The notes beneath the pieces were generated by a model. It worked only from the letters and a program-made list of their open reading frames with translations, made no database searches and was not told the origin of the DNA. A DNA stretch of 64,000 nucleotides. Source: Minisyncoccota bacterium (GTDB lineage: Bacteria; Patescibacteriota; Minisyncoccia; Phycocordibacterales; DATDWN01). Numbering within the stretch: the first letter of the stretch is position 1; the number at the start of each line of letters is the position of its first letter. Below are positions 1 to 64,000 of the stretch, piece after piece. Position numbers and translations under genes: made by a program. The stretch is from assembly GCA_036517395.1 (NCBI GenBank), contig DATDWN010000013.1:2191-66190 (forward strand). Reading direction: 5' to 3'.

Positions 1-1
1 T

Positions 2-736
2 GATGCCACAAAAGCAAGTCTGGATTCACTCAATCTAGGTTCGTACGTACTTACTCCATCAGGAAATTTAAATTATATTTTGAAAACTCGAGACATAACT
101 CCGGCCGAGAAAACCACTATTTTGGGGGCTCTTTCAATGGATCCGGCAAATCTCGCCAAGGAAGAACAGTTCAACACTCTCGGACCTGTTGTCGGAACAC
201 AGCTCAAAAATAAAGCTCTTCTGGCCATCGCTATAGTTATCATCTGCATCGTGCTTTTTATAACCTTTGCTTTTCGCAAAGTATCTACACCTGTGGCTTC
301 TTGGAAATATGGTCTGGCCACAATCATCGCTTTGGCTCATGACGTCATAATTCCAACCGGAGTTTTCGTCACTTGGAGTCATTTTTATGGAGGTCAGATT
401 GATCTGCTTTTCGTCACCGCCCTTCTTGCCATACTCGGTTACTCTGTTCACGATACTATCGTCGTTTTCGATAGAGTGCGCGAGAACTTACGAGTCGATT
501 CGAAAGGCAAAGAAACATTTTCTGAAACAGTAGGCAAGTCAGTTACCCAGACCTTCGGCCGTTCAATAAACACATCCTTGACCATCTTCCTCGCCCTTGC
601 CGCTTTGTATTTCATCGGCGGAGAATCCACCCGCGACTTTGCCTTCGTTCTCCTCGTTGGTGTTATTGTTGGAACATACTCATCAATCTTCGTCGCCTCA
701 CCGCTTCTTGTTACTCTTGAAAAATTACAGAAGTAA
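2..736 (+). CDS. secF: Protein-export membrane protein SecF, C-terminal part; the gene starts upstream of the window
   Basis: The open frame has no stop from nt 2. The translation (…TILGALSMDPANLAKEEQF…DTIVVFDRVRENL…) is typical of the SecD/SecF C-terminal domain with TM helices. Confidence 0.75.
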   Translation, partial: DATKASLDSLNLGSYVLTPSGNLNYILKTRDITPAEKTTILGALSMDPANLAKEEQFNTLGPVVGTQLKNKALLAIAIVIICIVLFITFAFRKVSTPVASWKYGLATIIALAHDVIIPTGVFVTWSHFYGGQIDLLFVTALLAILGYSVHDTIVVFDRVRENLRVDSKGKETFSETVGKSVTQTFGRSINTSLTIFLALAALYFIGGESTRDFAFVLLVGVIVGTYSSIFVASPLLVTLEKLQK

Positions 737-782
737 ACTTCCAAATTTGGCCATTTCTCATGTTGGATTTTATCTAAATTGT

Positions 783-811
783 GAAAGTTTTTGAATTCAC
801 TTGACACTATA
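783..811 (+). promoter_or_regulatory. Sigma70-like promoter (TTGACA-17/18-TATAGT)
   Basis: ttgacactatatagggtattgtgctatagt is read directly; it sits downstream of the secF stop codon. Confidence 0.3.
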
Positions 812-943
812 TAGGGTATTGTGCTATAGTTAGAAACGGGACAGCATCCTCTGAGGGAACGGCGACGAACAGTAACAAACCCCGCCCGGGTGGGCCAAGA
901 GGCTCACCACCGCGGCGGGTTTTCTTGTTGTAAAAATTTCTAC

Positions 944-974
944 TATCACTTGGCGGCTTAGCCGCCAAGTGATA
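944..974. repeat. REP-like perfect palindrome (14-bp stem, loop TTA) upstream of the RAYT gene
   Basis: tatcacttggcggcTTAgccgccaagtgata; the same arm recurs at 1415-1438 and a variant at 1640-1676. Confidence 0.7.
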
Positions 975-984
975 TGATTTAGGT

Positions 985-1617
985 ATGAGAAAGATAGAAT
1001 TTGGGATTGATGAAGTTTATCATGTCTTTAACCGAGGAGTCGATAAGAGAAAAATTTTTTCAAACAAAAAAGATCTCGATAGGTTTTTTGAAAGCATGAT
1101 CGCTTTTAATTCAATCAAACCTATTGGTAGTTTATTTGAACAAGGTTTTCAAAAGGAAGAAATCAAAAAACCACTTGTTGATATTATTTCTTATAACCTC
1201 TTACCTAACCATTTTCATCTTATTTTAAGAGAAATCAGGGAGGGAGGAATAAGTGAATTTCTTAAAAGACTTACCGGTGGCTATACTTGGTATTTTAACA
1301 ATAAAAATAAAAGATCCGGTTCGTTGTTTCAGGGACCTTTTAAAGCTAAACATATAGATTCAAATGAGTATCTACTGCATGTTAGTGTTTATGTAAATTT
1401 AAATGACAAAATACCACTTGGCGGCTTAGCCGCCAAGTCGGGAGATTTAACAAAATCTAGTTGGAAAGAATATTTAGGCGATAATAAGGAAAGTGTTTGT
1501 AAGAAAGATATTATTTTAGAGCAGTTTAAAAACATAGCAGATTATAAAGAATTTGCCCTATCATCTTTAGATGATATAAAGTTAAACAAAGAAGAGTATA
1601 AAGATTTGGAGGAATGA
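985..1617 (+). CDS. Y1 HUH tyrosine transposase, REP-associated (RAYT / IS200-like TnpA family)
   Basis: HUH motif HFHLIL and catalytic-Tyr region LLHVSVYVNLN resemble the RAYT motif HVDYIYINP. The N-terminal YHVFNRG…RKIF also fits. The gene is flanked by REP palindromes. Confidence 0.65.
   Translation: MRKIEFGIDEVYHVFNRGVDKRKIFSNKKDLDRFFESMIAFNSIKPIGSLFEQGFQKEEIKKPLVDIISYNLLPNHFHLILREIREGGISEFLKRLTGGYTWYFNNKNKRSGSLFQGPFKAKHIDSNEYLLHVSVYVNLNDKIPLGGLAAKSGDLTKSSWKEYLGDNKESVCKKDIILEQFKNIADYKEFALSSLDDIKLNKEEYKDLEE
1415..1438. repeat. REP palindrome copy inside the RAYT coding sequence, in frame (encodes PLGGLAAKS)
   Basis: cacttggcggcttagccgccaagt is identical to the arm of the 944-974 palindrome. 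Confidence 0.6.
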
Positions 1618-1639
1618 GCAGTTCACCAGACCACTCACA

Positions 1640-1676
1640 GTGACTCACTTAGCGGTGGCACCGCCAAGTGAGTCAC
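1640..1676. repeat. REP-like palindrome downstream of the RAYT gene (variant sequence)
   Basis: gtgactcacttagcggtg/gcaccgccaagtgagtcac; the arms are complementary with one mismatch. Confidence 0.6.
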
Positions 1677-1683
1677 ATAGTAG

Positions 1684-1751
1684 GAACCTACTCATTAATC
1701 TTCGTCGCTTCACCGCTTTTAGTAACACTTGAAAAATTGCAGAAGAAAGGC
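1684..1751 (+). repeat. Diverged direct duplicate of the last ~66 nt of secF (compare 670-739)
   Basis: ggaacctactcattaatcttcgtcgcttcaccgcttttagtaacacttgaaaaattgcagaag matches ggaacatactcatcaatcttcgtcgcctcaccgcttcttgttactcttgaaaaattacagaag. The differences are mostly synonymous. Confidence 0.7.
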
Positions 1752-1790
1752 TAAACTCTCATTTAGAGTATTGTTCAGAAGAGGTGACTC

Positions 1791-1982
1791 ATGGTGATTC
1801 GATCGGACTCCGCCATTGACGAGATCGAAAAGGTCTTTAGATGGCGAATAGACGCACAAGAGCGCTGGTCAAGAGACGGTTGGGGTCCTCGAGGACAGCA
1901 CGAAATACAGAGGGAGCTGGACGCGGAAGGGTTCGAGAGGATTCGGAAGCTCCTTCGCCAGCACGGATCCCTACGGGTCTGA
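1791..1982 (+). CDS. Hypothetical 63-aa protein inside a GC-rich island (~1790-2035)
   Basis: The ORF lies in a local ~60% GC segment. A hairpin plus T-run (cgacgcaagg…ccctgcgtcggtgggtttttt) follows it. Coding status is uncertain. Confidence 0.25.
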   Translation: MVIRSDSAIDEIEKVFRWRIDAQERWSRDGWGPRGQHEIQRELDAEGFERIRKLLRQHGSLRV

Positions 1983-2047
1983 TGACCCCTCGACGCAAGG
2001 CCAAGGAACCCTGCGTCGGTGGGTTTTTTGGTATAAAATTGTTGCTT

Positions 2048-2076
2048 GACTTGCATTTGAAAATGACTATACTGTA
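2048..2076 (+). promoter_or_regulatory. Sigma70-like promoter (TTGACT-17-TATACT) upstream of the rRNA leader
   Basis: ttgacttgcatttgaaaatgactatact. Confidence 0.4.
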
Positions 2077-2116
2077 CAGGTGCTCTGAAAGGAGCATTTT
2101 ATGTTCGTTGACATTC

Positions 2117-2251
2117 ATCCGCACACCAAGTTTGCCATTGCTTTTTATGTCCTGCCAACATGTTTACCTAGATGTGAATTATGGTAGTGATATTAAACAA
2201 TGGTGCTATTTTTTTGAAAAAGCAAGACGATGGCAAACTTGGTGTGCGGAT
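2117..2251 (+). repeat. Inverted-repeat element family 1, copy 1 (22-bp perfect arms, 91-nt spacer) in the rRNA leader; no coding sequence downstream
   Basis: atccgcacaccaagtttgccat … atggcaaacttggtgtgcggat. Confidence 0.8.
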
Positions 2252-2471
2252 AAAAATGAATTAAAGTCCAAGCGTCACAATAAGCGCTTGGCAGAACGTA
2301 TTTATTCCGCCTCAACGGCGGACCCGCCGAGGAGGCGGGGTGCAAGAAACCAAAAGTTTCTTAAATATGATTCCGGAAAAAATCAATAAAAACATATAAA
2401 AGAATTCATCTGTCACGCAAGCCAGCATAAAAATAAATTTGTAAATAACCACATTTTTTACTCCGACAAGT

Positions 2472-2514
2472 GAGGAGCGCATGGGAGAGTAATCTCTCAC
2501 ACAGCGTCCGAGCG
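2472..2514 (+). ncRNA. Conserved structured motif family 2, copy A (GAGGAGCGC–hairpin with TAAT loop–CAGCGTCCGAGCG)
   Basis: A second copy at 8890-8932 keeps the flanks, while the hairpin stem sequence differs in a compensatory way. Confidence 0.4.
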
Positions 2515-2756
2515 CCGTCGAAGCAAAGAATGCGAATAGCATTCTTTATTTTGTTCCGTTCATTATAAGATTTGATCAATTTTTTATAAAGGGTCAGCAA
2601 AGCGAGTCTGAAAAATTTATTTTTCAGACGAGCGCGCGCCCCCTTTATATCAAAGATACCAATCTTTGATAAGAGTTTGATCCTAGCTCAGGATGAACGC
2701 TGGCGGTGTGGATAAGGCATGCAAGTCAAGGGGGCGCATCACATTGAGTACAATGT

Positions 2757-2880
2757 GAATTTAAAATTTTTACTTTAAAATTTAAAAATAATGACTAAAT
2801 GTTTTAATTTTAAAAATTAATTCATTAAAAATTAAGTTTAAATTCTAAATTCTAAATTAAAAATTCGCATCGCGCGCAGC
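2757..2880 (+). other. AT-rich expansion segment / intervening sequence at the tip of 16S helix 6 (V1)
   Basis: It is bracketed by the complementary ggcgcatcac … gtgatgcgtcacc. The content is low-complexity (aaatt/taaaa). Confidence 0.5.
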
Positions 2881-3274
2881 GTGATGCGTCACCGGCGAAC
2901 GAGGTAGTAACACGTGGGTACATACCCTGAAGTCAGGAATAACCAGTCGAAAGATTGGATAATACTTGATGTGATCTTCGGATCAAAGTCGCAAGACGCT
3001 TTAGGAATGGCCTGCGAAGTATCAGCTAGTTGGTAGTGTAATGGACTACCAAGGCTATGACGCTTAGGGGGAGTGAGAGCTTGGCCCCCACCGATGAGAC
3101 TGAGACACGGCTCATACACCTACGGGTGGCCGCAGCCGAGAATATTCGACAATGGACGAAAGTCTGATCGAGCGACACCGCGTGATGGATGAAGACCCTA
3201 GGGTCGTAAACATCTTTTATGAGGGAGAAAGTTTATTGATAGTACCTCACGAATAAGGGGTTTCAAAACTCGTG

Positions 3275-4220
3275 AAATGTGGGTTAAGCACCCACTTCCA
3301 TTTGAAACTTAAAAATTCGTAATTACCGTGCGCGACTTAGGGCCGTGAGGTTCTAAGCAAATTCGGCTTATATGCTGGAAATCTGTAAAGACTGCGCCAA
3401 ACACTTTTAAAAAAAGTGCGAGGTCCTTGACAGACAATCAGCAGGGAAGTCGGTATAATTAAGTAGTGAGTTTAACAAACAGACAAAAGGAAATAATAGT
3501 AGGCACTTTGTTGGGTGACGGATACTTGGAACATGATGGTTTCAAGGCGAGTAGATTGCAGATAAAGCAATGTGATCGCAAAAAAGATTATGTTTTTTGG
3601 CTCTATAACGAGCTGAAAAATTTAGTCAGAACTCCACTCAAACAAAGGAAAGATAACCAGCAATGGTATTTCAGCACCAGATCTCTAGTAGAGTTGGATT
3701 TTTTTAGAAGTCTTTTCTACGGATTTGGGAAAAAAGCTGTACCATCTATTATAAAAGAATTACCATTTTCTTCTCTTAGTCTTGCAGTCTGGTTTATGGA
3801 TGATGGGTCGTTGGATTATAGAGTAAAATACCATTACTCCTTTTCCTTCAGCACTGATTCATTCAATGAGCCAGATGTAAAACTTTTGACAGAATTATTA
3901 TTTGAAAAGTTTGATATAAAATCAAACATTCAGATGGTGGTTTCTCGAGGAAAGAAATATGTAAGACTGTATGTCGGTAAAGACGGAAGAGATAATTTTC
4001 TCTCTGTCGTAAGGCCTCATATTTTGTCCTGTTTTGATTACAAACTACCTCCGATTATAATTGACCCCTCAGAGACTGATCTTGAGAAAGTGAAGACTTT
4101 CAACACAGTGAGATAGAGAGATTTTTTTAAATCTTCTATAAGACGCCGAACCCCTTCCAAATGTAAATTTGTCAGGGTGATGATATAGTCCAATCCTCTT
4201 AGTGATAGGAGAAAAGAAGG
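3275..4220 (+). mobile_element. Group I intron in 16S rRNA (insertion near E. coli position ~515, just 5' of CCAGCAGCCGCGGTAATAC) carrying a homing-endonuclease ORF
   Basis: It interrupts a universally conserved 16S region. A P7/S-element-like gatgatatagtcc lies near the 3' end. The boundaries are approximate (±15 nt). Confidence 0.65.
3466..4116 (+). CDS. LAGLIDADG homing endonuclease (two-motif, single-chain) encoded within the group I intron
   Basis: The two LAGLIDADG motifs are GTLLGDGYLE and LAVWFMDDGS. Confidence 0.8.
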   Translation: MSLTNRQKEIIVGTLLGDGYLEHDGFKASRLQIKQCDRKKDYVFWLYNELKNLVRTPLKQRKDNQQWYFSTRSLVELDFFRSLFYGFGKKAVPSIIKELPFSSLSLAVWFMDDGSLDYRVKYHYSFSFSTDSFNEPDVKLLTELLFEKFDIKSNIQMVVSRGKKYVRLYVGKDGRDNFLSVVRPHILSCFDYKLPPIIIDPSETDLEKVKTFNTVR

Positions 4221-4857
4221 CCAGCAGAAGCGGTAATACGAGTACCCCGAGCGTTATCCGGAATTATTGGGCGTAAAGGGTGTGTAGGTGGTAGTGTTAG
4301 TCATTTGTTAAAACCCGAGGCTTAACCTCGGATCCGCGAATGATACGGCACAACTAGAGGATGGCAGGGATGTATGGAACTCATGGAGTAGGGGTGAAAT
4401 CCGTTGATATCATGGGGAACACCGAAAGCGAAGGCATTACATTGGGCCACTCCTGACACTGAAACACGAAAGCGTGGGTAGCGAATGGGATTAGATACCC
4501 CAGTAGTCCACGCCCTAAACGATGACAACTAGCTTTTCGGAGTATCGACCCTCTGAGAGGCGTAGCTAACGCGTTAAGTTGTCCGCCTGGGTAGTACGAC
4601 CGCAAGGTTAAAACTCAAAGGAATAGACGGGGACTTGCACAAGCAGAGGATTATGTGGTTTAATTCGATGGCAAACGAAGAACCTTACCAAGATTTGAAA
4701 CCCAACTGAAGACAGAGAGAAATTTTTGTTGTCCCACAAGGACAGTTGGGCAGGTGATTCATGGCCGTCGTCAGTTCGTGATTTGAATTGTTCCCTTAAG
4801 TGGGGTAACGAACGCAACCCTCGTTGTCTGTTACACGTATCAGGCGAGACTGCCCAG

Positions 4858-4990
4858 CTTTTTGTCCGGTAGGACATAAAGCTGAATAAAGAATAACGAA
4901 TATTGAATAAAGAATGAATGCAGAATACAAACTGTATTAAATCATTATTCATAATTCACGATTCATTATTCTCTTTTTGTTCGCTAGCGA
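4858..4990 (+). other. AT-rich expansion segment in the 16S hairpin equivalent to E. coli ~1160-1175 (cccagcTTTTTGT…ACAAAAAgctggg)
   Basis: Conserved 16S sequence flanks it on both sides (gactgcccagc … gctgggaggaaggcg). It contains three copies of GAATAAAGAA. Confidence 0.45.
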
Positions 4991-5792
4991 ACAAAAAGCT
5001 GGGAGGAAGGCGAGGATGACGCCAGGTCAGCATGTCCCTTTGATATCTTGGGCTACACACATAATACAATGGCGACTACAACGCGTTGCGACGCCGTAAG
5101 GCTGAGCCAATCGTAATAAAAGTCGCCCCAGTTCAGATTGGGGGCTGAAACTCGACCCCATGAAGTTGGATTTGCTAGTAATCGCGGGTCAGCTATACCG
5201 CGGTGAATACGTTCTCAAGTCTTGTACTCACCGCCCGTCAACTCAGGGGAGTTGGGAGTACCCGAAGTCCTGCATATGCAGGCCCACGGTAAACTCAATG
5301 ACAAAGAGTAAGTCGTAACAAGGCACGGCTAGGGGAACCTGGTCGTGGAATAATTCAATTTGAAATACTTTTCGCTTTGCGAAAGGAAAGTCATATCAAT
5401 CGCAAGAAAGATATGAATGTGTGTCGATTCCAGCCCCAGTTCTGAAACTAAATCTATAATGTCACGGAGTTTATAGTAGGTATAAACTTTGATAACAAAA
5501 ATAATATTGGTATCAGAACTGGAGCTGGAGGACAATGATTGTCTCGTCCTAAAACAATCTGACACTTGGAAAGACAGGAATGAACGGAACAAAATAAAGA
5601 ATGATATACCATCGTGTGGGACACGATGAAGTTGAAAGTTAAAAGTCCATAAAGTTTGTAAAGTAAATGTAACCACAAAAATACCGCTATAATAGGCGGT
5701 ATTTTTGATGCCGAAGTCCTGTACTGAGCTTTGCTCTGGTGCGGGATTGACTTTATACTGGGAAGTGTTATATAATAATAGACGGAGGAAAC

Positions 5793-6062
5793 ATGAATCG
5801 ATTTCGACAAGAAACTGGCCAGTCGGTTCCAAGACTGGTCGTCGTTATCGTTGGACTCGTTCTGGTCTATCTGGCGCTCAGCGCGTCAGAAGGGCCAGGA
5901 CAGGATCCTGTGCCGACTGCTTTGCAGTTGGCGGTGGTTTTCCTGGGCGCCGATGTGGCGCTCATGGCGTGGTTTCGCCTCGATCAGCGCGTTGCGCGCT
6001 GGTGGCGGGGGATGACTCGACCGGACAACCCATATCGGTCGAAGATCATCACACCCAGATGA
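5793..6062 (+). CDS. Hypothetical small membrane protein (two predicted TM helices) in a GC-rich island within the 16S–tRNA-Ile spacer
   Basis: A strong SD (ggaggaaacATG) precedes the ATG. The GC content is >60% against ~38% background. There are no recognisable motifs. Confidence 0.35.
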   Translation: MNRFRQETGQSVPRLVVVIVGLVLVYLALSASEGPGQDPVPTALQLAVVFLGADVALMAWFRLDQRVARWWRGMTRPDNPYRSKIITPR

Positions 6063-6232
6063 CAGCGAGAACCGACGGTTTCAGGAGGGCGACACGCAGA
6101 CAGCCAATGCGTGCCGCCCTTTTTCATTTGTGAAAAATGATTTTTTCTGCTATATTTTTTTAGTTAAATGCGCATGTAGTGAGGTTGGGGTGGGACCCAG
6201 CCGCAAGATCGGAGCGTGACGGCGCGAGGTGG

Positions 6233-6270
6233 GGTCACAGGTATTTTTCACCAGAAAAATACCTGTGACC
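6233..6270. repeat. Perfect 16-bp hairpin (ggtcacaggtattttt/aaaaatacctgtgacc); contains a GGGTCACA motif
   Basis: Read directly. It is followed by a tRNA-like D-arm fragment (agttggtagagca) that does not fold into a full tRNA. Confidence 0.5.
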
Positions 6271-6355
6271 AGTTGGTAGAGCAGTCGACCGACTCCTTAC
6301 AGGAGCTGTACACCTTTTGGATCTTTTTCAGAAGAATAAAATTAATTTGCTTTGT

Positions 6356-6428
6356 GCGCGTGTAGCTCAGTTGGTAGAGCACTCGACTGATACTCGTGGG
6401 GTCCATGGTTCGAATCCATGCACGCGCA
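6356..6428 (+). tRNA. tRNA-Ile (anticodon GAT)
   Basis: Manual cloverleaf: acceptor gcgcgtg/cacgcgc, D-arm gctc-agttggta-gagc, anticodon loop cTGATAc, T-arm catgg-ttcgaat-ccatg. It occupies the canonical position after the 16S. Confidence 0.8.
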
Positions 6429-6497
6429 CAAAGCACGGTAGTCTATTCTTTTGAAAAAGATCTCGAAAGGTCTTGCGAAAGTGTCTCACACTTTCTC

Positions 6498-6534
6498 ACT
6501 CGTGGGGTCCATGGTTCGAATCCATGCACGCGCA
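6498..6534 (+). repeat. Exact 37-nt direct duplicate of the tRNA-Ile 3' end (anticodon-stem 3' side through acceptor)
   Basis: actcgtggggtccatggttcgaatccatgcacgcgca is identical to 6392-6428. Confidence 0.8.
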
Positions 6535-6941
6535 CTTTGAGCAGAATTTGATATAATATAAAATAAAACATCATGATAAATCGCAAATCCACATTTTTCC
6601 TTGGTATTTTTATTTTTCTCATACCTTTTTTGGGCTTACCTAGTTCTTGGAAAACAGCCTTGGTTGTTATTTGTGGTTTGATTCTAGTTTTCCTCTCGGT
6701 AAAAGTTATCCTACCAAGGAAAACTATCGCCAATAGAAGTAGGATGAAAAAAGAAAGATCAATACCCGTCTTTGTTGAAAGCTTGCCAACATATTCGATT
6801 GATAACTCGGAAACAAAAGAAACCCAGCCGGAGATAGAAATAAAATAGCATGTCCGGTAGTAGAAGTTGACATTGCGCCAAAGGCGCATAAAACAGCAAA
6901 AATAATAGATATGATAAAGCTGAAATTAACAACTTATAAAT

Positions 6942-8258
6942 TTGAAATGGCGTCTTGCTTCTAAAGCAATGCTGTTTTCTACTACTGGGATGGTTAAACG
7001 CATTCTTAATAAACATGGCGACATAGTATTTCTATGTCTGGTTATTGTGTGTGTGGTACTGATTCTATTTTTGTTGCCAAGGATTCTCAGTAGTCACTAT
7101 TTTTCTACAGCGGATGAAAAGGCTGTCTCTACCACAACTGCTAAAAAAATTATTTTTATACCTTCCTATGTTTCTACGCCAGAGCCAGTCAAGGGTATAT
7201 ATATGACAAGTTGGGTGGCTGGCACTCCGAGTTTACGGGCAGGACTAGTAAAGCTTATAGACGAGACAGAATTAAACACCCTTGTTATAGATATAAAGGA
7301 TTATAGTGGCAAGATTGTTTTTCCAATCGAGGATAATCCGAAGTTGAAAGATCATGGTTCAGAGGAGGTTAGAGTAAAAGACTTACAGGATTTCATAGAG
7401 ACGCTTCACAAAAAGCAGGTTTATGTTATAGGTCGTATTGCTGTTTTCCAAGACGAATATTTTGTAAAGCATCGACCAGACTTGGCTGTAAAAAATAAAT
7501 CAGGGACGGCAGTCTGGAAAGACAGAAAAGGCATTTCTTGGATTGACCCAGCATCTCGTGAATATTGGGAGTATATCATCCTACTTACAAAAGAGTCTCG
7601 CAAAATCGGTTTTGATGAGATCAACTTTGACTATATTCGTTTTCCATCTGATGGAAATATGCAGGATATATCGTTTCCTCATAGCTCGACAACATCAAAG
7701 GCTATAGTTTTGAAAGAATTTTTTCAGTATTTACAGCACCAACTGATTCTCCCTATGTCCGACATAGGGGACATAGGGGACATAGGGGAGTCGAGATTAA
7801 AAATATCAGCGGATTTGTTTGGCATGACAACAACCGCTGTAGACGATATGGGCATAGGTCAGCTTTTAGAAAACACCTTGCCTTATTTTGACTATGTCAT
7901 GCCCATGGTTTATCCATCTCACTATCCGCCGACCTTTGACGGTTTCAAGGATCCTGAAGCGCATCCCTATGAGATAGTATACTTTGCCATGAAATCGGCT
8001 GTGACTAGGGCGGAAGCTCTGGCCAGTACGACCCCAGTAGTAGACGGAGATACCGTCACTACGGGGCAGGCTGGACAAAGCGTGGTTGATTATAAAAACA
8101 AGCTACGCCCATGGCTTCAGGATTTTGGTTTGAAAATGGATTATGGTCCTGCGGAAGTAAAAGCCCAGATAAAAGCAACGAACGATGTGGGTTTGTCGTC
8201 GTGGGTACTTTGGTCGGCTTCAAACAAATATACTCAATCTGCTTTGAAAGCAGATTAA
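6942..8258 (+). CDS. Putative TIM-barrel glycoside-hydrolase-like protein (DUF4015-like) with an N-terminal TM anchor
   Basis: Motifs …KGIYMTSW… and GFDEINFDYIRFP. It contains a 9-nt ×3 in-frame tandem repeat (DIG×3) at 7757-7785. Confidence 0.35.
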   Translation: MKWRLASKAMLFSTTGMVKRILNKHGDIVFLCLVIVCVVLILFLLPRILSSHYFSTADEKAVSTTTAKKIIFIPSYVSTPEPVKGIYMTSWVAGTPSLRAGLVKLIDETELNTLVIDIKDYSGKIVFPIEDNPKLKDHGSEEVRVKDLQDFIETLHKKQVYVIGRIAVFQDEYFVKHRPDLAVKNKSGTAVWKDRKGISWIDPASREYWEYIILLTKESRKIGFDEINFDYIRFPSDGNMQDISFPHSSTTSKAIVLKEFFQYLQHQLILPMSDIGDIGDIGESRLKISADLFGMTTTAVDDMGIGQLLENTLPYFDYVMPMVYPSHYPPTFDGFKDPEAHPYEIVYFAMKSAVTRAEALASTTPVVDGDTVTTGQAGQSVVDYKNKLRPWLQDFGLKMDYGPAEVKAQIKATNDVGLSSWVLWSASNKYTQSALKAD

Positions 8259-8407
8259 TTTAGACTTTAGACTTTAAAATTTTTAAATTAAGTTTAAATT
8301 ATAAATTTTAAATTAAAAATTGAGAGTGTTGACAGAGCCACTTATCATTTAATTCATCTTGTTGTATAATACAAAGCGATTATTAATTAAAAGTTTATTC
8401 CATAATC

Positions 8408-8869
8408 ATGTCTCAAAAATTTAAAAAGGGTTTCACCCCAGTACCAGAGCGAAGCTCGGTACGGGGTTTCACGCTTATCGAGTTACTTGTGGTTATTGCC
8501 ATCATAGGTATTTTATCTTCCATTGTTTTAGCATCACTTAACTCCGCCAGAGATAAAGCAGGGAATGCTGCTATAAAGGAAGATTTGCACGGACTTCGCA
8601 GTCAGGCGGAAATTTCTTATGACAACAACAATAATAATTATAGTACAGTCTGCGCCAACCAAAATGTTATAAATGCCATAAACAATGCTTTAATAGCGGG
8701 TAGCGATACTGGGACAGTGGCAACAAGATGCAACAATAGCGCAACCGCATGGGCAGCCAATGTAAAGTTGAAGACGGTTGAAGGTACTAGTAATTACTGG
8801 TGTGTGGATAGTACTGGAGTAGGAAAGGGGGAGGCTAATGAACTCGGTGGAGCAACCGTTTGTAGTTAA
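8408..8869 (+). CDS. Type IV pilin / pseudopilin with a class III signal peptide. The leader is extended by a 36-nt in-frame palindromic insertion.
   Basis: The prepilin motif is …KKGF|TLIELLVVIAIIGIL…, interrupted as KKGF-TPVPERSSVRGF-TLIEL. Confidence 0.7.
   Translation: MSQKFKKGFTPVPERSSVRGFTLIELLVVIAIIGILSSIVLASLNSARDKAGNAAIKEDLHGLRSQAEISYDNNNNNYSTVCANQNVINAINNALIAGSDTGTVATRCNNSATAWAANVKLKTVEGTSNYWCVDSTGVGKGEANELGGATVCS
8436..8466. repeat. Family-3 palindromic hairpin element (cccagtaccagagc-GAA-gctcggtacgggg) inserted in the pilin leader and flanked by a 9-bp direct repeat (gggtttcac)
   Basis: Related copies lie at 43452-43482 and 56655-56685. The core AGAGC-GAA-GCTC is shared with 40788-40815 and 55369-55394. 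Confidence 0.7.
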
Positions 8870-8889
8870 TATTTTTATCTGCGACGAGA

Positions 8890-8932
8890 GAGGAGCGCGT
8901 GAATGTGTAATCACATTCACAGCGTCCGAACG
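8890..8932 (+). ncRNA. Conserved structured motif family 2, copy B; followed by GC-rich nested hairpins at 8940-8998
   Basis: gaggagcgcgtgaatgtgtaatcacattcacagcgtccgaacg. The 9-bp perfect hairpin gtgaatgtg-taat-cacattcac replaces the gggagag-taat-ctctcac hairpin of copy A. Confidence 0.4.
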
Positions 8933-9084
8933 AGGAGTAGCAATGGTAAAACCCCGCCCCTCTGGGGCGGAACAGGGGTCCAGGGCTTGCCCTGGGGTTT
9001 CATACCATTGATAGACTAAATCTGAACAAAATAAACCCTATTGTTAGAGTTTATTTTGTTTTTATTGTATAATGCAGTGAAATT

Positions 9085-10932
9085 ATGGATCCCAATGCCA
9101 TCACATATTTTGCTGAGACGGACGCCAGGAATAAGAAGATAAAATTTGGCATAAAGGCCAAGGATCGCTTGAAGCACGTCTACGTAATAGGCAAGACGGG
9201 TATGGGCAAATCGACCCTCCTCGAGAACATGGCTATTCAGGATATTCAGAACGGAAACGGCATAGCCTTCGTCGACCCTCACGGAGGAACAGCTGAGAAA
9301 CTGCTCGATTATGTTCCAGAAAGCCGCGTAAAAGATGTGCTTTATTTTGCCCCGTTTGATTTGGAGTACCCCATATCTTTTAACCTCATCGAGGACATTG
9401 GGGCTGACAAAAGACACCTTGTGGTAAATGGCCTGATGTCCACATTTGAGAAAATCTGGGTCGACGCTTGGTCGGCTCGTATGGCATATATTTTGAACAA
9501 CTCGCTTCTGGCTCTTCTGGAATATCCCGGATCGACACTCCTCGGCGTCAACCGAATGCTCTCTGATAAAGACTATAGGAAAAAAGTGGTGGACAATGTC
9601 AAAGATCCATCGGTAAAATCCTTCTGGGTGGATGAGTTTGCAAAATATACTGAGAGATTTGCCGCAGAGGCAACTCCGGCTATTCAAAACAAAGTAGGAC
9701 AGTTCACCTCGAACCCTCTCGTTCGAAATATAATAGGTCAGCCGAAATCATCTTTTGACTTGCGCGAGATAATGGATAAGAAAAAGATTCTCATCGTCAA
9801 TCTCTCCAAAGGTCGCGTTGGTGAGGGCAATGCAAACCTCATCGGTTCGATGCTCATAACCAAAATATATCTAGCAGCTATGTCGCGCGCGGATTCCTCC
9901 GAGTCACAGCTGGCCAACCTGCCAAACTTTTATCTCTATGTGGACGAGTTCCAGTCTTTCGCAAACAAATCATTTGCCGATATTTTGTCCGAGGCCAGAA
10001 AATACAAACTGAACTTGACTATTGCTCACCAATACATAGAGCAGATGGAAGAAGAAGTGAGAGACGCTGTTTTTGGTAACGTCGGTACGATGATTACTTT
10101 CCGAGTCGGTGCTTTTGATTCTGAAGTTTTGGAGAAAGAGTTTGCGCCGACTTTTGAAGCGGTGGATCTGGTTGGTTTGGGTTTCGCTCAGGTTTATTTG
10201 AAGCTTATGATAGACGGTGTTTCTTCCCAGCCTTTCTCAGCCACTACCTTGGGTCCTATTGCAAAGCCAGATATTAGCTTCAAGGATGCTGTTATCACAT
10301 CATCTCGTGAGCAGTTTGGCCATCCTCGGGCGCAGGTGGAAAAGGAAATAGTGGATTGGCATGATTTGGGTACTGCAAGAGAAGTTAGGGACGGAAGTGC
10401 AGGGAGACCAAGGCCCGCCCTCCCTCCCGAGGAGGGAGTAGGCGGGGATAATCAAAATGTAAAACAGGTGGGAGAAAGACCGGAAGTACAGTTCAGAAAC
10501 GAAGTACAAAAAGAAGATCCTGAGGCCACCAAAAAAGCTTTCATGCAAGCTGCAGAGGAGTTGCGCAAAAAGGAGGGTGAGGAGAGACAGTCCCAGCACC
10601 GGAGTGTCCCAGCTAGCAGAGCCGCAGTACCAGAGCAGAGCTTGATACACGGCAAGCAGTACGATATGAGGCAGGAAAGGCTAAAAGATAATTTCAATAA
10701 ATCAGGAAACACTGTTTCTCTCTCAAGCCTGAAATCAGACAAGGACAAAAAAAATCCAACAAGAGAAAATATGTCCAGTTTAAAGGCGGCCCTTTCTAGT
10801 GTTATAAGTAAACCAAGAGAAAATCCTCAGAAGACGGAAATACAAACCAAATACAAGCCACAACCGCGACAATCAGAAAAGGTCTCCACAAAAGAAGTGC
10901 CAGAAGATGTCCTGCGCAATTTACTGAAATGA
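9085..10932 (+). CDS. P-loop ATPase of the TraD/VirD4 type-IV coupling protein-like (TrwB_AAD_bind / DUF87) family with a disordered charged C-terminal tail
   Basis: Walker A VIGKTGMGKST, Walker B LYVDEFQ, and a TIAHQ motif. Confidence 0.45.
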   Translation: MDPNAITYFAETDARNKKIKFGIKAKDRLKHVYVIGKTGMGKSTLLENMAIQDIQNGNGIAFVDPHGGTAEKLLDYVPESRVKDVLYFAPFDLEYPISFNLIEDIGADKRHLVVNGLMSTFEKIWVDAWSARMAYILNNSLLALLEYPGSTLLGVNRMLSDKDYRKKVVDNVKDPSVKSFWVDEFAKYTERFAAEATPAIQNKVGQFTSNPLVRNIIGQPKSSFDLREIMDKKKILIVNLSKGRVGEGNANLIGSMLITKIYLAAMSRADSSESQLANLPNFYLYVDEFQSFANKSFADILSEARKYKLNLTIAHQYIEQMEEEVRDAVFGNVGTMITFRVGAFDSEVLEKEFAPTFEAVDLVGLGFAQVYLKLMIDGVSSQPFSATTLGPIAKPDISFKDAVITSSREQFGHPRAQVEKEIVDWHDLGTAREVRDGSAGRPRPALPPEEGVGGDNQNVKQVGERPEVQFRNEVQKEDPEATKKAFMQAAEELRKKEGEERQSQHRSVPASRAAVPEQSLIHGKQYDMRQERLKDNFNKSGNTVSLSSLKSDKDKKNPTRENMSSLKAALSSVISKPRENPQKTEIQTKYKPQPRQSEKVSTKEVPEDVLRNLLK

Positions 10933-12125
10933 AGAAGATTCTTATTTTTTCTACAGCTTACTATCCTTTTGTTGGAGGCGCAGAAGTGGCAGTTAAAGAA
11001 ATTACCGACAGACTTGGGTCTCCTTCGATGAACTCAGGACAAGTAGATTTTGAGTTTGATTTGATAACGGCCAGATTAAGAAAAGATTTACCTGACCTTG
11101 AGAAAATCGGTGCTGTAAATGTTTATAGGATTGGGTCTGGAAAACCAACATTGGATAAACTACTACTCCCATTTCGTGGGGCTTTAAAAGCTTGGCAATT
11201 GAACAAAAAACAAAATTATTTCTGCTTTTGGGCCATTATGGCTTCGTTCAGTAGTGGGGCGGGGTATATCTGTAACATCCTAAGATTTATCTCTGGTAAG
11301 AACAAGATACCAATAGTTTTATCTCTACAAGAAGGCGATTCTGAAAATTATTTGAAGTATAAATGGGGTGGACTGGTAGCTCTATCATGGCGATTGTCGC
11401 TCTGGCAAACGGACCATCTGACCGCCTTAAGTAACTTTTTATTGAAGCGAGCCGAGAAAAATGGTTACAAAGGTGAAACCACTCTTGTTCCAAACGGAGT
11501 TGATATTCCTTTTTTCTCACAGATAATAAAAGAAGAGACGAAACAAGAACTACGAAATCGCTCGGGTAAAAAAACGGGGGATATTTTTTTGGTTACATCT
11601 GGCAGATTAACGCAAAAAAATGCAGTAGACAGCATCATTTCTTCTCTAACTCATTTAACAGAAAATATTTCTCTCATAATTATAGGCAAGGGAACTGATG
11701 GTAAATTGGATGAAGGTTCACAACTACAAAAACAAGCTCGTGATTTAGGATTAGCAAATAGAGTAAAATTTTTGGGCTTCCTACCTCACGTAGATATGCC
11801 AAAGTATCTTTCTGTCTGCGATATATTTATTCGCCCCAGTCGTTCGGAGGGTTTTGGTAATTCCTTTATTGAAGCCATGGCGGCTAGACTTCCAGTTATT
11901 GCCACACCAGTTGGTGGTATTCCAGACTTTATAGATGACAAAGAAACGGGAGTTTTTTGTTCACCGGATAATCCGCAAAGCATTGCTCAGGCTGTAAAGC
12001 TGATTTTGGAGGATGGTACCCTCCGAGAGAGAATTATAGAAAAAGCCTACGCTCGTGTTGTAGAGCGTTATAGCTGGGATCATGTGGTCCAGGAGATGAA
12101 GGCTGTTTTTGACAAAATGACCTAA
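10929..12125 (+). CDS. Glycosyltransferase family 4
   Basis: GT4 C-terminal signature …FIRPSRSEGFGNSFIEAMAARLPVIATPVGGIPDFI…. Confidence 0.7.
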   Translation: MKKILIFSTAYYPFVGGAEVAVKEITDRLGSPSMNSGQVDFEFDLITARLRKDLPDLEKIGAVNVYRIGSGKPTLDKLLLPFRGALKAWQLNKKQNYFCFWAIMASFSSGAGYICNILRFISGKNKIPIVLSLQEGDSENYLKYKWGGLVALSWRLSLWQTDHLTALSNFLLKRAEKNGYKGETTLVPNGVDIPFFSQIIKEETKQELRNRSGKKTGDIFLVTSGRLTQKNAVDSIISSLTHLTENISLIIIGKGTDGKLDEGSQLQKQARDLGLANRVKFLGFLPHVDMPKYLSVCDIFIRPSRSEGFGNSFIEAMAARLPVIATPVGGIPDFIDDKETGVFCSPDNPQSIAQAVKLILEDGTLRERIIEKAYARVVERYSWDHVVQEMKAVFDKMT

Positions 12126-12146
12126 AAATCTAGAATACACATTGTT

Positions 12147-13151
12147 ATGAAAATCTTTATTATTACAAGTATATATCCACCAGAAATAGGCGGTCCCGCC
12201 GAATATGCCAAGAATCTGGAAGAAGTCTGGCACAATGATGGCAACAGGGTTTCAGTAAAAATTTTTGGCAGGTTTAAGAAATTTCCTTGGGGAATACGTC
12301 ACATCATATTTTTCTTCTATATCCTACCAGCTGTTTCCTCCGCTGATTGTATTTTCGCCTTGGATGCATTTAGTACGGGGGTGGTCCTTGTTGCTTCGAA
12401 ACTCTTTTCTAAGAAAGTGGTTTTTCGTACTGGTGGTGATGTGTTGTGGGAACTCTATGTTAAAAGAACGGGGGATATGGTTACGCTTCCCGACTTTTAC
12501 AAAACACGATTGGACAAATTGTCTGCCAAAGAAAACATAATATTTGGCCTGATGAAGTGGACACTAAAAAATCTTTCCGGTGTGATATGGAGTACAAAAT
12601 GGCAGAGAGATATTTTTATGGAACCCTATGGGCTTCAAAAACAAAAGCATTTTATTGTGGAGAATTATTACGGTCTTAAAGTTCTTCCTCTCCCGCCTCA
12701 AGAAAAAAATTTTGTGGCTTCTGGTCGCAATCACAAGCTTAAAAATATAGAAGCCTTAAAGCGAGTTTTTGAGGATTCAACCGTAAAACAGTTAGGTGCC
12801 ATTTTGGACATCAAGGCAGTTCCACCTTCGGAGTTTTTGGAGAAAATAAGAAATTCATATGCCGTGCTCGTTGCTTCTCTATCTGAAATTAGCCCAAACA
12901 CGATTATTTCAGCAATCAGTGCCGGTAAGCCTTTTATCGTGACAAAAGAGAATGGTCTGTATGAGCGAATCAAGGATGTGGCTTTGTTCGTCGACCCCAA
13001 AAATCCAGAGGATATAAAAGCAAAAATTTTGTGGCTATGTAACCCAGAGAATTATGAAATCCAAAAGGAAAAACTAAGTTCTTGGGATTTTGTCCATAGC
13101 TGGGAGGATATCGCTCGAGAGTATTTGGAAGTTCAGGCTTCAATAAAATAA
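12147..13151 (+). CDS. Glycosyltransferase (GT4-like)
   Basis: N-terminus MKIFIITSIYPPEIGGPAEY typical of GT4. It lies in the glycan cluster. Confidence 0.5.
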   Translation: MKIFIITSIYPPEIGGPAEYAKNLEEVWHNDGNRVSVKIFGRFKKFPWGIRHIIFFFYILPAVSSADCIFALDAFSTGVVLVASKLFSKKVVFRTGGDVLWELYVKRTGDMVTLPDFYKTRLDKLSAKENIIFGLMKWTLKNLSGVIWSTKWQRDIFMEPYGLQKQKHFIVENYYGLKVLPLPPQEKNFVASGRNHKLKNIEALKRVFEDSTVKQLGAILDIKAVPPSEFLEKIRNSYAVLVASLSEISPNTIISAISAGKPFIVTKENGLYERIKDVALFVDPKNPEDIKAKILWLCNPENYEIQKEKLSSWDFVHSWEDIAREYLEVQASIK

Positions 13152-13158
13152 TTTCAAT

Positions 13159-14301
13159 ATGAAAGTCATATCCATCGGCACAGACAGAAAAGTTTTTGAA
13201 GAAGAAAGCCAAGTTTTTGGAAGGAACGTGGAGTATGCTTCTAAAATGGATGAGTTGCATATCGTGGTTTTTACTCTAAAAAGAGAGGGATTGACTGCAA
13301 AGAAGATAGGTAACCTTTATTTATACCCTACAAACTCTTTTTCGGAGTGGCTGTATGTATGGGATGCGTTAAGACTTTCTAAAAATTTGATTTCTCAAAG
13401 GGGACTTTTAAAAAACACTGTTATTTCGACTCAGGATCCCTTTCAGTGCGGATTTGTCGGAGTTAAACTTGCCAAAAGATTTCACTTACCGCTACAAGTT
13501 CAGGTTCACACGGATTTTCTCAGTCCTTATTTTTCAAAATCTTTTTTCAATAAAGTGAGAAAAATAATTGCTTCATACGTCATACCTAGGGCCAGCTCTC
13601 TTCGTGTTGTGGGTGATATGATAAAAAATTCCATAGAGAAAAAATTTTCCAACCTAAAAATTCCCATTAATGTTTTACCTATATTTTTTGATGTGGAGAA
13701 AATGGCTCACTTGTCAACCTCGCAGGTTGACAAGTCGTTAAATTTCCCTCAGCTCAAGTTCACTGTTTTAATGGCTAGTCGTTTAACCAAGGAAAAAAGA
13801 ATTGATGTGGCTCTGTGTGCCTTCAAAAAAGTGCTAGAGAGTTTTCCCTATGCTGGGCTTGTTATTGCCGGAAGCGGTCCGGAAGAAAATAATTTGAAAA
13901 ATCTGACAAAAGAGTTGGGTTTAACTTCCGCTGTTGTTTTTCTGGGTTGGCGAGACGATTTGCTGTCTCTATATAAAAGCGCAAATGTTTTTCTGCTTAC
14001 ATCGGAGTATGAAGGATATGGGATGGTTTTGGTAGAAGCGGCACTTTCCAGTTGTCCTATCATTACGACCAATGTTGGAATTGCTCAAAGTGGTATTTTT
14101 GTAAACGGCGTGAATTCTTTTGTTTGTCCCGTGGGAGATGTAGATGCCATTGCTCGGGCTATCCTAGAGCTTATAACAGACAATGCAAAGAGAGAGTTGT
14201 TCAAATGGAAAATGCAGGATAGTATTAAAGAGAAGATGATTTCCAAGGAAGAATATATGGCTAGTTATATAGCTTTATTGCAAAATTTACTCAGAAAATG
14301 A
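13159..14301 (+). CDS. Glycosyltransferase family 4
   Basis: …LLTSEYEGYGMVLVEAALSSCPIITTNVG…. Confidence 0.65.
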   Translation: MKVISIGTDRKVFEEESQVFGRNVEYASKMDELHIVVFTLKREGLTAKKIGNLYLYPTNSFSEWLYVWDALRLSKNLISQRGLLKNTVISTQDPFQCGFVGVKLAKRFHLPLQVQVHTDFLSPYFSKSFFNKVRKIIASYVIPRASSLRVVGDMIKNSIEKKFSNLKIPINVLPIFFDVEKMAHLSTSQVDKSLNFPQLKFTVLMASRLTKEKRIDVALCAFKKVLESFPYAGLVIAGSGPEENNLKNLTKELGLTSAVVFLGWRDDLLSLYKSANVFLLTSEYEGYGMVLVEAALSSCPIITTNVGIAQSGIFVNGVNSFVCPVGDVDAIARAILELITDNAKRELFKWKMQDSIKEKMISKEEYMASYIALLQNLLRK

Positions 14302-14747
14302 TGGAATATATAAATAATCTTATTTATTACTTTACCAAGCACGTTGTAGTGCGCTACGTTATATCTGGAAGTTTGGCGGGACTAACTACAATACTTGTCC
14401 TCTATATCTTAAACGGTTTCTTAGGTTGGTACTATCTCCTGTCGTCTGTTTTGGCCTATCTCTCGGGTTTCGTTATAAGTTTTTCTCTGCAAAAATTTTG
14501 GACATTTCGAAGTCATGGGGAGGCAACTTCCAAGCAACTGTTCATGTATCTAGGGTCTTCTCTTTTTGGTTTGGTTTTAAATACAATGCTAATGTACATT
14601 TTTGTTGAGCACTTGTTTGTCTCCCTTCCTGTAGTTCTCAAGTTCAGGGTGCTTATTTCTGAATTTGTGGTTGGGCTTTTGGTGGCTTGTGTCACGTTTT
14701 TTATTTCGCGCAATATTATTTTCAAGTATAAAAAACCATCATTATGA
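14298..14747 (+). CDS. GtrA-family polysaccharide-synthesis membrane protein
   Basis: 149 aa with 4 TM helices and a GtrA-like pattern. Translationally coupled to flanking GT genes. Confidence 0.5.
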   Translation: MMEYINNLIYYFTKHVVVRYVISGSLAGLTTILVLYILNGFLGWYYLLSSVLAYLSGFVISFSLQKFWTFRSHGEATSKQLFMYLGSSLFGLVLNTMLMYIFVEHLFVSLPVVLKFRVLISEFVVGLLVACVTFFISRNIIFKYKKPSL

Positions 14748-15766
14748 GACTTCTTATTTTTACACAAAAAGTTGATAGAAACGATTCGGTTCTAGGCTTT
14801 TTTCATAACTGGATAATTGAAATAGCAAAAAAAGTAGAAGAAGTTCAAATTATATGTTTAGAAAAGGGTGAATTCGATTTTCCAAAAAATGCGAAGGTTT
14901 ATTCCTTAGGAAAAGAAAAAGGAGTTTCTAAACTCCGTCGTATAATTAATTTGTATAAGTATTTGTGGATTATCCGAGGGTCGTACGATAAAGTTTTTGT
15001 TCATATGAATGAAGAGTACGTTTGGCTTCTTGGTCTTTACTGGAGAATTATTGGAGTGCCAGTTTATATGTGGAGAAATCATCCCAGAGGGGCATTTCTC
15101 ACTCGCGTTGCTGTTCTTTTTTCTACGAAAGTGTTTTGCACATCCACCTCTTCTTTTACAGCCAGATTTAAAAAAACGGCTATTATGCCTGCCGGCATAG
15201 ATACAAAAATATTTAGGGTGGTTGATGGAGTAGTGAGAAAAAAATACTCAATCTGTATGATTGGTCGCATAAGTCCTGTAAAACACATAGAGCTTGGACT
15301 AGAAGCGTTTGGCAGACTGGTTGCTTCAGGATCTCAAGCCTCTCTTAATATTATCGGTTCGACTGTGGAAAGAGATATTGAGTACTACGACAAACTAAAG
15401 GAATATGTTTTAGAGCATAATTTGTCCAATAGCATCAGTTTTACATCCGCGGTTACCCCTGACAAATTAGCGGAAATCTATAGTAGCTATGAAATATGTC
15501 TCAACCTGACAGAATCGGGCTCTTTTGATAAAACTATCGTCGAGGCGACTGCTTGTGGTTGTATTCCTTTAGTTTCAAATACATCTTTGCGGAGTCTTCT
15601 GCCAGAAGCTTGTATTACAGAAGCAACGTCAGAAGAAATTGCTAAATCCATAGAAAGACTTCTTGATGCTCACAGCCAGATGGAAACAGTAGAAAAGCTA
15701 AAGCCTTTTGTAGAGTCCCAGAGCTTAGATTTGCTAGTCAAGAGACTATTTGAAGAGATGGCATAA
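14744..15766 (+). CDS. Glycosyltransferase (GT1/GT4-like)
   Basis: Rossmann-like GT-B pattern. Overlapping start/stop with neighbours. Confidence 0.45.
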   Translation: MRLLIFTQKVDRNDSVLGFFHNWIIEIAKKVEEVQIICLEKGEFDFPKNAKVYSLGKEKGVSKLRRIINLYKYLWIIRGSYDKVFVHMNEEYVWLLGLYWRIIGVPVYMWRNHPRGAFLTRVAVLFSTKVFCTSTSSFTARFKKTAIMPAGIDTKIFRVVDGVVRKKYSICMIGRISPVKHIELGLEAFGRLVASGSQASLNIIGSTVERDIEYYDKLKEYVLEHNLSNSISFTSAVTPDKLAEIYSSYEICLNLTESGSFDKTIVEATACGCIPLVSNTSLRSLLPEACITEATSEEIAKSIERLLDAHSQMETVEKLKPFVESQSLDLLVKRLFEEMA

Positions 15767-15808
15767 TGGACTTTTTCTGGGCTCAAAAATAGTGTATAGT
15801 GGTATATT

Positions 15809-16756
15809 ATGAATTCCAATACAGAGCTATCTATCGTGGTACCTCTTTTCAATGAAGAAGAAGTTCTGCCTTTGCTTTTATCTGAATTAAGCAAAGTTTG
15901 CGATTCTACAAAAAAAAGCTACGAGATAGTTCTAATTGATGATGGCTCACGCGACAAGACTTGGAGACTTATGCAAGAAGCTTCAGAAAGAAATTCAAAA
16001 ATAAAAGCTGTAAAGTTTTCTCGAAACTTTGGCCATCAGTCTGCTTTCGGCGCAGGTATAAATCTTGCCTCGGGTGACATGGTTATTACTATGGATGGTG
16101 ACTTGCAACATCCTCCACATCTAATTCCGGAGTTTATTAAAAGAGCAGAAGCGGGGAATGACATTGTCATAGGAGAAAGAACCAAAAACGAGCAGAACTC
16201 TCCTTTACGAGAAATAACTGGTACTCTTTTCTACAAATTTTTAAGCGCCATTACAAATCTGGAATTCAAAAATGTTTCTGACTTTGCTCTGTACAAAAGA
16301 TCCGTGGTAGAAACTCTGAAAAGTATGCCGGAAAAGGAGCGATTTCTACGAGGTATGGTTCAATGGGTTGGCTATAAAAAATCCTACGTTCCTTATGTGG
16401 TCGAAAGTCGAAAAGCGGGGAGCGCTAAATACACAGCTAAAAAGTTGTTTGGTCTTATTATGAGCGGTGTAACATCTTTCTCCGCTTTTCCTTTGCGTTT
16501 GGCTTTTTGGGTCGGTTCTTTCGTTTTCGCTTTTAGTATCGTATTTTCCGGATATGTAGTCTGGGACCACTATGCAAATCCAAGTCCATTTCTTGCTGGT
16601 TGGGCTACGCTCGTCATACTGGTTTTGTTTTTTGGCAGTATCCAACTGATAGTTCTTGGTATCGTCGGCGAATATTTGTATAAAATGTTCAATGAAGTGA
16701 AAGGAAGGCCTCCTTATATAGTTTCGGAAACTCGGAATATTAATGATTCCAAATAA
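15809..16756 (+). CDS. GT2 glycosyltransferase, polyprenyl-phosphate sugar transferase type (DPM1/ArnC-like), with C-terminal TM helices
   Basis: LSIVVPLFNEEEVLP…VLIDDGSRD…DGDLQHPP. Confidence 0.7.
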   Translation: MNSNTELSIVVPLFNEEEVLPLLLSELSKVCDSTKKSYEIVLIDDGSRDKTWRLMQEASERNSKIKAVKFSRNFGHQSAFGAGINLASGDMVITMDGDLQHPPHLIPEFIKRAEAGNDIVIGERTKNEQNSPLREITGTLFYKFLSAITNLEFKNVSDFALYKRSVVETLKSMPEKERFLRGMVQWVGYKKSYVPYVVESRKAGSAKYTAKKLFGLIMSGVTSFSAFPLRLAFWVGSFVFAFSIVFSGYVVWDHYANPSPFLAGWATLVILVLFFGSIQLIVLGIVGEYLYKMFNEVKGRPPYIVSETRNINDSK

Positions 16757-17519
16757 TTTATTTATTGTGGCGGATGACTTGGGACTCCACCCATCTCTCA
16801 ATGACGGGATAGTTTTTCTTCTTAAAAATGGCAACATATCTGGCGTCTCTTTAATGCCCAATGGAGAAGCTTTCCAAGACGCCATAGAAAAACTAAAAAC
16901 ACTGGAAAACCCATTAATCGGAGTCCATTTTGTTTTGGTTGAGGAGAAGGCCACTGCTCTGGAAAGACTTTGGAAAAACCATAAAACTTTTTTTCTAAAA
17001 TATATTTTTGGGCTTGTGAAACTGACAGACGTAGAAAAAGAGCTAAGAGTTCAGATGGAAGTCTGTAAACGAGCTGGTGTAAAAATCTCTTTTATAAACA
17101 GCCATCAACATCTACATCTTCTACCAAAAATTATGGACATAGTTGTAAATCTAGCAAAAGAAAATAATATAGATTATATTCGCACCGTTTCCGAGCCATT
17201 TACTATGAAGGGTGGACTGTTTCGAGGATTGGAGTCCCTGTTTTTATCGTTTCTTTCTGCTAAAGCTCGGAGAAAAATAAAAAAAGCTGGGCTCAAAACA
17301 AACGATATTTTCATTGGATTTTTAGGAGCAAGTAATTTACAAAAACAAGACATTGATTTGGCAAATAGTTTGGCAGAAAAATATCCAGAAAAAAATGTAG
17401 AACTAGGTTGTCACCCCGGATTTGAAAACCCTAACCTTATAGAAAAATACAAACAATGGGGGAGATATAATTGGCAAAATGAACTGGAATTACTAAAAAG
17501 AACACAAAACAATGGTTAG
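16743..17519 (+). CDS. YdjC/ChbG-family carbohydrate deacetylase
   Basis: N-terminal FIVADDLGLHPSLNDGIV…GVSLM. Confidence 0.6.
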   Translation: MIPNNLFIVADDLGLHPSLNDGIVFLLKNGNISGVSLMPNGEAFQDAIEKLKTLENPLIGVHFVLVEEKATALERLWKNHKTFFLKYIFGLVKLTDVEKELRVQMEVCKRAGVKISFINSHQHLHLLPKIMDIVVNLAKENNIDYIRTVSEPFTMKGGLFRGLESLFLSFLSAKARRKIKKAGLKTNDIFIGFLGASNLQKQDIDLANSLAEKYPEKNVELGCHPGFENPNLIEKYKQWGRYNWQNELELLKRTQNNG

Positions 17520-18255
17520 CGGAAAAAAAGTTATTGTGGTTATGCCGGCCTATAATGCCCAAAAGACGGTAAAAATAACGCTGGATGCTATTCCTCGGGA
17601 ATTTGTGGACGATGTTATCCTTGTTGATGATGCAAGTAAAGACAGCACGGTAGAAGTGGCTCGAGGCCTAGGGCTTAAAACATTTGTTCATCAAAAAAAT
17701 CTCGGTTACGGCGGTAATCAGAAAACTTGCTACCAAGAGGCTCTGAAACTAGGGGCTGATATTGCTGTTATGGTTCATCCGGATTTTCAATATGATCCTG
17801 TCTTCATTCCGGAAATGGTGCAGCTTTTGGCGAATGATAAAGGAGATGCCGTTTTTGGCTCTCGGATGAAGATTAAAGCTAACGCTTTGAAAGGGGGGAT
17901 GCCTTATTGGAAGTTTGTTGCCAATATATTTTTAACTATGATAGAAAATATTATTCTGGACAATCATCTAACAGAGTATCATTCCGGATTTCGAGCTTAT
18001 AATAAAAAAGTGATGCAACTGCCGCTCAACCTAAATTCCGATAACTTCGTCTTTGATACAGAGATCATTGTTCAGATGAAAATAGCTGGTCTCCGGATAA
18101 AGGAAATTCCCATATCAACTAAATATTTTCCCGAAGCCTCCCAGATTCGTTTATGGAAGAGTATTGAATATGGTCTGTCGATACTAAATGTTATGAGAAA
18201 GTATATATTTTGGAAATATGGGATAAGAAGTTACAAACAGTTTGAAATTAATTAG
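17512..18255 (+). CDS. GT2 glycosyltransferase
   Basis: VVMPAYNAQKTVK…VDDASKDST. Confidence 0.65.
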   Translation: MVSGKKVIVVMPAYNAQKTVKITLDAIPREFVDDVILVDDASKDSTVEVARGLGLKTFVHQKNLGYGGNQKTCYQEALKLGADIAVMVHPDFQYDPVFIPEMVQLLANDKGDAVFGSRMKIKANALKGGMPYWKFVANIFLTMIENIILDNHLTEYHSGFRAYNKKVMQLPLNLNSDNFVFDTEIIVQMKIAGLRIKEIPISTKYFPEASQIRLWKSIEYGLSILNVMRKYIFWKYGIRSYKQFEIN

Positions 18256-19354
18256 AATTGAAATGACAATAAAAGAATTTGTTTTAAAAAATAAATATCA
18301 GTTGATAATTTTATTATGCGGAATTCTTGCGATTTTTGTTTCCTTTTTCTATATAGGATATAGTTCAGAGCTTGGCAGTGATGCCACTGAATTCAAACAA
18401 GCCTCTGAATTTTTGTCTTCCGGAAGCGTAGTTTCGCCTCAAATATTAATAAATAGAGTTTTAACTTCGCCCTTGTTTCTTCGGGCCTCGCTCTTGGTAG
18501 ATCTTTTTACGAAAGACATAAGAGTTAGTTTTTCTATAGTTAATGTTCTCTTTTATTTGATGCTTATAATAGCTTTTTACCATTTAGTTTTGGAAATCTA
18601 CAAAGAGGAGAAAGTGGCGCTTATTTCCACGCTTTTGGTTGTTTTTAATTATTATGTGATAGATCCCGGTAATGCTCATTTGGCCGACATGTCTGGCTGG
18701 TTTTTTCTTATAATCTCGACTTATTTTGCCGTTAAATATTTTAATACTCCAAATAAGAAATTTTATTTTTTATCAATATTATTTTCAGCCATAGGAGTTT
18801 TATTTAAAGAGTACGGCGGATTGGCCATTATTAATCTTGGGCTTCTGATTATTTTGTCGGATTTTTCTTGGAGAGAAAAGATTAAACAAGTTATAGTTGC
18901 GAGTTTGCTATTTATAATTCCACTCCTCGGATGGCATATTTTTGCTTATTTTAAATATCACATTACATATTTTGATAAATTTAAATATGTCGAAGCTATT
19001 TCTTCTGCGCCAGGGTATCAAAGTAAAAGCTTGATCATTTTTATAAAAATCTTAGGATGGCTATTTTCCGTTGGCTGGATTGCATTTCTGTACGGTTTTT
19101 GGAAAGAAATTGAAATAAAAAATAAAAATAGACTGAAGATTGTGATTGCTTGTTTTCCTGCAACAATGACATTTCTTATTTGGCCGGCGATCACTGAAAG
19201 ACTGGCGGTTATTTTGCTGTTTTGGCTTGCTCTGATAGCGGGTTTTGGTCTATCAAAAATTAGATGGTACGTCCTCTATCCATTTTTACTGACTTATATT
19301 TGGTTTAATTGCAATATAAAGATTTTGATAGCCATGATTAATCTGCCTTTCTAG
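18242..19354 (+). CDS. Polytopic membrane protein (possible GT-C-like glycosyltransferase)
   Basis: About 10 hydrophobic segments; no decisive motif. Confidence 0.3.
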   Translation: MKLIRIEMTIKEFVLKNKYQLIILLCGILAIFVSFFYIGYSSELGSDATEFKQASEFLSSGSVVSPQILINRVLTSPLFLRASLLVDLFTKDIRVSFSIVNVLFYLMLIIAFYHLVLEIYKEEKVALISTLLVVFNYYVIDPGNAHLADMSGWFFLIISTYFAVKYFNTPNKKFYFLSILFSAIGVLFKEYGGLAIINLGLLIILSDFSWREKIKQVIVASLLFIIPLLGWHIFAYFKYHITYFDKFKYVEAISSAPGYQSKSLIIFIKILGWLFSVGWIAFLYGFWKEIEIKNKNRLKIVIACFPATMTFLIWPAITERLAVILLFWLALIAGFGLSKIRWYVLYPFLLTYIWFNCNIKILIAMINLPF

Positions 19355-20325
19355 ATCAAGTTGTATTTAACAAGCAAGTCAAAGTAGGGAATTTTGTTTC
19401 TTATCTGATCCAGCACAATACTATATTTACTTATGGCCGTTTCTTTGAGCTCCGGAAATTTGTTTTTCAAATCTTCAACCATAAAGTCTCTTATAGCCCA
19501 CATAATGTCTCTCTCTTTTTGATTTGCCGGCGTGTAAACGTCTTCAACCAATCCTATGTCAACCGAGAAAAATTTTCCTGTAGCCAAAAGTTTACTAGCC
19601 TCACCTTGGTCCACAGAAAATGACAGGAAATTCTGTTGAGACAAGTCAATATAAACACGGCTTCTCTTCTGTCTTATGGTAAATATATGATGGAGGTTGT
19701 AGGGGTTAAGTCCAATAGTCTCCAGAGCTTTCTTGAAGTCACCCCTTTCTGCTTTATCCACCAACTTGAGGAGAGGAGCCATGTCATCTCTGGTTGCATT
19801 TTTCTGGCTCAAAACGTTTGTCTCTACTTTGAATTTCAGCTCTGTTCGCAAGTCGAACTGTCCCATAGGCGTAGCTTTTACTTGTACCAGTTCGCGCCCA
19901 CTTTTCGGGTCTTCAGCATTTGTTGTGTTTATCCTAGAGCGGTATCTCGCACTGTTCTGGGATTTATCAAGGTCTAGATTTGAGGTATCGTAGTATTCAT
20001 CTGTAAACTCGCTTACGTCCATTTTGTTTTCTCCTGTTATGTTTAGGTCCGGAAATCTCTGTTTCATCAAATCCATATGATCAATATAAGTGTCACGCAA
20101 GTATTGATAAACTTTATCAGCTTGTTTCTGAGGAATAGAAAGAGTTATTTGGCTATCCACTCTTGCCGCGTTTATTCCATAGCCGGCTGCGTGGGTATTC
20201 TGGTTAAATCCAAAAGTCTCTTCGACTAAGACATTTTTTCGCTCTGGATATGGTTTAACTCCCAGAATATAAAGAAAAGAGAGCGTGATAACAATTAGTA
20301 AAATGGCGACAGCAGAGGATTTCAT
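19351..20325 (-). CDS. Hypothetical protein with an N-terminal TM anchor, possibly CYTH/VTC-like
   Basis: EYYDT…ARYRSR resembles the DDYYDT…KLRVRIYD of the neighbouring VTC-like protein. Confidence 0.3.
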   Translation of the reverse strand: MKSSAVAILLIVITLSFLYILGVKPYPERKNVLVEETFGFNQNTHAAGYGINAARVDSQITLSIPQKQADKVYQYLRDTYIDHMDLMKQRFPDLNITGENKMDVSEFTDEYYDTSNLDLDKSQNSARYRSRINTTNAEDPKSGRELVQVKATPMGQFDLRTELKFKVETNVLSQKNATRDDMAPLLKLVDKAERGDFKKALETIGLNPYNLHHIFTIRQKRSRVYIDLSQQNFLSFSVDQGEASKLLATGKFFSVDIGLVEDVYTPANQKERDIMWAIRDFMVEDLKNKFPELKETAISKYSIVLDQIRNKIPYFDLLVKYNLI

Positions 20326-20405
20326 GTCGTCTAAATTATACAGAATGAAGGCTTTATGTCTATGTTCCAGCCTTATTGATTAAATGAGATTTTGGTCTAT
20401 AATGG

Positions 20406-21716
20406 TTGCTGTTTATGAAAAAAGATCTATCAAAGCGTCCACTCTATGTACTAGGGGCTATTTTTCTAGTTGGCGCTATCTTGGCTACAAGCCTTGTCAT
20501 TGTCGCCATGCGGGATTACAGTCTACGTCTTCGGCTTCTCCATAATCCAGCCATCCAATATTTTAAGCATTCATATAACTCGTTTCGTAAGCTTTCCGAT
20601 ATAGTATTTCTACCTTATCTTTTTGCAGAGTCGAACCTGCCGGTGTATGACCTAAATGTTTCTGTAAATAACACCATGAGCATGAACGAAGCTCTATCAC
20701 CCGATCCTATTTCAGGGAGGATGACCGATGATAACGCCCCCTACGTCAAGGCTCTTTTTGAAGACAAATCGATTGGTTTTGTAGATACCATCGATTTGAG
20801 ATACCGCGGACAGGAGGCTAACCACTGGAACAGCCTCCAGAAGTCTTATCGTATAAGATTTGACGATAAAAATTTATGGGGTGGGAAGCGTCTAGTCAAT
20901 TTTATAATTCCTTATGACAGGTTTTACTATATAGAGCCTATGAATATGTATAGAGCAAAGAAGTTTGGTCTTATCGATGTACCGATGAAGTTTGTTAGAC
21001 TAAATCTCAATGGCACAGACAATGGTGTTTATCTGATGTTTGAGCAGTGGTCGCCGGAATTTTTGGAGAAGAAAGGCTTGCCTCAAGGAAAAATATTCTC
21101 CCTTGCTGACGGAGTTTACCACGCCACGAAACTTTCCGACTACGTTAATACATTCGACGAAAAAGGTGATGTAAAAAAAGAGGAACTAGCTGAACTTTTT
21201 TTTCTCCGAGACAAATCCGATGTCAGCACTTTCAAAAGGAAATTACCTCAGATCATGGATATGGATAAATTGTACCACTGGAACATACTCAATATTCTGG
21301 CCAGAAGCAATCACCAGAACGAGGCCGACAATCTTCTTTTGTACTGGAATGATGTTACTCTAAAATTTGAGATGATTCCGTGGGATATAGAGATATATCC
21401 TCCAGAGAATCCTTACACCGATTCCGTTTCTCTTCTTATGAAAAGAGTTTTGTCGATTCCGGAATTTCGGGCAAGACGGGACGAGCTCTTGAGGCAATAT
21501 ATAGAAAATCCCAAGAATTTGGAGGATGACCTAGCTTTTTATGATAAGCTAGAGAAAGAAACCAAGATCGATTTTCTGAAAGATAACAGTAAGCTTCAGA
21601 CGGATTTCACTTATCTCTCTAACATAAAAAAATACAGGCGCTTTGTCGCTCTCGATTTCGAGAAGGCTAAGGAAATACTCTCTTTGCCAAAAGACTATTA
21701 TGGAGATGGACACTAA
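20406..21716 (+). CDS. CotH-family protein (atypical kinase fold), N-terminal TM anchor
   Basis: WNSLQKSYRIRFDDKNLWGG matches the conserved CotH KKSYRI/KF block. Neighbouring genes form the usual VTC–DUF4956 pairing. Confidence 0.5.
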   Translation: MLFMKKDLSKRPLYVLGAIFLVGAILATSLVIVAMRDYSLRLRLLHNPAIQYFKHSYNSFRKLSDIVFLPYLFAESNLPVYDLNVSVNNTMSMNEALSPDPISGRMTDDNAPYVKALFEDKSIGFVDTIDLRYRGQEANHWNSLQKSYRIRFDDKNLWGGKRLVNFIIPYDRFYYIEPMNMYRAKKFGLIDVPMKFVRLNLNGTDNGVYLMFEQWSPEFLEKKGLPQGKIFSLADGVYHATKLSDYVNTFDEKGDVKKEELAELFFLRDKSDVSTFKRKLPQIMDMDKLYHWNILNILARSNHQNEADNLLLYWNDVTLKFEMIPWDIEIYPPENPYTDSVSLLMKRVLSIPEFRARRDELLRQYIENPKNLEDDLAFYDKLEKETKIDFLKDNSKLQTDFTYLSNIKKYRRFVALDFEKAKEILSLPKDYYGDGH

Positions 21717-22470
21717 AGCACAAAATAAAAAAGAGGACAAGAAAGAAGAAGAATTTGCCCGTCTGGAATTTAAATATGTTCTCGATCCACTTATTTACAT
21801 GCAGGTGAGGAGCTTCATTGAATCCATAGGTTTGGAACATGATAGGTCTGTATTGGGCGGACTATACACAGTCACTAGCATATACTTCGACACTATCGGA
21901 TTGGACGACTACTATGACACCGCTGGGGGATTTTTAGATAGAAAAAAACTGCGCGTCAGAATCTATGACCGTGAGTTTGATAGCAAGAAAGAAATCCATT
22001 TTGAAGTCAAGAACAAACACGATATGTTTATTTTGAAAGACAGGGTGACTGTTGTGGGAAAAGAATGGCAGGATCTTCTGCGTGGAGACTTCAGAAAATT
22101 CTCGAAAGTCTTTGACGGCTTTATCTTAAGCGAAGGCAGAACACCAACCGTTATTGTTCGTTATGAAAGAGAGGCTTACGATTCTTGGTTTCATGGGCGA
22201 GTTCGTCTTACTTTCGATAGGAAGATAGAGGCCATACGACCGGATTCCCTTGTCCATATAGACGAGTTATGGTACGATGTAAATCCGGTATACGAAGAAT
22301 ACGCCAACGAATACACCTCTTCCCCTACGGTTTTGGAGATAAAGTTCGGGGACAAACTTCCGTGGTGGTTTTCTTTCATGGTCAGGAAGTTTGACTTACA
22401 GCGCAGCGTTTTTTCAAAATATTCGAGATCGATTGATGCCCTTTATAAGCACGACCCGCTCCCAAGATAA
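21700..22470 (+). CDS. VTC-domain (CYTH-like, polyphosphate-polymerase-type) protein
   Basis: FKYVLDP…IYFDT…YYDT…KLRVRIYD…EVKNKH. The likely start is an internal ATG within the end of the CotH ORF. Confidence 0.45.
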   Translation: MEMDTKAQNKKEDKKEEEFARLEFKYVLDPLIYMQVRSFIESIGLEHDRSVLGGLYTVTSIYFDTIGLDDYYDTAGGFLDRKKLRVRIYDREFDSKKEIHFEVKNKHDMFILKDRVTVVGKEWQDLLRGDFRKFSKVFDGFILSEGRTPTVIVRYEREAYDSWFHGRVRLTFDRKIEAIRPDSLVHIDELWYDVNPVYEEYANEYTSSPTVLEIKFGDKLPWWFSFMVRKFDLQRSVFSKYSRSIDALYKHDPLPR

Positions 22471-22497
22471 TTACAAAAATAAAAAAATATAGAGAAT

Positions 22498-23184
22498 ATG
22501 ACTAACCCATTGGATTTTTACAATTTTACTGGCACAGAATTTTCAGCCGCTCTGGTCGTGTTTAACTTAGGATTATCGTTTCTTCTCCAACTTGTTATAG
22601 TCTGGGTCTATAAAAAAACTCATCGCGGACTTTCCCATTCCCAATCTTTTCTTTTTACTCTGGTCATCATAGGAGTTCTTGGCACGGTTGTTCTTATGGT
22701 TGTCCGAAATAACTTGGTTGGCGCCTTCGCTCTCCTTGGCGCTTTTTCATTAATCCGTTTTCGAACAATTGTTAAAGAAACTCGAGATGTGGCTTTCGTC
22801 TTTTTTGCTCTGGCTATGGGGGTTGCTGTAGGAACAAACAACTACTCTATTGCTCTCATTGCAACCTTCTGTATTTCGGCCATGATACTCTCTCTTTCCA
22901 AATACGGCTTTGGTCTTATAAACAAAGAGGGCAGTCTGGGATATGTTCTGACTATGGAAACCAGCCGAGAGTTTTCGGCGGAGGCCATGAAAGAAAAGCT
23001 GTCATCCTATTCCATTTCCGAGATGCTCCATTCAAAATATAAACAAGGTGTCGGAGGGCACTACGCCTTCTCTGTCCATTTCAGGGATTCCTCCGGCTTA
23101 AATAAACTTTCTGAAGATTTGAAGAAAACTTCAGGCATTGAACATTTTGAGTTCATAACCTCAAAAAATAGTGTTGAGTATTAA
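22498..23184 (+). CDS. DUF4956-like multi-TM membrane protein (typical CotH/VTC partner)
   Basis: 4-5 TM helices plus a cytoplasmic C-terminal domain; gene context. Confidence 0.4.
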   Translation: MTNPLDFYNFTGTEFSAALVVFNLGLSFLLQLVIVWVYKKTHRGLSHSQSFLFTLVIIGVLGTVVLMVVRNNLVGAFALLGAFSLIRFRTIVKETRDVAFVFFALAMGVAVGTNNYSIALIATFCISAMILSLSKYGFGLINKEGSLGYVLTMETSREFSAEAMKEKLSSYSISEMLHSKYKQGVGGHYAFSVHFRDSSGLNKLSEDLKKTSGIEHFEFITSKNSVEY

Positions 23185-23186
23185 TC

Positions 23187-24884
23187 TTGATTACGATGCA
23201 ACAGGTCAAAGATTTTTTTGCTAAAAAGGAATGGTTTTTTGTTGCTTGTCTTGTTCTGGTCTTCATACTGATTCGCCTCTCTGGAGTTCATTTGCCTCTA
23301 CATCAAGATGAGTATAAATGGCCTATTGTGGTCAATCCAGCCAACACAAGTGGCATATCTATTCCTCATCCGCCGCTTTCCGAGTTTATCTATCGTATGG
23401 CGGGGGAAATTGTCGGATTCAACGTTAATTTTCGGTTCGTCCCGCTGTTTTTTGGATCAATAAATCTGATTCTTTTGTTTTATCTGGTTAAAAGTTTGTT
23501 TGGCAAAAAAGAGGCTGTGGTGGCGTCTTTGATTTGGATTTTCTCTTATTTTTCTGTTCTGGCTTCTCTTATGGTGGATACGGACGGGGAGATTTTGCCT
23601 TTCTTTTTTCTGCTTTCACTTATCGCTTATTACAAAACCCGCATCTCTACGGGCAGAAAACTGTACATATGGATGGCTCTGCTCGTTATTTTCTGCATCC
23701 TCGGATTTATGGTCAAGGTTAGTTTCATCATTGCTATTGGAGCTATTGTAGCTGACTTTTTGTGGGACAGGAGAAAAAATATAACCAAAAAAGAGGCTCT
23801 GAAATATATAGGTTTCGGAGTTTTAGCTATTATCGCTCTGGCTATACTTTTAGCCGCTGCTCATTTCGCTTTCTCTTTTTTTGATTTGTCTAAGGCTCTT
23901 GTTTACTGGGAGCACTTTATCATAAGCAAGCGGGATTGGTTTCAGATATTTATACAGTGTGTTAAGGCTTTGCTCTACTCCTCTCCGTTTTTAGTTCTCC
24001 TTCCGTTTTTTGGTGAAAAAGAGGATTTTTCAAAGGTCAGGGTATTTGTCTTCTTTCTTATTTTGGCCTTTATTTTTTACATAGTATTGTTTGACTTCTC
24101 CATAGGGGCCTTGGACAGATATTTTCAGCTTCTTATACTGCCACTATCTGTTTTCTCTTCCATAATCATAGTTAAATCTTTTGAACCCAAACCCGCTCGA
24201 GCAAAAGAGTTTTTGCTTCTGGGCTCTGCTGTTGCTCTAATTTTTATTTTACTTCAATCCTTACCTCATTTTGTTCCTGCTCTCCACCCAAAATCCGAAT
24301 GGATAAGTCGAGTGATTAGTCTCCGGTGGAACTTCGTCTATCCTTTTTCCGGCGGTTCTGGCCCTTTAGGATTTTATGTTTCCTTTTTGTTTATGGCACT
24401 CTCTTGGATTGTCACGTTTTGCTCTCTTGTCCTTGCCAAAATAAAACCAAACTATAAAACTCTTTCAATTATGTTTCTTATTCCTATTGGTGTTGCTTAC
24501 AACGGCATTTTTATTGAGGAATATTTAGTTGGTCTGTGGAATGGTCATGCTCCGACTTTGGTTACTCACGCAGTAGAATTTATTAAAAATGACTCAGATA
24601 TAAAATTTGTCACGGTTTACAACGACAATGGTGGCAACGAGATTATGGACATCGGCAAGTATCGAAAGCGACTTTATTTTGATCCCAAACTCAATCAGCA
24701 GAAAAAAGTTAGAAGTTTTAATGAATTCAAAGAGTATTATTTTGTCTTGGATGTGCCCAGACTTGATCCAACCAGTTTCTACCAAAAGTATTTTGACTCT
24801 TGCCAAATAGTCTATAGTGAAGTTGATAAAAAAATGACTTCTATTATTTATGATTGCAGATCTGCTCCAGATATAAGTCTCTAA
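23187..24884 (+). CDS. GT-C-fold glycosyltransferase (ArnT/PMT-like)
   Basis: A polytopic N-terminal domain with an HQDEY(KW) loop motif, and a large soluble C-terminal domain. Confidence 0.4.
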   Translation: MITMQQVKDFFAKKEWFFVACLVLVFILIRLSGVHLPLHQDEYKWPIVVNPANTSGISIPHPPLSEFIYRMAGEIVGFNVNFRFVPLFFGSINLILLFYLVKSLFGKKEAVVASLIWIFSYFSVLASLMVDTDGEILPFFFLLSLIAYYKTRISTGRKLYIWMALLVIFCILGFMVKVSFIIAIGAIVADFLWDRRKNITKKEALKYIGFGVLAIIALAILLAAAHFAFSFFDLSKALVYWEHFIISKRDWFQIFIQCVKALLYSSPFLVLLPFFGEKEDFSKVRVFVFFLILAFIFYIVLFDFSIGALDRYFQLLILPLSVFSSIIIVKSFEPKPARAKEFLLLGSAVALIFILLQSLPHFVPALHPKSEWISRVISLRWNFVYPFSGGSGPLGFYVSFLFMALSWIVTFCSLVLAKIKPNYKTLSIMFLIPIGVAYNGIFIEEYLVGLWNGHAPTLVTHAVEFIKNDSDIKFVTVYNDNGGNEIMDIGKYRKRLYFDPKLNQQKKVRSFNEFKEYYFVLDVPRLDPTSFYQKYFDSCQIVYSEVDKKMTSIIYDCRSAPDISL

Positions 24885-24950
24885 ATAGGGAATTCCAAGC
24901 CGGTTTCTTTTTGCTTTTTTCGTGTTAATATGACCAGATGCAAAGAATTT

Positions 24951-25087
24951 ATCCGCACACCAACATTGCCATTGTTCTGCTTTTTCAATAATTACTCTGA
25001 TAGATTTTGATAAAACATGACAGAAACAAATAATATGGGTATTTCCGAGCAGAACATAAAAAGAGATGGCAATGTTGGTGTGCGGAT
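24951..25087 (+). repeat. Inverted-repeat element family 1, copy 2 (91-nt spacer). The downstream arm spans the start region of the GT4 gene.
   Basis: atccgcacaccaacattgccattg … atggcaatgttggtgtgcggat. An internal TTGATA-18-TAATAT promoter-like sequence is present. Confidence 0.8.
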
Positions 25088-26204
25088 AAAAATTCTCTTT
25101 ATTATAGGCAATTTGGACGTCGGGGGAGCGGAAAAGCTTATAATCAATCAGGTTAAAAACATAGATAAAAACAAGTTTGTACCTCACTTGTGTACACTGT
25201 TTCCTTATGGAGACAATAATTATTCCGAGGTTTGGAAGGAACTCTCAGATATTCCATATCACAGATTTAATTTCAAAGGCCCGTATGATGTTTTTAGCTG
25301 GATAAAAGTGTGGTCTATTTTACGTAAGGAAAAATTTGATATATTCTGTTGCCACTTGTTTGAGTCGAACTTTATTATTCGAATACTAAATCTTTTTGTA
25401 GGCAGAAAACCAGTTTTCATTTTTGAACATAATGTTTATTTTAAAAAACAATGGTGGAAGATTTTAGCAGACAAGATATTGGCCAAGAAAACATCCAAAA
25501 TATTTGTCGATTCTCACGCTATTTTAAACTTTACTTCGGATCAGGAAAATATAGACAAGGATAAATTTGCAATCCTGCCCTATCCTATCGAACTATTGGG
25601 AGATAAGACTTTTGATTTGGCTAAAATAAAACATGATCTTGGATTACCCGACAATGCTTTTATCATCGGAACGGTAGCCCGTTTCGTTGAGCAGAAAGGC
25701 CTACCATATTTTATACAAGCTGCCGCTAAAATTTTGGAAAAAACCAAGCGTGAAGATATTTATTTTCTCCTTGTTGGCTACGGCAAAATGGAGCTAGATT
25801 TACGCATGATGGTGGATGACCTAAAAATAAATTCTCGATTACTCATTAGTCCTCCGAAAGACATAAAAGAAATTTTGCCTATTTTTGATATATTTGTTGT
25901 TCCATCTTTGTGGGAAGGTCAGCCAATCGCCATGTTGGAAGCCATGGCCTCAGGTCGCTCGGTTGTGGCAACAAAAGTCGGCGGTATTCCTGAAATATTG
26001 ATTGATGGGAAAAACGGTTTACTCTCGGAGCCGAAAGATCCCAATTCATTAGCCAAGGCTATTACTAAAATGTTGGAAGACGAGAAACTGCGAGTACGAG
26101 TTGGTATAGAGGCCAAAGGCACAGCTCACAACTATAGTATGCCAATCTATATAAACAAACTAGAGAAATATTTTCTCGATGCATATAATGAAAACGAAAA
26201 TTAA
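25017..26204 (+). CDS. Glycosyltransferase family 4. The true start is probably the GTG at 25080, giving MRIKILFIIGNLDVGGAEK.
   Basis: GT4 motifs FVVPSLWEGQPIAMLEAMASGRSVVATKVGGIPE. Confidence 0.7.
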   Translation: MTETNNMGISEQNIKRDGNVGVRIKILFIIGNLDVGGAEKLIINQVKNIDKNKFVPHLCTLFPYGDNNYSEVWKELSDIPYHRFNFKGPYDVFSWIKVWSILRKEKFDIFCCHLFESNFIIRILNLFVGRKPVFIFEHNVYFKKQWWKILADKILAKKTSKIFVDSHAILNFTSDQENIDKDKFAILPYPIELLGDKTFDLAKIKHDLGLPDNAFIIGTVARFVEQKGLPYFIQAAAKILEKTKREDIYFLLVGYGKMELDLRMMVDDLKINSRLLISPPKDIKEILPIFDIFVVPSLWEGQPIAMLEAMASGRSVVATKVGGIPEILIDGKNGLLSEPKDPNSLAKAITKMLEDEKLRVRVGIEAKGTAHNYSMPIYINKLEKYFLDAYNENEN

Positions 26205-26964
26205 ACAAGAAGCTATAAAATATTTTACTTCTCACTATCCTCTGGCCAGTCAAAAGGAAATAGACAAACAAGTCGAAGATTGGGAAAATAAATCTCGCTC
26301 AGCTGAAAGTCTACTTAAGTTTTTTGAAGAAAGGGTCGGTTTTGTGCGGGGCAAAAAAGTAATGGACGTTGGTTTTGGTAGTGGGGGAATATCCATGGCT
26401 TTTGCCAAGGCCGGAGCTATTGTTTCTGGTGTAGACGTTGATCCAGAGTTAAAAGATATAGCTGAAAGATTATTTTTAGCTGAGAATATTCAGGCTGATT
26501 TCAAAATATATGATGGTAGAAGTTTTCCTTACCCTGACAACTTTTTCAACTACGTTGTTTCTTCAAGCGTCTTGGAACACGTCAGTTTTCCTCTAGATGT
26601 GCTTAAAGAAATTTTGAGGGTACTGAAACCTCGAGGCAGAGTATTTCTTTCCCTTCCAAATAAATATTATCCTAAAGAAACTCATACCCTGGCTTATTTT
26701 GTAAGTTACATGCCAAGGGGCTGGGCAAATTTGTACCTGAGACTTTTAAAAAGAAGTCCTTTGGAAGACGACAATCTTCATTTTTACAGTTATTTTGATA
26801 TTGTCAAAATGCTCAATAAGACGGGTTATAAATATGAAATTTTATATAAAGAACTAGGCAAGGGTCTGGGTGTAAAGAAAACTTTGATTTTAATCCTAAA
26901 GTGGCTTAATATTCATTACACTGCATTTTTGAAACAGCTCATATTCATAATCGAGAAAAGCTAA
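26179..26964 (+). CDS. Class I SAM-dependent methyltransferase
   Basis: VMDVGFGSGGISMAFAKAGA…VDVDPE. Confidence 0.6.
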   Translation: MHIMKTKIKQEAIKYFTSHYPLASQKEIDKQVEDWENKSRSAESLLKFFEERVGFVRGKKVMDVGFGSGGISMAFAKAGAIVSGVDVDPELKDIAERLFLAENIQADFKIYDGRSFPYPDNFFNYVVSSSVLEHVSFPLDVLKEILRVLKPRGRVFLSLPNKYYPKETHTLAYFVSYMPRGWANLYLRLLKRSPLEDDNLHFYSYFDIVKMLNKTGYKYEILYKELGKGLGVKKTLILILKWLNIHYTAFLKQLIFIIEKS

Positions 26965-26971
26965 AACTATC

Positions 26972-28159
26972 ATGACAAAAAAAATGAAAGACAAAAATAA
27001 AGAGGACTACATTGTTTTCGGCACTCCCGCCATAGGAGAGGAGGAAATCGAGGAAGTGGTTAAAACTCTTCGCTCGGGCTGGCTTGGAACAGGACCAAAA
27101 GTGGCCAAGTTTGAAGAAATGATATGCCAGTTGACCGGAGCAAAATATGCCATGGCCGTGAACTCTTGTACCGCCGCTTTACACTTATCCCTTGTTGCTT
27201 CAGGTGTGGGCAAGGGTGATGAAGTTATAACTACCCCCCTGACTTTTTGTGCCACCGCCAACTCCATTATCCATTGCGGAGCCACTCCGGTTTTTGTCGA
27301 TGTTGATATGAAAACCATGAATATTGATGAAGACAGAATAGAAAAAGCCATCACAAAAAAGACCCGAGCTATTATGCCGGTTGATTTATTGGGTAGACCA
27401 GCTGATTTAGACAAGATTATGAAAATAGCCAAAAAGCACAATCTTCTGGTTATTGAAGACGCGGCTCATGCTATAGGAGCAGAATACAAGGGTAGGAAAA
27501 TTGGAAGCATTGCTGACCTGACCTGTCTCAGTTTTTATGTTACTAAGAACATTATGACAGGTGAAGGTGGCATGGTTTTGACTGACAATAAAGAATATGC
27601 CGATAAAATAAAAATACTGGCTCTTCATGGCATGTCCAAAGATGCATGGAAAAGATTTTCTGACGACGGCTACAGACACTATGAGGTGGTTTATCCAGGG
27701 TTTAAATACAATATGATGGACATCCAAGCCTCGCTGGGAATTCACCAACTGAAAAAGATAGATGAGTATGACAAAAAAAGAAAGTTGATTTGGGATTTTT
27801 ATAACAGAAAATTGAAGAATTTGCCAATAGGTCTGCCAAGTTACAAATGTAAAGATATAAAACACGTTATGCATCTATACACGGTTTTGGTTGATGAGCA
27901 AAAATCAGGAATATCCAGAGATAAGTTCATGCAAGAGCTTCATGTCCGCGGTATAGGAACCGGAGTGCACTATAATCCAGTTCATTTACACAAATATTAT
28001 CGCGATACCTATGGTTACAAAATCGGTGATTATCCAAACGCGGAATATATTGGTGCAAGGACTGTTTCTCTGCCGCTTTCGGCAAAACTTACAATGGACG
28101 AAGCAAAAAGAGTTGTTAAGGCGGTCAAGGAAGTGCTGGGAAGAAAAAAATCTAAATAA
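26972..28159 (+). CDS. DegT/DnrJ/EryC1/StrS-family PLP-dependent sugar aminotransferase
   Basis: Characteristic blocks LLVIEDAAHAIGA…GDIGC/LSFYVTKNIMTGEGG. Confidence 0.7.
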   Translation: MTKKMKDKNKEDYIVFGTPAIGEEEIEEVVKTLRSGWLGTGPKVAKFEEMICQLTGAKYAMAVNSCTAALHLSLVASGVGKGDEVITTPLTFCATANSIIHCGATPVFVDVDMKTMNIDEDRIEKAITKKTRAIMPVDLLGRPADLDKIMKIAKKHNLLVIEDAAHAIGAEYKGRKIGSIADLTCLSFYVTKNIMTGEGGMVLTDNKEYADKIKILALHGMSKDAWKRFSDDGYRHYEVVYPGFKYNMMDIQASLGIHQLKKIDEYDKKRKLIWDFYNRKLKNLPIGLPSYKCKDIKHVMHLYTVLVDEQKSGISRDKFMQELHVRGIGTGVHYNPVHLHKYYRDTYGYKIGDYPNAEYIGARTVSLPLSAKLTMDEAKRVVKAVKEVLGRKKSK

Positions 28160-28180
28160 AGATTATGCAGAAGAAAATAA

Positions 28181-28316
28181 ATCCGCACACCAACTTTGTC
28201 ATTGTTCTGTTTTTTCAAACTAGTATTTTCGTTTTTTGAATATCACTCCCAAAATAGATTCGTATATAACATATGTTTCAGAACACAAAAAATCATGACA
28301 AAGTTGGTGTGCGGAT
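28181..28316 (+). repeat. Inverted-repeat element family 1, copy 3 (90-nt spacer)
   Basis: atccgcacaccaactttgtcattg … atgacaaagttggtgtgcggat. Confidence 0.8.
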
Positions 28317-30381
28317 AAAAGTTGCTTTGATGAGTTACGCTATGGATAATCGTATAGCAAAAGGCACTGCTTTGTATACGCGTAAACTACTGGAGGGTCT
28401 TTTGGAAGATGATAGTTTTGAGTTCTATTTAGTTCATTATGAAAAGACGAATGACCCGCTTTATACGAAAGCCCATGAAATCATAATGCCAAAAGTCAGG
28501 CTTCCTTATGCTTCAAAATTTGTGTCACAACTTCTGTTTTTCTGGAAGTACAGAAATGATGGCTTTGACATCATACATTGGTTTCAGCCCAGACTTTACC
28601 CGTTTTATTCATTTGCACCGGCAAAAAAAATAATCGTTACCATGCATGGCGCGGGGGACATAACCGCTCCAACAGCCTTTGTTTTTTCCCGTTTCGTTTT
28701 TAATCTTGTCTTGAAGTATTTTCATAGACAAGTGACCGTCGCTATTGTGGACTCGGAATCCGCCAAATCTGAAGTGGTAAAGCATTACGGTTTTTATCCA
28801 AACAATGTGAAAAGCATTTATTTGGGCGGGGGCGAAAACTACGTTCCAATGGCAAAAGATGAGGCACGAGAAATCGTTTCTCATAAGTATAAAATTCAGG
28901 GATCCTACGTACTCAATATCTCCAGACTTCAACCTCATAAAAATGTTTGCAGATTGATAGAGGCCTATAGTCTTCTGAGAAAAAACAATAAAGATATAAA
29001 AGAAAAGCTTGTCATCGTGGGAAAACCAGTCAATTCTCATCCTGAAGAATATAAAACAGCCAAAGCCTCACAATTTTCAAATGATATTCTGTTTATTGAC
29101 TATGTTGATTCGGAGGATTTGAACGCTGTTTATTCGGCTGCCGAAGTTTTTGTCTTTCCTTCTCTTTCCGAGGGTTTTGGCCTTCCGGTTTTAGAAGCCA
29201 TGGCTAGTGGAGCGCCGGTTGTTACATCAAATATAGATTCAATGCCGGAAATAGGCGGGGATGCGGTAATCACGACTGACCCCTATGATATTTTGGCCTT
29301 ATCTGTATCTATGAAAAAAGTTTTGGACGACTCCAGTCTTAAAGAAAAAATGATAGAATCAGGTCTAGAGCGGACAAAACACTTTAGCTGGAAAAAAATG
29401 GCAGAAGAGACCAAAGATTTATACAAGCAGGATTATTCTAGGTGTTATTTTTGCGAATCGTTTTCAGATGCTCCCATTATTGAAACTCATGTAAGTGACG
29501 CAGTCGAATACTCACTTCACCATTGTCAAAAGTGTGGGGTGGAGTATTGGACTCCTTTCAAAAATCCCGGAGCAGAGTGGTATGAAAAAGATTTACGTTA
29601 TGCAAGTAGAAATATTGATCCGGAAATAGAACCGAACTGGCATCAAAAGAAAACAATTAATTTTCTTGGCCCAAGGATGGGCAGACTTCTTGACGTGGCT
29701 TGTGGCGCTGGAACATTTCTCTACTGGGCCAGAAAAAAAGGTTGGGGTGTTTCTGGGATAGATTTTGATAGAGACGCCATCCGCACCGCCAAAGAAGTAT
29801 TTAAACTTGATAATGTCTATGACGTCGATTTAACCCAATACATAAAAGATCATCCAGAATCCAAGTTTGATTTGGTTTCACTCTTTGATATTTTCGAGCA
29901 CATAGATAATCACAAAGAATTTCTGCGTGAAGTCGGTGCTGTGCTTTTGCCAAAGGGCTATATAGCCATAAGTTCGCCATACCGATATGGGGCAAGATGG
30001 CTAATGGGAGATGATTTTCCTCCTCGACATTTGACTAGATGGGATCGTAGATCGATTACAAGATATTTGGATGAGCAAGGGTTTAAAGTGGTTTATATAA
30101 AAAGAATGTCCGAGGGGGTCGGTTTTTTGGTTACCAAACTACGTCGAAAATATGGTAAGTATTTTTCTATGAACCTTATAGGAAAAATGAAAAGCAAAGC
30201 TCGAAAGGAAGGCAAGATTGACCTAGATAGTCCAGAGGAAAAAAATATTTCAAGAGTGCACAAATTGGCTCGGGTTAAGGACTGGCTCGTATTCGGGCTT
30301 CCAGCGGTGTTTCTCTGGCTTGGTTTATTTTTTAGTCAAAAATGCTATATTACTCTTTTCGTCATAGCTCAAAAGAAATGA
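28273..30381 (+). CDS. Fused GT4 glycosyltransferase plus C-terminal class I SAM methyltransferase. The probable GTG start at 28309 gives MRIKVALM….
   Basis: GT4 motif FVFPSLSEGFGLPVLEAMASGAPVVTSN. Methyltransferase motif LLDVACGAGTF…GIDFD. Confidence 0.65.
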   Translation: MFQNTKNHDKVGVRIKVALMSYAMDNRIAKGTALYTRKLLEGLLEDDSFEFYLVHYEKTNDPLYTKAHEIIMPKVRLPYASKFVSQLLFFWKYRNDGFDIIHWFQPRLYPFYSFAPAKKIIVTMHGAGDITAPTAFVFSRFVFNLVLKYFHRQVTVAIVDSESAKSEVVKHYGFYPNNVKSIYLGGGENYVPMAKDEAREIVSHKYKIQGSYVLNISRLQPHKNVCRLIEAYSLLRKNNKDIKEKLVIVGKPVNSHPEEYKTAKASQFSNDILFIDYVDSEDLNAVYSAAEVFVFPSLSEGFGLPVLEAMASGAPVVTSNIDSMPEIGGDAVITTDPYDILALSVSMKKVLDDSSLKEKMIESGLERTKHFSWKKMAEETKDLYKQDYSRCYFCESFSDAPIIETHVSDAVEYSLHHCQKCGVEYWTPFKNPGAEWYEKDLRYASRNIDPEIEPNWHQKKTINFLGPRMGRLLDVACGAGTFLYWARKKGWGVSGIDFDRDAIRTAKEVFKLDNVYDVDLTQYIKDHPESKFDLVSLFDIFEHIDNHKEFLREVGAVLLPKGYIAISSPYRYGARWLMGDDFPPRHLTRWDRRSITRYLDEQGFKVVYIKRMSEGVGFLVTKLRRKYGKYFSMNLIGKMKSKARKEGKIDLDSPEEKNISRVHKLARVKDWLVFGLPAVFLWLGLFFSQKCYITLFVIAQKK

Positions 30382-30387
30382 AAATAA

Positions 30388-30525
30388 ATCTGCATACCAA
30401 TTTTGCCATTGTTCTGATTTTTCAAAAAGAAATATATAAGTTAATCGATATACTGCTATGAAATTAAATTAAAGATAAATTATGAAAGAAGAACAAAAAA
30501 TCGATGGCAAATTTGGTGTGCGGAT
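30388..30525 (+). repeat. Inverted-repeat element family 1, copy 4 (92-nt spacer)
   Basis: atctgcataccaattttgccattg … atggcaaatttggtgtgcggat. Confidence 0.8.
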
Positions 30526-31645
30526 AAAGTATATTACAAATGTTCGAATTCCCACTGGACGAGCTCATGGTTACGCTATTATGAAGATGTGTTCTGAGTT
30601 TGCCAAGGCGGGTGTAGATGTGGAGATGTTTGTTCCAAGCAAGGGTAATAATGAAAATAAAAAAGATCCGTTTGAATTCTATGGTTTGGAAAGAAACTTC
30701 AAAATAAACAAAGTGAAGAGTTTTGATTTGTTGGGTAGAACACTTAAGTTTGGAAGATTGTTTTATTGGTTGGATATCGTCTCTTTTCTTCTGGCCCTTA
30801 AATTCAAATTGAGATTCGATTCTGGAGATATCATTTATACACGAGATTTTCTAATTTCTTTATTTTTGCCAAAGGCGGCATTGGTGGTTTTGGAGTTGCA
30901 TCACATTCCATTAAATCTTTTCTTATTCAGTAGAGCCCTAAAAAATGTTGCTTTGTTGGTAGTCCTAAACAGCTATTTAAAAGAGGATTTAATCAAGCTG
31001 GGAGTCAGCCCTACAAAGATCTTTGTCTCACCGAGCGGTGTTGATTTGCAAGACTTCGTTCCCAACAAGGCTCAAGACGAAGCCAAAAAACAACTAAACC
31101 TTTCTCAGTATAAAAAAATAGTTTTGTATATAGGGCAATTTTATCCATGGAAAGGGGTTGATACTCTGGCAGATTCTGCGCGGTTACTACCAGATAAATC
31201 TTTCATATTTGCTGGAGGTGTTGAACCGGAACTCAGTAAGTTCATTGGGAAATACGCTCAAACGGAAAATATTATTATAACTTCATTTGTAAATCGCTCT
31301 CTTGTTTCTATGTATATGGCTTCGGCCGATGTTTTGGTTATACCCAACTCCGCCAAAGAAAAAATCTCTTCACACTACACGTCCCCCATGAAGCTTTTTG
31401 AGTATATGGCAGCCAAAAAACCGATCATAGCTTCAGACCTGCCTTCAATCAGGGAAATATTAACCGAAAATGAATGTGTCTTTGCTGAGCCGGATAATCC
31501 AGAATCTTTCGCTAAAGCTATAGAGAAAGTCCTAAACGACGAAGACTTGGCCCTGAGGATTGCCACCAATGCCTTCAATAAAGTAGGAGAGTACGCTTGG
31601 GACAAAAAAGCAAAAAATATATTAAATCAAATCTCTAGTCTATAA
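30482..31645 (+). CDS. Glycosyltransferase family 4. The probable GTG start at 30518 gives MRIKYITN….
   Basis: YIGQFYPWKGVD…VIPNSAKEKISSHYTSPMKLFEYMAAKKPIIASDLPSIRE. Confidence 0.65.
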   Translation: MKEEQKIDGKFGVRIKYITNVRIPTGRAHGYAIMKMCSEFAKAGVDVEMFVPSKGNNENKKDPFEFYGLERNFKINKVKSFDLLGRTLKFGRLFYWLDIVSFLLALKFKLRFDSGDIIYTRDFLISLFLPKAALVVLELHHIPLNLFLFSRALKNVALLVVLNSYLKEDLIKLGVSPTKIFVSPSGVDLQDFVPNKAQDEAKKQLNLSQYKKIVLYIGQFYPWKGVDTLADSARLLPDKSFIFAGGVEPELSKFIGKYAQTENIIITSFVNRSLVSMYMASADVLVIPNSAKEKISSHYTSPMKLFEYMAAKKPIIASDLPSIREILTENECVFAEPDNPESFAKAIEKVLNDEDLALRIATNAFNKVGEYAWDKKAKNILNQISSL

Positions 31646-31657
31646 AAAGAATAAAAA

Positions 31658-32965
31658 ATGATTTTTTCTGATACAAAAGAAAGTTATAACGCGGAAGCAA
31701 GGCGAATCCTGGATCTGTTGAAAAGGGATTTTCGACTTCCTGATGGCGCTCTTTGTCTCGAGAAAGTGGGGGATCAAACCTCTCCACACCATATCTTTCC
31801 CGACCTCGGCGATTTCTTGCCATTTTTTCTTTATTTTGGCGAAGAATCGTTTATTGATGAGCAGATAAGTTTATTTAAGAAAACTTTGATGGATGGAGTT
31901 TTAATTTCTGAGTTTCCATCTTTTGGATTTTCAAGTTTGGCCAAATCTTATGAGTATTCGGACCTGCTTTTTGGTCTGTTTGATTACAATTCTTTCAAAA
32001 ATAATTCCGAGAGTACGGAACTACTATTGAAATCCGCGAAAACGGCTATAAAAATATTTCGCTTTGATGGCAGGATAAAATCTTTTTGGTTTTCAAAACT
32101 TAAAATTGGTTTGCCCATAATGGACACGCGTGATGGAACTTTTGTAGAGTTTTATGTTGATATGTATAAAGTGACAGGAGATGAACGGTATATACAAGTT
32201 GCCCATAACATCTATGACAATTTGATTAGCTCCTCTTTTTATAAACAAAACAGATTATTTGCTACGTTTGATGGGCCGATTTGGGTTCGTTTCTTATTTT
32301 TAATATTGAAAATAAGAAAACACATGGAAGCAAATATCTGTAAAAATAACACAAACAGTCTTTTTGGCATGTTTTCTCTGTATTCATTGACCAAAGATAA
32401 AAAAATTCTCCAAACTATTGAGCAAACTGTAGATTCAATAAAAGAAAAGGCTATAGTCGGTGGGGGAGTTTCGGGAGTTTATTCCAAAGTAAACTCGACC
32501 AGCGTCGCTTCTCTCACTGCCTCTTTTGCCATGATAGATTTTCTGTGTGATTTGTATAATGAAGTCGGTCAGAATAAATATTTAGAATTAGCCGAAGGGA
32601 TTGCAAACTATTGGATTGAGCTTCAGGGGACAACAGGGCTGTTTCCTTTTTCAGGCTCTGTCAAAGATTCCTTTTTTGATTCCGAAACCGATATGACCGT
32701 GGCTTTGCTCAAGCTTTATGAGTTAACTTCAAAAGTCGAGTACAAAGAAGCGGCAGATAAATGTTTCAATGGTATAATGCAGTACCATTCGACTCGCGAT
32801 TTCGTACTGGCGGTAAATATAGACACGGGTGAAGTGATAAATACCGCCCAAAGAACAAAGTTCCTAGCTCTTTTCTTGAAGCTTTTGATTTTGAAAATCG
32901 AAATTCTGGATGGAAAGAAAATATACGAAGATAAAAGGCTTTGGAGTTTGTTAAAAGATAGATAA
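31658..32965 (+). CDS. Hypothetical protein (435 aa)
   Basis: Intact ORF in operon context; no motif recognised. Confidence 0.3.
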   Translation: MIFSDTKESYNAEARRILDLLKRDFRLPDGALCLEKVGDQTSPHHIFPDLGDFLPFFLYFGEESFIDEQISLFKKTLMDGVLISEFPSFGFSSLAKSYEYSDLLFGLFDYNSFKNNSESTELLLKSAKTAIKIFRFDGRIKSFWFSKLKIGLPIMDTRDGTFVEFYVDMYKVTGDERYIQVAHNIYDNLISSSFYKQNRLFATFDGPIWVRFLFLILKIRKHMEANICKNNTNSLFGMFSLYSLTKDKKILQTIEQTVDSIKEKAIVGGGVSGVYSKVNSTSVASLTASFAMIDFLCDLYNEVGQNKYLELAEGIANYWIELQGTTGLFPFSGSVKDSFFDSETDMTVALLKLYELTSKVEYKEAADKCFNGIMQYHSTRDFVLAVNIDTGEVINTAQRTKFLALFLKLLILKIEILDGKKIYEDKRLWSLLKDR

Positions 32966-32966
32966 A

Positions 32967-34199
32967 ATGGAACTAATAGAAGTATTTAAAAAAAGAAGAA
33001 GCATCAGGGATTACTTGAAAACCCCTGTTCCAAGGGAAATGATTTTGGATCTTTTGGATTCTTCCACACATGCCCCTGTTTCTTGTAATCTGCAATTAAC
33101 ACAATATATTATAGTTGATGACCCAGATTTGCTTTCTAGACTAGCCAAAGAAGTAAGCTATAAATTTAACTATACGCCTTGTTTTATTGTCGTTTTGCAA
33201 GATACGCGGTTTACCGTTGAAAGACTGGCAGGAATTATGAGCGCTGGAATGGCGGTGGAAAATATTCTCCTCCGAGCGGTGGATTTGGGCCTCTCCACTT
33301 GCGCTATGGCCGGTTTTACTCGAGATAATAAAATGAGAAAAATATTATCAATACCGTCTCACATGGATATAATGCTTATAATATGCATTGGCTATCAAAG
33401 TGATAGAGATATATCTTCGGTGCCAAAAATTCCCCTAGAAAAAAGATATTCAATAAACACATATGGCAATCTAACCACTCTAAACGAATCAGCAAATCTA
33501 TCTGACCACAGCATCCAAGACATAATAGAGTATAGGAGCAGAATCGCTCCGGTCTACCTCGATCGTTTTAGATTGAACAGTTACAACAATATTTATTATG
33601 AAGAAGTTTTTGATTTTTTCTCCAAAAGTATTCTCTCTATAGCAAAAGGACTGACCATACTTGATCTCATAAGTTACGATGGGGTGTTTTTGAAGTTATT
33701 GTGTGAAAACAATATAAATAACCATCACAAAATAATCTCCTCTGACTATTTGGAAAACAACTTAAGATTTTTTAAGGATAAGTTTAAGATTGAAAGGCTT
33801 CAAATCAATAATCAAAATGAGCTTGCTGGGGAGAAAAATTCTTTTGATGTTGTATCTTTTGTATTTCAAGCTTCTTTTACTCCAAACTTAGAAGTTTTAA
33901 TTGAAAACTCTTCAAACGCATTAAAGTCTGGTGGCACGTTCTTTATTACTTCTGTTCACGAGTCCCTCTATAGAAAATTTGGCCGAAGTATTAAAAATTT
34001 ATATAAGAAAGTAATTCTGCGTAAGACAATAAATATATACGAAAATAACCCTTTTTATAAAATAGGACCAAATAGCGGTCTTTCGAGAAAAGATATCATC
34101 GAGTTATGCCAAAAACATCATTTATCTTTGGCCAAAAACTTGCACATTAAAAAGTCTAATGGAGTAACAATAGGTATGTATGTGTTCAAGAAACATTAG
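32967..34199 (+). CDS. Nitroreductase-domain protein fused to a C-terminal methyltransferase-like domain
   Basis: N-terminus LIEVFKKRRSIRDYLKTPVPREMILDLLD…APVSCNLQ has the nitroreductase fold signature. Confidence 0.4.
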   Translation: MELIEVFKKRRSIRDYLKTPVPREMILDLLDSSTHAPVSCNLQLTQYIIVDDPDLLSRLAKEVSYKFNYTPCFIVVLQDTRFTVERLAGIMSAGMAVENILLRAVDLGLSTCAMAGFTRDNKMRKILSIPSHMDIMLIICIGYQSDRDISSVPKIPLEKRYSINTYGNLTTLNESANLSDHSIQDIIEYRSRIAPVYLDRFRLNSYNNIYYEEVFDFFSKSILSIAKGLTILDLISYDGVFLKLLCENNINNHHKIISSDYLENNLRFFKDKFKIERLQINNQNELAGEKNSFDVVSFVFQASFTPNLEVLIENSSNALKSGGTFFITSVHESLYRKFGRSIKNLYKKVILRKTINIYENNPFYKIGPNSGLSRKDIIELCQKHHLSLAKNLHIKKSNGVTIGMYVFKKH

Positions 34200-34215
34200 C
34201 TTTATCAAATAAAAG

Positions 34216-35469
34216 CTAGTTTTTTCTCGAAATGATTTTTGCGCCAACGCTGAGAAAAACAAGACGATTTATAAGTCGAGCAATAACTGCTCCCCAAAGA
34301 CCCCAAATATATATAAATGGCAAAAGGATTATTATTCCTATTACATTGCCGTAGAGATTGTATTTGTAAACTCCCACTCTATCCTTCTGGGATTCCAATA
34401 TAGTGGCGATAAAGCCCGCTATAATCACAGGAATCAATGACAGGGCCAACACCTGAGAGTATCTTATTGAGGCTAGATATTTTGGGAAAAACATATTGAA
34501 AAATAATGGAGCAAGTAAAATATATATAAAAACTATAACGCCGGTCACCAGGCCGAGTATTTTTACTTTAGCCCAAATGGTTTTCTTGATCTCCTCACCC
34601 GTCTTGTTTGCAAATTTTGGAAACGCCAATGAATTAATATTTTTCATTAAGCCCTTGATCTGGTCTGTCGGAGCGGTAGCCAAGGCATAAATGGCCAAAT
34701 CGGCGGCGCCGACATAGTGGAAGACCAATATCTTATCGAGTTCTCCCATTATTAAGGTCATTATATAAATGCCGCTGAGGTTTTTGCCGTACTTAATCGC
34801 TTCCGGATCAACGTTGTCATTATCCACATAGACCTTTTTTGTCCTGTGCAGAAAAAATATATTAGGAAGAGTAATAGATACAAAATAGGTCAAAATTATT
34901 AGATATAGATTTTTAGTTAAATAAATTACTGCAATTATTGATACTAAAGCGATACATTTTTTTATAATATTGTATCTGGTTTGAACTCCAAATAGTTGTT
35001 TACCAGCAAGAAATGAGTCATACATGTCGAAGCTTTCGGTGAAAGGGACAAACACCGCTGCCACAGAAAAGGAGATGGCTAGTAGCATATTACCCTGCAT
35101 AAAATAATACAGAGCAATACCAAAAGAGGTCAAAGTTCCAAGAGCACCCCATTTAATTTTTGTTCTCACTCCCACATTGAGAGTTCCATCAAAGCCACGT
35201 GCCACTGATTGAGTAATGGCTGAATCCATACCGGAAAGTGTGCTAATAAGAACCAGGGAATTGATCGAAAGAATGAATTTGTAGACTCCGAATATTTCGG
35301 GGGCCAAGAGGTTGGCAAAAGCCACAGAGGCCAGAAAGGCTGATCCTGTAGCCACGAACTGTCCCAGAAGAAGCCAAAACCCGCCCTTGGCGAGATAGGT
35401 CATGTCGGTTTTGGTATGGCCCTCAAGCCATTTTAAGACCTTTAAAACGGCATTTTTTAGCCAGTTCAT
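34216..35469 (-). CDS. Wzx-like polysaccharide flippase (MOP superfamily)
   Basis: About 12 TM helices and a polysaccharide-biosynthesis-protein pattern. Confidence 0.55.
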   Translation of the reverse strand: MNWLKNAVLKVLKWLEGHTKTDMTYLAKGGFWLLLGQFVATGSAFLASVAFANLLAPEIFGVYKFILSINSLVLISTLSGMDSAITQSVARGFDGTLNVGVRTKIKWGALGTLTSFGIALYYFMQGNMLLAISFSVAAVFVPFTESFDMYDSFLAGKQLFGVQTRYNIIKKCIALVSIIAVIYLTKNLYLIILTYFVSITLPNIFFLHRTKKVYVDNDNVDPEAIKYGKNLSGIYIMTLIMGELDKILVFHYVGAADLAIYALATAPTDQIKGLMKNINSLAFPKFANKTGEEIKKTIWAKVKILGLVTGVIVFIYILLAPLFFNMFFPKYLASIRYSQVLALSLIPVIIAGFIATILESQKDRVGVYKYNLYGNVIGIIILLPFIYIWGLWGAVIARLINRLVFLSVGAKIISRKN

Positions 35470-35561
35470 AGTTTCATAATATTACTTTATTTTAGACTTT
35501 CTTACTAGCATCCATTTTACTGATTTGTTATACTACATCCGCACACTAACTCTTATTAAAC

Positions 35562-37799
35562 ATGCAAAATACAAAAAATATTATCAAATACCTGATTCTG
35601 GGTGGCATATTTATCACTCCATTTATCGCTTTTATCGTTCCGCAGGGTATGTTCTTTCCGTTTATCACTGGCAAGGGTTTTGTCTTCAGGATTTTGGTTG
35701 AAATCATATTTGGTCTCTACGTTGTCTTGGCTTTTATGGACAGGGGATACAGGCCAAAACTTTCTTGGATTACAAAATCAGTTTTGATTTTCACTCTGGC
35801 TATACTCGTCGCTGATCTTCTCGGTGTCAGTCCATATAAAAGTATTTGGAGCAACTATGAGCGCATGGAGGGTTTTGTGCTCCTTATTCATTTGGTTATG
35901 TTTTATATTGTTCTGTCTTCCGTATTCAAAACAAAAGAAAAATGGCATCAGCTTTGGAACACATCAATAATCGCCAGCGTCATAATGTCCGTCTATGCTC
36001 TTTTCCAGTTGGCCGGTAAAATTGCTATTAACCAAGGAGGTGTTCGAGTGGATGCCACTTTTGGTAACTCATCATACCTTGCTATCTATTTGGTTTTCCA
36101 TATTTTTCTCTGTATATACATGATGGTTCAAGAGACTAAAGAGAAATGGTATAAATGGGTGTACGGTTCTATCACTGTTCTGGAAATCATAATACTGTAT
36201 TACACCGCTACCCGTGGCGCCATACTGGGTCTCATCGGTGGACTTTTGTTGACTGGTATTCTTTTAGTTTTTACATCTGCCGAAGGCTCTGACGGCAAGG
36301 CGCAAGCTACGACAGGAGGCGAAGCCGAAAATAAAAGTTTGCGTAAGACCGGGTTTTGGTTTTCTGGAGTTGTTGTTGCTCTGGTCTTGGGTTTTATTCT
36401 TTTCCACAACAGTTCGTTTGTTAAAAAAAGTCCGGTCTTATCTCGCTTCTCGACTTTGGGCATCTCCGAATTTCAAACTCAGGGAAGATATTTCGTTTGG
36501 CCGATGGCCGTTAAAGGGGTAGCTGAGCGACCAATATTTGGTTGGGGACAAGAGAATTTTAACTTCGTATTTAATAAAAACTATAACCCAGGAATGTTCG
36601 GTCAGGAGGAGTGGTTCGACAGAACCCACGATTTGGTTCTGGACTGGCTTATCGCTGGGGGCGTAGTCGGTCTCCTGACCTATCTCGGTATACTGGTCTT
36701 CTTGTTTTATTATATTTGGCGAAGGCAAAGTGTGCTTAAACTTGCCGAAAAAAGTATTCTAACTGGCATGATTTTTGCTTACATCTTTCATAATATATTC
36801 GTTTTTGATAACCTCATAAGTTACATCATTTTCTTCTCTCTTTTATCTTATGTGCATTCTTCTAGTGTCAGCCAGACAGAAATGAGTAGCAAGTTTTACG
36901 ACAAAGTTTTTTCTGCTGAAGTCACAAGCTATATCGTAGTTCCAATAGTCGGTGTTTTGTCTCTTGGTATGATTTATTTTGTAAACGTTCCAGCCCTTTT
37001 AGCCAACAGAACACTAATACAGGCTATAACCCCGCAAAAAGAGGGTGGTGTTGAAAAAAATCTTGCGTTATTCAAACAGGTCTTCGATTACAATTCGTTT
37101 GGTTCGAGTGAAATTCTGGAACAACTTGTTCAAATAACCGAACAAGTTTACGCCACGCCTCAAGGACAAATACCAGACAACATCAAGCAGCAGTTTTTTG
37201 ATTTTACAAAACTGAAACTTGAGGAAAAAGTGAAGCAATCACCTCATGACGCTAGGTATCTGGTTTTCGCCGGCTCCTTCTTTAACCGTTTCGGACAATA
37301 TGATGAGGCTATCAAATACCTCGATCGTGCCCTGACAGAGTCGCCAAACAAACAATCTATCTATTTTGAACTCGGTTCATCTTATTTAGGCAAGGGAGAC
37401 AAGACAAAAATGTTTGAGTTGTTCAAGACAGCCTATGAATTGAAACCGACCGAACTTGAGTCACAAGTTGTCTATACCATAGGGGCCATTTATACAAACA
37501 ACGCCGCAGTTCTAAACGAAATGTCCCCCAAAATACCCCAGGAGACGATTATCTATGACAACCGGTTTGTGCAGACTTACAGTAACATAGGCGATTGGAA
37601 TAGTGTCATTGCGATTCTAAATGTTCGTCTACAAAAAGATCCGAAAAATTTGCAGAATCAGTACACTTTGGCTTCAGCATATGTAAATATTGGCCAAAAA
37701 GATAAAGCCATCAGCATAATCCGCGCCATGATAGCACAGGAGCCAAGCTTCAAAGATCAGGGAGAAGCTTATATAAAGCAAATACAAACAGGAAAATAA
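35562..37799 (+). CDS. O-antigen ligase/Wzy-like polymerase domain fused to C-terminal TPR repeats
   Basis: A polytopic N-terminal half, then TPR-like repeats (…AIKYLDRALTESPNKQSIYFELGSSYLGKGD…). A solo family-1 half-site ATCCGCACACTAA sits 13 nt upstream of the ATG (35537-35549). Confidence 0.5.
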   Translation: MQNTKNIIKYLILGGIFITPFIAFIVPQGMFFPFITGKGFVFRILVEIIFGLYVVLAFMDRGYRPKLSWITKSVLIFTLAILVADLLGVSPYKSIWSNYERMEGFVLLIHLVMFYIVLSSVFKTKEKWHQLWNTSIIASVIMSVYALFQLAGKIAINQGGVRVDATFGNSSYLAIYLVFHIFLCIYMMVQETKEKWYKWVYGSITVLEIIILYYTATRGAILGLIGGLLLTGILLVFTSAEGSDGKAQATTGGEAENKSLRKTGFWFSGVVVALVLGFILFHNSSFVKKSPVLSRFSTLGISEFQTQGRYFVWPMAVKGVAERPIFGWGQENFNFVFNKNYNPGMFGQEEWFDRTHDLVLDWLIAGGVVGLLTYLGILVFLFYYIWRRQSVLKLAEKSILTGMIFAYIFHNIFVFDNLISYIIFFSLLSYVHSSSVSQTEMSSKFYDKVFSAEVTSYIVVPIVGVLSLGMIYFVNVPALLANRTLIQAITPQKEGGVEKNLALFKQVFDYNSFGSSEILEQLVQITEQVYATPQGQIPDNIKQQFFDFTKLKLEEKVKQSPHDARYLVFAGSFFNRFGQYDEAIKYLDRALTESPNKQSIYFELGSSYLGKGDKTKMFELFKTAYELKPTELESQVVYTIGAIYTNNAAVLNEMSPKIPQETIIYDNRFVQTYSNIGDWNSVIAILNVRLQKDPKNLQNQYTLASAYVNIGQKDKAISIIRAMIAQEPSFKDQGEAYIKQIQTGK

Positions 37800-37878
37800 T
37801 TTTGAGGCCCATTGACAGAATATATAGATCAATATATAATAAACCTCGGAAGGATAAAACGGGTGGCGTGCGCCATCC

Positions 37879-38643
37879 ATGTTGTTTAACAGAAAGAGGG
37901 ACAGAATGTCTTCAAAAAAGACACGACAGAACTCGACCGACAAGAAGCCGACGTTGGAGATGCTCATCGACCTCACTCGTGTTGTCATGGGCGTCCTCGC
38001 GCGACTTTCGTTCGAGAAGGTTAACGTCCTCCTCGGCAACAAGACACTTCTCAGCAAGAAGCTGGAGAAGGTCTTTGAGATCGCGGCGGATCCGTTCGCT
38101 GCCGTACGCACCGAGTGGGAGAAGTTCTACCTCGACCACTGCAACATCGTCGTCGACTTCTCGGAAGTGACGATTCCTACAAAGCCGAGCGAGGGCTCAT
38201 GGCGGCTCATCTTCGTCTCGCAGGGTCTGACCATGAACGTCATACTCGCAGTGATGCGAGCGAAGTTCAAGGCATGGGTCTATGCCGAGGACTTGGACGG
38301 CAATGTGCCTACCAATACCCGCACGAGCGTCCAGAGCTACGCCAAGTGGGTACGCGACGGTGTTGAGCCAGACGAGGAATACCTCGGCAAGACTACTCGC
38401 GACGCAGACATGACGGGAACCATCGGCATGACGCTCCTCGAGCGTCTCGTGCTTGGGGTCAAGCATTTCGTCGAGACAGGGAAGCATCTCGACATCAAAG
38501 GCTGGACCATCTGCACGGGTTCTCGTTACTCGGACGGCAGCGTGCCGTTCGTGTACTGGGGCCCGAGCACGGCCGAGGTCAAGGTGAACTGGTGCAGCGT
38601 CGGCAGCTCGAATCCGACGTGCGGTCTCCGTCAGGCAGTGTGA
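37879..38643 (+). CDS. DGR target (variable) protein. The C-terminal ~39 aa are encoded by the VR. The gene is GC-rich (~56%). An alternative start at 37906 has an SD.
   Basis: The last 116 nt match the downstream TR, differing only at TR adenines. The C-terminus …VNWCSVGSSNPTCGLRQAV resembles the C-type-lectin-fold VR ends of DGR targets. Confidence 0.7.
   Translation: MLFNRKRDRMSSKKTRQNSTDKKPTLEMLIDLTRVVMGVLARLSFEKVNVLLGNKTLLSKKLEKVFEIAADPFAAVRTEWEKFYLDHCNIVVDFSEVTIPTKPSEGSWRLIFVSQGLTMNVILAVMRAKFKAWVYAEDLDGNVPTNTRTSVQSYAKWVRDGVEPDEEYLGKTTRDADMTGTIGMTLLERLVLGVKHFVETGKHLDIKGWTICTGSRYSDGSVPFVYWGPSTAEVKVNWCSVGSSNPTCGLRQAV
38519..38634 (+). repeat. DGR variable repeat (VR)
   Basis: 116-nt alignment to 38934-39049. 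All 14 mismatches have A in the TR. Confidence 0.8.
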
Positions 38644-38651
38644 TTTTCTCT

Positions 38652-38697
38652 TGTTCTCTTTTCACTTTTACCCTGCATTCGTGCAACCTTTTTCTTG
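38652..38697 (+). other. 18-bp RNA-type hairpin directly 3' of the VR, with three G·U wobbles, so strand-specific
   Basis: ccctgcattcgtgcaacc-tttttctt-ggttgcgcgggtgcaggg. Confidence 0.5.
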
Positions 38698-38933
38698 GTT
38701 GCGCGGGTGCAGGGTAATTTCGTATACTAAACATGGCTGTTAAGCTAGTCAGTGTCTATTTTACAAAAATAATATTGATGGTAGTTTGCCAAACATAAAA
38801 CTGCTTGTGAGTGTTTATGCATAGATGATTACAAGTGTGATGATGCAACACAGTGCCTGAGACATCAGGGTATAACACAGAGACTTTGGAAACAGAGAAT
38901 CGGTGAAATGGAAGAATGCTCACAAAAAAGACT

Positions 38934-39049
38934 GTTCTCGTAACTCGGACGGCAACGTGCCGATCGTGTACTGGAACCCGAACACGGCCAAGGTCAAGGT
39001 GAACTGGTACAGCGTCGACAACTCGAATCCGACGAACGGTCTCCGTCAG
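38934..39049 (+). repeat. DGR template repeat (TR), rich in AAC codons
   Basis: It is non-coding in the VR frame. 14 adenines correspond to non-A bases in the VR. Confidence 0.8.
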
Positions 39050-39072
39050 AAGTTTTAGCAAAGAATCTCGAT

Positions 39073-39360
39073 CTAGGTCGGGATTTTTTGTTGTTCCATA
39101 TATTTTATCCATTGATTTGTCATCTTCGATGTTTCTATGACAAGCCCTTCTATTCTTATGTACGCTTTCTCCTCGATGATTTTCAGTTCATGTTCCATGC
39201 GGACAAAATTCTTTAGGATTTCCAAAAGTATTCGAGCCTTTTCTAAAGTTTCCAGCTTATTATTTTTGTGAGAGTAGTAAGCTTTTATAAGCAAGTACAT
39301 TATTTCTTGGGCCGTCCCTTCGATGTATGCATGAATTCCAAGTTTGTCAGATTTCGGCAA
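39073..39360 (-). CDS. Avd-like small helical accessory protein of the DGR (four-helix-bundle family), divergently oriented to the RT
   Basis: 95 aa, predicted all-helical and charged. It sits between the TR and the RT. The assignment rests on position and composition. Confidence 0.4.
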   Translation of the reverse strand: MPKSDKLGIHAYIEGTAQEIMYLLIKAYYSHKNNKLETLEKARILLEILKNFVRMEHELKIIEEKAYIRIEGLVIETSKMTNQWIKYMEQQKIPT

Positions 39361-39434
39361 TTTCTTTCCTGTCTGGTATATGACAATGTATACTTGTTTA
39401 ATACTATGAATAATAGAAATATCGCTGTTGTTGC

Positions 39435-39443
39435 GGGGGGGGG
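39435..39443. repeat. Homopolymeric G9 tract in the avd–RT divergent intergenic region
   Basis: ttgcgggggggggagc. Confidence 0.6.
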
Positions 39444-39458
39444 AGCACTATTGGAAAT

Positions 39459-40457
39459 TTGTTTCATAATATTGTCAGTCTATCAAATTTGCTCCACGCA
39501 TGGGAAGAGTTCAAAAGAGGAAAGTCAAAGAAAAAAGATGTCGCTCTCTTTGAGCTTAATCTCGAGGATAATATTTTTGAGTTACACAGAAGCCTAGTCT
39601 CTAAAGCATATCAGCACACGGAGTATGAGGCTTTTTATATTAGTGATCCAAAACTAAGGAATATACACAAGGCATCTGTGCGTGATCGTGTTGTTCATCA
39701 AGCTGTATATAGAATTTTGTGCCAGATTTTTGATAAACATTTTATATATGATTCTTACTCATCGCGAAAATCGCGGGGAACACATTTGGGTGTAAGGCGT
39801 TCTTATAAGGCTTGTCGTAAAGTAAGTAAAAATTGGAGAAGAAAAATCTACATACTGAAATGCGATGTCAGAAAATTCTTTGATTCAATGGATCACTCTA
39901 TTCTGCGTGTTCTTATTGAGAAAAAAGTATTATGTTTGGAGACAATGAGGCTGGTCGATTTGGTTTTGGAGAGTTTCAAGAAAGAAACGGGAAAGGGTCT
40001 GCCACTAGGCAATGTTACAAGCCAACTTTTTGCCAATATTTACCTCGATCAATTTGACCAGTTTGTGAAGCATGGCCTTAAAATGAGGTATTATTTCAGA
40101 TATTGCGACGATTTTATTATTATTTCTGAAAATAAACAGTTTTTATCTGAACTTGTGGATAAGATTAAAATATTTCTGGATCAAAATCTGCTACTCAAAC
40201 TTCATCCTGATAAAGTTGAGATCAGAAGCATGAGGCAGGGAATAGATTTTCTCGGTTATGTGTGTCTGCCGAACATGATTGTATTGAGGACCAAGACAAA
40301 AAAAAGAATTATAAAAAAGATAAAGATAATGTTTGGAAAATTAAAAGCGGGAGAGATTTCACTTACCACATTCAAAAACACTCTAATGTCTTATCTAGGC
40401 GTCGTATCTCACTGTTGTAGTAGGGAAATAGAATTTTACATAAAACGCTTTTTATAA
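39459..40457 (+). CDS. Reverse transcriptase, DGR type
   Basis: RT motif 4 reads LPLGNVTSQLFANIYL (the SQ variant typical of DGR RTs). Motif 5 reads RYCDDFII (YxDD). It is adjacent to the TR/VR pair. Confidence 0.8.
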   Translation: MFHNIVSLSNLLHAWEEFKRGKSKKKDVALFELNLEDNIFELHRSLVSKAYQHTEYEAFYISDPKLRNIHKASVRDRVVHQAVYRILCQIFDKHFIYDSYSSRKSRGTHLGVRRSYKACRKVSKNWRRKIYILKCDVRKFFDSMDHSILRVLIEKKVLCLETMRLVDLVLESFKKETGKGLPLGNVTSQLFANIYLDQFDQFVKHGLKMRYYFRYCDDFIIISENKQFLSELVDKIKIFLDQNLLLKLHPDKVEIRSMRQGIDFLGYVCLPNMIVLRTKTKKRIIKKIKIMFGKLKAGEISLTTFKNTLMSYLGVVSHCCSREIEFYIKRFL

Positions 40458-40542
40458 AAAGTTATCCACACTTTTTATAAAAATCCAACTTGATTTTATT
40501 TTTTTGTACTATAATTAACGCAGGTCGGAAACAAAAAAATAA

Positions 40543-40681
40543 ATCCGCACACCAACTTTGATCTCGTTGCATTTGTCTCAAAGTTTAGTTGTACATCTTG
40601 AATTTAGATATAACTTCTAAATTTTGTTTGACTGTTTATGTGGCAACAGGGAGACAAGACCAAAGTTGGTGTTCGGATAAA
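40543..40681 (+). repeat. Inverted-repeat element family 1, copy 5 (100-nt spacer; arms extended by gcaacagggagac)
   Basis: atccgcacaccaactttg…ctcgttgc … gcaacagggagacaagaccaaagttggtgttcggataaa. Confidence 0.7.
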
Positions 40682-40744
40682 GTATACTTTATTAAAAAAT
40701 AATTTAGTTGAATACTTGTCACAGAGTAGTCAACAATAAATATC

Positions 40745-40786
40745 ATGGCAGCAAAAAAGAAGAAGAAAGCAAAGAAGCGAGCATAG
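40745..40786 (+). CDS. Mini-ORF encoding MAAKKKKKAKKRA, between two family-1 elements
   Basis: An ATG…TAG read directly. Coding status is unproven. Confidence 0.15.
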   Translation: MAAKKKKKAKKRA

Positions 40787-40855
40787 TCCCGTAGTAGAGC
40801 GAAGCTCACTACAGGATTGCATCTCTGCTTTTCTAAAAAATCAATTTGATTTTTC

Positions 40856-40879
40856 AAAAATCCGCACGTGCGGATTTTT
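40856..40879. repeat. Perfect palindrome AAAAATCCGCAC|GTGCGGATTTTT, made of two abutting family-1 core half-sites
   Basis: Read directly. Confidence 0.8.
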
Positions 40880-40885
40880 GTTTTT

Positions 40886-41020
40886 ATCCGCACACTAATT
40901 TTGGCATCGTCTCCCTGTTGCTATATAGAGGGGCTGCAAAAGTATCAGATTGTATCTAAATGTGGCTGTATATCTAGAATTTGAGACTAGATGCAACTAT
41001 GCCAAATTTAGTGTGCGGAT
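40886..41020 (+). repeat. Inverted-repeat element family 1, copy 6 (91-nt spacer), 40 nt upstream of secA
   Basis: atccgcacactaattttggcat…gtctccctgttgc … atgccaaatttagtgtgcggat. Confidence 0.8.
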
Positions 41021-41060
41021 GAATGTTAAAATCAGCATTTTATGCTAAAATGAGTCACAT

Positions 41061-43592
41061 ATGGCAATTTTAGATAAGCTATTCGGCTCAGAATCCTCAA
41101 GGACTTTGAAGGAAATACAGCCCCTAGTTGATAAAATTAACGCTCTGGAGAGCGGTATTTCCGTGCTGTCTGATGCAGAACTGAAAGCTAAAACCCCTGA
41201 ATTCAAAAAACGTCTCGTACAAGGTGAGACCTTGGATGATTTATTGCCTGAGGCCTTTGCTGTAGTGCGCGAGGCCAGTAAGAGATGTCACGACGAGAGA
41301 CATTTCGATGTTCAACTTATGGGTGGCATCGTTTTACATCATGGAAGTATTGCCGAAATGCGAACAGGAGAAGGAAAAACTCTTATTGCTACTTTGCCGG
41401 CCTATCTTAACTCTCTTGCTGGACTCGGTATTCATGTGGTTACAGTAAACGATTATCTTTCACGTCGTGACGCGGTTTGGATGGGAGAGATTTATGATTT
41501 TCTTGGAGTTTCTGTTGGAGTAATAAACAACGCCGAATCTTTTATATATGACCCAACACATAAAGAGCTAGATGAAAAAAGAGACGAAGTAGCTTCTTTC
41601 AAAGTTGTGACAGAGTTTCTTCGTCCGTGCACAAGACGCGAGGCTTATCACGCCGATATAACATATGGAACGAACAATGAATACGGTTTTGATTATTTGA
41701 GGGATAACATCGAGTATGAAGAAAAAAATCTGCGTCAGAGAGAACCAAATTACGCTATTGTTGACGAGGTCGACTCTATTCTTATTGACGAGGCTCGTAC
41801 ACCTCTCATTATTTCTACGCCGACAATTGATTCTGACGAGATGTACAAAAAATTTGCCGATATATCGTCAAAACTGGAGACGGGTGAACATTATGCTGTT
41901 GATGAAAAGTTCAAAACAATATCGCTCACTGATTCTGGCATCACCAAAGCCGAGGAACTTCTCGGTGTTGAAAATATATACACCGAAAAAGGTATAAAAT
42001 ACGTGCATCATCTGGAAACAGCCGTTCGTGCGACGGCCCTTTTTCACAAAGACAAAGACTATGTGGTCAAGGATGGTGAGGTGGTGATAGTTGATGAGTT
42101 CACCGGCCGCTTGCAACCAGGAAGACGATGGTCAGAGGGCTTGCATCAGGCCATAGAAGCCAAAGAACACGTGGTAATCCAGAAGGAATCCAGAACTTTT
42201 GCTTCTATAACATTTCAGAACTATTTTCGGCTTTACAAAAAGCTTTCGGGCATGACTGGAACTGCGGTTACTTCATCGGAAGAGTTTTATAAAGTTTACG
42301 GTCTTCATGTTATTTCCATACCGACAAACAAACCAAATGCAAGGACTGATCGCAATGATCTTATTTTTCAAACAGAGTCGGGTAAGTTCAAGGCTATAAG
42401 CAAAGAAGTTAAAGAAAGACATGAAAAAGGCCAACCAGTTCTCATCGGTACGGTATCGATTGAGAAAAACGAGATGCTTTCAGAATATTTAAAAGCTGAG
42501 GGCATACCTCATGAAATTTTGAACGCTAAAAACCATGGAAGAGAGGCGGAAATTCTAGCTCAAGCGGGAAAACCAAAGTCTGTAACAGTTGCTACAAACA
42601 TGGCTGGTCGAGGAATTGATATAAAACTGGGAGGAAATCCCGGGTCGCTCGAGGCATATGAGGAGGTCAAATCAAAAGGCGGGCTTTTTGTTCTAGGTAC
42701 CGAGCGTCATGATGCGAGGCGTATAGACAATCAGCTCCGAGGTCGCTCCGGTAGACAGGGCGATTCCGGCGAGACGCAGTTTTTCGTTTCTCTGGATGAC
42801 CATTTGATGCGAGTTTTTGGCGGGGACTCCATAAAAAACATGATGGGTAAGCTCGGCATTGGGGAAGATGAGGCCATTGAAAACAAAATGATTACGCGGT
42901 CGCTCGAAAGCGCACAAGAGAAAATCGAAGGTTTCAACTTTGACGCACGAAAACATGTTTTGGAGTTTGACGATGTCCTGAATTTTCAGAGAAAGATTTT
43001 TTACGGCAGAAGAAGAGAAATTCTTCTGGGTAATGTCGAGATTGTTAAAAACTACATCAGAGAATTGTTGGTGGATGTAGATGAAAAAGAAAGGGAAGCA
43101 ATAGAAAAAAAACTCGAAAACAAAGACCCGCAGTATAGCGAGGCTTTGCGTCGAGTCATTCTACAAGTGATGGATATGTTTTGGGTTGAGCATTTGGAAG
43201 TGATGGATTATATGCGCTCTTCTGTTAACCTTCGCGCCTACGGTCAGAGAGACCCGCTTGTTGAATACAAACGCGAAGGACTGTCGCTTTTCAAAAATAT
43301 GGAAATTTCCATCGGCCAAGAAATTTTGAAACTTATTCCCCAAATAGTGCCTGAGATTAAGTTATCCAATGAACAGGTTAAGTTTGTGGAAGGAATGGAA
43401 GGAGCAAGTGCCCCAATTTCTCTTTCCACACCAAAAACTCCAGATGGACACCCCAGTACCAGAGCAAAGCTCGGTACGGGGCAAGGAAAAATTGGTCGTA
43501 ACGATCCCTGCTTCTGTGGAAGCGGTAAAAAGTTCAAAAAATGTGGGGAATTGAAAACCGAGGAACATCAGAAGATGATGAAAAATAAGTAG
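41061..43592 (+). CDS. secA: Preprotein translocase ATPase SecA
   Basis: …AEMRTGEGKTLIATLPAYLNSL…, DEAD-like motor motifs, and a C-terminal zinc finger KIGRNDPCFCGSGKKFKKCGE. Confidence 0.9.
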   Translation: MAILDKLFGSESSRTLKEIQPLVDKINALESGISVLSDAELKAKTPEFKKRLVQGETLDDLLPEAFAVVREASKRCHDERHFDVQLMGGIVLHHGSIAEMRTGEGKTLIATLPAYLNSLAGLGIHVVTVNDYLSRRDAVWMGEIYDFLGVSVGVINNAESFIYDPTHKELDEKRDEVASFKVVTEFLRPCTRREAYHADITYGTNNEYGFDYLRDNIEYEEKNLRQREPNYAIVDEVDSILIDEARTPLIISTPTIDSDEMYKKFADISSKLETGEHYAVDEKFKTISLTDSGITKAEELLGVENIYTEKGIKYVHHLETAVRATALFHKDKDYVVKDGEVVIVDEFTGRLQPGRRWSEGLHQAIEAKEHVVIQKESRTFASITFQNYFRLYKKLSGMTGTAVTSSEEFYKVYGLHVISIPTNKPNARTDRNDLIFQTESGKFKAISKEVKERHEKGQPVLIGTVSIEKNEMLSEYLKAEGIPHEILNAKNHGREAEILAQAGKPKSVTVATNMAGRGIDIKLGGNPGSLEAYEEVKSKGGLFVLGTERHDARRIDNQLRGRSGRQGDSGETQFFVSLDDHLMRVFGGDSIKNMMGKLGIGEDEAIENKMITRSLESAQEKIEGFNFDARKHVLEFDDVLNFQRKIFYGRRREILLGNVEIVKNYIRELLVDVDEKEREAIEKKLENKDPQYSEALRRVILQVMDMFWVEHLEVMDYMRSSVNLRAYGQRDPLVEYKREGLSLFKNMEISIGQEILKLIPQIVPEIKLSNEQVKFVEGMEGASAPISLSTPKTPDGHPSTRAKLGTGQGKIGRNDPCFCGSGKKFKKCGELKTEEHQKMMKNK
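43452..43482. repeat. Family-3 palindromic hairpin element inside the secA coding sequence, in frame (encodes …STRAKLGTGQ…)
   Basis: ccccagtaccagagcaaagctcggtacgggg. It lies in the linker preceding the zinc-finger tail. Confidence 0.6.
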
Positions 43593-43687
43593 ATTTAAGT
43601 GACAGAATAAAATTTATTGACACAGAACTTAAAATATCATAGAGTTAGGAAGGACATCAAACCCATAAATAAAGACTGGAGGCAGGG

Positions 43688-44257
43688 ATGGGACAGATAA
43701 TGTTCACCCTGCCGGCCGGCAGGGAGTTTGAGAGAACGTTTTTCGGTCTTCCCGTGAGCTGGGTTCCTTCCTACTGGGCTCCACGACTTGGGTTTGATGC
43801 TGCTATCCAGCAGGTCATCCAAGACAACTGGGCTCAGTTCGCTGAGGCTCAAAGGTTGGGGGCCTCGTACGTGCACAACCCGATTGAGCCCGAGATGGGC
43901 AGGACGCCGGATGTCTGGAGCATGGTAAAGGGGTATCTTCCAGAAGAGGTTGATGGCCGAAACCCGCCACTTGGCCTTTACGTGGCACTTGGTAGTTCCC
44001 TCGACCTGCACTATGGGGTCGATGCTTTCTTCTGGTGGGATGGTTGCTGTGCAACAGTTGACCTCTCTCTTCAGGAGAAGACCAAGGGGGCTCAGAATCC
44101 CAAGATGGTCCTTCATGCAGATATGCTGATTGGGCTGTCGATTTTACGCCGTGGTGGTCTAAACTGGTTCGGACGACGCATGGCCAGACTATTGATACAC
44201 CGACGGGAAGTGCTCGTCGGGACAGGAAGTAGGATTGGCAAAGTTCGTTGGGTGTGA
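43688..44257 (+). CDS. Hypothetical protein encoded on a GC-rich island (~57% GC) with its own TTGACA-17-TAGAGT promoter and strong SD
   Basis: Composition contrasts with flanking genes. SD ggaggcagggATG. A terminal hairpin lies at 44257-44295. Confidence 0.4.
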   Translation: MGQIMFTLPAGREFERTFFGLPVSWVPSYWAPRLGFDAAIQQVIQDNWAQFAEAQRLGASYVHNPIEPEMGRTPDVWSMVKGYLPEEVDGRNPPLGLYVALGSSLDLHYGVDAFFWWDGCCATVDLSLQEKTKGAQNPKMVLHADMLIGLSILRRGGLNWFGRRMARLLIHRREVLVGTGSRIGKVRWV

Positions 44258-44336
44258 TCCGGGCAGACTTAAACCGTCTGGCCCGGATTTCCGTATTAGC
44301 TGGAACTCGTCTTTATTTTGTGGTATTCTTTTTCAT

Positions 44337-44732
44337 ATGAAAAAATACATTTATATTTTAATAAGTCTACTTGTTCTTGCTGGAGTCGTTTGGCTTATTA
44401 TGACGCCGGGGAAGCCAAGTAAACTGGATGATTTTGCAAAATGTTTGAAAGATAAAGGAGCAATATTTTACGGAGCGTTTTGGTGTCCGCATTGCCAAGC
44501 TCAAAAAGCTCGTTTCGGAAAGTCGGCACAGTACTTGCCATATGTTGAGTGTTCAACTCCTGATTCCCAAGGACAGTTGCAGGTTTGTAAAGACGCCGGG
44601 ATTACAACATATCCAACATGGCAGTTTGGAACGACAACGGATTCGACGGGCTCACCGCAGATCGATCGTCTAACTGGTGAGGTGGAGCTTTCGGAACTTG
44701 CAGAGAAAACCAGTTGCGTTTTGCCTAAATAG
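44337..44732 (+). CDS. Thioredoxin-fold thiol-disulfide oxidoreductase (DsbA/BdbD-like) with an N-terminal TM anchor
   Basis: FYGAFWCPHCQAQK (CxxC). It is paired with a DsbB-like gene. Confidence 0.55.
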   Translation: MKKYIYILISLLVLAGVVWLIMTPGKPSKLDDFAKCLKDKGAIFYGAFWCPHCQAQKARFGKSAQYLPYVECSTPDSQGQLQVCKDAGITTYPTWQFGTTTDSTGSPQIDRLTGEVELSELAEKTSCVLPK

Positions 44733-44776
44733 TTTAATAAGTTCGACAAGATAAATAAGTTAAATAAGGAAATTCA

Positions 44777-45343
44777 ATGATTCAATTTGTTCAAACAAAT
44801 GCCACGCCGATTATCGGGACTTTGACACTTTTGTCGAATATTATATTTGTTGTGGTTCTTCTCGCCATAGTAGTTCACTCCGGCTCTCGGGCAAAGTTTT
44901 ATGCTTTTGTTCACAAATATATTCTTGAGTTGCTTTTCTGGGGTGTGATGTCGGCTGTGGTTGGCAGTTTGGTTTACTCGGATATTGTCGGCTTTCCTCC
45001 TTGTGATTTGTGTTGGTGGCAGAGGATTTTTATGTATCCACAAGTCATAATCCTTCTCGTGGCCATGATTAGGCGCGACAAAAGCGTTATTGATTATCTT
45101 GTTCCTCTCTCGGTTCTTGGCGCTCTAGTCGCTCTTTTTCAGTCATTTGTTCAATGGGGATTTTCTTTTGGTCTTGCCGGTGGTTGCGCGGCTGCCGGAG
45201 GAGAATGCGCCAAAGTATTCTTTACCCAGTATTCCTATATCACCATACCCTTCATGTCATTCACGGTTTTCTTATATATAATCGCTTTGAAATTTGTTTA
45301 CTACCACAAAGAAAGACATATAAAAAGAGGGAATAATGGATAA
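44777..45343 (+). CDS. Disulfide bond formation protein B (DsbB/BdbC family)
   Basis: PPCDLCWWQRIFMYP plus a second Cys pair GGCAAAGGEC. Confidence 0.6.
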   Translation: MIQFVQTNATPIIGTLTLLSNIIFVVVLLAIVVHSGSRAKFYAFVHKYILELLFWGVMSAVVGSLVYSDIVGFPPCDLCWWQRIFMYPQVIILLVAMIRRDKSVIDYLVPLSVLGALVALFQSFVQWGFSFGLAGGCAAAGGECAKVFFTQYSYITIPFMSFTVFLYIIALKFVYYHKERHIKRGNNG

Positions 45344-46232
45344 TGATAATAAGACCAGGATAGTTACACATAGCTCTGGATTTCACACAGATGATGTTTT
45401 TGCCGTAGCCACATTACTTCTGGTAGTAGGAGAAGAAAAAGAAGTCGAGATTATTCGCTCCCGTGAAAAAGAGGTTCATAAAACTGCTGATTATGTAGTT
45501 GATACTGGAAATGAATATGATCCAGATAGAAACCGTTTTGATCATCATCAAGAAGGAGGGGCAGGCAAGAGAGAAAATGGTGTGCCTTATGCTTCCTTTG
45601 GTCTTGTCTGGAAGAAATTTGGCCAGGAATTGACTGGGAGTAAAAAGGGGTTGGAAATGATTGATCAAATGATAGTACAGCCGATAGATGCAGGTGATAA
45701 TGGACTGAGATTCCTCCAGACCACAATTCCAAATCTCTATCCTTTTGACATAGGAAGACTTGTATTTCTTTTTGCTCCAACATGGAAAGAGGAAACTAGC
45801 ATCGACGAGGTGTTTATTAAACTTGTCTCATATGCCAAAGTAATCATTTCACGCCTTATTGTTTCAGTGAAAGATGACATAGAAGCTGAAAAACTTGTGT
45901 TGGATTGTTATAATACCGCTCCGGACAAGAGACTTATTTTATTAAATGAGAGATATCCTTGGGAGGAAGTTTTATCACAGTTTCCTCTACCGCTTTTTGT
46001 TGTTTATAAAAATCAGCAGGGTCAGTGGTCAATAAAGACAATACGTGATGATATGTTTTCATATGAACCAAGAAAAAAACTACCCGAAAGCTGGGCCGGT
46101 AAAAGAATGGAAGAATTAGAAAAAGTCACAGGGGTTAAAGATGCGGTGTTTTGCCACAATGCCCGCTTTATGGCGGTGGCTAAAACAAAAGAGGCAGTAT
46201 TGAAACTAGCTGAAATAGCCCTCAACTCCTAA
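45336..46232 (+). CDS. MYG1/UPF0160-family metal-dependent hydrolase
   Basis: N-terminal VTHSSGFHTDDVFAV. Confidence 0.55.
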   Translation: MDNDNKTRIVTHSSGFHTDDVFAVATLLLVVGEEKEVEIIRSREKEVHKTADYVVDTGNEYDPDRNRFDHHQEGGAGKRENGVPYASFGLVWKKFGQELTGSKKGLEMIDQMIVQPIDAGDNGLRFLQTTIPNLYPFDIGRLVFLFAPTWKEETSIDEVFIKLVSYAKVIISRLIVSVKDDIEAEKLVLDCYNTAPDKRLILLNERYPWEEVLSQFPLPLFVVYKNQQGQWSIKTIRDDMFSYEPRKKLPESWAGKRMEELEKVTGVKDAVFCHNARFMAVAKTKEAVLKLAEIALNS

Positions 46233-46482
46233 CTTTTCCACACAGCGTGAGATCTGTTGACACTAAGTGTCAGCAGATTAGGAGAATAAGCCGGGGAGGT
46301 AGAGAACCACCATACTTATTATCATAAGTACACAGATGATGGTCCATACCACTTGGAGTTTCTTTTTGTTCTTTTTCTGGAATAACATGATAAGATAGTA
46401 GAAAGTGTGAAAGAAGAAAGTAAAAAGTGAAAACATTTGAATAAACTTTCACACTTTATACTTTTAACTTTCAAACTTAATC

Positions 46483-46860
46483 ATGATTGATTTTCAGCAA
46501 AAACGCAAGATTCGTTCTGTGGCTTACCATCGCGTCACTTTAGGAATACTTTTTATTTTGGTTTTGATTTTTGCTCACTCGGTTTGGAAAGTTTATCAGA
46601 AAAAACGCGAGAGCGAAAATATGAAAAACATATCTCTGAAAGCGACGGAGGAACTGAGGCGACGAGATCAGGACCTCAAGTTAAAGATTGATAGATTGGG
46701 GACTGAAGCTGGGGTTGAGGAGGAGATTAGGTCCAAGTTTAACGTAGTAAAGAGTGACGAAAACATGGTTGTTGTGGTTGAAGATCAAAGTCAAACAGAG
46801 GCGACTTCTAGTTCACAAGCCACTTTTTGGCAGAAAATCTGGGATTTTCTTGTGAGGTGA
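46483..46860 (+). CDS. FtsB/DivIC-like septum formation initiator (single TM plus coiled coil)
   Basis: TM anchor, coiled-coil segment, and C-terminal EEEIRSKFNVVKSDENMVVV. Confidence 0.45.
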   Translation: MIDFQQKRKIRSVAYHRVTLGILFILVLIFAHSVWKVYQKKRESENMKNISLKATEELRRRDQDLKLKIDRLGTEAGVEEEIRSKFNVVKSDENMVVVVEDQSQTEATSSSQATFWQKIWDFLVR

Positions 46861-46905
46861 AGTCTGGTATACTTGTTTGAAATATAAATAAAAAATAACA
46901 ACAAT

Positions 46906-47145
46906 ATGAACAAAAAAGTAACAATATATTCAACGCCAACATGTCATTTTTGCAACATGGCAAAAGATTATTTCAAGGAAAACAATGTAGAGTACACGGC
47001 TTTTGACGTCTCGGTCGATCAGGATAAGAGGAAGGAAATGATGGAAAAATCAGGCCAGCTTGGCGTGCCTGTCATTATCATAGGCGACAAAATTATCATA
47101 GGTTTCAATAAACCAAAAATTGCAGAGCTTTTGGATATAAAGTAG
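46906..47145 (+). CDS. Glutaredoxin-like protein (NrdH/YruB type)
   Basis: IYSTPTCHFCNMAKDYF…GVPVIIIG. Confidence 0.6.
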   Translation: MNKKVTIYSTPTCHFCNMAKDYFKENNVEYTAFDVSVDQDKRKEMMEKSGQLGVPVIIIGDKIIIGFNKPKIAELLDIK

Positions 47146-47233
47146 AAATATTTGAACGCTAGTACAAGGTGAGACCTTGTACTGTTAAGGATGTTTCTCG
47201 GAGATATAATTCAGAAAGTTCCGAAAATAAGTT

Positions 47234-47305
47234 GCCGTCGTAGCTCAACGGATAGAGCAAATTCGTCCTAAGAATGAGATAGAGGTTCAATTCCTCTCGA
47301 TGGCA
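47234..47305 (+). tRNA. tRNA-Arg (anticodon CCT)
   Basis: Manual fold: acceptor gccgtcg/cgatggc, anticodon loop gtCCTaa, T-arm agagg-ttcaatt-cctct. Confidence 0.7.
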
Positions 47306-47340
47306 CACAATTTTGATTTTTTGAGCAAATTTGCTACTAT

Positions 47341-47622
47341 ATGCCTATGTCACCAGAGGAAAGAGAACTTTTACAGAAAAGCGTTGCCTTAGCCGAGGAA
47401 AACAATAATATTCTTCGTTCGATAAAGCGGGGGATGCGATGGGCAAGGATTATGAGTTACATATACTGGTTCTTTATTATCGGGTCGGCAGTTGGGGCTT
47501 ACTATATAATCCAGCCATACCTAGAGCAGCTTATGTATGCATACAGCGGAGCAAAAAGTTCCATCGGTGACGGAAGCGGTTTCCAAGCCGTACTTAATAG
47601 TTTGAAACAGGTTAGTAAATAA
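47341..47622 (+). CDS. Hypothetical small membrane protein
   Basis: ORF lying between two tRNA genes, with one TM helix. Confidence 0.3.
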   Translation: MPMSPEERELLQKSVALAEENNNILRSIKRGMRWARIMSYIYWFFIIGSAVGAYYIIQPYLEQLMYAYSGAKSSIGDGSGFQAVLNSLKQVSK

Positions 47623-47626
47623 ACAT

Positions 47627-47703
47627 GCCGAGGTAGCTCAGTTGGTAGTAGCGCTTCCCTGAAGAGGAAGATGTCGCCAGTTCGACTCTGGCCCTCGGCA
47701 CCA
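47627..47703 (+). tRNA. tRNA-Phe (anticodon GAA), CCA encoded
   Basis: Acceptor gccgagg/cctcggc, anticodon stem cttcc/ggaag with loop ctGAAga, T-arm gccag-ttcgact-ctggc. Confidence 0.75.
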
Positions 47704-47711
47704 AAATAGGT

Positions 47712-48182
47712 TTATCCCTTTACCCTAAGTTTCGTCTGTCTATTTTTATCAATTTTTGGCAATCGTAAAATAAGAAGGCCGTGTTTTTCTATGGCGTCCG
47801 CCTCATCAACCTGTACTTCGGCAGGAAGCATAATAGTTCGTGAAAATGTGCCCCAGTAGAGTTCTTGGTGGAAATAGTCCTCATCTTTGACAAATCTTTC
47901 CGTCTCGCGTTTGCCTTTTATCGTGACCATGTCGCGGGTGATAGATATGTCGAGGTCTTCAGGCTTTACTCCGGCCACCATGCTTTTTATAACTATTTCC
48001 GTCGGTGTTTGGTAGAGGTCAACTGTAAGCTCTCCATCCTCGCTTTCATCATCAAACCAAGCCTCGCCATTGTTGTCTCCCCTGATGGGTATTTTTTTGC
48101 TACTAACAATTTCCGACTCAGCTTCTTCGTCCATTTTCATACTGCCGGTTAGTTTTTCAAAAAATGATCTATTGTCTTTCAT
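47712..48182 (-). CDS. Hsp20/alpha-crystallin family small heat-shock protein
   Basis: Alpha-crystallin domain pattern …GELTVDLYQTPTEIVIK…LPKIDK. Confidence 0.6.
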   Translation of the reverse strand: MKDNRSFFEKLTGSMKMDEEAESEIVSSKKIPIRGDNNGEAWFDDESEDGELTVDLYQTPTEIVIKSMVAGVKPEDLDISITRDMVTIKGKRETERFVKDEDYFHQELYWGTFSRTIMLPAEVQVDEADAIEKHGLLILRLPKIDKNRQTKLRVKG

Positions 48183-48882
48183 AAGTGTTTTGATTTATAT
48201 TTTTTATTTTTTCAAACATTAAAAGTATGGCTACAATTCCGACCCAGACCACACCAAATGTAAGAAAAATGTTTTTTTCTGCACTGTTAATTATAAGTAA
48301 ATTGAAGCCAGTATGCAACACGATAGCAACGATAACTCCAGCAATAGTGTAAAATACTTTATCAACATGCGATTTATAGAAAGCTAGAGCCATATATACA
48401 CCTATGGTGGCGGACGACATGATGTGGAGAAGTGACGCACCTACAAATCGCAGGTTTCCAGAGACGATGGTGTCAACCAGATTTCCGGCGTGAATTGATG
48501 GTATGAGAAAGAGTGCATTTTCAAAGGTGACAAAACCGAGGGCCGACACTATGAGGTAAATCATGTCGTCTACTGGCTCATCCGCCACTTTTTTGTTTCG
48601 TAGGGCGATAAAATATACAAATGCAAACTTAGCGGTCTCTTCTATGGTTGCCCACAGGATAAATGACAACAAATGCGGGTCTGGTTGATAGTTATAAACA
48701 AGCTTTTCGAGCGGTAAAACTACTAGGACCGCTAACATACCACCGAGGAAAGATAGAGTAATCATTTTTGCCGGTTCTGGGTGGCTATCTTCTTTCAGCC
48801 AGAACCACATCCATATCAGGGCTGGAATAAGCCCAAGAATAAAAGCTAGGATGAAAGGATAGTTTTGAAGGAAAGATAGCAT
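48169..48882 (-). CDS. PrsW-family intramembrane metalloprotease
   Basis: Conserved EExxK (WATIEETAKF) and FxxxH (…HIMSSA…) motifs. Confidence 0.5.
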   Translation of the reverse strand: MLSFLQNYPFILAFILGLIPALIWMWFWLKEDSHPEPAKMITLSFLGGMLAVLVVLPLEKLVYNYQPDPHLLSFILWATIEETAKFAFVYFIALRNKKVADEPVDDMIYLIVSALGFVTFENALFLIPSIHAGNLVDTIVSGNLRFVGASLLHIMSSATIGVYMALAFYKSHVDKVFYTIAGVIVAIVLHTGFNLLIINSAEKNIFLTFGVVWVGIVAILLMFEKIKNINQNTYERQ

Positions 48883-48940
48883 AATTTTTAATTTAAACTT
48901 TAAAATTTAGACTTAATTTTAAATTATTAAATTCTAAATT

Positions 48941-51100
48941 TTAAATTGTTGGCTCAGGCCACTCTTCGATCATGAGAAGAGTTTTCTTATCCATATTTTG
49001 CCAAATTTCTTCCGTGATAAATGGCATGAATGGATGTAAAGCTCTGAGAGTAGCGTCTAGGGTCTGAAGTAAAAATTGCTTACGTCGACTCTTCTCTTCC
49101 TCCGTGCCTCTTTGGAAGATTGTTTTGCTTTCTTCTATTATTTTATCCGCGAGAGTGTGCCAGACATAATGATACAATTTTTCGGCGGCAAGATAAAAAC
49201 GAAAATTGTCCATATCTTTTGTAACATCCTCAAGCACGGCTCGTCTTTCGGCTCTGAGTGTTTCGTCAAATTCGTTCCTCTCCGGAAAACCATTTTCCAT
49301 ACTTTCCCCCTCTGTATTTTCCAGGATAAACCTCGTAATGTTCCAGATTTTATTGGCGAAGTTTTTATAGGCCTTAATTTTGTCTTCTGAGAGGGCGAGT
49401 GAAGTTCCTGGTGTATTTCCTATAACCAGTGCCATACGCAGAGCATCTGTACCAAATTTCTCCGTGAGTATCATAGGATCGATAACATTTCCCTTGCTTT
49501 TGCTCATCTTTAGTCCTTTGCCATCTAAAACAAGCCCATGAAGATAAACGTTTTTGAATGGCACCTTCCCCGTGATATACAGTCCGAGCATAATCATGCG
49601 TGTCACCCAGAAGAAAATAATTTCTCCAGCCGTTTCCATGACATCCGTTGGATAAAAAGTTTTGAAGTCTTCGTGATCTGGAAACCCCAGTGTTGCAAAA
49701 GGCCATTGTCCTGATGAAAACCATGTATCAAATGTGTCATTGTCTTGGGCCACCCCTCCTCCACATTTGTCGCATTTCGATATTTTATTTTCCAAATCTA
49801 CCATACCGTGACTGCACTGGGTGCATATTTTAGCTGGAATAGGAATGCCCCAGACTATTTGCCTAGATATATTCCAATCCATAATATTTTGTAGCCAGTG
49901 AGTGGTTATTTTCTTATAGTGATCTGGTATATATACGATCTCATCATTCTCTATTTTTTCCAATGCTTTCTCCGCCAGTGGCTTCATTTTTACAAACCAC
50001 TGACTTTTTATCTGGGGCTCAATGATTGTTCCGCATTTATAGCAGGTTCGGACAACGTGCTTGTAGTTCTCGTCTATCTTTTCCACTAAACCTTTTTTTT
50101 GCAATTTTTCTAGTATCAAAGGTCTAGCTTTTTTGATGTGCTGACCAGCAAACTCTCCGGCAATGGGTAACAGTTTACCCTGTTCATCTATTATCTGCTC
50201 CTTGTCTAGATGATGTCTCTCGGCTATTTCAAAGTCAGCCGTGTCGTGCCAAGGAGTGATAGTCATAACTCCAGTACCGAACTCCATATCAACAGCCGAG
50301 TCTTTTATAATGGTCGCCTCAACAGGCCCATTTATCCATTCGAGGTTTATTTTTTGGCCATCTTTATAATCAGCGTATCTTTTATCGTCAGGATGCATGA
50401 CCACATATTTATCGCCAAATTTTGTTTCAGGTCTGGAAGTGGCTATAGTGAAAGGTCCGTATTTGAGGTAGTAGAAACTATCAGTTCGTTCCTCGTCTTT
50501 GATTTCTAGATCAGAAAAAGAGGTTTGATGTTTTGTACACCACGAGACAATTCTCGATCCTCTATATACCAAATCATCGTCATACAGTTTTTTGAATGTT
50601 TGATAAACGGTTTGTATGATGTCTGGATCAAGTGTAAATTTTTCTCGAGACCAGTCACATGACGCCCCCATTTTCCTTATTTGCGATTTTATGTTACGAG
50701 AATTGTTTAGTGTGAAGTCCAGTATCTCTTTGTAAAGTTGTTTTGGTTCGATTTCAAATCTAGTTCGACCTTCTTTCTCTAGTTGTTTTTCGTACACAAC
50801 TTGGGTTTCAAATCCCGCATGGTCTAGACCGGGGAGCCATAGAGTTTTGAATCCTTGCATCCTTTTATATCGAATCATTATGTCCTCTATAGTCATAACA
50901 AGTCCATGACCGGCATGAAGTGAGCCGTTGGCATTTGTCGGTGGCATTATTAGTGTAAAGGGTTTAGCATTAGGGTCAGTATTCTTGTCGGGATTGAAAA
51001 AACCGCTTTCCTCCCAGATTTTGTAGATCCTTTCCTCTGTTTCTTGGGGCTTATATGGGGATAAGAAAATTTCCTTCATCCCGTTAGAGTTTTTGATCAT
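48941..51100 (-). CDS. valS: Valine--tRNA ligase (short form without the C-terminal coiled coil)
   Basis: PFTLIMPPTNANGSLHAGHGL (HIGH region, ValRS type) and KMSKSKGNVIDP. Confidence 0.75.
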   Translation of the reverse strand: MIKNSNGMKEIFLSPYKPQETEERIYKIWEESGFFNPDKNTDPNAKPFTLIMPPTNANGSLHAGHGLVMTIEDIMIRYKRMQGFKTLWLPGLDHAGFETQVVYEKQLEKEGRTRFEIEPKQLYKEILDFTLNNSRNIKSQIRKMGASCDWSREKFTLDPDIIQTVYQTFKKLYDDDLVYRGSRIVSWCTKHQTSFSDLEIKDEERTDSFYYLKYGPFTIATSRPETKFGDKYVVMHPDDKRYADYKDGQKINLEWINGPVEATIIKDSAVDMEFGTGVMTITPWHDTADFEIAERHHLDKEQIIDEQGKLLPIAGEFAGQHIKKARPLILEKLQKKGLVEKIDENYKHVVRTCYKCGTIIEPQIKSQWFVKMKPLAEKALEKIENDEIVYIPDHYKKITTHWLQNIMDWNISRQIVWGIPIPAKICTQCSHGMVDLENKISKCDKCGGGVAQDNDTFDTWFSSGQWPFATLGFPDHEDFKTFYPTDVMETAGEIIFFWVTRMIMLGLYITGKVPFKNVYLHGLVLDGKGLKMSKSKGNVIDPMILTEKFGTDALRMALVIGNTPGTSLALSEDKIKAYKNFANKIWNITRFILENTEGESMENGFPERNEFDETLRAERRAVLEDVTKDMDNFRFYLAAEKLYHYVWHTLADKIIEESKTIFQRGTEEEKSRRKQFLLQTLDATLRALHPFMPFITEEIWQNMDKKTLLMIEEWPEPTI

Positions 51101-51480
51101 TTATTTGAAGTTAAATTTACTTGTGCAAGAATAATGTATTTTATCCACAGGCGTTAGGAAGTAAAACTCTAACGGGATTCATTTCTTTATATTATCACAC
51201 CCAAACTTTGTGAGGTAGTTGTTGACAGTAGCAATAATTTGACAAAACAAAGTATCTTAAGGACATGTCTTTTATATACTACATATTATGTCCTTGATAA
51301 TTACTTCCCGAAATAGACATGTTTTGTAGGCTATAAATTTTATATAAAAAACTTTTTTTGATGTAAAGGACATGAATCTAAAGAATGGCTATAAACAAGG
51401 ATATTTCTGATATTAGTATTTTCCTCGACTATTGACACTTTTGTAATCGAAGTGTATCCTTTTCGGCATAATAAATATCT

Positions 51481-54400
51481 ATGAAAACAGGCGTAAATAA
51501 ATTAATACACATGAAGCATTTAGCTTTATTTACAGCCATATTCATGGCCACTTTTTTTGGTTTGGTGATTACCACAACCCACGCATTTAATGATCCACCC
51601 AATTTGAGAGCGAATGTAGTTTTCTCGTTTGAAGAGGTAAGTGGATACAACCCTAATTTAACCATACCACAGCAGGGTAATAAAATTATTCATTATGTTG
51701 TCCATGCCAATAACCTTGGACCGGGCTCAGTTACAGTTAAAAAAGAGGGATCAACGAATCCAATTTCTGGTTGGCAGGCTACTGGAGAGGGTAATGCTGA
51801 AGAGCTTGTAACCGTCGGCGGCAAAACGGTTTACCAAGAAGGAGAGTCTGGCGTTACGGATTTTTACTATGATACTGCCCAAAGAAGTTGTGGAAGAGTA
51901 CAAATTGATATCGGATTTAAAGATACAGAAAATACTGCAGATAGATTAGCTGGTGATCAAATGGTTACTGGTATTGTAATTAATTATGGTGTTGATTGTA
52001 GCACCCTTCCCCAAGGATATCTGGATGGTGCAAGCTGTACTCATATTGGTGGTTGGTCTATAGATTTTGATACACCAAATTCTTTTGTTAATATTGAAAT
52101 ATACAGAAATGGTCCATTTGGAACTGGAACATTATCTACAACAACATCAGCATATCACTTTCGTTCAGATATTAATTCCATCTACAATTTAGGTAATCAT
52201 GCTTTTGGCATTACTACCCCATCAGATTTTCTAGATGGTAATTCTCACAGCGTCTATGCCTATGGCATTGATACACAAACTGGTGCACGTGTGCTTCTAA
52301 GCCCATCATCTACGACAACACCTCTAGTAATATCTTGTCCAAACACTCCAGTTTCTCCAACAGTAGATCTCAAGGCTAACGGTTCAGATGGACCAATCAC
52401 TATTCCATCTGGCACTTCTGCTACACTAAGCTGGATATCTCAAAATGCTACATCATGTGCTCTATTCATTAACAACATCAATACTGGTTGGACAGGGACA
52501 TCACAATCAGACGTACAGACAGGTAACATCACTATCGCAACGAGCACCTACCGTGTTGATTGTACTGGTTCAGGTGGTAATGCTTCTGATACTGTGGTTA
52601 TTTATACTCAGACTTCTCCTGCCGCATCTGCTAATCTTTCTGTTTTAAAGACAGCAGACAAGGCTACAGCAAATGTCCTTGACACTCTGACATACACAAT
52701 CATCGTAGCAAACGCTGGCCCAGACAATGCTACAGGAGCATTCGTTACAGATATTTTATCTAATAAACTAAACTTTGTTTCAGCTTCATCTTCTGTGGGG
52801 AGTTTTTCTACTACAACAGGACAGTGGACGATAGGTAATTTAAATAATAATTCTTCTGCAACATTAACCATAGTTTCAACAATCAAGGCTGGAAATGAAG
52901 GACAGGTGATTACAAATACAGCCACTACCACAGCTAATCAAAACGATTCTAACACAGGTGATAACACTTCTACTGTAACAACTACGGTTAATGGTATTCC
53001 AGTAAATGGCAAGATAACTTTCTGTTTGATTCTTTCCGATATAAATAATGTTATTGCCACTACGTCTTCTGATTTACCAGCTGGTATTTTCTCTCTAGAT
53101 CTAAATACATCAACAACTTCAGGTAGTACGGTTCAGACAAAAACATGGAATACACCTACATTTTCACCAAACAAAAAAATAATTCTAGGAGTAAATGATG
53201 CTGATTGTGTAACGTTCAGTAATCTTCCACTCGGCACTTATTATTATTCACAAATGACAGTAAACGGAGCGCTTTGGCTTGTACCTAGATACAATGATCA
53301 AAATACATCATCTGTAAATAATATTTTTGATTTCTTCATATATAGTCCTGAGCTTTTCAATGCTAGTAGCACAGATGATGCCGGTAGAAACTTGAATTCA
53401 GACGGTCAAATTATATTAGCAGCGGGGGACATGGACAAAACTTTAGTTGTCCTTGAGAAAGATGACCCAGGCACTTCATGTCCGGCGCCGCAAATAACAT
53501 CTCTGCTTAGCGCAAGTGGTGTCGTGGGTTCTCCATTTACTTATACATTTACAGCGTCATCAACGACTGCAGTGACTTACTCTGCTAGTGGTCTTCCTCC
53601 AGGATTAACTTTCTCTACCACAACTCACATTATCACGGGAACGCCTACTACTGTCGGCACGTATAATGTGTCACTGGGCGCTGTCAACACCTGTATAGGT
53701 GGTATAGACATAAAGACATTGGTTATTACTATCACCACTCCGGGTGGAGGTGGTTCGCCAAACGCTAATCTGATTGTCTCAAAGACAGTAGACAAAGCTT
53801 CAGCTAATGTCCTTGATACTCTTACATACACAATCACCCTCAAAAATAATGGTCCAGACGCGGCTACAGGCGTAATTATCACGGACATTTTGTCTGGTAA
53901 GTTAGAATTTGTTTCTGCAACTTCTACTCTGGGAAGCTATGCCACAAGTACGGGCATATGGAGCGTGGGGAATTTGGCTAACGGCGCTTCAGCTACCACA
54001 ACTATTGTGGCTAAAATAAAGGCTGGTAACGAAGGTCAAACAATAGCCAACAGCGCTGTTGGTTCTGCCACACAGGCCGACTCTAATCCTAATGACAATA
54101 CGTCTAGCGTAAGTACCAGCGTAAATACTCCAGGTTGTACATCAAACTGTGGCGGTGGTGGTTGTGCCAGCAATTGTGGAGGGGGTGGATACAGCCCGAA
54201 CTCGAACTTGGCAATCTCAAAGACATCTGACAAATCGACTGCAAAAGTTGGTGACAACATAACGTTCTTGATTACGGTAATAAACAATGGTCCAGACAAT
54301 GCCACTGCGGTTAACGTAAACGAAGCTATTCCCGCAGGATTAAACTTTGTTTCAGCTACAACTACGAAGGGTACATATGTTCCGGCTACAGGTCTATGGG

Positions 54401-55284
54401 TCATTGGTGATTTGAATACATCTTCATCCACTACCCTCATTATCCGTGGTACTGTAAAGGACGGTTATCAAGGACAAACTATAAGCAATATGGTTACAGT
54501 CTACGCTTCACAAAATGATCCTGTGCCTAGTAATAACACGGCAAGAGTGGATGTGCCTGTAACGGGAACAACCACAGCGACAACACCAACAGTGCCGAAC
54601 GGCTGTTACTACCTACTTGATTATCTTAGAGCAGATTTTAATAACAATCCGGTTGAAGTAAGGAAGCTTCAAGTTTTCCTTCGTGATTTGGAAGGATTCA
54701 GTACCGTTCAAATAACTGGCGTGTATGATGATCAGACCATTGTGGCTTTGGACGCATTCCAATCAAGATACGCATCTGATATTCTCACACCATGGGGACA
54801 CACAGCTCCTACTTCTTACACATATATTTTGACTAAGAAAAAAGTAAACGAGATTTATTGTAAAATAGCTTTCCCTGTAAACGCCCAACAGCAAATAGAA
54901 ATAGACACATACAGAAACTTCCTACTTGGTTTGAGAAACGCTGGAATTATTCCACCGACGACTTCAGAAAATAATGTAAGCAACACATCAAACAATACCA
55001 ACGAAACAACGACACCAAGTGTTCTTCTAAATAACCAAGTCGGTATAGGGACTACTACACCCGTTACGCTGGTTAGCGCAACTACAACACCTGGTATAGT
55101 CTCACGATTTACGGCAAACGTGGTGTTTGCATGGGACAAAATAACTGGCGGACTTGATTGGTGTGGTTGGTTGAATATTCTACTTCTTATAATAATTGGC
55201 ATTATTTCCTACCTATGGTATAGAGAATGGGACAGGAATAGAAAAATTGAGGCTATCAACAAAGAAATCGATCTAAACAAATAA
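51481..55284 (+). CDS. Very large secreted/cell-surface protein with a signal peptide, three DUF11 repeats, a putative Ig-like domain, a peptidoglycan-binding domain and a C-terminal TM anchor
   Basis: Repeated LDTLTYTI…NNGPD…ATG…VTDIL blocks. GLPPGLTFS…ITGTP (putative Ig). LRADFNNNPVEVRKLQVFL (PG_binding_1-like). Confidence 0.6.
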   Translation: MKTGVNKLIHMKHLALFTAIFMATFFGLVITTTHAFNDPPNLRANVVFSFEEVSGYNPNLTIPQQGNKIIHYVVHANNLGPGSVTVKKEGSTNPISGWQATGEGNAEELVTVGGKTVYQEGESGVTDFYYDTAQRSCGRVQIDIGFKDTENTADRLAGDQMVTGIVINYGVDCSTLPQGYLDGASCTHIGGWSIDFDTPNSFVNIEIYRNGPFGTGTLSTTTSAYHFRSDINSIYNLGNHAFGITTPSDFLDGNSHSVYAYGIDTQTGARVLLSPSSTTTPLVISCPNTPVSPTVDLKANGSDGPITIPSGTSATLSWISQNATSCALFINNINTGWTGTSQSDVQTGNITIATSTYRVDCTGSGGNASDTVVIYTQTSPAASANLSVLKTADKATANVLDTLTYTIIVANAGPDNATGAFVTDILSNKLNFVSASSSVGSFSTTTGQWTIGNLNNNSSATLTIVSTIKAGNEGQVITNTATTTANQNDSNTGDNTSTVTTTVNGIPVNGKITFCLILSDINNVIATTSSDLPAGIFSLDLNTSTTSGSTVQTKTWNTPTFSPNKKIILGVNDADCVTFSNLPLGTYYYSQMTVNGALWLVPRYNDQNTSSVNNIFDFFIYSPELFNASSTDDAGRNLNSDGQIILAAGDMDKTLVVLEKDDPGTSCPAPQITSLLSASGVVGSPFTYTFTASSTTAVTYSASGLPPGLTFSTTTHIITGTPTTVGTYNVSLGAVNTCIGGIDIKTLVITITTPGGGGSPNANLIVSKTVDKASANVLDTLTYTITLKNNGPDAATGVIITDILSGKLEFVSATSTLGSYATSTGIWSVGNLANGASATTTIVAKIKAGNEGQTIANSAVGSATQADSNPNDNTSSVSTSVNTPGCTSNCGGGGCASNCGGGGYSPNSNLAISKTSDKSTAKVGDNITFLITVINNGPDNATAVNVNEAIPAGLNFVSATTTKGTYVPATGLWVIGDLNTSSSTTLIIRGTVKDGYQGQTISNMVTVYASQNDPVPSNNTARVDVPVTGTTTATTPTVPNGCYYLLDYLRADFNNNPVEVRKLQVFLRDLEGFSTVQITGVYDDQTIVALDAFQSRYASDILTPWGHTAPTSYTYILTKKKVNEIYCKIAFPVNAQQQIEIDTYRNFLLGLRNAGIIPPTTSENNVSNTSNNTNETTTPSVLLNNQVGIGTTTPVTLVSATTTPGIVSRFTANVVFAWDKITGGLDWCGWLNILLLIIIGIISYLWYREWDRNRKIEAINKEIDLNK

Positions 55285-55368
55285 AAGAAAGAAGCCACAT
55301 TGTGTGGCCCCTTTCTTTTGTGTACTTCCAATACTATATACTAGCATACTGTGCTTTTTATTTCAACC

Positions 55369-55394
55369 ACGTAGTAGAGCATAGCTCACTACAT
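55369..55394. repeat. Family-3-related hairpin (gtagtagagc-ATA-gctcactac) overlapping the tsaD stop codon
   Basis: The arms are the same as at 40788-40815, where the loop is GAA. Confidence 0.5.
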
Positions 55395-56615
55395 GGCTAG
55401 TTTTAGGTTACCACTAGCGATTATTTTTGTCTGTTTGTCCAGTATTTTAGGGTTTAGTATTACGTTTAAATATGTTGCGGCCGCTATCATGAGCGAGTTA
55501 TCTGTGGCTAGAGAGTTGGTGGGTATTTTTAATATTAAATCCGAGAATTTGTCCGCAAGTTTAGTAAAGGCTTGTCTGATTTTTTTATTTGCTATCACAC
55601 CGCCTGCTACGATGAGTGTTTTTGCTCCTGTTCTTTCCAATGCCTCATTTGTTTTCTTCAGTAGCACATCTACAACGGCATCCTCAAACTCTCTGGCCAG
55701 ATCAGCTTTCTCATCTATCGTCATCTTGCTATGATCCTTGCTGAATTTATCTCGAATATAATAAAGCACAGCAGTTTTCAGTCCGGAAAAAGAAAAATTG
55801 CTATCACCGGAGTGTATCATTGGTCTGGGAAGTCTGGCTATGTTTGGAAGGTTGTTTTCTCTGGCGAATTCTGCCAATCGTGATATCTCAGGGCCGCCGG
55901 GGTAGGGAAGACCCATCATTCTAGCCACTTTATCAAAAGCTTCGCCCACCGCGTCATCAAGAGTTTGCCCCATTACTTCATATTCTCCCCACCCCTTCAT
56001 ACTGACTAGCTCAGTATGTCCACCAGAAATAAGTAGTGCTAAAGCGGGGAACCGTATTGTATTGGTTTTTTTTGAAAATTGAAAATTGAAAATTGAAAAT
56101 TCTTCTGTTTTGCAAATCAAAACAGAAGCGATATGTCCTTCCATATGATTTATTGGCACAACAGGAATGTCCCATAGTTTACCCAAAGCTTCCGCGCAAC
56201 TTATACCCACCCACAGAGCGGGGGCAAGTCCAGGACCCGATGTCACTCCAATCACATCTATCTTCGGCTTTTCTATGTTTTTTAAAGCAGATATTAGCCC
56301 TTCAAACAACCCATCCTCTCTAGAAACAATATATTTTATTTCTTGCCACTTCTCCTCGCCGTAGCTCGGCGAAGTCGGATTTTCAGCATACATCTCCGCT
56401 TGCTTCAATACGTTCATAAGAAGTGGAGGCAGGTTTTTGCCATGCTCTCTTTTTGCAAGCATCGGATAGACTCCGCCGTATTCTCTGTGTGTGTTTACTT
56501 GTGAGAAAAGAGAATTCCCGAGTATTTTGAAAACAGGGGATTCTGTTCCACCCTCTGCTTCTACAATACTAACAGCCGTTTCATCGCAACTCGTTTCAAT
56601 CGAAAGTATTTTCAT
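55389..56615 (-). CDS. tsaD: tRNA N6-adenosine threonylcarbamoyltransferase TsaD (Kae1/TsaD family), with an internal insertion containing a (GAAAATT)x4 repeat
   Basis: MKILSIETSCDETAVSIV…, …LISGGHTELV…. Confidence 0.75.
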   Translation of the reverse strand: MKILSIETSCDETAVSIVEAEGGTESPVFKILGNSLFSQVNTHREYGGVYPMLAKREHGKNLPPLLMNVLKQAEMYAENPTSPSYGEEKWQEIKYIVSREDGLFEGLISALKNIEKPKIDVIGVTSGPGLAPALWVGISCAEALGKLWDIPVVPINHMEGHIASVLICKTEEFSIFNFQFSKKTNTIRFPALALLISGGHTELVSMKGWGEYEVMGQTLDDAVGEAFDKVARMMGLPYPGGPEISRLAEFARENNLPNIARLPRPMIHSGDSNFSFSGLKTAVLYYIRDKFSKDHSKMTIDEKADLAREFEDAVVDVLLKKTNEALERTGAKTLIVAGGVIANKKIRQAFTKLADKFSDLILKIPTNSLATDNSLMIAAATYLNVILNPKILDKQTKIIASGNLKLAM

Positions 56616-56654
56616 AATTTTATATACTCAGAAAATTAAACATATCACTTCTCG

Positions 56655-56685
56655 CCCCGTACCGAGCTTTGCTCTGGTACTGGGG
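56655..56685. repeat. Family-3 palindromic hairpin element just upstream of the tsaD start, in opposite orientation
   Basis: ccccgtaccgagctttgctctggtactgggg. Confidence 0.7.
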
Positions 56686-56724
56686 TCATCACAACTTGTC
56701 TCAATGCTTAAGATTTTCATTCCT
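56686..56724 (-). repeat. Diverged duplicate of the tsaD 5' end (encodes MKILSIETSCDD) upstream of the hairpin element
   Basis: atgaaaatcttaagcattgagacaagttgtgatgac matches the tsaD start atgaaaatactttcgattgaaacgagttgcgatgaa. Nearly all differences are synonymous. Confidence 0.6.
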
Positions 56725-56791
56725 TTAACTTAGCAAAAATATTTCCAATTTACCAACAATTTCATATCTTACGATATATCGCAAGATATGA

Positions 56792-57345
56792 TTATAGGCT
56801 GTAGATTATTAATCTTTTTCCACGCCCAGAATTATTTTTAGACAGTTCAATTATCTCTGTTGGTTTCCGATTTTTATCCTCAAAATCACATGAAACAATC
56901 CTTGTGCCGCTTCTACATTTTTTTTCTAAAACAGGCATGAGCTTTTCCATTACCTTTGGGTAAAGATATGTAAATATATGAGTTGCATTAGCGATGTCAG
57001 TTTTGAAAATATCTTCTCTTCTGATTTCTATGTTCTTGTTTTTTCGCGTTTTGAATCGGGCCAGTAGATAGGGGATAAAGGCAATCTCAATGCCGACAGC
57101 TTTTATATTTGGATATTTTTCTACGGCAGATTTCAAAACTCGCCCATCACCACAACCAAGGTCATACAATACGCTGTCTTCGTTTAATTTCAGACTTTCA
57201 ATAATTTTGTCCTCAATTTCTCTAGGTATTGGCACAAATGGTGCGTCCGCTGTGAATATAGAGATAATCTGAGCCAAAAAGAAAAGTAATACGAAAAGCA
57301 AGACAACCAGACAAACACACAAAAGAAAAAAGTTTAAAACCATCA
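56792..57345 (-). CDS. Class I SAM-dependent methyltransferase with an N-terminal TM anchor. The start is trimmed to avoid tRNA-Val.
   Basis: VLYDLGCGDGRVLKSAVEKYPNIKAVGIEI. Confidence 0.5.
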
Positions 57346-57347
57346 TT

Positions 57348-57421
57348 GTGCGCGATGCAAGATTTGAACTTGCCGCCTTCTCAACGTCAATGAGACGCTC
57401 TACCAAATGAGCTAATCGCGC
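57348..57421 (-). tRNA. tRNA-Val (anticodon GAC)
   Basis: Reverse-complement fold: acceptor gcgcgat/atcgcgc, D-arm gctc-atttggta-gagc, anticodon stem tctca/tgaga with loop ttGACgt. The T-loop is one nt longer than canonical by my count. Confidence 0.65.
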
Positions 57422-57533
57422 ATGGATTTAAGTTAGCATATTTTTGCTTTTTAGACAAAAAGTGATATAGTTTTCCTGTGCTTTTGGCTAAACCCCTCTG
57501 GGGTCGCCCGAACTTTGCAAAGCAAAGTTTTAG

Positions 57534-57605
57534 GGCCCTATCGTCTATCGGTTAGGACAACTGGTTTTCAATCAGTTAAGCGCGGTTCGACTCCGCGTAG
57601 GGTCA
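57534..57605 (+). tRNA. tRNA-Glu (anticodon TTC)
   Basis: Acceptor ggcccta/tagggtc (one G·U), anticodon stem actgg/tcagt with loop ttTTCaa, T-arm cgcgg-ttcgact-ccgcg. Confidence 0.7.
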
Positions 57606-57645
57606 CAAAAATTAAATTAATGCATTATTTAATTTTTGTGACCCT
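57599..57645. repeat. Perfect ~46-nt palindrome starting inside the tRNA-Glu 3' end (gggtcacaaaaattaaattaatgcattatttaatttttgtgaccc)
   Basis: Read directly. A further GCGTAAGGGTCACA copy lies at 57720-57735. Confidence 0.7.
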
Positions 57646-57746
57646 GCGCCAGGAAGGGGTCGGGAGACCTGTTTGGTTTCCCGTGGAGGAAGGATTGGGA
57701 AAACCGTGGGTTTCCCAGTGCGTAAGGGTCACACACGTAACATTTT

Positions 57747-58355
57747 ATGGATAACAAACCAGTTATTGCTATTGATATTGACGACGTGCTTTCTTCTAGC
57801 GCCGCCGGTTTTGTGGAATGGAGCAATGGTAAATATGGCACTCATCTTAAGCCAGAAGACTACCAAGAACATTGGGCCGAAATGTGGAAGCTTGATTTAG
57901 AGGAGACTTTTAAAAGAGCTAATGAATTTCATGAGTCGAATATTGTAAACGCCTATAGCACAGTTGATGGTGCTCTAGAAGTATTAAATAAACTTAAAAC
58001 TCGTTTCACCCTTATCCTCGTTACGAGTCGTAGAGTATCGCTGAAGCAGGCAACTCTGGAATGGATAAATCTTCATTATCCAGGCATTTTTACGGATTGT
58101 TCCTTTGCTGGTTTCTTTGATGCTGATAAACCCGATCTCAACCATTTAAAATTGACTAAAGCGACCCTTGCACAAAGTCTCAAGGCCGATTACTTAATTG
58201 ACGACCAACTTAAGCATATTGAAGCTGCGGCTGATATTGGAATAACTGGTCTTCTTTTTGGAGAATACTCGTGGAATAAAAAAGATGTTCTCCCTAAGAG
58301 TATAGTTCGAGCAAACAACTGGTCAGAAGTTCTACACTACTTTGAATCTCAGTAA
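57747..58355 (+). CDS. HAD-superfamily 5'(3')-deoxyribonucleotidase (NT5C family)
   Basis: VIAIDIDDVL…, LILVTSR…. Confidence 0.55.
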   Translation: MDNKPVIAIDIDDVLSSSAAGFVEWSNGKYGTHLKPEDYQEHWAEMWKLDLEETFKRANEFHESNIVNAYSTVDGALEVLNKLKTRFTLILVTSRRVSLKQATLEWINLHYPGIFTDCSFAGFFDADKPDLNHLKLTKATLAQSLKADYLIDDQLKHIEAAADIGITGLLFGEYSWNKKDVLPKSIVRANNWSEVLHYFESQ

Positions 58356-58407
58356 TTTGTGACTGATTTTTATATACACAAAACGCTTGACATCCGATGC
58401 GAAATGG

Positions 58408-58436
58408 AATACAATACTGTTGTGGTTTTAGGGAAG
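58408..58436 (+). promoter_or_regulatory. Near-consensus sigma70 promoter (TTGACA-17-TACAAT) driving a non-coding ~180-nt transcript
   Basis: ttgacatccgatgcgaaatggaatacaat. Confidence 0.5.
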
Positions 58437-58439
58437 GTC

Positions 58440-58615
58440 TTGTGTGTTTCGGGACGACGGCATTCGCTCTCCCCCAACACACACCCTTTCCTTCACCCAC
58501 GCAGTTCTTTCGGTCACACTTGCTTCGGCAATCTGTGACAACCCCGGTATCGATGTTCGATACCCCAATTTACAAAAGCTCTCCCTTCGGGTCGAGAGCT
58601 TTTCTGCATTATGCC
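58440..58615 (+). ncRNA. Candidate small structured RNA of unknown class
   Basis: No ORF. Several hairpins: gtgtgtt…aacacac, gtcacacttgc-TTCG-gcaa..tgtgac, ggtatcga-tgt-tcgatacc. It ends in a UUCG-loop hairpin plus T-run (gctctcccttcgggtcgagagcttttct). Confidence 0.4.
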
Positions 58616-59548
58616 CTACCTCGTATGCATTTCAACGTAGATATCTTCCAAGGCTTTGACTGCGTCTCCCGAGGCGATGTTGTTTTGGTGGTATAGTCCG
58701 TCAGTACAGTCTCCAGCGGCCCAGATTCCTGCAACTTTTGTTTTCTGGTTTCTAGGATCAACTGGGATTTGACCAATCTGGTTTAACTCCAGTACATTTT
58801 TTGCAAAGTATGTTGTAGGAATAAGTCCGATTTCTACAAAAATTCCTAGAGTCTCTATTTCATGATTTTCTTTTGTAGTTGTGTCTTGCCAAACTAAACC
58901 TGTAACAAACTGACCACCTTTTATCTCCACAGGCACGGCATTTATAATTATTTTAAAATTTGGGTTTTGTTTCAGTTTGGCCACTGTTATCTCATCTGCC
59001 CGAAGGTTTTCACTTCGGTTAAGTAGAGTCACGCTTTTACAATAGGCCAGAAGCTGAGCAGCTGTCTCAAAAGCAGCGTTACCCCCGCCAATAACCACAA
59101 CATCTTGACCGGCGAAAAGCGGTCCGTCGCATGAGGCGCAGTATGTAAGGCCTTTGTTATCAAACTCTTTTGCTCCCACAACATCCAGTTTTCGGCGAGT
59201 TGAACCCGTAGCAATAAGTATATTTTTTGTTTGGTATTCTCCCTTCTCTGTAACAACAACAAAACCACCATTTGGGAGCTCGGCTCCCAAATGCTTTATA
59301 TCTTGAACAGATTCTTCTTTTATTTCGACTGTGTCTCTGGCATATGCAGACAAATGTTTTTTGAAGTTGTCGGCCAACTCTTGCCCTGATATTTTTATCG
59401 TACCAATCCAGTTTTCTATACCTTCTGAAACAATACTTTGACCACCGAATTCAGGTGCAATCAAAAGTGTTTTTAGCTTTTTTCTCGCAGCATAAACACC
59501 AGCCGAGACACCAGCTGGTCCACCACCGATAATGATGAGATCATGCAT
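58616..59548 (-). CDS. trxB: Thioredoxin reductase
   Basis: N-terminal FAD motif DLIIIGGGPAGVSAGVYAARKK, redox centre CASCDG, NAD(P) motif VVVIGGGNAAFE. Confidence 0.75.
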   Translation of the reverse strand: MHDLIIIGGGPAGVSAGVYAARKKLKTLLIAPEFGGQSIVSEGIENWIGTIKISGQELADNFKKHLSAYARDTVEIKEESVQDIKHLGAELPNGGFVVVTEKGEYQTKNILIATGSTRRKLDVVGAKEFDNKGLTYCASCDGPLFAGQDVVVIGGGNAAFETAAQLLAYCKSVTLLNRSENLRADEITVAKLKQNPNFKIIINAVPVEIKGGQFVTGLVWQDTTTKENHEIETLGIFVEIGLIPTTYFAKNVLELNQIGQIPVDPRNQKTKVAGIWAAGDCTDGLYHQNNIASGDAVKALEDIYVEMHTR

Positions 59549-59560
59549 GTGAATAATGAA

Positions 59561-59950
59561 TTATGATTTATGAATAATGAATGATTTGGAAGTTTTAATA
59601 AGGCCCTGTAGTAGTCTCTGGCTTGTTACAAGTTTTTCCATTACTCTTTCAAAATCTTTACTAATATATCCTAAATCCTTAGATAATAAAAGTTGATTTT
59701 TCACTTCCGTTAGCGATCCATGAGCTAGATAATAGAATTGAACCTTTTCTCTATAGGACTGTCTTCCAAAACCTTCAGCAATATTTGATGTGATTGAAAC
59801 ACTAGCTCTTTGTATCTGTGACGTTAGTCCGAATCTTTCAAAAGCAGGAAATTTATTAGAAATCTTATAAATATCAAGAACTAGCTCGTGACTAAATTTC
59901 CAAGCATTGAGATCAGTAAAGTCCCTGATCTTTCCCGAACCATTATTCAT
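59561..59950 (-). CDS. Four-helix-bundle protein (23S rRNA intervening-sequence protein family, which is also the Avd fold)
   Basis: …WKFSHELVLDIYKISNKFP…GLTSQIQRASVSITSNIAEGFGRQS…. Confidence 0.65.
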   Translation of the reverse strand: MNNGSGKIRDFTDLNAWKFSHELVLDIYKISNKFPAFERFGLTSQIQRASVSITSNIAEGFGRQSYREKVQFYYLAHGSLTEVKNQLLLSKDLGYISKDFERVMEKLVTSQRLLQGLIKTSKSFIIHKS

Positions 59951-59968
59951 AATTCATTATTCTAACAT

Positions 59969-61120
59969 CTATTTTAGTTTACTTCTCCTCAAAAACGCCG
60001 GTACCGCGCCCCACTCGTCATCATCTGCCACTTCCGGCACTTTTACTTCTGAAGCTTTTGGTTGAACAGGTATGGAGTTAAATATTTTTCCCTTCTCCTC
60101 TGTTACTACTTCATCTTTTTTATTTGATGCCTGTGTAGATTGGAAAAGAGTTTTCTTGTTAAAGTTTTCTGGGAAGTTCGAAGCGATGACAGTTATTCTA
60201 ACCTCGCCTTTTTTCAACTTCTCGTCCTTTACAGTTCCGAAAATAATTCTTGCGTTCGGATCTACCGACTCGGTTATTATTTTTGCCGCATCTTGAATCT
60301 CAAACATTCCCAAGTCATCTCCTCCAGCAATCGAGAACAAAACTCCCTTGGCCCCGTTTATTGAAACCTCCAAAAGAGGCGAGTTTATAGCCATTTTAGC
60401 CGCTTCCTCGGCTCTCTTTTCACCAGTTGCTGTGCCTATGCCCATAAGAGCCGTACCGGCGTTTTCCATGATGGCTTTTATATCAGCAAAGTCTATGTTT
60501 ATAATTCCTGGGGTCGTAATCAAATCAGAGATGCCTTCAACAGCTGATTTCAAAACATCATCGCAAGTTGCAAAAGCGCTTTTTGCTGTTGTCTCTTTTG
60601 TAATACTTGAAAGCAGTCTGTCGTTAGGTATTACAATGATCGCATCAACTGCCAGTCGAAGCTCGTCGAGCCCTGCTTCTGCCAATTTCATTCTCTGCTG
60701 TCCTTCAAAGAAAAATGGTTTTGTTACAACCGCTACAGTCAGAGCACCCATCTCTCTGGAAATTCTAGCTATGATTGGAGCAGCTCCTGTTCCCGTACCG
60801 CCACCAAGTCCGCAAGTTATGAAAACCATGTCCGCACCCTTTATCGCTTCTTGTATTTCTTCTTTAGTTTCTTCCACGGCTCGTTTACCAAGCTCTGGGT
60901 TCATGCCAGCTCCTAAACCATGAGTCAAGTTTTTACCAATGTGTATTTTTCTTTTGGATAGGGAATGATGAAGGTCTTGAGAATCCGTATTAATGGCGAT
61001 AAAATCAACCCCCCTAACTTTGGAATTTATCATATGGTTTAAGGCGTTTTTGCCAGAGCCACCGACTCCTAGGACCTTGATTCGGGCGAATGCTTCTACG
61101 TCTGGTTTTATTTGTGGCAT
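59969..61120 (-). CDS. ftsZ: Cell division GTPase FtsZ
   Basis: GVGGSGKNA…, GGGTGTGAAPIIA tubulin signature. Confidence 0.9.
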   Translation of the reverse strand: MPQIKPDVEAFARIKVLGVGGSGKNALNHMINSKVRGVDFIAINTDSQDLHHSLSKRKIHIGKNLTHGLGAGMNPELGKRAVEETKEEIQEAIKGADMVFITCGLGGGTGTGAAPIIARISREMGALTVAVVTKPFFFEGQQRMKLAEAGLDELRLAVDAIIVIPNDRLLSSITKETTAKSAFATCDDVLKSAVEGISDLITTPGIINIDFADIKAIMENAGTALMGIGTATGEKRAEEAAKMAINSPLLEVSINGAKGVLFSIAGGDDLGMFEIQDAAKIITESVDPNARIIFGTVKDEKLKKGEVRITVIASNFPENFNKKTLFQSTQASNKKDEVVTEEKGKIFNSIPVQPKASEVKVPEVADDDEWGAVPAFLRRSKLK

Positions 61121-61310
61121 GTTTTTTAAGAGTTTCTAATTAAAATTCTAAATTAGTTGTAGCCACATACTATCATAACCGTCAAAAATAAAAACAATTG
61201 ACTACCTTAGAGATTTATGTCAGAAAACGGCTTAAAATAAAGCTATTTTATGGCTAAAACATTTTTGTTTAAACAAAAATGTTCGCCCGAACTTTTGCTT
61301 TACAAAAGTT

Positions 61311-62519
61311 TTAGGGTAAAAACTTTTGTATCCATTCTGAAATTTTTCCGCCAGCTTTTTTCATCCTGTTGCCCAGTCCCATGTTTATTTTTTCTTCAGT
61401 TGAAAGTCCAAGCATGCACAAACCATAGGCCACGGCCCAAGTCGAGTCTTTTATATTATTTTTGCCAGCCTGAGTTGACTGTCCGTTTATTGCTCCAAGT
61501 CTTGATGGCAGTTTCAAGGCTACCTTGGCCAACTCTTCTATCGTTCCGATACCACTACCTCCTCCTGTAATAAATATTCCAGCTGGCAATAAGCCGTTCC
61601 TGCCGATTTTTTTTAAATGATTCTCAATAAGCTCAAACATGTCGTAAATTCTGGCGCTGATTATTTCCTCAAGCTTTTTTTTTGAAAAAGAGCCGGAACC
61701 GAAACTGCCGATTTTCAGGTTCTCCGCTTCTTCTAAGGGGATTTTCAATCCTAGGGCTATATCATTGGTTATATCTGCGCCTCCGATAGGGAAAACCTCG
61801 AGGGAAATAGGAATATTGTTTTCAAAAACAACAATAGATATGGTTTCAGCACCGATGTTGGCCAGAACGCAACCGGCCATTTTTTGTTGTTTGGAAAGTA
61901 TTACAAAAGAAGCGGCGATAGGAGAGGCCATGGCATCAATGACATCAATACCGGCTTTCTCCACTGCCTCCAGCATGTCGTTCAAGTGTCCCTCGAGACA
62001 TGTCACAAAAAGCATTTTGACCTCGAGCTTGGTGCCCTTCATGTCTATAGGGCTTTTTGCCAAGACCGGTTTGCCGTCGATTTTGTATGAAAGAGGAATT
62101 GGGTGAAGTATTTTTCTGTTTTGAATTAGGGTGGCTGGTAAAGTTTCTTCACAGACTTGCGATAATTTTTCAATATCCAATTCTGTCACTTGTGAGTCTG
62201 CTCGAGCGATGATAGTACTTGCTGTACCCGTTACAGCTCCGAGACCTATGCCTCCGACAGCAACGAAAGCTTTGTGGATTTTCACACCACTGACTTTTTC
62301 AGCCATCTTTACCGCCACTTCAATACTTTCAGTTATGTCACCGCTGTTTATGATATAACCATGTCGAAGACCTTTTGATTCCGTCAGCCCCGTGCCAATA
62401 ATACGGCTTATTTGCTTACCATTTTCTCTAACGAGCTCTGCCACTACCACTTTGACCTGGTATGTTCCGATATCTATTCCGACTGCAATATTTCTGGACA
62501 TTTGAGAGATAATTTTCAA
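61311..62519 (-). CDS. ftsA: Cell division protein FtsA
   Basis: Actin-like ATPase pattern …VGIDIGTYQVKVVVAE…; directly upstream of ftsZ. Confidence 0.8.
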   Translation of the reverse strand: MKIISQMSRNIAVGIDIGTYQVKVVVAELVRENGKQISRIIGTGLTESKGLRHGYIINSGDITESIEVAVKMAEKVSGVKIHKAFVAVGGIGLGAVTGTASTIIARADSQVTELDIEKLSQVCEETLPATLIQNRKILHPIPLSYKIDGKPVLAKSPIDMKGTKLEVKMLFVTCLEGHLNDMLEAVEKAGIDVIDAMASPIAASFVILSKQQKMAGCVLANIGAETISIVVFENNIPISLEVFPIGGADITNDIALGLKIPLEEAENLKIGSFGSGSFSKKKLEEIISARIYDMFELIENHLKKIGRNGLLPAGIFITGGGSGIGTIEELAKVALKLPSRLGAINGQSTQAGKNNIKDSTWAVAYGLCMLGLSTEEKINMGLGNRMKKAGGKISEWIQKFLP

Positions 62520-62641
62520 TTATCAATTTTACAATTTACAATAAATTTCCAATGTTTCAATGTTTGAAAATTAATTCATTGAAAATTCAATGCCTGCCTG
62601 CGGTAGGCAGGAAAATTGAGAACTGTAAATTGAAAATTAGA

Positions 62642-62998
62642 TTAGACGCCGAATTGCTTACGCAATTTGGTTTCTAATCTCTCCATTGTACTACCATGCT
62701 CCATTCCTTTCAAATGGAGACATCCGTGGATAAATAGAAAGCCCTCCTCTTTTTGTGCCAAGCTCGGCGTTATGAAAATCTCTCCGGCATTTTTATCTAG
62801 CGAGAAACTTAAAACATTCGTAGGTTTATCTTTGCCACGATATTTGAGATTTAGCTCACCAGACTTTTTCTCTCCAATAAACACCAGAGAGAGTGAGTAG
62901 CCTTTTCCCAACACTTCATTTTTTATTTTTGCAAAAGACACAGGGGGAACAACATTACGAGTGGTATTTATTAAGCTGAATTTTTCTTCATTATTCAT
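62642..62998 (-). CDS. ybeY: rRNA maturation endoribonuclease YbeY
   Basis: HGCLHLKGMEH metal-binding motif; …NVLSFSLD…. Confidence 0.6.
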   Translation of the reverse strand: MNNEEKFSLINTTRNVVPPVSFAKIKNEVLGKGYSLSLVFIGEKKSGELNLKYRGKDKPTNVLSFSLDKNAGEIFITPSLAQKEEGFLFIHGCLHLKGMEHGSTMERLETKLRKQFGV

Positions 62999-63099
62999 TC
63001 AGATATAAGCTGATCGTGGAGTTGATTTAAGATTTAGGATTTATGAATGATGATTGGTATTTTGCATTATTCTTAAATCTTGAATCGTAAATCTTATAT

Positions 63100-63351
63100 C
63101 TATTTTTTGCCTCCTCTAGGTGTGTATTCACTCATTTTGCCTAGTTTTATCAGTTCAGCTACTTCTTCTCGTCTTTTCAGCACTTTTAAGGTCTTTTTCT
63201 GCTTTACGTATGGAGAAAGTTTACGTGTTGAGTATCGAATTGATCTGACACGAGGCAAAACACCAGAGCCCTGAACTCTTTTGGTGAATCGTCTTATGAG
63301 GTTAACGTTGTTTTCGTTGCCCGTTTTTACCACTTCTGCGTTTACTGACAT
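63100..63351 (-). CDS. rpsU: Ribosomal protein bS21
   Basis: …LIRRFTKRVQGSGVLPRVRS…, small and basic. Confidence 0.55.
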   Translation of the reverse strand: MSVNAEVVKTGNENNVNLIRRFTKRVQGSGVLPRVRSIRYSTRKLSPYVKQKKTLKVLKRREEVAELIKLGKMSEYTPRGGKK

Positions 63352-63551
63352 GTGCGGTATTTTATCACAACAAGCATTTTATTTCAACTCCAAGAAACAC
63401 CCGTAGGTGAAGATACAAAATCTCGTCGAGGCAAAATCTTTTTAGAGACTTTCGCAGGCTGACGAGCCGAGAACGAGACAAAATCTCAACAGAGATTTAT
63501 GTCGTGCTCTAAAAAGGTTTTGGTGAGAAAGAGGTTTTGTATCTAGGGGTT

Positions 63552-64000
63552 TTACTTAAGTTTCTTCAAAAACTCCGCTAGTTCAGAAAGAGCAATAGTT
63601 TCCTGCTCTCTGTTTGCGATACTTCTCACTATCATGCTGTTTTCCACCGCCTCTTTTTGTCCCATGACCAAAACATGCGTGGCCTTCATATATTCCGCTC
63701 CCGAGAGTTGTCCTGTGATTTTGTCTTTTGTTATGGAGTGGTAGACCGGAATTTTATGTTTGCGCAACATTTCAACTATATTTAAAGCTTTCAGTTTGGC
63801 CGTGGAACCGAGTTGTACTAGGTAAAACCTCGGTTTTTTTATTTTATGTATAGCAACTTTCTTCGACATGGATGGATTTTTCCTGACTGAAATAGTTACT
63901 CCCACCGTCGGTATTTCTCTTTTGCCTCCGATTTTTTTAGCTAGGTGATTGTATCTGTAACCGAAAGCCAAAAGCTCGTCACCGGATCTAATTTCGAATA
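63552..64000 (-). CDS. Class II aminoacyl-tRNA synthetase (HisRS/ThrRS-like), C-terminal anticodon-binding domain; the gene continues beyond the window
   Basis: …ATHVLVMGQKEAVENSMIVRSIANREQETIALSEL… is typical of the HGPT anticodon-binding domain. The N-terminal part lies outside the window. Confidence 0.4.
   Translation of the reverse strand, partial: FEIRSGDELLAFGYRYNHLAKKIGGKREIPTVGVTISVRKNPSMSKKVAIHKIKKPRFYLVQLGSTAKLKALNIVEMLRKHKIPVYHSITKDKITGQLSGAEYMKATHVLVMGQKEAVENSMIVRSIANREQETIALSELAEFLKKLK

Follow-up and report, generated by a model that had tools for sequence, protein, structure and literature searches.

A Y1/HUH transposase-like gene with locus-specific hairpins and a diverged second secF 3ʹ end in the secF–rRNA operon spacer of a groundwater CPR bacterium

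The window analysed here is a stretch of 64 kb from the genome of a tiny groundwater CPR bacterium, in which a Y1/HUH gene sits between secF and the rRNA operon (Table 1). The secF gene is intact, with a TAA stop at 734–736, and the complete gene is visible on L002. The first-pass annotation had described a REP/RAYT unit inserted at the 3ʹ end of secF and followed by a diverged duplicate of that end. All elements of this observation were present upon re-analysis of the sequence, with slightly wider bounds, but secF is intact and not interrupted by the unit, which occupies a downstream spacer that varies among relatives. The structure comprising secF, the Y1 gene, and the second secF end (tail B) recurred at 99.85–100% identity in 10 contigs assembled independently from several samples, which excludes an assembly artefact. 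The tail duplication was present in each contig of the species examined that extends beyond the Y1 gene, indicating that it is fixed, and in 7 of 7 examined contigs with an identical SecF, the Y1 gene lay directly downstream. On the right, the rRNA operon promoter was 93–100% conserved in the relatives L096, L092, and L098, and the 16S rRNA gene starts near 2673.

Table 1. Features of the secF–rRNA spacer and its flanks in the window
Feature	Position	Strand	Basis or remark
secF, 3ʹ two-thirds (residues about 63–306 of 306 aa)	1..736	+	Pfam SecD_SecF_C, E 1.5e-53
Apparent recombination break in secF, codons 226/227 (CGA/GTC)	491..496	+	protein comparison only
Tail A: last 23 codons of functional secF, stop, and TAAACT	665..742	+	alignment, codon comparison
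Predicted sigma-70-type promoter, near-consensus (TTGACA-18-TATAGT), in spacer A	801..830	+	11/12 matches, with TG
Terminator T1: long GC stem (CCCGCC...GGCGGG), then TTTTCTTGTTG	880..930	+	folding
Hairpin L, perfect 15+15 palindrome, core CA-CTTGGCGG-CTTAG-CCGCCAAG-TG	944..974	.	folding
Y1/HUH transposase-like gene, RAYT-like, 210 aa	985..1617	+	Pfam Y1_Tnp 26.1 bits, cut-off 23
Internal hairpin, in frame, encodes P-L-G-G-L-A-A-K-S	1412..1440	.	just beyond catalytic-Tyr helix
Unique spacer and hairpin Rʹ (1640–1676)	1618..1676	.	37-nt palindrome, 18+18, one mismatch
Tail B: 25 terminal codons from a different secF allele (IVGTYSLIFVASPLLVTLEKLQKKG and stop) and TAAACT	1677..1757	+	relic
Spacer B, GC 53%, holds orphan ORF63 (1791–1982)	1758..1985	+	composition
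Terminator T2, diverged second T1 copy, just 5ʹ of rRNA promoter as in L098	1986..2030	+	alignment
rRNA operon promoter TTGACT-16-TATACT	2046..2073	+	conserved right-hand flank of variable spacer

The cargo between secF and the rRNA leader differs among relatives, being either an ORF (113, 114, or 249 aa) or a RelB/YafQ pair, and the Y1 unit is present in some of them and absent in others. The Y1 gene was located downstream of secF in the window and in L091, L092, and L096, and of those four, the window and L096 also have the rRNA leader directly after the Y1 unit. In L098 and L099, which are without the Y1 gene, the order is secF, a small ORF, and a terminator, followed directly by the rRNA promoter in L098 and by the RelB/YafQ pair and then the promoter in L099.

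The protein encoded by the Y1 gene carries its HUH motif at H76-F-H78 and tyrosines at Y129 and Y136, and H76, H78, Y129, and Y136 were invariant in 23 sequences. The AF2 model (pLDDT 76) had its best PDB match in the REP-associated transposase 4ER8 (E 1.3e-4), followed by the IS608 and ISDra2 TnpA, and the fold also matched 2A6M and 2XM3. The dN/dS of the Y1 gene was 0.05–0.11, indicating purifying selection, and its dS was about half of that of the neighbouring genes, with a GC3 of 0.25. The lower dS was not accepted as proof of horizontal transfer, since such a GC3 could depress apparent dS; some horizontal exchange of the gene may have occurred. The family is large and CPR-wide, with more than 3,500 database proteins, and in its tyrosine motif, YVNLN, the Asn is invariant, the next residue is D, N, H, Y, or F, and Pro is absent. 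The gene is single-copy in the 64-kb window. At other loci, second Y1 genes were about 32–42% identical to the query, compared with 54–75% for the main Y1 gene there.

Hairpin L spans the interval between the −35 and −10 elements of a predicted Y1 promoter (TTGGCG at 950–955, TG, and TATGAT at 973–978), and TGn-TAnnnT was found 6–7 nt 5ʹ of the start codon in 17 of 19 loci inspected. The internal hairpin, previously bounded at 1415–1438, is slightly longer and in frame as described; the loop that it encodes had a pLDDT below 50 in the AF2 model, and its codons are fixed, against the codon bias of the Y1 gene itself. Upon folding as ssDNA, hairpins L, internal, and Rʹ gave −16.6, −13.4, and −16.9 kcal/mol (z = −9.6, −6.1, and −7.0), respectively, which, together with the Pfam match and the nearest fold, confirmed the earlier description of a Y1/HUH protein with a palindrome at either side. 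The flanking palindromes had been treated as one set, and this held for L and the internal copy, which are cognate, but not for the right hairpin and its spacer. The inner stem of Rʹ is CGGTG.G.CACCG, compared with CGGCT.T.AGCCG in L and the internal copy, indicating that the right end has been remodelled and is non-cognate. Homology to the closest Y1 relatives ends at about 1615–1623, around the stop codon, and none of them covers Rʹ.

Hairpins were then compared across the family loci. The L hairpin was found in 69 of 84 loci, the R hairpin in 66 of 84, and a total of 79 internal hairpins in 64 of 84, the internal ones sharing one reading frame and two sites, codons 55–70 (before the HuH at 76–78) and codons 140–170 (after Y136). 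The family hairpin has a fixed foot (CTTGG/CCAAG), a locus-specific inner stem, and three or four set places, and hairpins covary with the Y1 gene. The hairpins are locus-specific and conserved at the DNA level. They do not form a dispersed REP population: the core pattern occurred nowhere else in the 64-kb window (about 0.02 chance matches expected), and two solo copies were found in 168 kb of flanks across loci. No sequence was conserved beyond the hairpins at the ends of the Y1 unit. Viral contigs, when scanned, yielded two unrelated solo hairpins without a Y1 gene and no KKG-type secF tails.

The end of secF is repeated immediately to the right of this unit. The repeat was present as reported, and its extent was larger than noted, since positions 665–736 and 1677–1748 aligned over 72 nt (24 codons) without gaps at 85% identity, and past this block and a 6-nt indel the repeat resumes through TAAACT, to 742 and 1757, with a spacer and a terminator to follow. 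It begins at the first base beyond the right palindrome (1676/1677), and the palindrome abuts codon 283 of the secF fragment. About nine mostly synonymous changes had been counted between the two tails; codon-by-codon alignment gave 10 substitutions over 69 coding bases (23 codons), of which nine, in eight codons, were synonymous (eight third-position changes and the first-position change within CTT>TTA). The dN/dS comparison proposed in the first-pass annotation, run by the Nei–Gojobori method, returned 0.06 (dS 0.69, dN 0.04), so that the synonymous bias held codon by codon, and when 10 substitutions were placed at random 100,000 times, at most one amino-acid change resulted in 2 of the trials (p about 2e-5). 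Such a strong bias indicates that tail B was once part of a working secF. The sole non-synonymous change, TCA>TTA (Ser to Leu), affects a Ser shared without exception by 120 SecF proteins, and tail B is therefore the relic of a once-functional allele. In tail B the stop is replaced by AAA GGC TAA, which confirms the re-encoded KG terminus as a KKG-stop ending, known from real SecF proteins. Tail A has canonical residues (GTYSSIFVASP is conserved in 120 homologues, and the SS pair is invariant) and fits the codons of the secDF body better than tail B by 1.9–2.8 nats, weakly suggesting that tail A is the native one. In-frame stops lie upstream of tail B at 1650–1652 and 1641–1643; on account of them, we rejected the idea that Rʹ began as a hairpin inserted in frame into a donor secF.

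We compared the secF 3ʹ regions of relatives, as had also been proposed, and found the tail duplication in this species only among 86 family loci. Gene-tail repeats flanked the Y1 unit in 0 of the 85 other loci, and on this survey the Y1 element does not generally come with a duplicated gene tail. A second copy of the conserved secF tail motif was seen in none of about 30 related loci where the motif search matched, the joint between Rʹ and tail B was absent from all relatives compared, and no lineage with an intact secF bearing tail B and spacer B was found. Tails A and B are identical at 59 of 69 positions, and each is identical to the tails of other species at 57–58 of 69; nucleotide identity against the best relatives therefore gave no resolution of the nearest relative of either.

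The repeated stretch extends further than the coding tail. T1 is conserved in L098, L099, L091, L092, and L096, where it lies downstream of secF or adjoins the Y1 unit. The similarity of T2 to the L092 terminator exceeded that of all 200 shuffles, and T2 is terminator-like by sequence. A module of secF tail, spacer, and conserved terminator is thus present on both sides of the Y1 gene. ORF63 in spacer B had no homologue but itself among 5.8 billion proteins and revealed no donor lineage, and Rfam gave no match in spacers A and B or in the terminators at gathering and E-value thresholds. An apparent similarity of the spacer 5ʹ of Rʹ to the region after the R hairpin of L096 was not above shuffles and was dropped. 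Around the L092 unit there is a 6-nt GAGACA repeat, a hint of a circular form with the terminator that is too short to weigh.

Signs of exchange were also visible within SecF itself. The catalogue protein P0122 matched this SecF with 0 mismatches in 217 residues (10–226), followed by 14 mismatches and indels in the last 80, and beyond residue 226 it was 81% identical. P0122 comes from a short-read catalogue, in which a look-up gave its sample accession (SRR3989344) but no contig; it may be an assembly chimera and does not end in tail B. Its sample also yielded a Y1 protein 95% identical to the one in the window. Compared with L091, the C-part of SecF was 94% identical and the N-part 75%, and the nearest relatives of the two parts differ. 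Judging by these protein comparisons, secF appears to be a mosaic whose parts meet near base 493.

Considering the variable cargo, the second module, and the mosaic SecF together, the best explanation, taken as a whole and held with moderate confidence, is that the secF–rRNA spacer is a variable, recombination-prone region in this Parcubacteria/Paceibacteria-like group. In this species, the spacer holds a single conserved Y1/HUH gene with cognate hairpins in its promoter, in a permissive loop of its coding sequence, and after its stop. The duplicate is probably an inter-lineage recombination scar in this spacer, anchored by homology on one side and joined illegitimately at the foot of the hairpin on the other, and our best reading is that it arose neither by transposition nor by plain homologous recombination. 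Homologous recombination from a relative, as proposed in the first-pass annotation, may find independent support in secF at the protein level (P0122 and the differing relatives of the N- and C-parts), but it cannot by itself join the hairpin to tail B, and one illegitimate joint is therefore needed. The accompanying proposal of divergence under coding constraint in another genome stands as far as a once-working secF is concerned, but an old paralogue in the same genome, unlikely as it is, would give the same bias. The extra secF tail would then be the left edge of a second, diverged module of secF 3ʹ end, spacer, and terminator, with the remodelled right hairpin to its left and the rRNA promoter to its right, and would not be a target-site duplication.

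DNA of a related lineage would have been integrated via homology-facilitated illegitimate recombination, with one end crossing over in a conserved flank and the other forming a homology-free joint at the foot of the hairpin. In one version, the anchor would lie in secF near base 493, the incoming DNA (494–1676) would comprise a complete secF end and the Y1 unit, and the last 24 codons of the recipient would be stranded as tail B. In the other, the anchor would lie in the rRNA leader or the 16S gene, the incoming DNA would start at 1677, a left end that by chance fell inside the secF of the donor, and would reach past about 2040. The two versions fit equally well. How the DNA recombined, which way it moved, and whether the Y1 enzyme or a broken hairpin helped to make the joint are matters of inference. 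Such recombination during the uptake of foreign DNA was reportedly described by de Vries and Wackernagel in 2002, and the term is used in PMC8116780 and PMC6382021. The locus resembles it in having a conserved gene with possible crossover signs on one side, a homology-free novel joint on the other, and a diverged, once-coding fragment left over; it differs in being deduced from a natural scar and in having its joint at a protein-associated hairpin. If so, the secF relic would be a dated natural record of ultra-small uncultured bacteria exchanging chromosomal DNA with fairly distant relatives, and the spacer beside the rRNA operon a hotspot for such exchange. The scar is informative, yet it is no new kind of system.

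The enzyme itself could have taken part. The Y1 enzyme may bind or nick the locus-specific hairpin that its gene carries in the promoter, within the coding sequence, and at the 3ʹ end, regulating itself and converting the hairpins to identity, while a single-strand break at the right foot would prime the capture of foreign DNA and make the secF relic the product of protein-initiated recombination rather than a passive accident; we consider this doubtful. Slightly less probable still is that the Y1 enzyme moved an over-long element, cutting at a surrogate left site in a donor secF and at the right hairpin foot, and that 665–1676 was pasted into the same target in the recipient secF, bringing a replacement tail. 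The HUH motif is intact and the tyrosines are conserved, and the joint falls exactly at the 3ʹ foot of the 37-nt palindrome, which could suggest enzyme-catalysed strand transfer instead of a passive illegitimate joint. IS200/IS605 elements use one short sequence both as their left cleavage site and as their insertion target, which would account for the common start of repeat and insert. However, flanking gene fragments were found in 0 of the 85 other family loci, a single copy of the gene is present here, downstream of secF as in three other lineages, nothing is conserved beyond the hairpins at the unit ends, Rʹ is non-cognate to L, and neither the second terminator nor the SecF break at codon 226 is explained. 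The likeness to IS200/IS605 (IS608 and ISDra2) lies in the Y1 enzyme with its Pfam Y1_Tnp match, the 2A6M/2XM3 fold, and the subterminal hairpins at both ends; those elements have a short TnpA (about 150 aa) with Y---Q, whereas the protein here has 210 aa with a C-terminal extension and YVNLN, is encoded without a tnpB, and comes from a single-copy gene with no near-identical copies, in a secF-adjoining position common to related lineages.

A tandem secF paralogue is a very improbable source. Two working copies would once have flanked the Y1 gene and diverged, the second being deleted down to its last 24 codons, which would produce the same synonymous-biased divergence without foreign DNA, but the roughly 30 related loci matched by the motif search carry no second tail motif, these genomes are highly streamlined, and both the non-cognate hairpin and a deletion ending at the exact hairpin foot are left unexplained. 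A site-specific island with its attachment site overlapping the secF 3ʹ end, the tails being attL and attR, is a shade less credible again. Its architecture fits, with the gene end restored on one side and displaced on the other as in islands of the tRNA/tmRNA type, where the inserted DNA lies between a restored functional gene end and a displaced copy, and identical runs of up to 11 nt are common to both tails; however, no tyrosine or serine recombinase lies between the repeats, where the Y1 protein is the sole gene, relatives carry the Y1 unit at this locus without the repeat, the event is not recurrent, and the repeats are just 85% identical. Least likely of all, tail B could belong to a live small gene rather than a relic (for example, GTG 1668–1754, 28 codons, encoding a one-helix membrane peptide), given a frame open from 1653 to 1754 and promoter-like hexamers nearby, but tail B has lost the invariant Ser, an ORF of this kind is not conserved at other loci, in-frame stops lie immediately upstream, and no ribosome-binding site is evident.

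Apart from the probable recombination scar, the Y1 gene resembles a REPtron without a dispersed REP population. In the REPtron, or RAYT, system, the E. coli TnpA_REP is encoded with flanking REPs (PMC3333891, PMC3479197, PMC6006769), and here likewise a single-copy Y1/HUH gene lies between its own cognate hairpins, with 4ER8 as the nearest fold, purifying selection, a constant position downstream of secF in related lineages, and covariation of hairpin and gene. The differences are that the hairpins form no dispersed population (the 64-kb window has no further copy, and the 168 kb of flanks have two solo ones), that there is no GT[AG]G guide at the hairpin 5ʹ foot, which is CA-CTTGG with unconserved 5ʹ flanks, that NCBIfam NF047646 REP_Tyr_transpos scored 21.5 bits against a cut-off of 80, and that the upstream hairpin doubles as a promoter spacer. 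Further, the tyrosine motif of class 2 is Y---NP (PMC6006769), whereas here it is YVNLN(D). In the TnpA_Y1 subclass 2.4 of Quentin et al. 2018, REPs occur in frame inside tnpA_REP (PMC6006769), and the hairpins described here are similarly placed inside the transposase gene, with the frame unbroken and the loops predicted to be peripheral, but they occupy two fixed sites (codons 55–70 and 140–170), have a CTTGG/CCAAG foot, and occur in CPR hosts. By its motifs NHFH, FQ, YVNLN, and SS, compared by eye, the protein seems nearer to subclass 2.1, where REPs have not been reported (PMC6006769).

We regard the Y1 gene as more useful than the scar, with the hairpins of its family at set places and codon choice overridden to preserve the palindrome. 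It offers a compact system in which to ask what role domesticated HUH enzymes play where there is no repeat population to mobilise. For annotation, the conserved peptide LGGxTAK should be read as a DNA feature, not as a protein motif.

The feature at the secF end of the window is most likely a recombination scar, an event of a known kind, beside a REPtron-like gene. The first-pass annotation had described here a Y1 gene, three palindromes and a repeat of the secF end, and this description was borne out with slightly wider bounds. Ten contigs, drawn from several samples and assemblers, carried the same structure at 99.85-100% identity, and the Y1 gene lay downstream of the identical SecF in all seven contigs read with that SecF. 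The three palindromes are related, and in single-stranded form each folds much more stably than shuffled sequence; their core has no further occurrence across the 64-kb window.

Features of the secF-rRNA region (window positions)
Feature	Position	Description
secF	window start lies within gene; TAA stop 734-736	Pfam SecD_SecF_C, E 1.5e-53
Terminator T1	880-930	after spacer A; long, GC-rich, CCCGCC...GGCGGG (TTTTCTTGTTG)
Hairpin L	944-974	perfect 15+15 palindrome
Y1 ORF	985-1617	210 aa; Pfam Y1_Tnp 26.1 bits, narrowly over the cut-off of 23 bits
Internal hairpin	1412-1440	in frame within the Y1 ORF; codes for PLGGLAAKS
Hairpin R'	1640-1676	18+18 palindrome, one mismatch
ORF63	1791-1982	in spacer B, in a 53-58% GC stretch
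Terminator T2	1986-2030	diverged second copy of T1, directly 5' of the rRNA promoter
rRNA promoter	2046-2073	

The repeat of the secF end starts at 1677, the first base past the right palindrome. Positions 665-736 and 1677-1748 align over 72 nt, ungapped, with 85% identity, and the repeat resumes past a 6-nt indel to extend through TAAACT. Compared codon by codon, the functional end (tail A) and the second copy (tail B) differ by 10 substitutions in 23 codons, nine synonymous and one Ser to Leu (dS 0.69, dN 0.04), which upholds the synonymous bias noted earlier; when ten substitutions were placed at random, at most one amino-acid change resulted in only 2 of 100,000 placements. Tail B has Lys-Gly-stop in place of the tail A stop, and KKG endings occur in real SecF proteins. 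The SecF C-terminus is nearly invariant among 120 homologues (GTYSSIFVASPLLVTLEK...). The loss from tail B of one of two invariant Ser residues, together with in-frame stop codons 5' of it (1641-1643 and 1650-1652), marks it as the relic of a formerly functional secF allele. At 59/69 identical bases, tails A and B are nearly as far apart as either is from the tails of other species (57-58/69), so the separation of the two alleles is about as old as that of different species within the clade. When direct repeats were sought around the Y1 gene in 86 loci, the window species alone had a flanking gene-tail repeat; the duplication is thus a single event rather than a trait of the element. The loci L091, L092, L096, L098, L099 and L100 of relatives had no second secF tail.

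With a second terminator copy downstream of tail B, the module of secF tail, spacer and terminator flanks the Y1 unit on both sides. T1-type terminators are conserved among relatives, and the similarity of T2 to the L092 terminator exceeded that of all 200 shuffles. No similarity was detectable between spacer A (tail A to T1) and spacer B (1758-1985), the latter having a GC content of 53% versus 40% for the genome. ORF63 matched only itself among 5.8 billion proteins and may be non-coding. The secF-rRNA spacer varies among relatives. In L091, L092 and L096, secF is followed by an unrelated ORF (113, 114 or 249 aa) and then by a Y1 gene that contains the internal hairpin and lies between hairpins L and R. 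The Y1 gene is absent from this spacer in L098, L099 and L100; the order in L098 is secF, a small GC-rich ORF, terminator and rRNA promoter, and in L099 the same series is interrupted between terminator and promoter by a RelB/YafQ pair.

Similarity to the closest Y1 loci stops at ~1615-1623, around the stop codon, without reaching R' in any of them. In most loci the inner stem is common to the hairpins of a unit; in the window, CGGCT.T.AGCCG is found in both L and the internal hairpin, versus CGGTG.G.CACCG in R', which is accompanied by a unique spacer. The right end of this Y1 unit has been remodelled. One hairpin's inner stem also differs in L097 (R hairpin at 1385), L092 and L124 despite flanks conserved with a relative, and from this hairpin centres seem replaceable. 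The window secF itself looks mosaic, its protein being closest to L098 in the N-part (91%, versus 86% for the C-part) and to L091 in the C-part (94%, versus 75% for the N-part). P0122, a database SecF from a sample that also yielded a 95% identical Y1 protein, is identical to the window SecF over residues 10-226, and its last 80 residues contain 14 differences as well as indels; this comparison places the putative crossover at about base 493/494, P0122 being known as a protein, with no DNA on record, that could be a chimera.

Target-site duplication was rejected as the origin of tail B, since divergence of the coding type is not expected of such a copy. The earlier interpretation, acquisition with flanking DNA by homologous recombination from a relative, was supported in part, with respect to the exchange, but plain homologous recombination alone is unable to join the hairpin to tail B. 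The anatomy fits DNA uptake from a related lineage in which one end was integrated by a homologous crossover and the other was joined illegitimately at the foot of the hairpin. If the homologous anchor lay in secF, 494-1676 would be incoming, bringing a full secF end and the Y1 block, and the last 24 secF codons of the recipient would be left stranded; the mosaic SecF favours this version. If the anchor was instead the rRNA leader or the 16S gene, the incoming DNA would run from 1677 to ~2040 and onward, with its left end within the donor's secF. Judged by codon usage, tail A is mildly favoured as the partner of the secDF body, as expected under this second version. The tail B lineage was not found in the donor search, which included ORF63 against the 5.8 billion proteins. 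The end at 1676 was possibly made by the Y1 enzyme or by hairpin breakage.

Among known structures, the fold predicted for the Y1 protein (pLDDT 76) comes nearest to 4ER8, the REP-associated transposase of E. coli, then to IS608 and ISDra2 TnpA, and the HUH motif (H76, H78) and Tyr residues (Y129, Y136) are invariant. The protein scores 21.5 bits against the curated RAYT model, below the cut-off of 80, and has YVNLN(D) where RAYT has Y---NP; its motifs NHFH, FQ and SS, compared by eye, are similar to those of subclass 2.1 (Quentin et al.). Many of its 3,583 database relatives are labelled Paceibacterota, Giovannonibacteria or Kaiserbacteria. Hairpin L spans a putative promoter (-35 in the 5' arm, extended -10 TG in the 3' foot), and a TAnnnT box lies 6-7 nt 5' of the start codon in 17/19 loci read, which suggests a leaderless, possibly self-regulated gene. 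The dN/dS of the Y1 gene (0.05-0.11) is similar to that of secD and secF. Its dS is about half that of the adjacent secF/secD in the same genome pairs (L091, L092, L096; with L096, 0.69 versus 1.82 for the neighbours), which could reflect more recent exchange or AT-biased codons (GC3 0.25). A second, distant Y1 gene, ~32-42% identical to the query protein, is located at most a few kb away from the first in L093 (9867-10490), L122 (6521-6958) and L129 (4010-4612). In L116, a 426-nt direct repeat (1428-1853 and 4520-4945, 3' half identical) lies ~1 kb either side of a family member; it does not adjoin hairpins and appears to represent paralogous gene fragments.

Across 84 loci of the family, the search found 216 hairpins whose fixed foot is CTTGG...CCAAG, versus 0.002 per locus in shuffles; they occur upstream of the gene in 69 loci, within it in 64 and past the stop in 66. 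There were 69 different inner stems, and hairpins of the same locus were identical, orientation allowed for, in 37 of the 56 loci having all three positions. All 79 of 79 internal hairpins share one frame, at codons 55-70 or 140-170. Codon choice within the motif is fixed (CTT, GGC/GGT, ACC, GCC, AAG), Lys being AAG in 17/18 motif cases versus 21% elsewhere in the same genes, and the conserved peptide LGGxTAK is thus a DNA palindrome translated in frame; its loop has pLDDT < 50 in the predicted structure. As in-frame REPs within tnpA_REP genes are known for another subclass, at a different position, the internal hairpins are a variant of a known phenomenon. Dispersal is near nil, with 2 solo copies across 168 kb of flanking DNA, so 'REP' is a loose label for these hairpins. 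Partial one-arm duplications lie beside full hairpins in L092 (5463-5500), L097 (1172-1205), L093 (5637-5675), L128 (4674-4715), L102 (about 4640-4676) and L110 (about 1510-1549), which suggests slippage or repeated processing; one example, CCGCCAAGTTAACCGCCAAG, is in frame in L092 and yields TAKLTAK.

Several further elements were observed nearby. A near-consensus promoter (TTGACA-18-TATAGT) is followed after ~10 nt by a ~95-nt GC-rich stretch ending in T1, and this region (801-935) is a candidate small RNA, with no Rfam match and a fold z-score of only -1.5. The rRNA leader holds a long inverted repeat (2104-2269) with solely sub-threshold matches to plant microRNA-precursor models; the conserved blocks flanking it are 25 nt apart in L096 and 127 nt in the window, so it is a variable stem-loop or small palindromic insertion. 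The 16S rRNA gene (2673-5360; Rfam SSU matches at 2673-3293 and 4068-5360) is split by an insertion with a LAGLIDADG homing-endonuclease ORF (3466-4116). L001, a contig of the same species, has an additional LAGLIDADG_3 ORF and a downstream context unlike that of L002. An AT-rich 69-nt repeat with GAAAATT-type units (81% identity) occurs within the 16S region of the window (~2798-2865) and between secD and secF in L001 (1954-2022).

What the first reader, a model, noticed from the sequence alone, without database searches (positions are those of the whole stretch)
1790..44300. Four GC-rich islands (55-62% GC), each carrying one ORF, in a ~38% GC genome
Segments 1790-2035, 5790-6130, 37860-38650 and 43680-44300 stand out sharply in base composition and codon usage. 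Two of the four ORFs have strong Shine-Dalgarno sequences (ggaggaaacATG, ggaggcagggATG) and sigma70-like promoters, whereas neighbouring native genes mostly lack clear SDs.

One island is the DGR target gene. Another sits inside the 16S–tRNA-Ile spacer. A third immediately follows secA.

The pattern suggests recent horizontal acquisition from a high-GC donor. For an episymbiotic Patescibacterium, the host would be the obvious candidate donor. These genes may be small secreted or membrane effectors.
Basis: seen in the sequence. Interest (0 to 1): 0.6.

Follow-up and report, generated by a model that had tools for sequence, protein, structure and literature searches.

The report
GC-rich Shine-Dalgarno-led accessory gene units
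Four GC-rich stretches in this low-GC Zambryskibacteria genome are real, self-contained genes, one of them the variable gene of a diversity-generating retroelement; they come from the lineage's own fast-evolving accessory genes rather than a high-GC host, and they keep a classic ribosome-binding site although the 16S rRNA has lost its partner sequence.

Summary
The four segments are the four highest GC peaks in the window: 55-58% GC against 39.8%, z about 3.3-4. Each is a monocistronic unit: a near-consensus sigma-70-like promoter, an SD-like motif, a GC-rich ORF and a terminal hairpin.

The interpretation, recent import from a high-GC host, is mostly not supported.
- Island 3 is the target gene of a complete DGR. 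Its family is large, and the one named relative is a Paceibacterota protein. The GC excess sits at synonymous sites (GC3 0.78). A cassette 65% identical shows the same excess while its RT is AT-rich, so the GC looks maintained rather than a donor footprint.
- Island 4 belongs to a family found only in Patescibacteria where a source names the organism. Homologues lie between secA and trx in low-GC relatives.
- Island 1 arrived with a copy of the secF 3' end.
- Island 2 has a positional analogue in a relative's 16S-tRNA-Ile spacer.

The surprise is the ribosome-binding site. The 16S rRNA here and in 13 relatives lacks CCUCC, and native genes lack SDs. Yet GGAGG is present in all 11 island-4 homologues read, next to a leader hairpin with limited covariation support.

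The function of islands 1, 2 and 4 is unknown.

The parts
1729..1757 (+). Island 1: sigma-70-like promoter (TTGAAA-17-TAAACT).
   Evidence: 9/12 matches, the scan minimum; sequence.
1700..1745 (+). Duplicated copy of the secF 3' end (87% identical to 688-733), immediately upstream of island 1. It reads ...SPLLVTLEKLQKKG*.
   Evidence: blastn; sequence. L087's secF ends LQKKN.
1791..1982 (+). Island 1 ORF, 63 aa, preceded by GAGGTG (1779-1784). Soluble and rich in Arg, Glu and Asp. No homologue found in the libraries searched.
1986..2030 (+). Island 1 terminator-like hairpin plus T run.
5747..5776 (+). Island 2: sigma-70-like promoter (TTGACT-18-TATAAT, 11/12 matches).
5784..5788 (+). Island 2: GGAGG, 4 nt before the ATG.
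5793..6062 (+). Island 2 ORF, 89 aa, with two hydrophobic segments and a basic tail. The DNA is exceptionally palindromic (fold z about -6 on both strands).
6087..6124 (+). Island 2 terminator-like hairpin (GGGCGACACGCA...TGCGTGCCGCCC) plus TTTTT.
37812..37840 (+). Island 3: perfect sigma-70 consensus promoter (TTGACA-17-TATAAT, 12/12 matches).
37879..38643 (+). Island 3: DGR target (variable protein) gene, 254 aa. The likely start is 37906, giving 245 aa, preceded by GAGGGACAGA. GC3 is 0.78.
38519..38634 (+). DGR variable region (VR).
38669..38716 (+). Hairpin with a 20-bp stem downstream of VR. It serves as terminator or as the DGR target-recognition inverted repeat.
38934..39049 (+). DGR template region (TR). 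It has 12 differences from VR, all at TR adenines.
39073..39360 (-). Avd-like accessory gene (bAvd, 32 bits, below the curated 40-bit cut-off).
39459..40457 (+). DGR reverse transcriptase (RVT_1). It is AT-rich: GC 0.35, GC3 0.35.
43617..43645 (+). Island 4: sigma-70-like promoter (TTGACA-17-TAGAGT, 10/12 matches).
43678..43682 (+). Island 4: GGAGG, 5 nt before the ATG. GGAGG is present in all 11 family members read: 5-6 nt before the start in 10, 2 nt in L184.
43688..44257 (+). Island 4 ORF, 189 aa. It belongs to an uncharacterised protein family; every member that carries a source name is from Patescibacteria. AF2 pLDDT is 88.9.
43707..43724 (+). Island 4 leader hairpin inside codons 7-13 (CCCTGCC-GGCC-GGCAGGG). 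Its 3' arm repeats the sequence next to the SD.
44258..44292 (+). Island 4 terminator-like hairpin (tccgggcag...ctggcccgga tttcc). The CCGGA-TTTTC motif recurs in most relatives.
5310..5360 (+). Context: the 16S rRNA 3' end reads ...GGAACCTGGTCGTGGAATAATTCAATTT and has no CCUCC anti-SD.
   Evidence: PMC9297842.

Best explanation
The four islands are not one element. They are four independent monocistronic genes. All belong to a minority class of genes in anti-SD-less Paceibacteria: leadered, SD-bearing, GC-elevated, fast-evolving accessory genes.

What is shown for each island:
- Island 3 is the variable-protein gene of a functional-looking DGR cassette. The cassette was inserted between Wzy and secA.
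- Island 4 is a resident family gene in a secA-trx 'slot'.
- Island 1 occupies a post-secF 'slot'. It came in with a copy of the secF 3' end, beside a RAYT-type transposase.
- Island 2 occupies a 16S-tRNA-Ile spacer 'slot'. One relative has a non-alignable but architecturally equivalent SD-led gene for a small protein with two hydrophobic segments in that spacer.

What is inferred:
- These genes circulate and diverge within Patescibacteria, not from the host.
- Their GC-richness and GGAGG leaders are kept by selection on the mRNA (structure, stability, translational control) or by a GC-biased process. They are not leftovers of a donor's base composition.
- For island 4 the likely control is a switch between two pairings. 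Either the 5' arm of the leader hairpin pairs with the sequence next to the SD, or it pairs with the hairpin's 3' arm.

What the proteins of islands 1, 2 and 4 do is not established.
For: Anatomy shared by all four units: promoter, SD-like motif, ORF and hairpin.

Island 4:
- Seven syntenic homologues were found by tblastn and aligned with 26 invariant columns.
- The profile search gave 203 proteins. All those that carry a name are from Patescibacteria, and none has a Pfam domain.
- Four more loci were read. Eight of the 11 members lie immediately upstream of trx, downstream of secA; in three of these other genes lie between secA and the gene.
- Gene GC exceeds locus GC in all 11, by 3 to 18 points.
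- GGAGG is present in all 11, at 5-6 nt from the start in 10.
- In the leader hairpin, 79.5% of cells are paired against 33-47% for slid controls. Three pairs show compensatory changes.

Island 3:
- The DGR anatomy is complete.
- The family has 1603 representative clusters.
- The one named relative is a Paceibacterota protein.
- Against the L176 cassette, the target is 65% and the RT 68% identical, so they co-diverged. Four-fold sites are 70-73% GC in both targets and 35% in the window's RT; GC3 of the L176 RT is 0.33.
- With identity at four-fold sites of 0.48, against about 0.30 expected from composition, neutral decay toward 35% would need a starting GC above 100% (my arithmetic).
- DGR targets of unrelated sequence in L029 and L102 are also GC3-rich: 0.76 and 0.68, in loci of 40% and 43% GC.

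Island 1:
- A 46-nt secF 3'-end repeat at 87% identity lies just upstream.
- Relatives L087, L100 and L090 carry GGAGG-led small ORFs directly after secF.

Island 2:
- L090 has, in the same spacer, a TTGACA promoter, GGAGG, a 72-aa ORF with two hydrophobic segments and a terminator.
- A colinear local alignment of the two proteins scores z = 3.2 (23/2000 shuffles).

Background:
- The 16S of the window and of 13 relatives lacks CCUCC. This loss is known for a Parcubacteria subgroup (PMC9297842).
- In 81 of 100 loci, at most 8% of ORFs are GGAGG-led. In those loci the GGAGG-led ORFs are GC-shifted (Mann-Whitney p = 5e-4), an effect driven largely by the island-4 family.
Against: - Islands 1 and 2 have no demonstrable homologue. 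isl1 against the post-secF ORFs gives z = -0.05 and 2.05. isl2 against the L090 ORF gives no BLASTP hit at E <= 100. The 'slot' argument for them is positional only.
- Their ORF lengths are not significant, and isl2 could be non-coding.
- GC elevation is not universal. The island-3 homologues in L178-L181 and the DGR target in L058 are close to their loci's GC. Island-4 homologues range from +3 to +18 points. A single selective cause is therefore not shown.
- How a GGAGG could act without an anti-SD is unexplained.
- No expression data exist, and the VR shows no variation between assemblies.
- The anti-SD status of the island-4 and island-3 family loci (L007-L022, L176-L185) was not checked, because no 16S was read in them.
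Confidence: 0.55

Rival explanations
1. Recent horizontal acquisition from a high-GC donor such as the episymbiont's host. On this view the GC content, the GARP-rich proteins and the canonical SD are unameliorated donor signatures.
For: - isl1, isl2 and isl4 proteins are GARP-rich (0.32-0.35, against 0.15-0.22 in native proteins).
- Native genes and the 16S make no use of SD motifs, yet the islands have them.
- No homologue of isl1 or isl2 was found in any of the 80 secF loci of relatives, about 25 of which also hold the downstream 16S.
- L010 carries a 2-kb GC-rich insert directly after a tRNA gene.
- The secF-16S interval is variable between relatives.
Against: - No hit outside Patescibacteria was found for any island.
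- isl4 is syntenic in low-GC relatives, with a conserved leader.
- The isl3 GC excess is synonymous only and is shared by a co-diverged cassette whose RT is AT-rich.
- The secF fragment next to isl1 is 87% identical to the resident gene, so the donor was a relative.
Confidence: 0.1
2. Repeated allelic (xenologous) replacement at fixed slots by recombination with other Patescibacteria. The donors would be GC-richer and still have an anti-SD. The GC content and the GGAGG would then be continually renewed donor footprints rather than features selected in situ.
For: - Island-4 homologues are only 33-45% identical, while the flanking SecA is 75-79% identical. This fits old allele lineages flanked by conserved genes.
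- Presence and absence at the secA-trx junction is patchy.
- GC-rich Patescibacteria (55-60% GC) occur among the fetched loci.
- About half of Parcubacteria retain the anti-SD (PMC9297842).
- The secF 3' duplication shows that such recombination happened next to isl1.
Against: - No close allele (>50% identity) of isl4 was found among 5.8 billion proteins.
- Four-fold sites between the two GC-rich alleles (window and L018) are saturated, at 0.22 identity.
- GGAGG and the leader hairpin are kept in all the low-GC relatives read, which decay would erase unless replacement is very frequent.
Confidence: 0.2
3. Islands 1 and 2 are not protein genes. Island 2 in particular would be a structured RNA, or an array of GC-rich palindromes (REP/BIME-like, perhaps linked to the nearby RAYT-type transposase), inside the rRNA spacer. 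The ORF would be a by-product of GC-rich sequence.
For: - isl2 folds at z = -5.8 to -6.1, and about equally on both strands. The other islands and control genes give z between +0.9 and -2.8.
- isl2 contains internal repeats of GGCGCTCAGCGCG-like units.
- ORF lengths are not significant.
- Other frames are open as well.
- A Y1 transposase with flanking palindromes lies in the same region.
Against: - The promoter, the GGAGG at 4 nt, the ATG and the terminator bracket the 89-aa ORF exactly.
- The protein has two clean hydrophobic segments plus a basic tail. So does the SD-led ORF in the same spacer of L090.
- No Rfam family matches, even at E <= 1.
- isl2 shares no sequence with the RAYT-flanking palindromes.
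Confidence: 0.15

Closest known systems
Diversity-generating retroelements (Bordetella phage BPP-1 mtd/avd/TR/brt type; CPR DGRs)
   Same: Island 3 with 38519-40457 has every sequence part of a DGR:
- a target ORF with a C-terminal VR;
- a TR with adenine-only differences;
- an Avd-like gene;
- an RVT_1 reverse transcriptase;
- a GC-rich hairpin after the VR.
The top, non-significant fold hits are Mtd, TvpA and C-type-lectin/FGE folds.
   Different: - The whole 0.77-kb target ORF, not just the TR/VR flanks, is GC-rich at synonymous sites (GC3 0.78), while the RT and Avd genes are AT-rich.
- The DGR survey I read (PMC5758913) describes only GC-rich TR/VR flanks and whole-cassette GC deviation.
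- Avd is on the opposite strand.
- No VR variation is seen between assemblies.
Genomic islets and horizontally acquired islands recognised by atypical composition
   Same: - Sharp GC and codon-usage discontinuities confined to single genes.
- Lineage-specific presence for islands 1-3.
- Proximity to a tRNA gene with partial copies, to a transposase, and to a duplicated gene end.
   Different: - No donor can be named.
- Two of the four belong to families found only in Patescibacteria where sources name the organism. One of these is syntenic in relatives.
- The composition contrast persists between co-diverged cassettes.
SD-sequestering leader hairpins (translational riboregulation, as in many bacterial mRNAs)
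   Same: The island-4 leader has two alternative partners for one arm: the sequence next to the SD, or a hairpin arm inside the first codons. Base changes are compensated across homologues.
   Different: It occurs in organisms whose 16S rRNA has no CCUCC to compete for the SD. What the switch exposes the GGAGG to is unknown.
Anti-SD-less Parcubacteria (Tsurumaki et al. 2022, PMC9297842); from my own knowledge, Bacteroidota, where most genes lack an SD and a few keep a strong one
   Same: The genomic background has a 16S tail without CCUCC and native genes without SDs, many with a -10 box just upstream of the ATG.
   Different: A small, GC-elevated gene class that conserves GGAGG in such a background was not described in the passages of that paper I read. 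In Bacteroidota the anti-SD is still present.

Membership tests
Diversity-generating retroelement (island 3 and neighbours) | TR/VR repeat pair whose differences fall at TR adenines | tested here: met
   116-nt repeat at 90% identity; 12 of 12 differences are at TR adenines.
Diversity-generating retroelement (island 3 and neighbours) | VR at the 3' end of a protein-coding target gene | tested here: met
   VR 38519-38634 lies within ORF 37879-38643. ORF length is significant (1/1000 shuffles). GC3 periodicity is present.
Diversity-generating retroelement (island 3 and neighbours) | Adjacent reverse transcriptase | tested here: met
   RVT_1, E = 8e-22, at 39459-40457. DGR-clade motifs were not examined.
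Diversity-generating retroelement (island 3 and neighbours) | Accessory variability determinant (Avd) | tested here: inconclusive
   bAvd, E = 1.9e-7, at 32 bits. This is below Pfam's 40-bit cut-off. The collection's precomputed hits list PF22296.
Diversity-generating retroelement (island 3 and neighbours) | C-type-lectin or other known variable-protein fold in the target | tested here: inconclusive
   AF2 pLDDT is 95.2. Foldseek against PDB gives no hit at E <= 0.001. The top hits are Mtd (E = 0.78), TvpA, CTLDs and FGE/EgtB.
Diversity-generating retroelement (island 3 and neighbours) | Ongoing diversification (VR heterogeneity) | tested here: not met
   The VR-bearing assemblies from other samples (L001-L003) are identical through the VR at consensus level. 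Read-level variation was not testable.
Recently acquired genomic island from a high-GC donor | Atypical base composition and codon usage | tested here: met
Recently acquired genomic island from a high-GC donor | Absent from the same locus in close relatives | tested here: inconclusive
   Met for isl1 and isl2, though isl2 has a positional analogue in L090, and met for the DGR with isl3. Not met for isl4, which is syntenic in at least 8 relatives.
Recently acquired genomic island from a high-GC donor | Best hits in a plausible donor lineage | tested here: not met
   The only hits are from Patescibacteria or are unnamed metagenome proteins. Plasmid searches (isl1, isl2) and viral-contig searches (all four) found nothing.
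Recently acquired genomic island from a high-GC donor | Integration scars or mobility genes bounding the island | tested here: inconclusive
   A secF-end duplication and a RAYT lie next to isl1. Partial tRNA-Ile copies lie next to isl2. In both cases the repeats do not bracket the island.
Structured non-coding RNA (island 2) | Folding energy beyond shuffled controls | tested here: met
   z = -5.8 to -6.1, but about equal on both strands, which points to DNA palindromes.
Structured non-coding RNA (island 2) | Match to a described RNA family | tested here: not met
   No Rfam match at gathering score or at E <= 1.
Structured non-coding RNA (island 2) | Covariation in homologues | not testable with these tools
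   No alignable homologue was found.
PD-(D/E)XK nuclease fold (island 4, a lead only) | Significant structural or profile match and catalytic D...(D/E)xK motif | tested here: not met
   All Foldseek hits have E > 0.4, although nucleases recur in the lists. PDB profile search found nothing. No consistent Pfam family among the 54 members. Invariant D106, D112 and D125 exist, but no ExK.

The most novel reading that the evidence does not exclude
In anti-SD-less Parcubacteria a distinct class of leadered, GC-rich genes conserves a canonical GGAGG at SD spacing. The class includes DGR targets, the secA-trx family, and small genes after secF and inside the rRNA spacer. Some of these genes also have SD-sequestering hairpins.

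This would mean that GGAGG is read by something other than the 16S 3' tail. Possibilities are an unknown initiation or regulatory mechanism or, most radically, that these genes are built to be translated by a canonical ribosome elsewhere, for example in the host cell.
Probability: 0.12. Interest if true: 0.8.

Novelty: new variant of a known kind. Interest (0 to 1): 0.45.

Why it matters
The host-to-symbiont transfer story would have been attractive, but the data do not support it. What remains has two uses.

1. It warns that GC islands in CPR genomes need not mark foreign DNA. A DGR target keeps GC-rich synonymous sites next to an AT-rich RT gene across co-diverged cassettes. That makes the question of selection versus GC-biased conversion on hypervariable genes testable.

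2. It identifies a small, recognisable gene class that keeps GGAGG leaders in a lineage whose ribosome has lost the anti-SD. This is a concrete handle on how translation initiation and its control work in these reduced bacteria.

Tried and rejected
- **Islands as extra DGR targets.** The TR matches only the known VR, and the islands share no DNA or protein similarity with one another.
- **Islands as known RNAs.** Rfam at gathering score and at relaxed E-values gave only rRNA, tRNA and long-hairpin noise.
- **A hidden 16S 3' exon carrying the anti-SD.** There is no CACCTCCTT or CCTCC between the 16S end and tRNA-Ile, and none conserved in relatives. The only CCTCC in the 16S gene lies in the intron.
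- **Profile libraries.** Pfam, PHROGs, NCBIfam and PADLOC gave nothing credible for the four proteins.
- **Word-indexed protein searches.** isl2 and isl4 found only themselves. This was misleading for isl4: tblastn and a profile then found the family.
- **Phage or plasmid origin.** No viral-contig or plasmid relatives were found. One viral scan with the isl3 alignment could not be run.
- **Intraspecific variation for dN/dS.** Same-species contigs are essentially identical.
- **Homology of isl1 to the post-secF small ORFs of relatives.** Not supported.
- **A general link between GGAGG and GC across all loci.** It is statistically present but is driven largely by the island-4 family, so I do not generalise it strongly.

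Full report
**Observation**

The window is 39.8% GC, and 200-nt windows have an sd of 5.8%. They hold the four highest 200-nt peaks (0.59-0.63), above the 16S rRNA segments.

The landmarks are as stated:
- The 16S rRNA runs 2673-3293 and about 4225-5360. It is split by an intron carrying a LAGLIDADG ORF.
- tRNA-Ile is at 6356-6429. Island 2 lies in the spacer between them.
- Island 4 follows secA (41061-43592).
- Island 3 is the target of a DGR. VR is 38519-38634 and TR is 38934-39049, with 12 differences, all at TR adenines. An Avd-like ORF is on the minus strand, and the RT is at 39459-40457.

The organism is a Candidatus Zambryskibacteria-like member of the Paceibacteria. Its SecA is 75-79% identical to those MAGs.

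**Anatomy of the islands**

Each island is a compact monocistronic unit.
- The promoter scan places sigma-70-like sites directly upstream. The isl3 site is a perfect 12/12 match at 37812-37840. The isl2 site scores 11/12 at 5747-5776, the isl4 site 10/12 at 43617-43645, and the isl1 site 9/12 (the scan minimum) at 1729-1757.
- An SD-like motif follows: GGAGG 4 nt before the isl2 ATG, GGAGG 5 nt before the isl4 ATG, GAGGTG before isl1, and GAGGG before the second ATG of isl3.
- A GC-rich hairpin closes each unit.

The two GGAGG-ATG starts of isl2 and isl4 are the only intergenic ones in 64 kb. Only 3 of 44 long ORFs have any SD-like 4-mer upstream, and many have a TATAAT-like box just before the ATG.

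The 16S 3' tail reads GGAAUAAUUCAAUUU instead of GGAUCACCUCCUU.
- The same tail type occurs in all 13 relatives whose 16S ends I could read.
- No CCUCC lies downstream.
- The only CCTCC in the 16S gene is in the intron.

Loss of the anti-SD in a Parcubacteria subgroup is already published (PMC9297842).

**Coding status**

isl3 and isl4 are clearly coding.
- Their ORF lengths are reached in 1/1000 and 0/1000 dinucleotide shuffles.
- isl3 shows strong GC3 periodicity, 0.53/0.42/0.78.
- Both have protein families (below).

For isl1 and isl2 the ORF length alone is not significant: 68/1000 and 84/1000.

isl2 is exceptionally self-complementary. Its fold z-score is -5.8 to -6.1, and it is about as strong on the reverse strand. 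The other islands and control genes give z between +0.9 and -2.8. I keep 'non-coding palindromic or structured element' as a live rival for isl2. Against it, the promoter, GGAGG, ATG and terminator frame the ORF exactly. The product also has two hydrophobic segments and a basic tail.

**Island 4**

The word-indexed search found only the protein itself. tblastn against the secA loci of relatives then found homologues of 33-42% identity. They lie immediately upstream of trx/dsbB in L007, L008, L010, L018, L021 and L022. Several other relatives have secA directly followed by trx.
- The seven proteins align with 26 invariant columns.
- A profile search found 203 proteins. All that carry a name are Patescibacteria 'hypothetical proteins', and none has a Pfam domain.
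- Four more members were fetched. Eight of the 11 members read lie immediately upstream of trx, downstream of secA.

The AF2 model is confident (pLDDT 88.9). It has no significant structural neighbour. Nucleases of the PD-(D/E)XK kind recur among the non-significant hits, which I treat as a lead only.

Gene GC exceeds locus GC in all 11 members: 0.41-0.55 against 0.36-0.45, with GC3 up to 0.65.

All 11 members carry GGAGG before the start, at 5-6 nt in ten and 2 nt in L184. Most carry a TTGACA-type promoter and a CCGGA...TTTTC terminator.

Codons 5-12 (consensus A-L-x-x-G-R) form a hairpin, CCCUGCC-loop-GGCAGGG in the window.
- The Leu and Gly/Arg codon choices co-vary: CUG with GGC-AGG, and CUA with GGU-AGG. 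L008 pairs CUCUGC with GCAGAG.
- The hairpin's 3' arm repeats the sequence just after the SD (GGAGG-CAGGG). One arm therefore has two alternative partners.
- On the 11-sequence alignment, 79.5% of cells pair, against 33-47% when the partner is slid. Three pairs show double changes.
- The shuffle control is only moderately exceeded (21/500 and 27/500). L184 lacks the hairpin and L018 uses another register, so this structure is supported but not proven.

**Island 3**

HMMER against 1.84 billion representatives gave 1603 clusters for the target protein. The best hits were 67%, 60% and 51% identical. The one named member is from a Candidatus Paceibacterota MAG.

The DGR cassette is an insertion. 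In the roughly ten relatives where Wzy and secA stay adjacent, they are 0.4-0.85 kb apart and no RT is present.

The closest homologue (L176) sits in another DGR at a different locus. In that cassette the target is 58% GC (GC3 0.75), the RT is 36% GC (GC3 0.33) and the locus is 40% GC. This is the same split as in the window.

Comparing the window cassette with L176:
- The target is 65% identical and the RT 68% identical.
- Identity at four-fold sites is 0.48 for the target and 0.42 for the RT. About 0.30 and 0.27 are expected from composition alone.
- Four-fold sites are 70-73% GC in both targets and 35% GC in the window's RT.

My inference is as follows. About three-quarters of the signal at synonymous sites has been lost, equally in target and RT. 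Neutral decay toward the RT's composition would then require an impossible starting GC above 100%. The target's GC is therefore actively maintained, by selection or by a biased process. It is not an unameliorated import.

Further comparisons:
- DGR targets of unrelated sequence in L029 (GC3 0.76, locus 40% GC) and L102 (GC3 0.68, locus 43% GC) are GC islands too.
- Those in GC-richer loci (L058, L181) are not.
- Three homologues without an adjacent RT (L178-L180) are near their loci's GC.
- Three of five homologues have GGAGGAACA-type leaders. The window and L176 have GAGGGACA.

The AF2 model of isl3 has pLDDT 95.2. Foldseek gives no significant PDB hit. The top of the list is Mtd, TvpA, C-type lectin domains and FGE/EgtB, which fits a CLec-type variable domain but does not prove it. 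The DGR survey I read mentions GC-rich TR/VR flanks and cassette-level GC deviation, not a GC-rich whole target (PMC5758913).

**Islands 1 and 2**

Synteny is secF, 16S, tRNA-Ile, a small ORF, then DUF4015. It is conserved in many relatives recovered from metagenomes. None has a tblastn match to isl1 or isl2, and most show no comparable GC peak at those places. Both are assembled identically in several independent samples.

There are, however, positional counterparts.
- Directly after secF, L087 (SecF 81% identical), L100 and L090 carry GGAGG-led ORFs of 60-74 aa.
  - The L087 and L100 ORFs are homologous to each other (z = 8.75).
  - isl1 is not demonstrably related to them (z = -0.05 and 2.05).
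- In the window, the stretch directly after secF holds only a promoter and a terminator (801-925). By eye, that terminator resembles the one after L087's small ORF.
- Next comes a RAYT-type Y1 transposase with flanking palindromes (985-1617). Then comes a second copy of the last 46 nt of secF, 87% identical and ending KKG* like L087's KKN*. Then comes isl1.
- I infer that isl1 came in together with a piece of a related organism's secF end.
- In the 16S-tRNA-Ile spacer of L090 there is a unit with the same design as isl2.
  - It has a TTGACA promoter, GGAGG, a 72-aa protein with two hydrophobic segments and a basic tail, and a terminator. It is 52% GC in a 44% GC locus.
  - BLASTP finds nothing.
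  - A colinear local alignment scores z = 3.2 (23/2000 shuffles).
  - This is an analogue, possibly a remote homologue.

**Amino-acid composition**

The composition splits the set in two. The isl1, isl2 and isl4 proteins are GARP-rich (0.32-0.35) and FYMINK-poor. isl3 is native-like (GARP 0.21), and its GC excess is almost purely synonymous.

**How general is the pattern?**

In 81 of 100 fetched Paceibacteria loci, at most 8% of ORFs are GGAGG-led. In those loci the 32 GGAGG-led ORFs are shifted to higher GC (Mann-Whitney p = 5e-4). The effect is carried largely by the island-4 family plus a GC island in L013, so I do not over-generalise.

Other GC islands in relatives also hold ORFs with SD-like leaders.
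- L010 has a 2-kb island right after a tRNA gene, with two lipoprotein-like ORFs.
- L042 has an ORF with GC3 0.81.

**Conclusion**

The islands are real and form a recognisable class, but they are not host-derived imports. They are best read as members of the fast-evolving accessory gene pool of Paceibacteria itself. One is a DGR target, one is a resident gene of unknown function, and two are lineage-specific occupants of variable slots. Their GC-richness and SD-type leaders appear to be maintained.

The unexplained core is why GGAGG, in one family together with an SD-sequestering hairpin, is conserved in organisms whose 16S rRNA has no anti-SD. The anti-SD status of the island-4 and island-3 family loci themselves was not checked.

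The functions of isl1, isl2 and isl4, the coding status of isl1 and isl2, and the force that keeps the GC high are not settled by these data.

Noticed in passing
window 5310-5360 (16S 3' end); L069, L090-L166 16S ends: The 16S rRNA ends ...GGAAUAAUUCAAUUU with no CCUCC anti-SD. The same holds in 13 relatives. Native genes lack SDs, and many have a -10-like box just upstream of the ATG, which suggests leaderless or short-leader mRNAs. Loss of the anti-SD is published for a Parcubacteria subgroup (PMC9297842).
   Followed up: yes
window 2117-2251, 24951-25087, 28181-28316, 40543-40678, 40886-41020; solo ends at 30516-30525 and 35537-35546: A family of intergenic inverted-repeat (MITE-like) elements of about 135 nt with ATCCGCACAC termini: 14 hits against 1.55 expected. 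Two tandem copies lie between the DGR RT gene and secA, and one lies just after island 1. They hit only plant miRNA hairpin models in Rfam, below threshold.
   Followed up: partly
window 949-1676: A RAYT-like Y1 (IS200-type) transposase ORF at 985-1617, flanked by palindromes: CTTGGCGGCTTAGCCGCCAAG (949-971, repeated at 1416-1438) and GTGACTCACTTAGCGGTG/CACCGCCAAGTGAGTCAC (1640-1676). It sits between two copies of the secF 3' end (688-733 and 1700-1745).
   Followed up: partly
window 801-925: A strong promoter (TTGACA-18-TATAGT with upstream TG, 11/12 matches), followed after about 40 nt by a GC-rich hairpin plus T run. This is either a possible small RNA or the relic of the post-secF small gene seen in L087. 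By eye the terminator resembles L087's. There is no Rfam hit.
   Followed up: partly
window 6270-6292, 6356-6429, 6498-6535: tRNA-Ile is flanked by partial copies of itself. A 5'-part copy (91% identity) starts 98 nt upstream of its counterpart in the gene, and a perfect copy of the 3' 38 nt starts 106 nt downstream. These look like scars of integration or excision at the tRNA gene.
   Followed up: no
window 3294-4224 (ORF 3466-4116): The 16S rRNA gene is interrupted near E. coli position about 500-515 by an insertion of about 0.9 kb. It encodes a LAGLIDADG_2 endonuclease and gives weak group I intron hits. Relatives carry LAGLIDADG insertions at various 16S sites.
   Followed up: partly
L010 15939-18049: A relative has a GC-rich block of about 2 kb (200-nt maxima 0.52-0.65 in a 37% GC locus) starting right at a tRNA gene. 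It holds two lipoprotein-like ORFs led by AGGAG and GGGAG. This is the clearest case of a tRNA-adjacent GC-rich insertion in this clade.
   Followed up: partly
L093 13717-13929, L111 7518-7820, L090 13498-13716 (16S-tRNA-Ile spacers): Several relatives carry a small ORF for a hydrophobic, membrane-like protein inside the 16S-tRNA-Ile spacer, of at least two unrelated sequence types. Protein genes nested in the rRNA spacer may be common in this clade.
   Followed up: partly
L011 4628-5197: A GC-rich (52% GC in a 36% GC locus) 189-aa ORF just upstream of trx. By eye it resembles the N-terminal part of the L058 DGR target, but no RT is nearby.
   Followed up: no
L178, L179, L180 (8001-8810): Homologues of the DGR target family occur without any adjacent reverse transcriptase and with ordinary GC content. 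They may be former targets, remote targets or non-diversified paralogues.
   Followed up: no

Follow-up and report, generated by a model that had tools for sequence, protein, structure and literature searches.

Six inverted-repeat units at gene boundaries in a Patescibacteria genome as probable gene-less copies of a small mobile element

The DNA analysed here, hereafter the window, is a 64-kb stretch (64,000 nucleotides) of contig DATDWN010000013.1 from a Minisyncoccota bacterium, and it carries six inverted-repeat units beside the 16S rRNA gene, three GT4 genes, a Lys-rich mini-ORF and secA (Table 1, c1 to c6). The units have near-identical 13-nt ends, a total length of 135–138 nt and arms of 25–42 nt with 81–100% complementarity. 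The terminal 13-mer ATCCGCACACCAA, with two mismatches or fewer allowed, matched the window 15 times compared with 1.0 expected, a number reached in none of 100 shuffles. All six pairs given in the preliminary description were thus borne out, except that c5 ends at 40678 rather than 40681 and that its arms do not have a divergent 100-nt spacing: 110 nt separate its 13-mers, like those of the other copies. The −35/−10-like hexamers reported in the cores were not enriched, because promoter-like sites numbered 19 compared with 17.7 expected in 24800–30700 and 2 compared with 2.7 expected in 40300–41200.

Table 1. Inverted-repeat units and related sites in the window
Feature	Repeat pair or arm	Extent	Strand	Flanks and setting
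c1	2117–2251	2114–2254	+	TTCA-TCCG...CGGA-TAAA
c2	24951–25087	24948–25090	+	TTTA-TCCG...CGGA-TAAA; within a GT4 gene, past codon 4
c3	28181–28316	28178–28319	+	TAAA-TCCG...CGGA-TAAA, direct repeat; in the 5' end of a GT4-methyltransferase gene
c4	30388–30525	30385–30528	+	TAAA-TCTG...CGGA-TAAA, left arm with 2 mismatches; after codon 3 of a GT4 gene
c5	40543–40678	40540–40681	+	TAAA...TAAA; right arm with 1 mismatch
c6	40886–41020	40883–41023	−	TTCA...TAAA, read on the minus strand
Solo left arm ATCCGCACACTAA	35537–35549	35526–35549, including the −10	+	
Compact palindrome, AAAAATCCGCAC abutting GTGCGGATTTTT		40856–40879		two 8-nt arm ends abutted, then a T run

Unit c1 lies between a promoter (TTGACT, 2046–2051; 16 nt; TATACT, 2068–2073) and the 16S gene (2673), from which 420 nt separate it. 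The same secF-16S position is occupied by an element in locus L085 (5691–5826) and by a short 71-nt form in locus L011 (5237–5307). Unit c5 is found 86 nt past a reverse-transcriptase gene and 64 nt ahead of the mini-ORF (40745–40786), and the mini-ORF/secA region of locus L098 is without an element. Unit c6 sits between the terminator-like palindrome and the promoter of secA, which has its own extended −10, TGCTAAAAT (41043–41051); the 40 nt reported between c6 and secA are correct, but the flank polarity of c6 points away from that gene. Locus L040 has an element before secA in the same position and arrangement. The palindrome and the solo arm described earlier are both real. The former scores as an intrinsic terminator with an 11-pair stem, and the equivalent terminator in L098 is of unrelated sequence. 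The latter lies 3 nt past an extended −10, TGTTATACT (35526–35534), and 12 nt ahead of the ATG of the Wzy-TPR gene, and this −10 is in the same register as that of 14 of 93 full copies of the element.

The three units in GT4 genes bear on how such units arise. The original ATG and first codons still stand to the left of c2 (ATGCAAAGAA, 24938–24947), of c3 (ATGCAGAAGAAAA, 28165–28177) and of c4, where the relic ATG (30378) overlaps the upstream TGA stop (30379–30381); a relic start also precedes an element in locus L041. Removal of a 4-mer together with TCCG..CGGA restored an open reading frame in all four cases, and the restored N termini of c2, c3 and L041 resemble those of element-free orthologues. 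Cleared of TTTA plus TCCG..CGGA, the c2 site reads MQRIKILFII, and its element-free orthologue (L090, 6037) begins MKKIKILFTIGNLDVGGAEK; the c3 site without insert reads MQKKIKVALMS, and its empty orthologue (L090, 9114) begins MEKKIKIAIMS. The c4 site without insert reads ATG AAA ATA AAG TAT ATT (MKIKYITNV) in frame; a search for an element-free orthologue of the c4 gene found none. Relatives whose DegT is 79–85% identical keep the gene order GT4-MT-DegT-GT4 and have, at the c2 and c3 positions, gaps of 6–15 nt without arms. At the c3 site, orthologous filled sites occur in loci L041 and L089, and the relic ATG has been kept in three lineages. Because relic starts remain and excision restores the frames, c2, c3 and c4 are, as read from the sequence, insertions at TAAA that split the first 3–4 codons from three GT4 genes. 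The preliminary description had correctly recognized an in-frame GTG in the right arm of each (25080, 28309 and 30518) and an MRIK start: the arm gives GTG-CGG-A and the target gives TA-AAA, with its Ile-Lys, and only because of this can the three genes stay readable. Three loci were inspected from among the 11 contigs carrying the query protein; over the c2–c4 region they were identical, so that the strain showed no polymorphism in the presence of the elements.

The 135-nt unit is not confined to this genome: a single scan of genome contigs returned 85 stretches from at least 28 Patescibacteria assemblies, in which the unit occurs over 100 times. The stretches contained 103 arm pairs of 131–141 nt (mode 135–137); assembly JBAZZC01 has ∼40 copies in 0.70 Mb, and short deletion forms of 71–73 nt exist. 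The neighbours of the 60 elements that could be oriented by a single gene are unrelated housekeeping genes, and neighbour genes include rpoB, secA, greA, rnc, adk, polA, hisS, LOG, pilT/gspE and GT4. TAAA stands on one side in 93 of 99 copies, and the opposite flank is TTCA in 33, TAAA in 23, TTAA in 19, TATA in 8 and TACA in 7. The TAAA/TAAA direct repeat was seen in 23–24 of the 99 (12.8 expected), and the perfectly palindromic TTTA..TAAA, which would extend the stem, only 1–2 times compared with 28.6 expected. The TAAA targets lie at gene boundaries, for example at stop/start junctions such as TAAATG, in the first Ile-Lys codons of lysine-rich N termini, or as TTTA at the end of terminator T-tracts.

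Within each copy, the parts inside the invariant 13–16-nt ends vary in concert. The adjacent 6-nt part of the arm has 34 variants, and its two versions differ by 0.51 mismatches within a copy compared with 2.45 between copies; inner blocks offset by +8/−8 nt match in 81–82% of cases within a copy compared with 27–42% between copies. Consistent with this, an RNAalifold consensus pairs the arms plus one inner block. The arm mismatches carry no sense-strand signature (11 of G-U type, 9 of A-C type), and the orientation of the inner part is random both relative to the gene (28 versus 31) and relative to the flank polarity (47 versus 46). At orthologous loci the core may even be inverted (L005 versus L057 at LOG, c6 versus L040 at secA, c1 versus L085), and no conserved directional promoter or terminator was found in the cores.

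A full-length form of ∼302 bp was also found, in which inverted arms of 20–22 bp (ATCCGCACACTAACTCTCAT ... ATGAGAGTTAGTGTGCGGAT) surround a single gene whose stop codon lies inside the right arm. The gene encodes an 88-aa single-domain GIY-YIG nuclease (E = 3.7e-14 against PF01541), the only solved relatives of which are UPF0213 proteins (E = 0.003–0.01). Arms flanking this ORF were found independently in loci L047, L069 (a frameshifted pseudogene) and L050 (variant arms). Moreover, in four fetched homologues that are 88%, 76%, 74% and 68% identical (loci L102, L104, L106/107 and L110/111; the 100% match is L047 itself), arms of the same polarity were present at each inspected locus; among more distant relatives, the arms are of a variant type at 59% identity, and at 63% identity the inverted repeats are different ones. 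Assemblies JBAZZC01, CAVSGX01 and CAZNUU01 hold both GIY-YIG homologues and 135-nt copies, and the window lacks the GIY-YIG gene. Outside the 20–22-nt arms, the 135-nt copies are only weakly similar to the ends of the gene-carrying form, and both forms share the flanks 5'-T[T/A][C/A/T]A-TCCG...CGGA-TAAA-3'.

Overall, we consider it probable, at roughly 70%, that a small mobile element gave rise to the six units, which would be copies that lack its gene, can form a hairpin and were inserted at gene boundaries. The fall-back suggestion of the preliminary description, a MITE-like mobile element sometimes carrying a promoter, was therefore essentially right: copies occupy non-homologous sites and TAAA is directly repeated at the frequency given above, findings which that description had itself named as speaking against its regulatory readings, and relatives have empty sites. 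For mobilisation, we infer that the nuclease may be an Ssn-like enzyme (Ssn clade cd10448) that would recognise the arms when paired as a single-stranded DNA hairpin and cut at the foot of the hairpin, and whose activity would spread or maintain gene-carrying and gene-less copies alike. Such a model would account for the invariance of the 13–16-nt ends across divergent genomes, for the purely compensatory variation of the next 6 nt and the two inner blocks, and for the polarity of the flanks. The nuclease by itself does not explain reinsertion, which we count against this explanation, together with the lack of the GIY-YIG gene in the window, the weak similarity of the two forms outside the arms, the identity of the three inspected loci over c2–c4, the TAAA direct repeats, which would also suit a transposase, and the perfect boxes at loci shared by distant genomes.

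The closest known system is that of the Ssn nucleases and the NTS/SRM repeats (Chenal et al., Nat Commun 2025; PMC11893778): single-domain GIY-YIG proteins of 94 aa whose genes are flanked by their own hairpin repeats, of which hundreds of copies are present. Ssn binds the hairpin only as single-stranded DNA and cuts upstream of it, and is also active with the hairpin halves on separate strands (PMC11893778). The protein described here is likewise a single domain, of 88 aa, with Tyr5, Tyr16 and Glu62 at the essential Y6, Y17 and E64 of SsnA, and has its own repeat on both sides of the gene, an arrangement that the Ssn authors compare to an IS (PMC11893778). In both systems, tens to hundreds of extragenic copies cluster at genes, and the hairpin repeat is made polar by a short 5' tag that is not palindromic (TTC-ATCCGC here, CGTC-ATTCCCGC in NTS). 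However, the published repeat is a complete hairpin of 20–50 nt, whereas here each arm is half a hairpin, with 90 nt between the halves, or 267 nt where the gene lies between them; neither the window nor arms collapsed in silico matched the published SRM search sequence. Further, insertion is documented here by filled and empty sites, by the TAAA target and by the start codon that the element donates, and was only hypothesised for Ssn; single-stranded DNA cleavage and any role in transformation are putative for the present element.

More loosely comparable are MITEs and REPINs. The Correia/NEMIS elements of Neisseria are also 100–155 bp long with terminal inverted repeats of ∼25 bp, choose AT-rich targets beside genes, have shorter internally deleted forms, are sometimes co-transcribed and can supply promoter parts and mRNA hairpins; however, Correia copies are alike over their whole length, whereas here the ends alone are conserved, polar flanks (T-N-N-A ... 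TAAA) take the place of a simple duplication of TA, and there is no known DDE transposase partner. The Rickettsia palindromic elements, also small, mobile and found in reduced genomes of host-dependent bacteria, can enter protein genes in their 5' part and leave them functional, but they are read in frame and become part of the protein, whereas here translation restarts at a GTG that the element provides, and a ribosome reading on from the old ATG would meet a stop (c3: 24 codons).

Such insertions could have acquired a use as cis-acting RNA, a reading compatible with a mobile origin that we regard as possible but tentative. A transcribed 5' or intercistronic hairpin would bring an upstream stop or relic start beside the downstream start, with translational coupling or unmasking, protection of the mRNA 5' end or RNase III processing as conceivable roles. 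In most of the 59 orientable copies a start codon lies 2–16 nt past one arm, and in 21 of 58 an upstream gene read in the same direction has its stop within −13 to +21 nt of the other; an extended −10 (TGnTAnnnT) occurs in exact left-arm register in 14 of 93 copies compared with 1 of 93 in the control. The near absence of the stem-extending flank over TAAA, the persistence of the relic ATG at the c3 site, the conservation of boxes in place at shared loci and a 16S rRNA without CCUCC, so that start choice may depend on mRNA structure, point the same way. Yet the arm mismatches lack sense-strand bias, the inner part is randomly oriented, close relatives do without the element at c2 and c3, and a structural role alone leaves 13–16 invariant bases unexplained. 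In addition, the sole neighbour gene is on the non-TAAA side in 15 of 93 copies, where the TAAA side commonly abuts the terminator of the upstream gene, and several such genes (for example at secA/c6, L015, L040, L053, L059 and L078) have their own promoter, so that the copy is outside their mRNA. Given these 15 copies and the lack of sense-strand bias, the transcribed stem that sequesters the start codon, as originally proposed, was not supported, although it can be a side effect in c2–c4, where the GTG lies inside a stem of 22–25 bp.

It is improbable that the units are ordinary MITEs of a DDE transposon with a 4-bp TAAA target duplication, the GIY-YIG gene being a passenger in one subfamily. 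Terminal inverted repeats, the excess of TAAA/TAAA direct repeats, the short deletion forms and the frames restored by removing the element plus exactly 4 bases would fit a classical cut-and-paste transposase, but none was found between such arms in ∼0.9 Mb of fetched loci. Against it, too, the arms enclose the GIY-YIG gene at every inspected homologue locus down to 68% identity and the repeats diverge in the 59% and 63% relatives, as would be expected of an enzyme with ends of its own, and the non-TAAA 4-mer has not decayed freely but is held to T-[T/A]-[C/A/T]-A.

Mobilisation as a REPIN by the RAYT-like Y1 (HUH) transposase encoded at 985–1617, 500 bp from c1, is very unlikely. In favour of it, the protein has matches to Y1_Tnp (E = 1e-5) and to REP_Tyr_transpos (E = 1.7e-4), its family is large and annotated RayT in Paceibacteria, and, as with IS200/IS605, insertion is beside a fixed tetranucleotide that need not be duplicated. 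REPINs (Bertels and Rainey 2011; PMC3116915) also share inverted conserved ends around a less conserved spacer of fixed length, tens of extragenic copies, hairpins preserved by compensating changes, which are their hallmark, and long persistence beside a single-copy nuclease-type gene flanked by repeats. However, that gene is here a GIY-YIG nuclease and not a Y1 transposase, the arms are not themselves REP-like palindromes, and the Y1 gene of the window is not repeat-flanked. In relatives its gene order is conserved (S1 protein, Y1, MBL, gyrA), and four 20-kb loci contained no arms; the 85 element loci held one other Y1 homologue, 35% identical and a gene apart from the element, and the arms are unchanged across genomes with very different Y1 proteins.

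Still harder to credit are invertons, with the arms as recombination sites and a flipping core like the 5'-UTR switches of C. difficile or the capsule promoters of Bacteroides: core orientation is random and differs at the same locus between genomes, and locus-specific arm parts would block recombination between loci, but many neighbours are essential (rpoB, secA, rRNA), which makes on/off switching implausible, no recombinase gene is present in the window, the three inspected loci from different samples share the c2–c4 orientation and the cores carry no directional signal. Least probable, and already largely refuted, are the paired operators first proposed, with the geometry of a Gal repressosome (∼113 bp between centres) for a dimeric or looping regulator of a regulon; the narrow spacing (131–141 nt, spread ∼2 nt), invariant 13–16-bp ends and AT-rich cores would suit them, but the neighbours share no theme, the element is an insertion missing at orthologous loci (c2 and c3 are absent from relatives that keep the operon), the core is randomly oriented and inverted between orthologous loci, the nuclease gene is flanked by arms in the same way, and a DNA-binding protein requires neither arm covariation nor offset-paired inner blocks.

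In conclusion, the mobile element, of which the six units are probably gene-less copies, occurs widely within a single clade of Patescibacteria (Paceibacteria-type MAGs). Its effects on neighbouring genes would follow from insertion and not from a common regulatory programme; they comprise the replacement of a start codon, a hairpin in a 5' or intercistronic position and, in ∼15% of copies, an extended −10 in fixed register. At loci shared by distant genomes (secA, rpoB, LOG and the 16S leader), the boxes are perfect even though the cores are near saturation, which suggests selection in place and thus some host-level function, which, like the mechanism of mobilisation, we infer.

A search for the 13-mer ATCCGCACACCAA with no more than two mismatches returned 15 matches in the window against 1.0 expected, a count reached in 0 of 100 shuffles. 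Twelve of the 15 matches pair up six times in inverted orientation, confirming the six inverted-repeat copies (c1–c6) of the preliminary description, although the 100-nt spacer ascribed there to c5 was an error, its spacing being equal to that of the other copies. The units are 135–138 nt long and fold much better than shuffled sequences (z −5.5 to −11). By contrast, the −35/−10-like hexamers reported for the cores (the regions between the conserved arms) were no more than chance provides, with promoter-like pairs numbering 19 vs 17.7 and 2 vs 2.7 in shuffles. The coordinates of the copies, the junctions of those in GT4 genes, and other features are collected in the table.

Coordinates of the inverted-repeat copies and of other features in the window and in fetched loci of other genomes (L-numbers)
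Location	Feature	Position	Junction (left sequence / 4-mer / element ends / 4-mer / right sequence)
Window	Copy c1	2117-2251	
Window	Copy c2	24951-25087	ATGCAAAGAA / TTTA / TCCG..CGGA / TAAA / AATTCTC
Window	Copy c3	28181-28316	ATGCAGAAGAAAA / TAAA / TCCG..CGGA / TAAA / AGTTGC
Window	Copy c4	30388-30525	ATGAAAA / TAAA / TCTG..CGGA / TAAA / GTATATT
Window	Copy c5	40543-40678	
Window	Copy c6	40886-41020	
Window	Y1 (HUH) RAYT-like gene	985-1617	
Window	64-codon ORF	1792-2030	
Window	16S rRNA gene	2673-5360	
Window	LAGLIDADG endonuclease ORF in 16S intron	3466-4116	
Window	Diversity-generating retroelement	37879-40457	
Window	ORF with variable repeat at its 3' end	37879-38643	
Window	Variable repeat	38519-38634	
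Window	GC-rich hairpin after variable repeat	38668-38717	
Window	Template repeat	38934-39049	
Window	Reverse-transcriptase gene	39459-40457	
Window	Lysine-rich 13-codon mini-ORF	40745-40786	
Window	secA promoter box TGCTAAAAT	41043-51	
Window	secA ATG	41061	
L011	Short element form	5237-5307	
L052	Short element form	5999-6071	
L046	Small GIY-YIG gene with different ends	2560-2900	
L022	Small GIY-YIG gene with different ends	3500-3830	

Several of these features stand in their own right. The repeats of the retroelement show 12 differences, all at template adenines, and the 16S rRNA gene is split by its intron. The GC-rich 64-codon ORF, which has its own terminator hairpin and lies between the Y1 gene and c1, is possibly foreign because its composition is unlike the AT-rich surroundings. 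Upstream of secA, the mini-ORF (MAAKKKKKAKKRA) is followed by a terminator; L098 (MAKKRKAKKAKKGKKRA) has the same arrangement and L040 part of it, which makes a genuine tiny gene probable.

To place the copies within a family, genome contigs were scanned for arm pairs, which yielded 85 stretches from at least 28 assemblies with labels including Zambryskibacteria, Taylorbacteria, Campbellbacteria, and Paceibacterota, a few of the contigs probably being mis-binned. Looser matching in these 85 loci gave 103 arm pairs of 131–141 nt and few solo arms, and a single assembly, JBAZZC01 (0.70 Mb, nine contigs), holds ∼40 gene-less copies. Dispersed non-coding copies with conserved terminal inverted repeats, as expected of a MITE, are thus present in the window (six) and in the 85 loci (103 pairs). 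Short forms of 71–73 nt, with arms only ∼45 nt apart, also occur; the 16S leader site between secF and 16S carries such a form in L011 and c1 in the window. No Rfam covariance model reached its gathering score for the element, the sub-threshold matches being only generic long-hairpin miRNA precursor models, and searches of the literature for the arm motif and for repeats of CPR bacteria brought up nothing.

Direct evidence of insertion came from the GT4 genes. DegT homologues 79–85% identical to the window enzyme led to contigs with the order GT4-methyltransferase-DegT-GT4, and in element-free relatives the c2 and c3 positions are occupied by gaps of only 6–15 nt without arms. L090 and L094 lack the element at both positions; at the c3 site it is present in the window and also in L041 and L089. 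These filled and empty orthologous sites show insertion, so that the MITE-like element, which the preliminary description had kept as a fall-back, was the right idea. The element-free GT4 genes start ATG AAA AAA ATT AAA ATC TTA (MKKIKILF...) and ATG GAA AAA AAA ATT AAA ATT GCA (MEKKIKIAIMS...), and the window keeps the corresponding ATG and first codons as relics left of c2, c3, and c4; the predicted c3 empty-site junction would read ATGCAGAAGAAAATAAAAGTTGC. In silico removal of one 4-mer together with TCCG..CGGA restored MQRIKILFII at c2, MQKKIKVALMS at c3, and MKIKYITNV at c4. The restored c2 and c3 N-termini resemble those of the element-free orthologues; for c4, where no orthologue free of the element turned up, the putative reconstruction is supported by the restored frame itself. 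The same reconstruction works for L041 (4-mer TTCA) and L089, both filled c3 sites. A metagenome scan for the c3 empty site in close relatives returned only unrelated genes starting by chance with MEKKIKVA.

The MRIK start proposed earlier for the split genes is thereby explained: GTG-CGG-A is supplied by the arm and TA-AAA by the Ile-Lys codons of the target. The three independent insertions (c2, c3, and c4) are all in frame, as expected if only in-frame events survive, and because read-through from the old c3 ATG ends after 24 codons, the gene must restart. Public calls of the GT4 genes 25017, 28273, and 30482 begin at ATGs inside the cores (395, 702, and 387 aa, respectively), and their N-terminal extensions are probably annotation artefacts.

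With the element taken as TCCG...CGGA (n = 99 copies), the flanks proved to be polar: one 4-mer was TAAA in 93 of 99 copies, and the opposite one was TTCA in 33, TAAA in 23, TTAA in 19, TATA in 8, and TACA in 7. Flanks extending the palindrome (TTTA...TAAA) were seen only 1–2 times vs 28.6 expected, and a TAAA/TAAA direct repeat in 23–24 of 99 copies vs 12.8 expected, the other copies having T[T/A][C/A/T]A on one side. As sequences, these flanks would agree equally well with a fixed TAAA target without duplication and with target-site duplication. At 42 copies a gene start is present on the TAAA side alone, and at 15 on the opposite side alone. In these 15, what borders the element as TAAA is commonly the TTTA end of a T-tract in the terminator of the upstream gene; several of the genes, secA among them, are equipped with a promoter of their own. 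Many TAAA targets coincide with operon junctions of the form TAA-ATG, and in 21 of 58 cases the stop codon of a co-directional upstream gene falls between −13 and +21 nt from the arm. The upstream TATAAT signal is partly a by-product of TAA stop codons, but an extended −10 in exact register with the element (14/93 copies vs 1/93 in the control) is real. Separately, −10 or extended −10 boxes lying only 6–11 nt before the ATG were observed at secA in the window (41043-41061) and in L015 (TTGACA-17 nt-TATACT-6 nt-ATG), L040, L053, L059, and L078. They suggest leaderless or near-leaderless mRNAs, in keeping with a 16S rRNA 3' end (GGAACCTGGTCGTGGAATAATTCAA) that lacks the CCTCC anti-Shine-Dalgarno sequence.

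Read outward, the arm follows the pattern A-C-R-A-T-G-n-Y-A-R-W-D-T-T-R-G-T-G-T-G-C-G-G-A-T, its outer 13–16 nt being almost invariant. The 6 nt next to the invariant end occur in 34 variants, with 0.51 mismatches between the arms of one copy vs 2.45 between arms of different copies. Inside the conserved CAT/ATG lie two short blocks, ordered P-3 nt-Q on one side and Q-P on the other and therefore reading a, b ... a', b' on one strand; they vary by subfamily (GTTGC/GTGTTTT, GTTCTG/CTTTTT, GTTGC/GTCTC, and GTTAC/TGTGC) and match at 81–82% within a copy vs 27–42% between copies. The two inner helices cross, and because the blocks are separated by linkers of just 3 nt and 0 nt, we judged from geometry, rather than by computation, that they are unable to form together and hence are alternatives. 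Compensating change of this kind speaks for a folded single strand and not for protein-binding sites in duplex DNA. Block order shows no preference with respect to the gene (28 vs 31) or to the flanks (47 vs 46), and it differs at the same locus across genomes (LOG, L005 vs L057; secA, c6 vs L040; and c1 vs L085), indicating repeated core inversion during evolution. At shared old loci the boxes are perfect and the cores near saturation (identity 0.59–0.73 vs ∼0.6 in reverse-complement controls).

A candidate mobility gene was found between the same arms. In L047, two seeming solo arms ∼300 nt apart enclose an ORF for an 88-aa protein (MFYVYVIKSKKFDNLYIGSTNSLRERLIKHNKGLVKSTKKNKPYVLIYYEAYKIESDARRREKMLKYRGQARNQLKLRIKDTLAQNES) that consists of a GIY-YIG domain alone (PF01541 over residues 1–71, E = 3.7e-14), its nearest solved structures being single-domain UPF0213 proteins. 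In L069 the same arms enclose a frameshifted copy, and L050 has a 59%-identical relative between variant arms (GCCCGCACACCAA). From 585 homologues, the 100% match being L047 itself, loci were fetched for four (88%, 76%, 74%, and 68% identical), and every locus inspected reads [TTCA, TTAA or TAAA]-TCCGCACACTAACTCTCAT-6 nt-ATG...88 codons...ATGAGAGTTAG-TGTGCGGA-[TAAA], with the stop codon inside the right arm and the next gene's ATG 0–10 nt beyond the unit. At the GIY-YIG loci the last base of a −10-like hexamer (TATAAT, GATAAT, or TAAAAT) is exactly the first T of the left 4-mer. These ∼302-bp units, the longer relative with the same ends expected of a MITE, sit between co-directional genes (e.g. 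msrA and msrB, or POR subunits). Several of their contigs come from assemblies also carrying 135-nt copies, and JBAZZC01 has two arm-flanked GIY-YIG genes alongside its gene-less copies; the 64-kb window has no GIY-YIG gene of this kind. That the 135-nt copies arose from the 302-bp unit by internal deletion was not supported, as only the arms are clearly common and similarity beyond them is weak. Other small GIY-YIG genes with different ends occur in the same assemblies (L046 and L022, the latter encoding a 63%-identical relative between different inverted repeats); one lies between two copies of a tRNA gene 5' part and another between inverted repeats CCCGGTAGTGAATTTTCAAC. Judging by these sequences, the clade may contain several enzyme/end pairs.

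The closest known analogue is the Ssn family described in 2025, 94-aa single-domain GIY-YIG proteins, each encoded between copies of its own hairpin repeat (NTS/SRM), which is present in hundreds of extragenic copies (PMC11893778). SsnA of N. meningitidis (cd10448) requires the hairpin to be single-stranded DNA in a particular orientation, which a short 5' tag (CGTC-ATTCCCGCG...) determines, if it is to bind; it cuts a few bases upstream of the hairpin, is active with the hairpin halves on two oligonucleotides, and restricts natural transformation; the authors called the repeat-gene-repeat unit IS-like and left mobility open (PMC11893778). The Patescibacteria system shares the protein type (88 aa, with ∼90–100 aa expected for Ssn), the architecture of a gene flanked by a cognate repeat abundant in the genome (the fetched homologues, L047, L069, and L050; JBAZZC01), the hairpin, and a polar 5' tag (here TTC-ATCCGC...); Y5, Y16, and E62 resemble SsnA Y6, Y17, and E64 by position only (PMC11893778). 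Unlike the self-contained 20–50-nt Ssn hairpin, each arm here is half a hairpin, and the loop is 90 nt or the GIY-YIG gene itself; the published SRM search sequence HGTCWY... failed to match anywhere in the window (0 hits) or in arms that were collapsed in silico. Overall, we consider it likely (probability roughly 0.7) that the element is a Patescibacterial variant of GIY-YIG nuclease/hairpin-repeat systems, and one with direct comparative insertion evidence.

The boxes conserved at shared old loci leave room for an exapted role, possibly that of a hairpin keeping an upstream stop or relic start beside the downstream start in an organism whose 16S rRNA is without an anti-Shine-Dalgarno sequence. 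The next closest analogue after Ssn is REPIN/RAYT, and the window does contain a RAYT-like Y1 gene (motif NHFHL; large family, 55–95% identical across Paceibacteria). However, this gene is not arm-flanked: only c1 is near it, 500 bp away and on one side. In relatives it lies in conserved synteny (S1-domain gene, Y1, MBL-fold gene, gyrA), four relatives with Y1 had no arms within 20 kb each, and in L073 another gene separates Y1 from the element; the Y1 gene is therefore not considered a partner of the arms and, its synteny being conserved, looks domesticated. An inverton would account for inverted cores, but three inspected same-strain assemblies/loci are identical in core orientation, flips occur only between distant genomes, and the window has no recombinase gene. 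The strain itself occurs in the samples SRR2090153, JGI 3300002502, and ERZ27254845. One of the two models of the preliminary description was paired operators of an envelope, secA, and rRNA regulon. Among 60 elements with a long outward-reading ORF on one side only, the neighbours (rpoB, secA, greA, RNase III, adenylate kinase, Pol I, HisRS, LOG, pilT/gspE ATPases, GT4, and many more) are too diverse for such a theme, and the element is absent from orthologous loci of relatives, so that neither a coherent gene set nor conservation at orthologous promoters was found and this regulatory reading was rejected as wrong. The other model of that description, a start-sequestering stem in the sense-strand RNA, is not supported by the arm mismatches, which are unbiased with respect to the coding strand of the adjacent gene (11 G-U-type, 9 A-C-type). 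The arm fits an outward promoter (TGn + YAnnnT extended −10; aTGnCA −35) only weakly, with the same pattern in both arms and divergent pairs rare, and translational bypass between matched Ile codons at c3 fails in L041 and L089, where take-off ATT and landing ATA are unmatched.

For an insertion element served by a GIY-YIG nuclease, we propose that the enzyme would recognise the arms when they pair in single-stranded DNA, either the lagging-strand template or DNA entering the cell, and cut at the hairpin foot, an activity that could underlie both spread and upkeep of the gene-carrying and gene-less forms; effects on host genes would be secondary. More tentatively, and we regard this as rather unlikely, the ∼302-bp unit might be a minimal autonomous element whose sole protein, the 88-aa GIY-YIG ssDNA nuclease, moves the unit and its 135-nt derivatives by a hairpin-guided single-strand mechanism, inserting next to TAAA precisely at gene boundaries; a GTG start donated by the arm, together with a hairpin that brings the flanks back side by side, would make such insertions tolerable. 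If so, this would be a transposition class apart from DDE, HUH, serine, tyrosine, and DEDD, and the Ssn family would gain its missing biological rationale.

For an Ssn-type unit, comparative evidence of insertion is provided by orthologous sites with and without the element, a defined target (TAAA), polarity of the flanks, and gene-less derivatives. It comes from a different phylum than Ssn and from another repeat geometry, in which a long loop separates the hairpin halves; whether such a unit is mobile can now be put to a direct test that takes one small protein and two oligonucleotides. Gene callers prolong ORFs into the element, as in the three GT4 calls, when true starts can be in the arm, and such errors matter for metagenome-derived proteomes. 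The element occupies ∼5% of intergenic regions in some Patescibacteria assemblies and offers an example of a streamlined genome tolerating insertions at operon junctions and in first codons.
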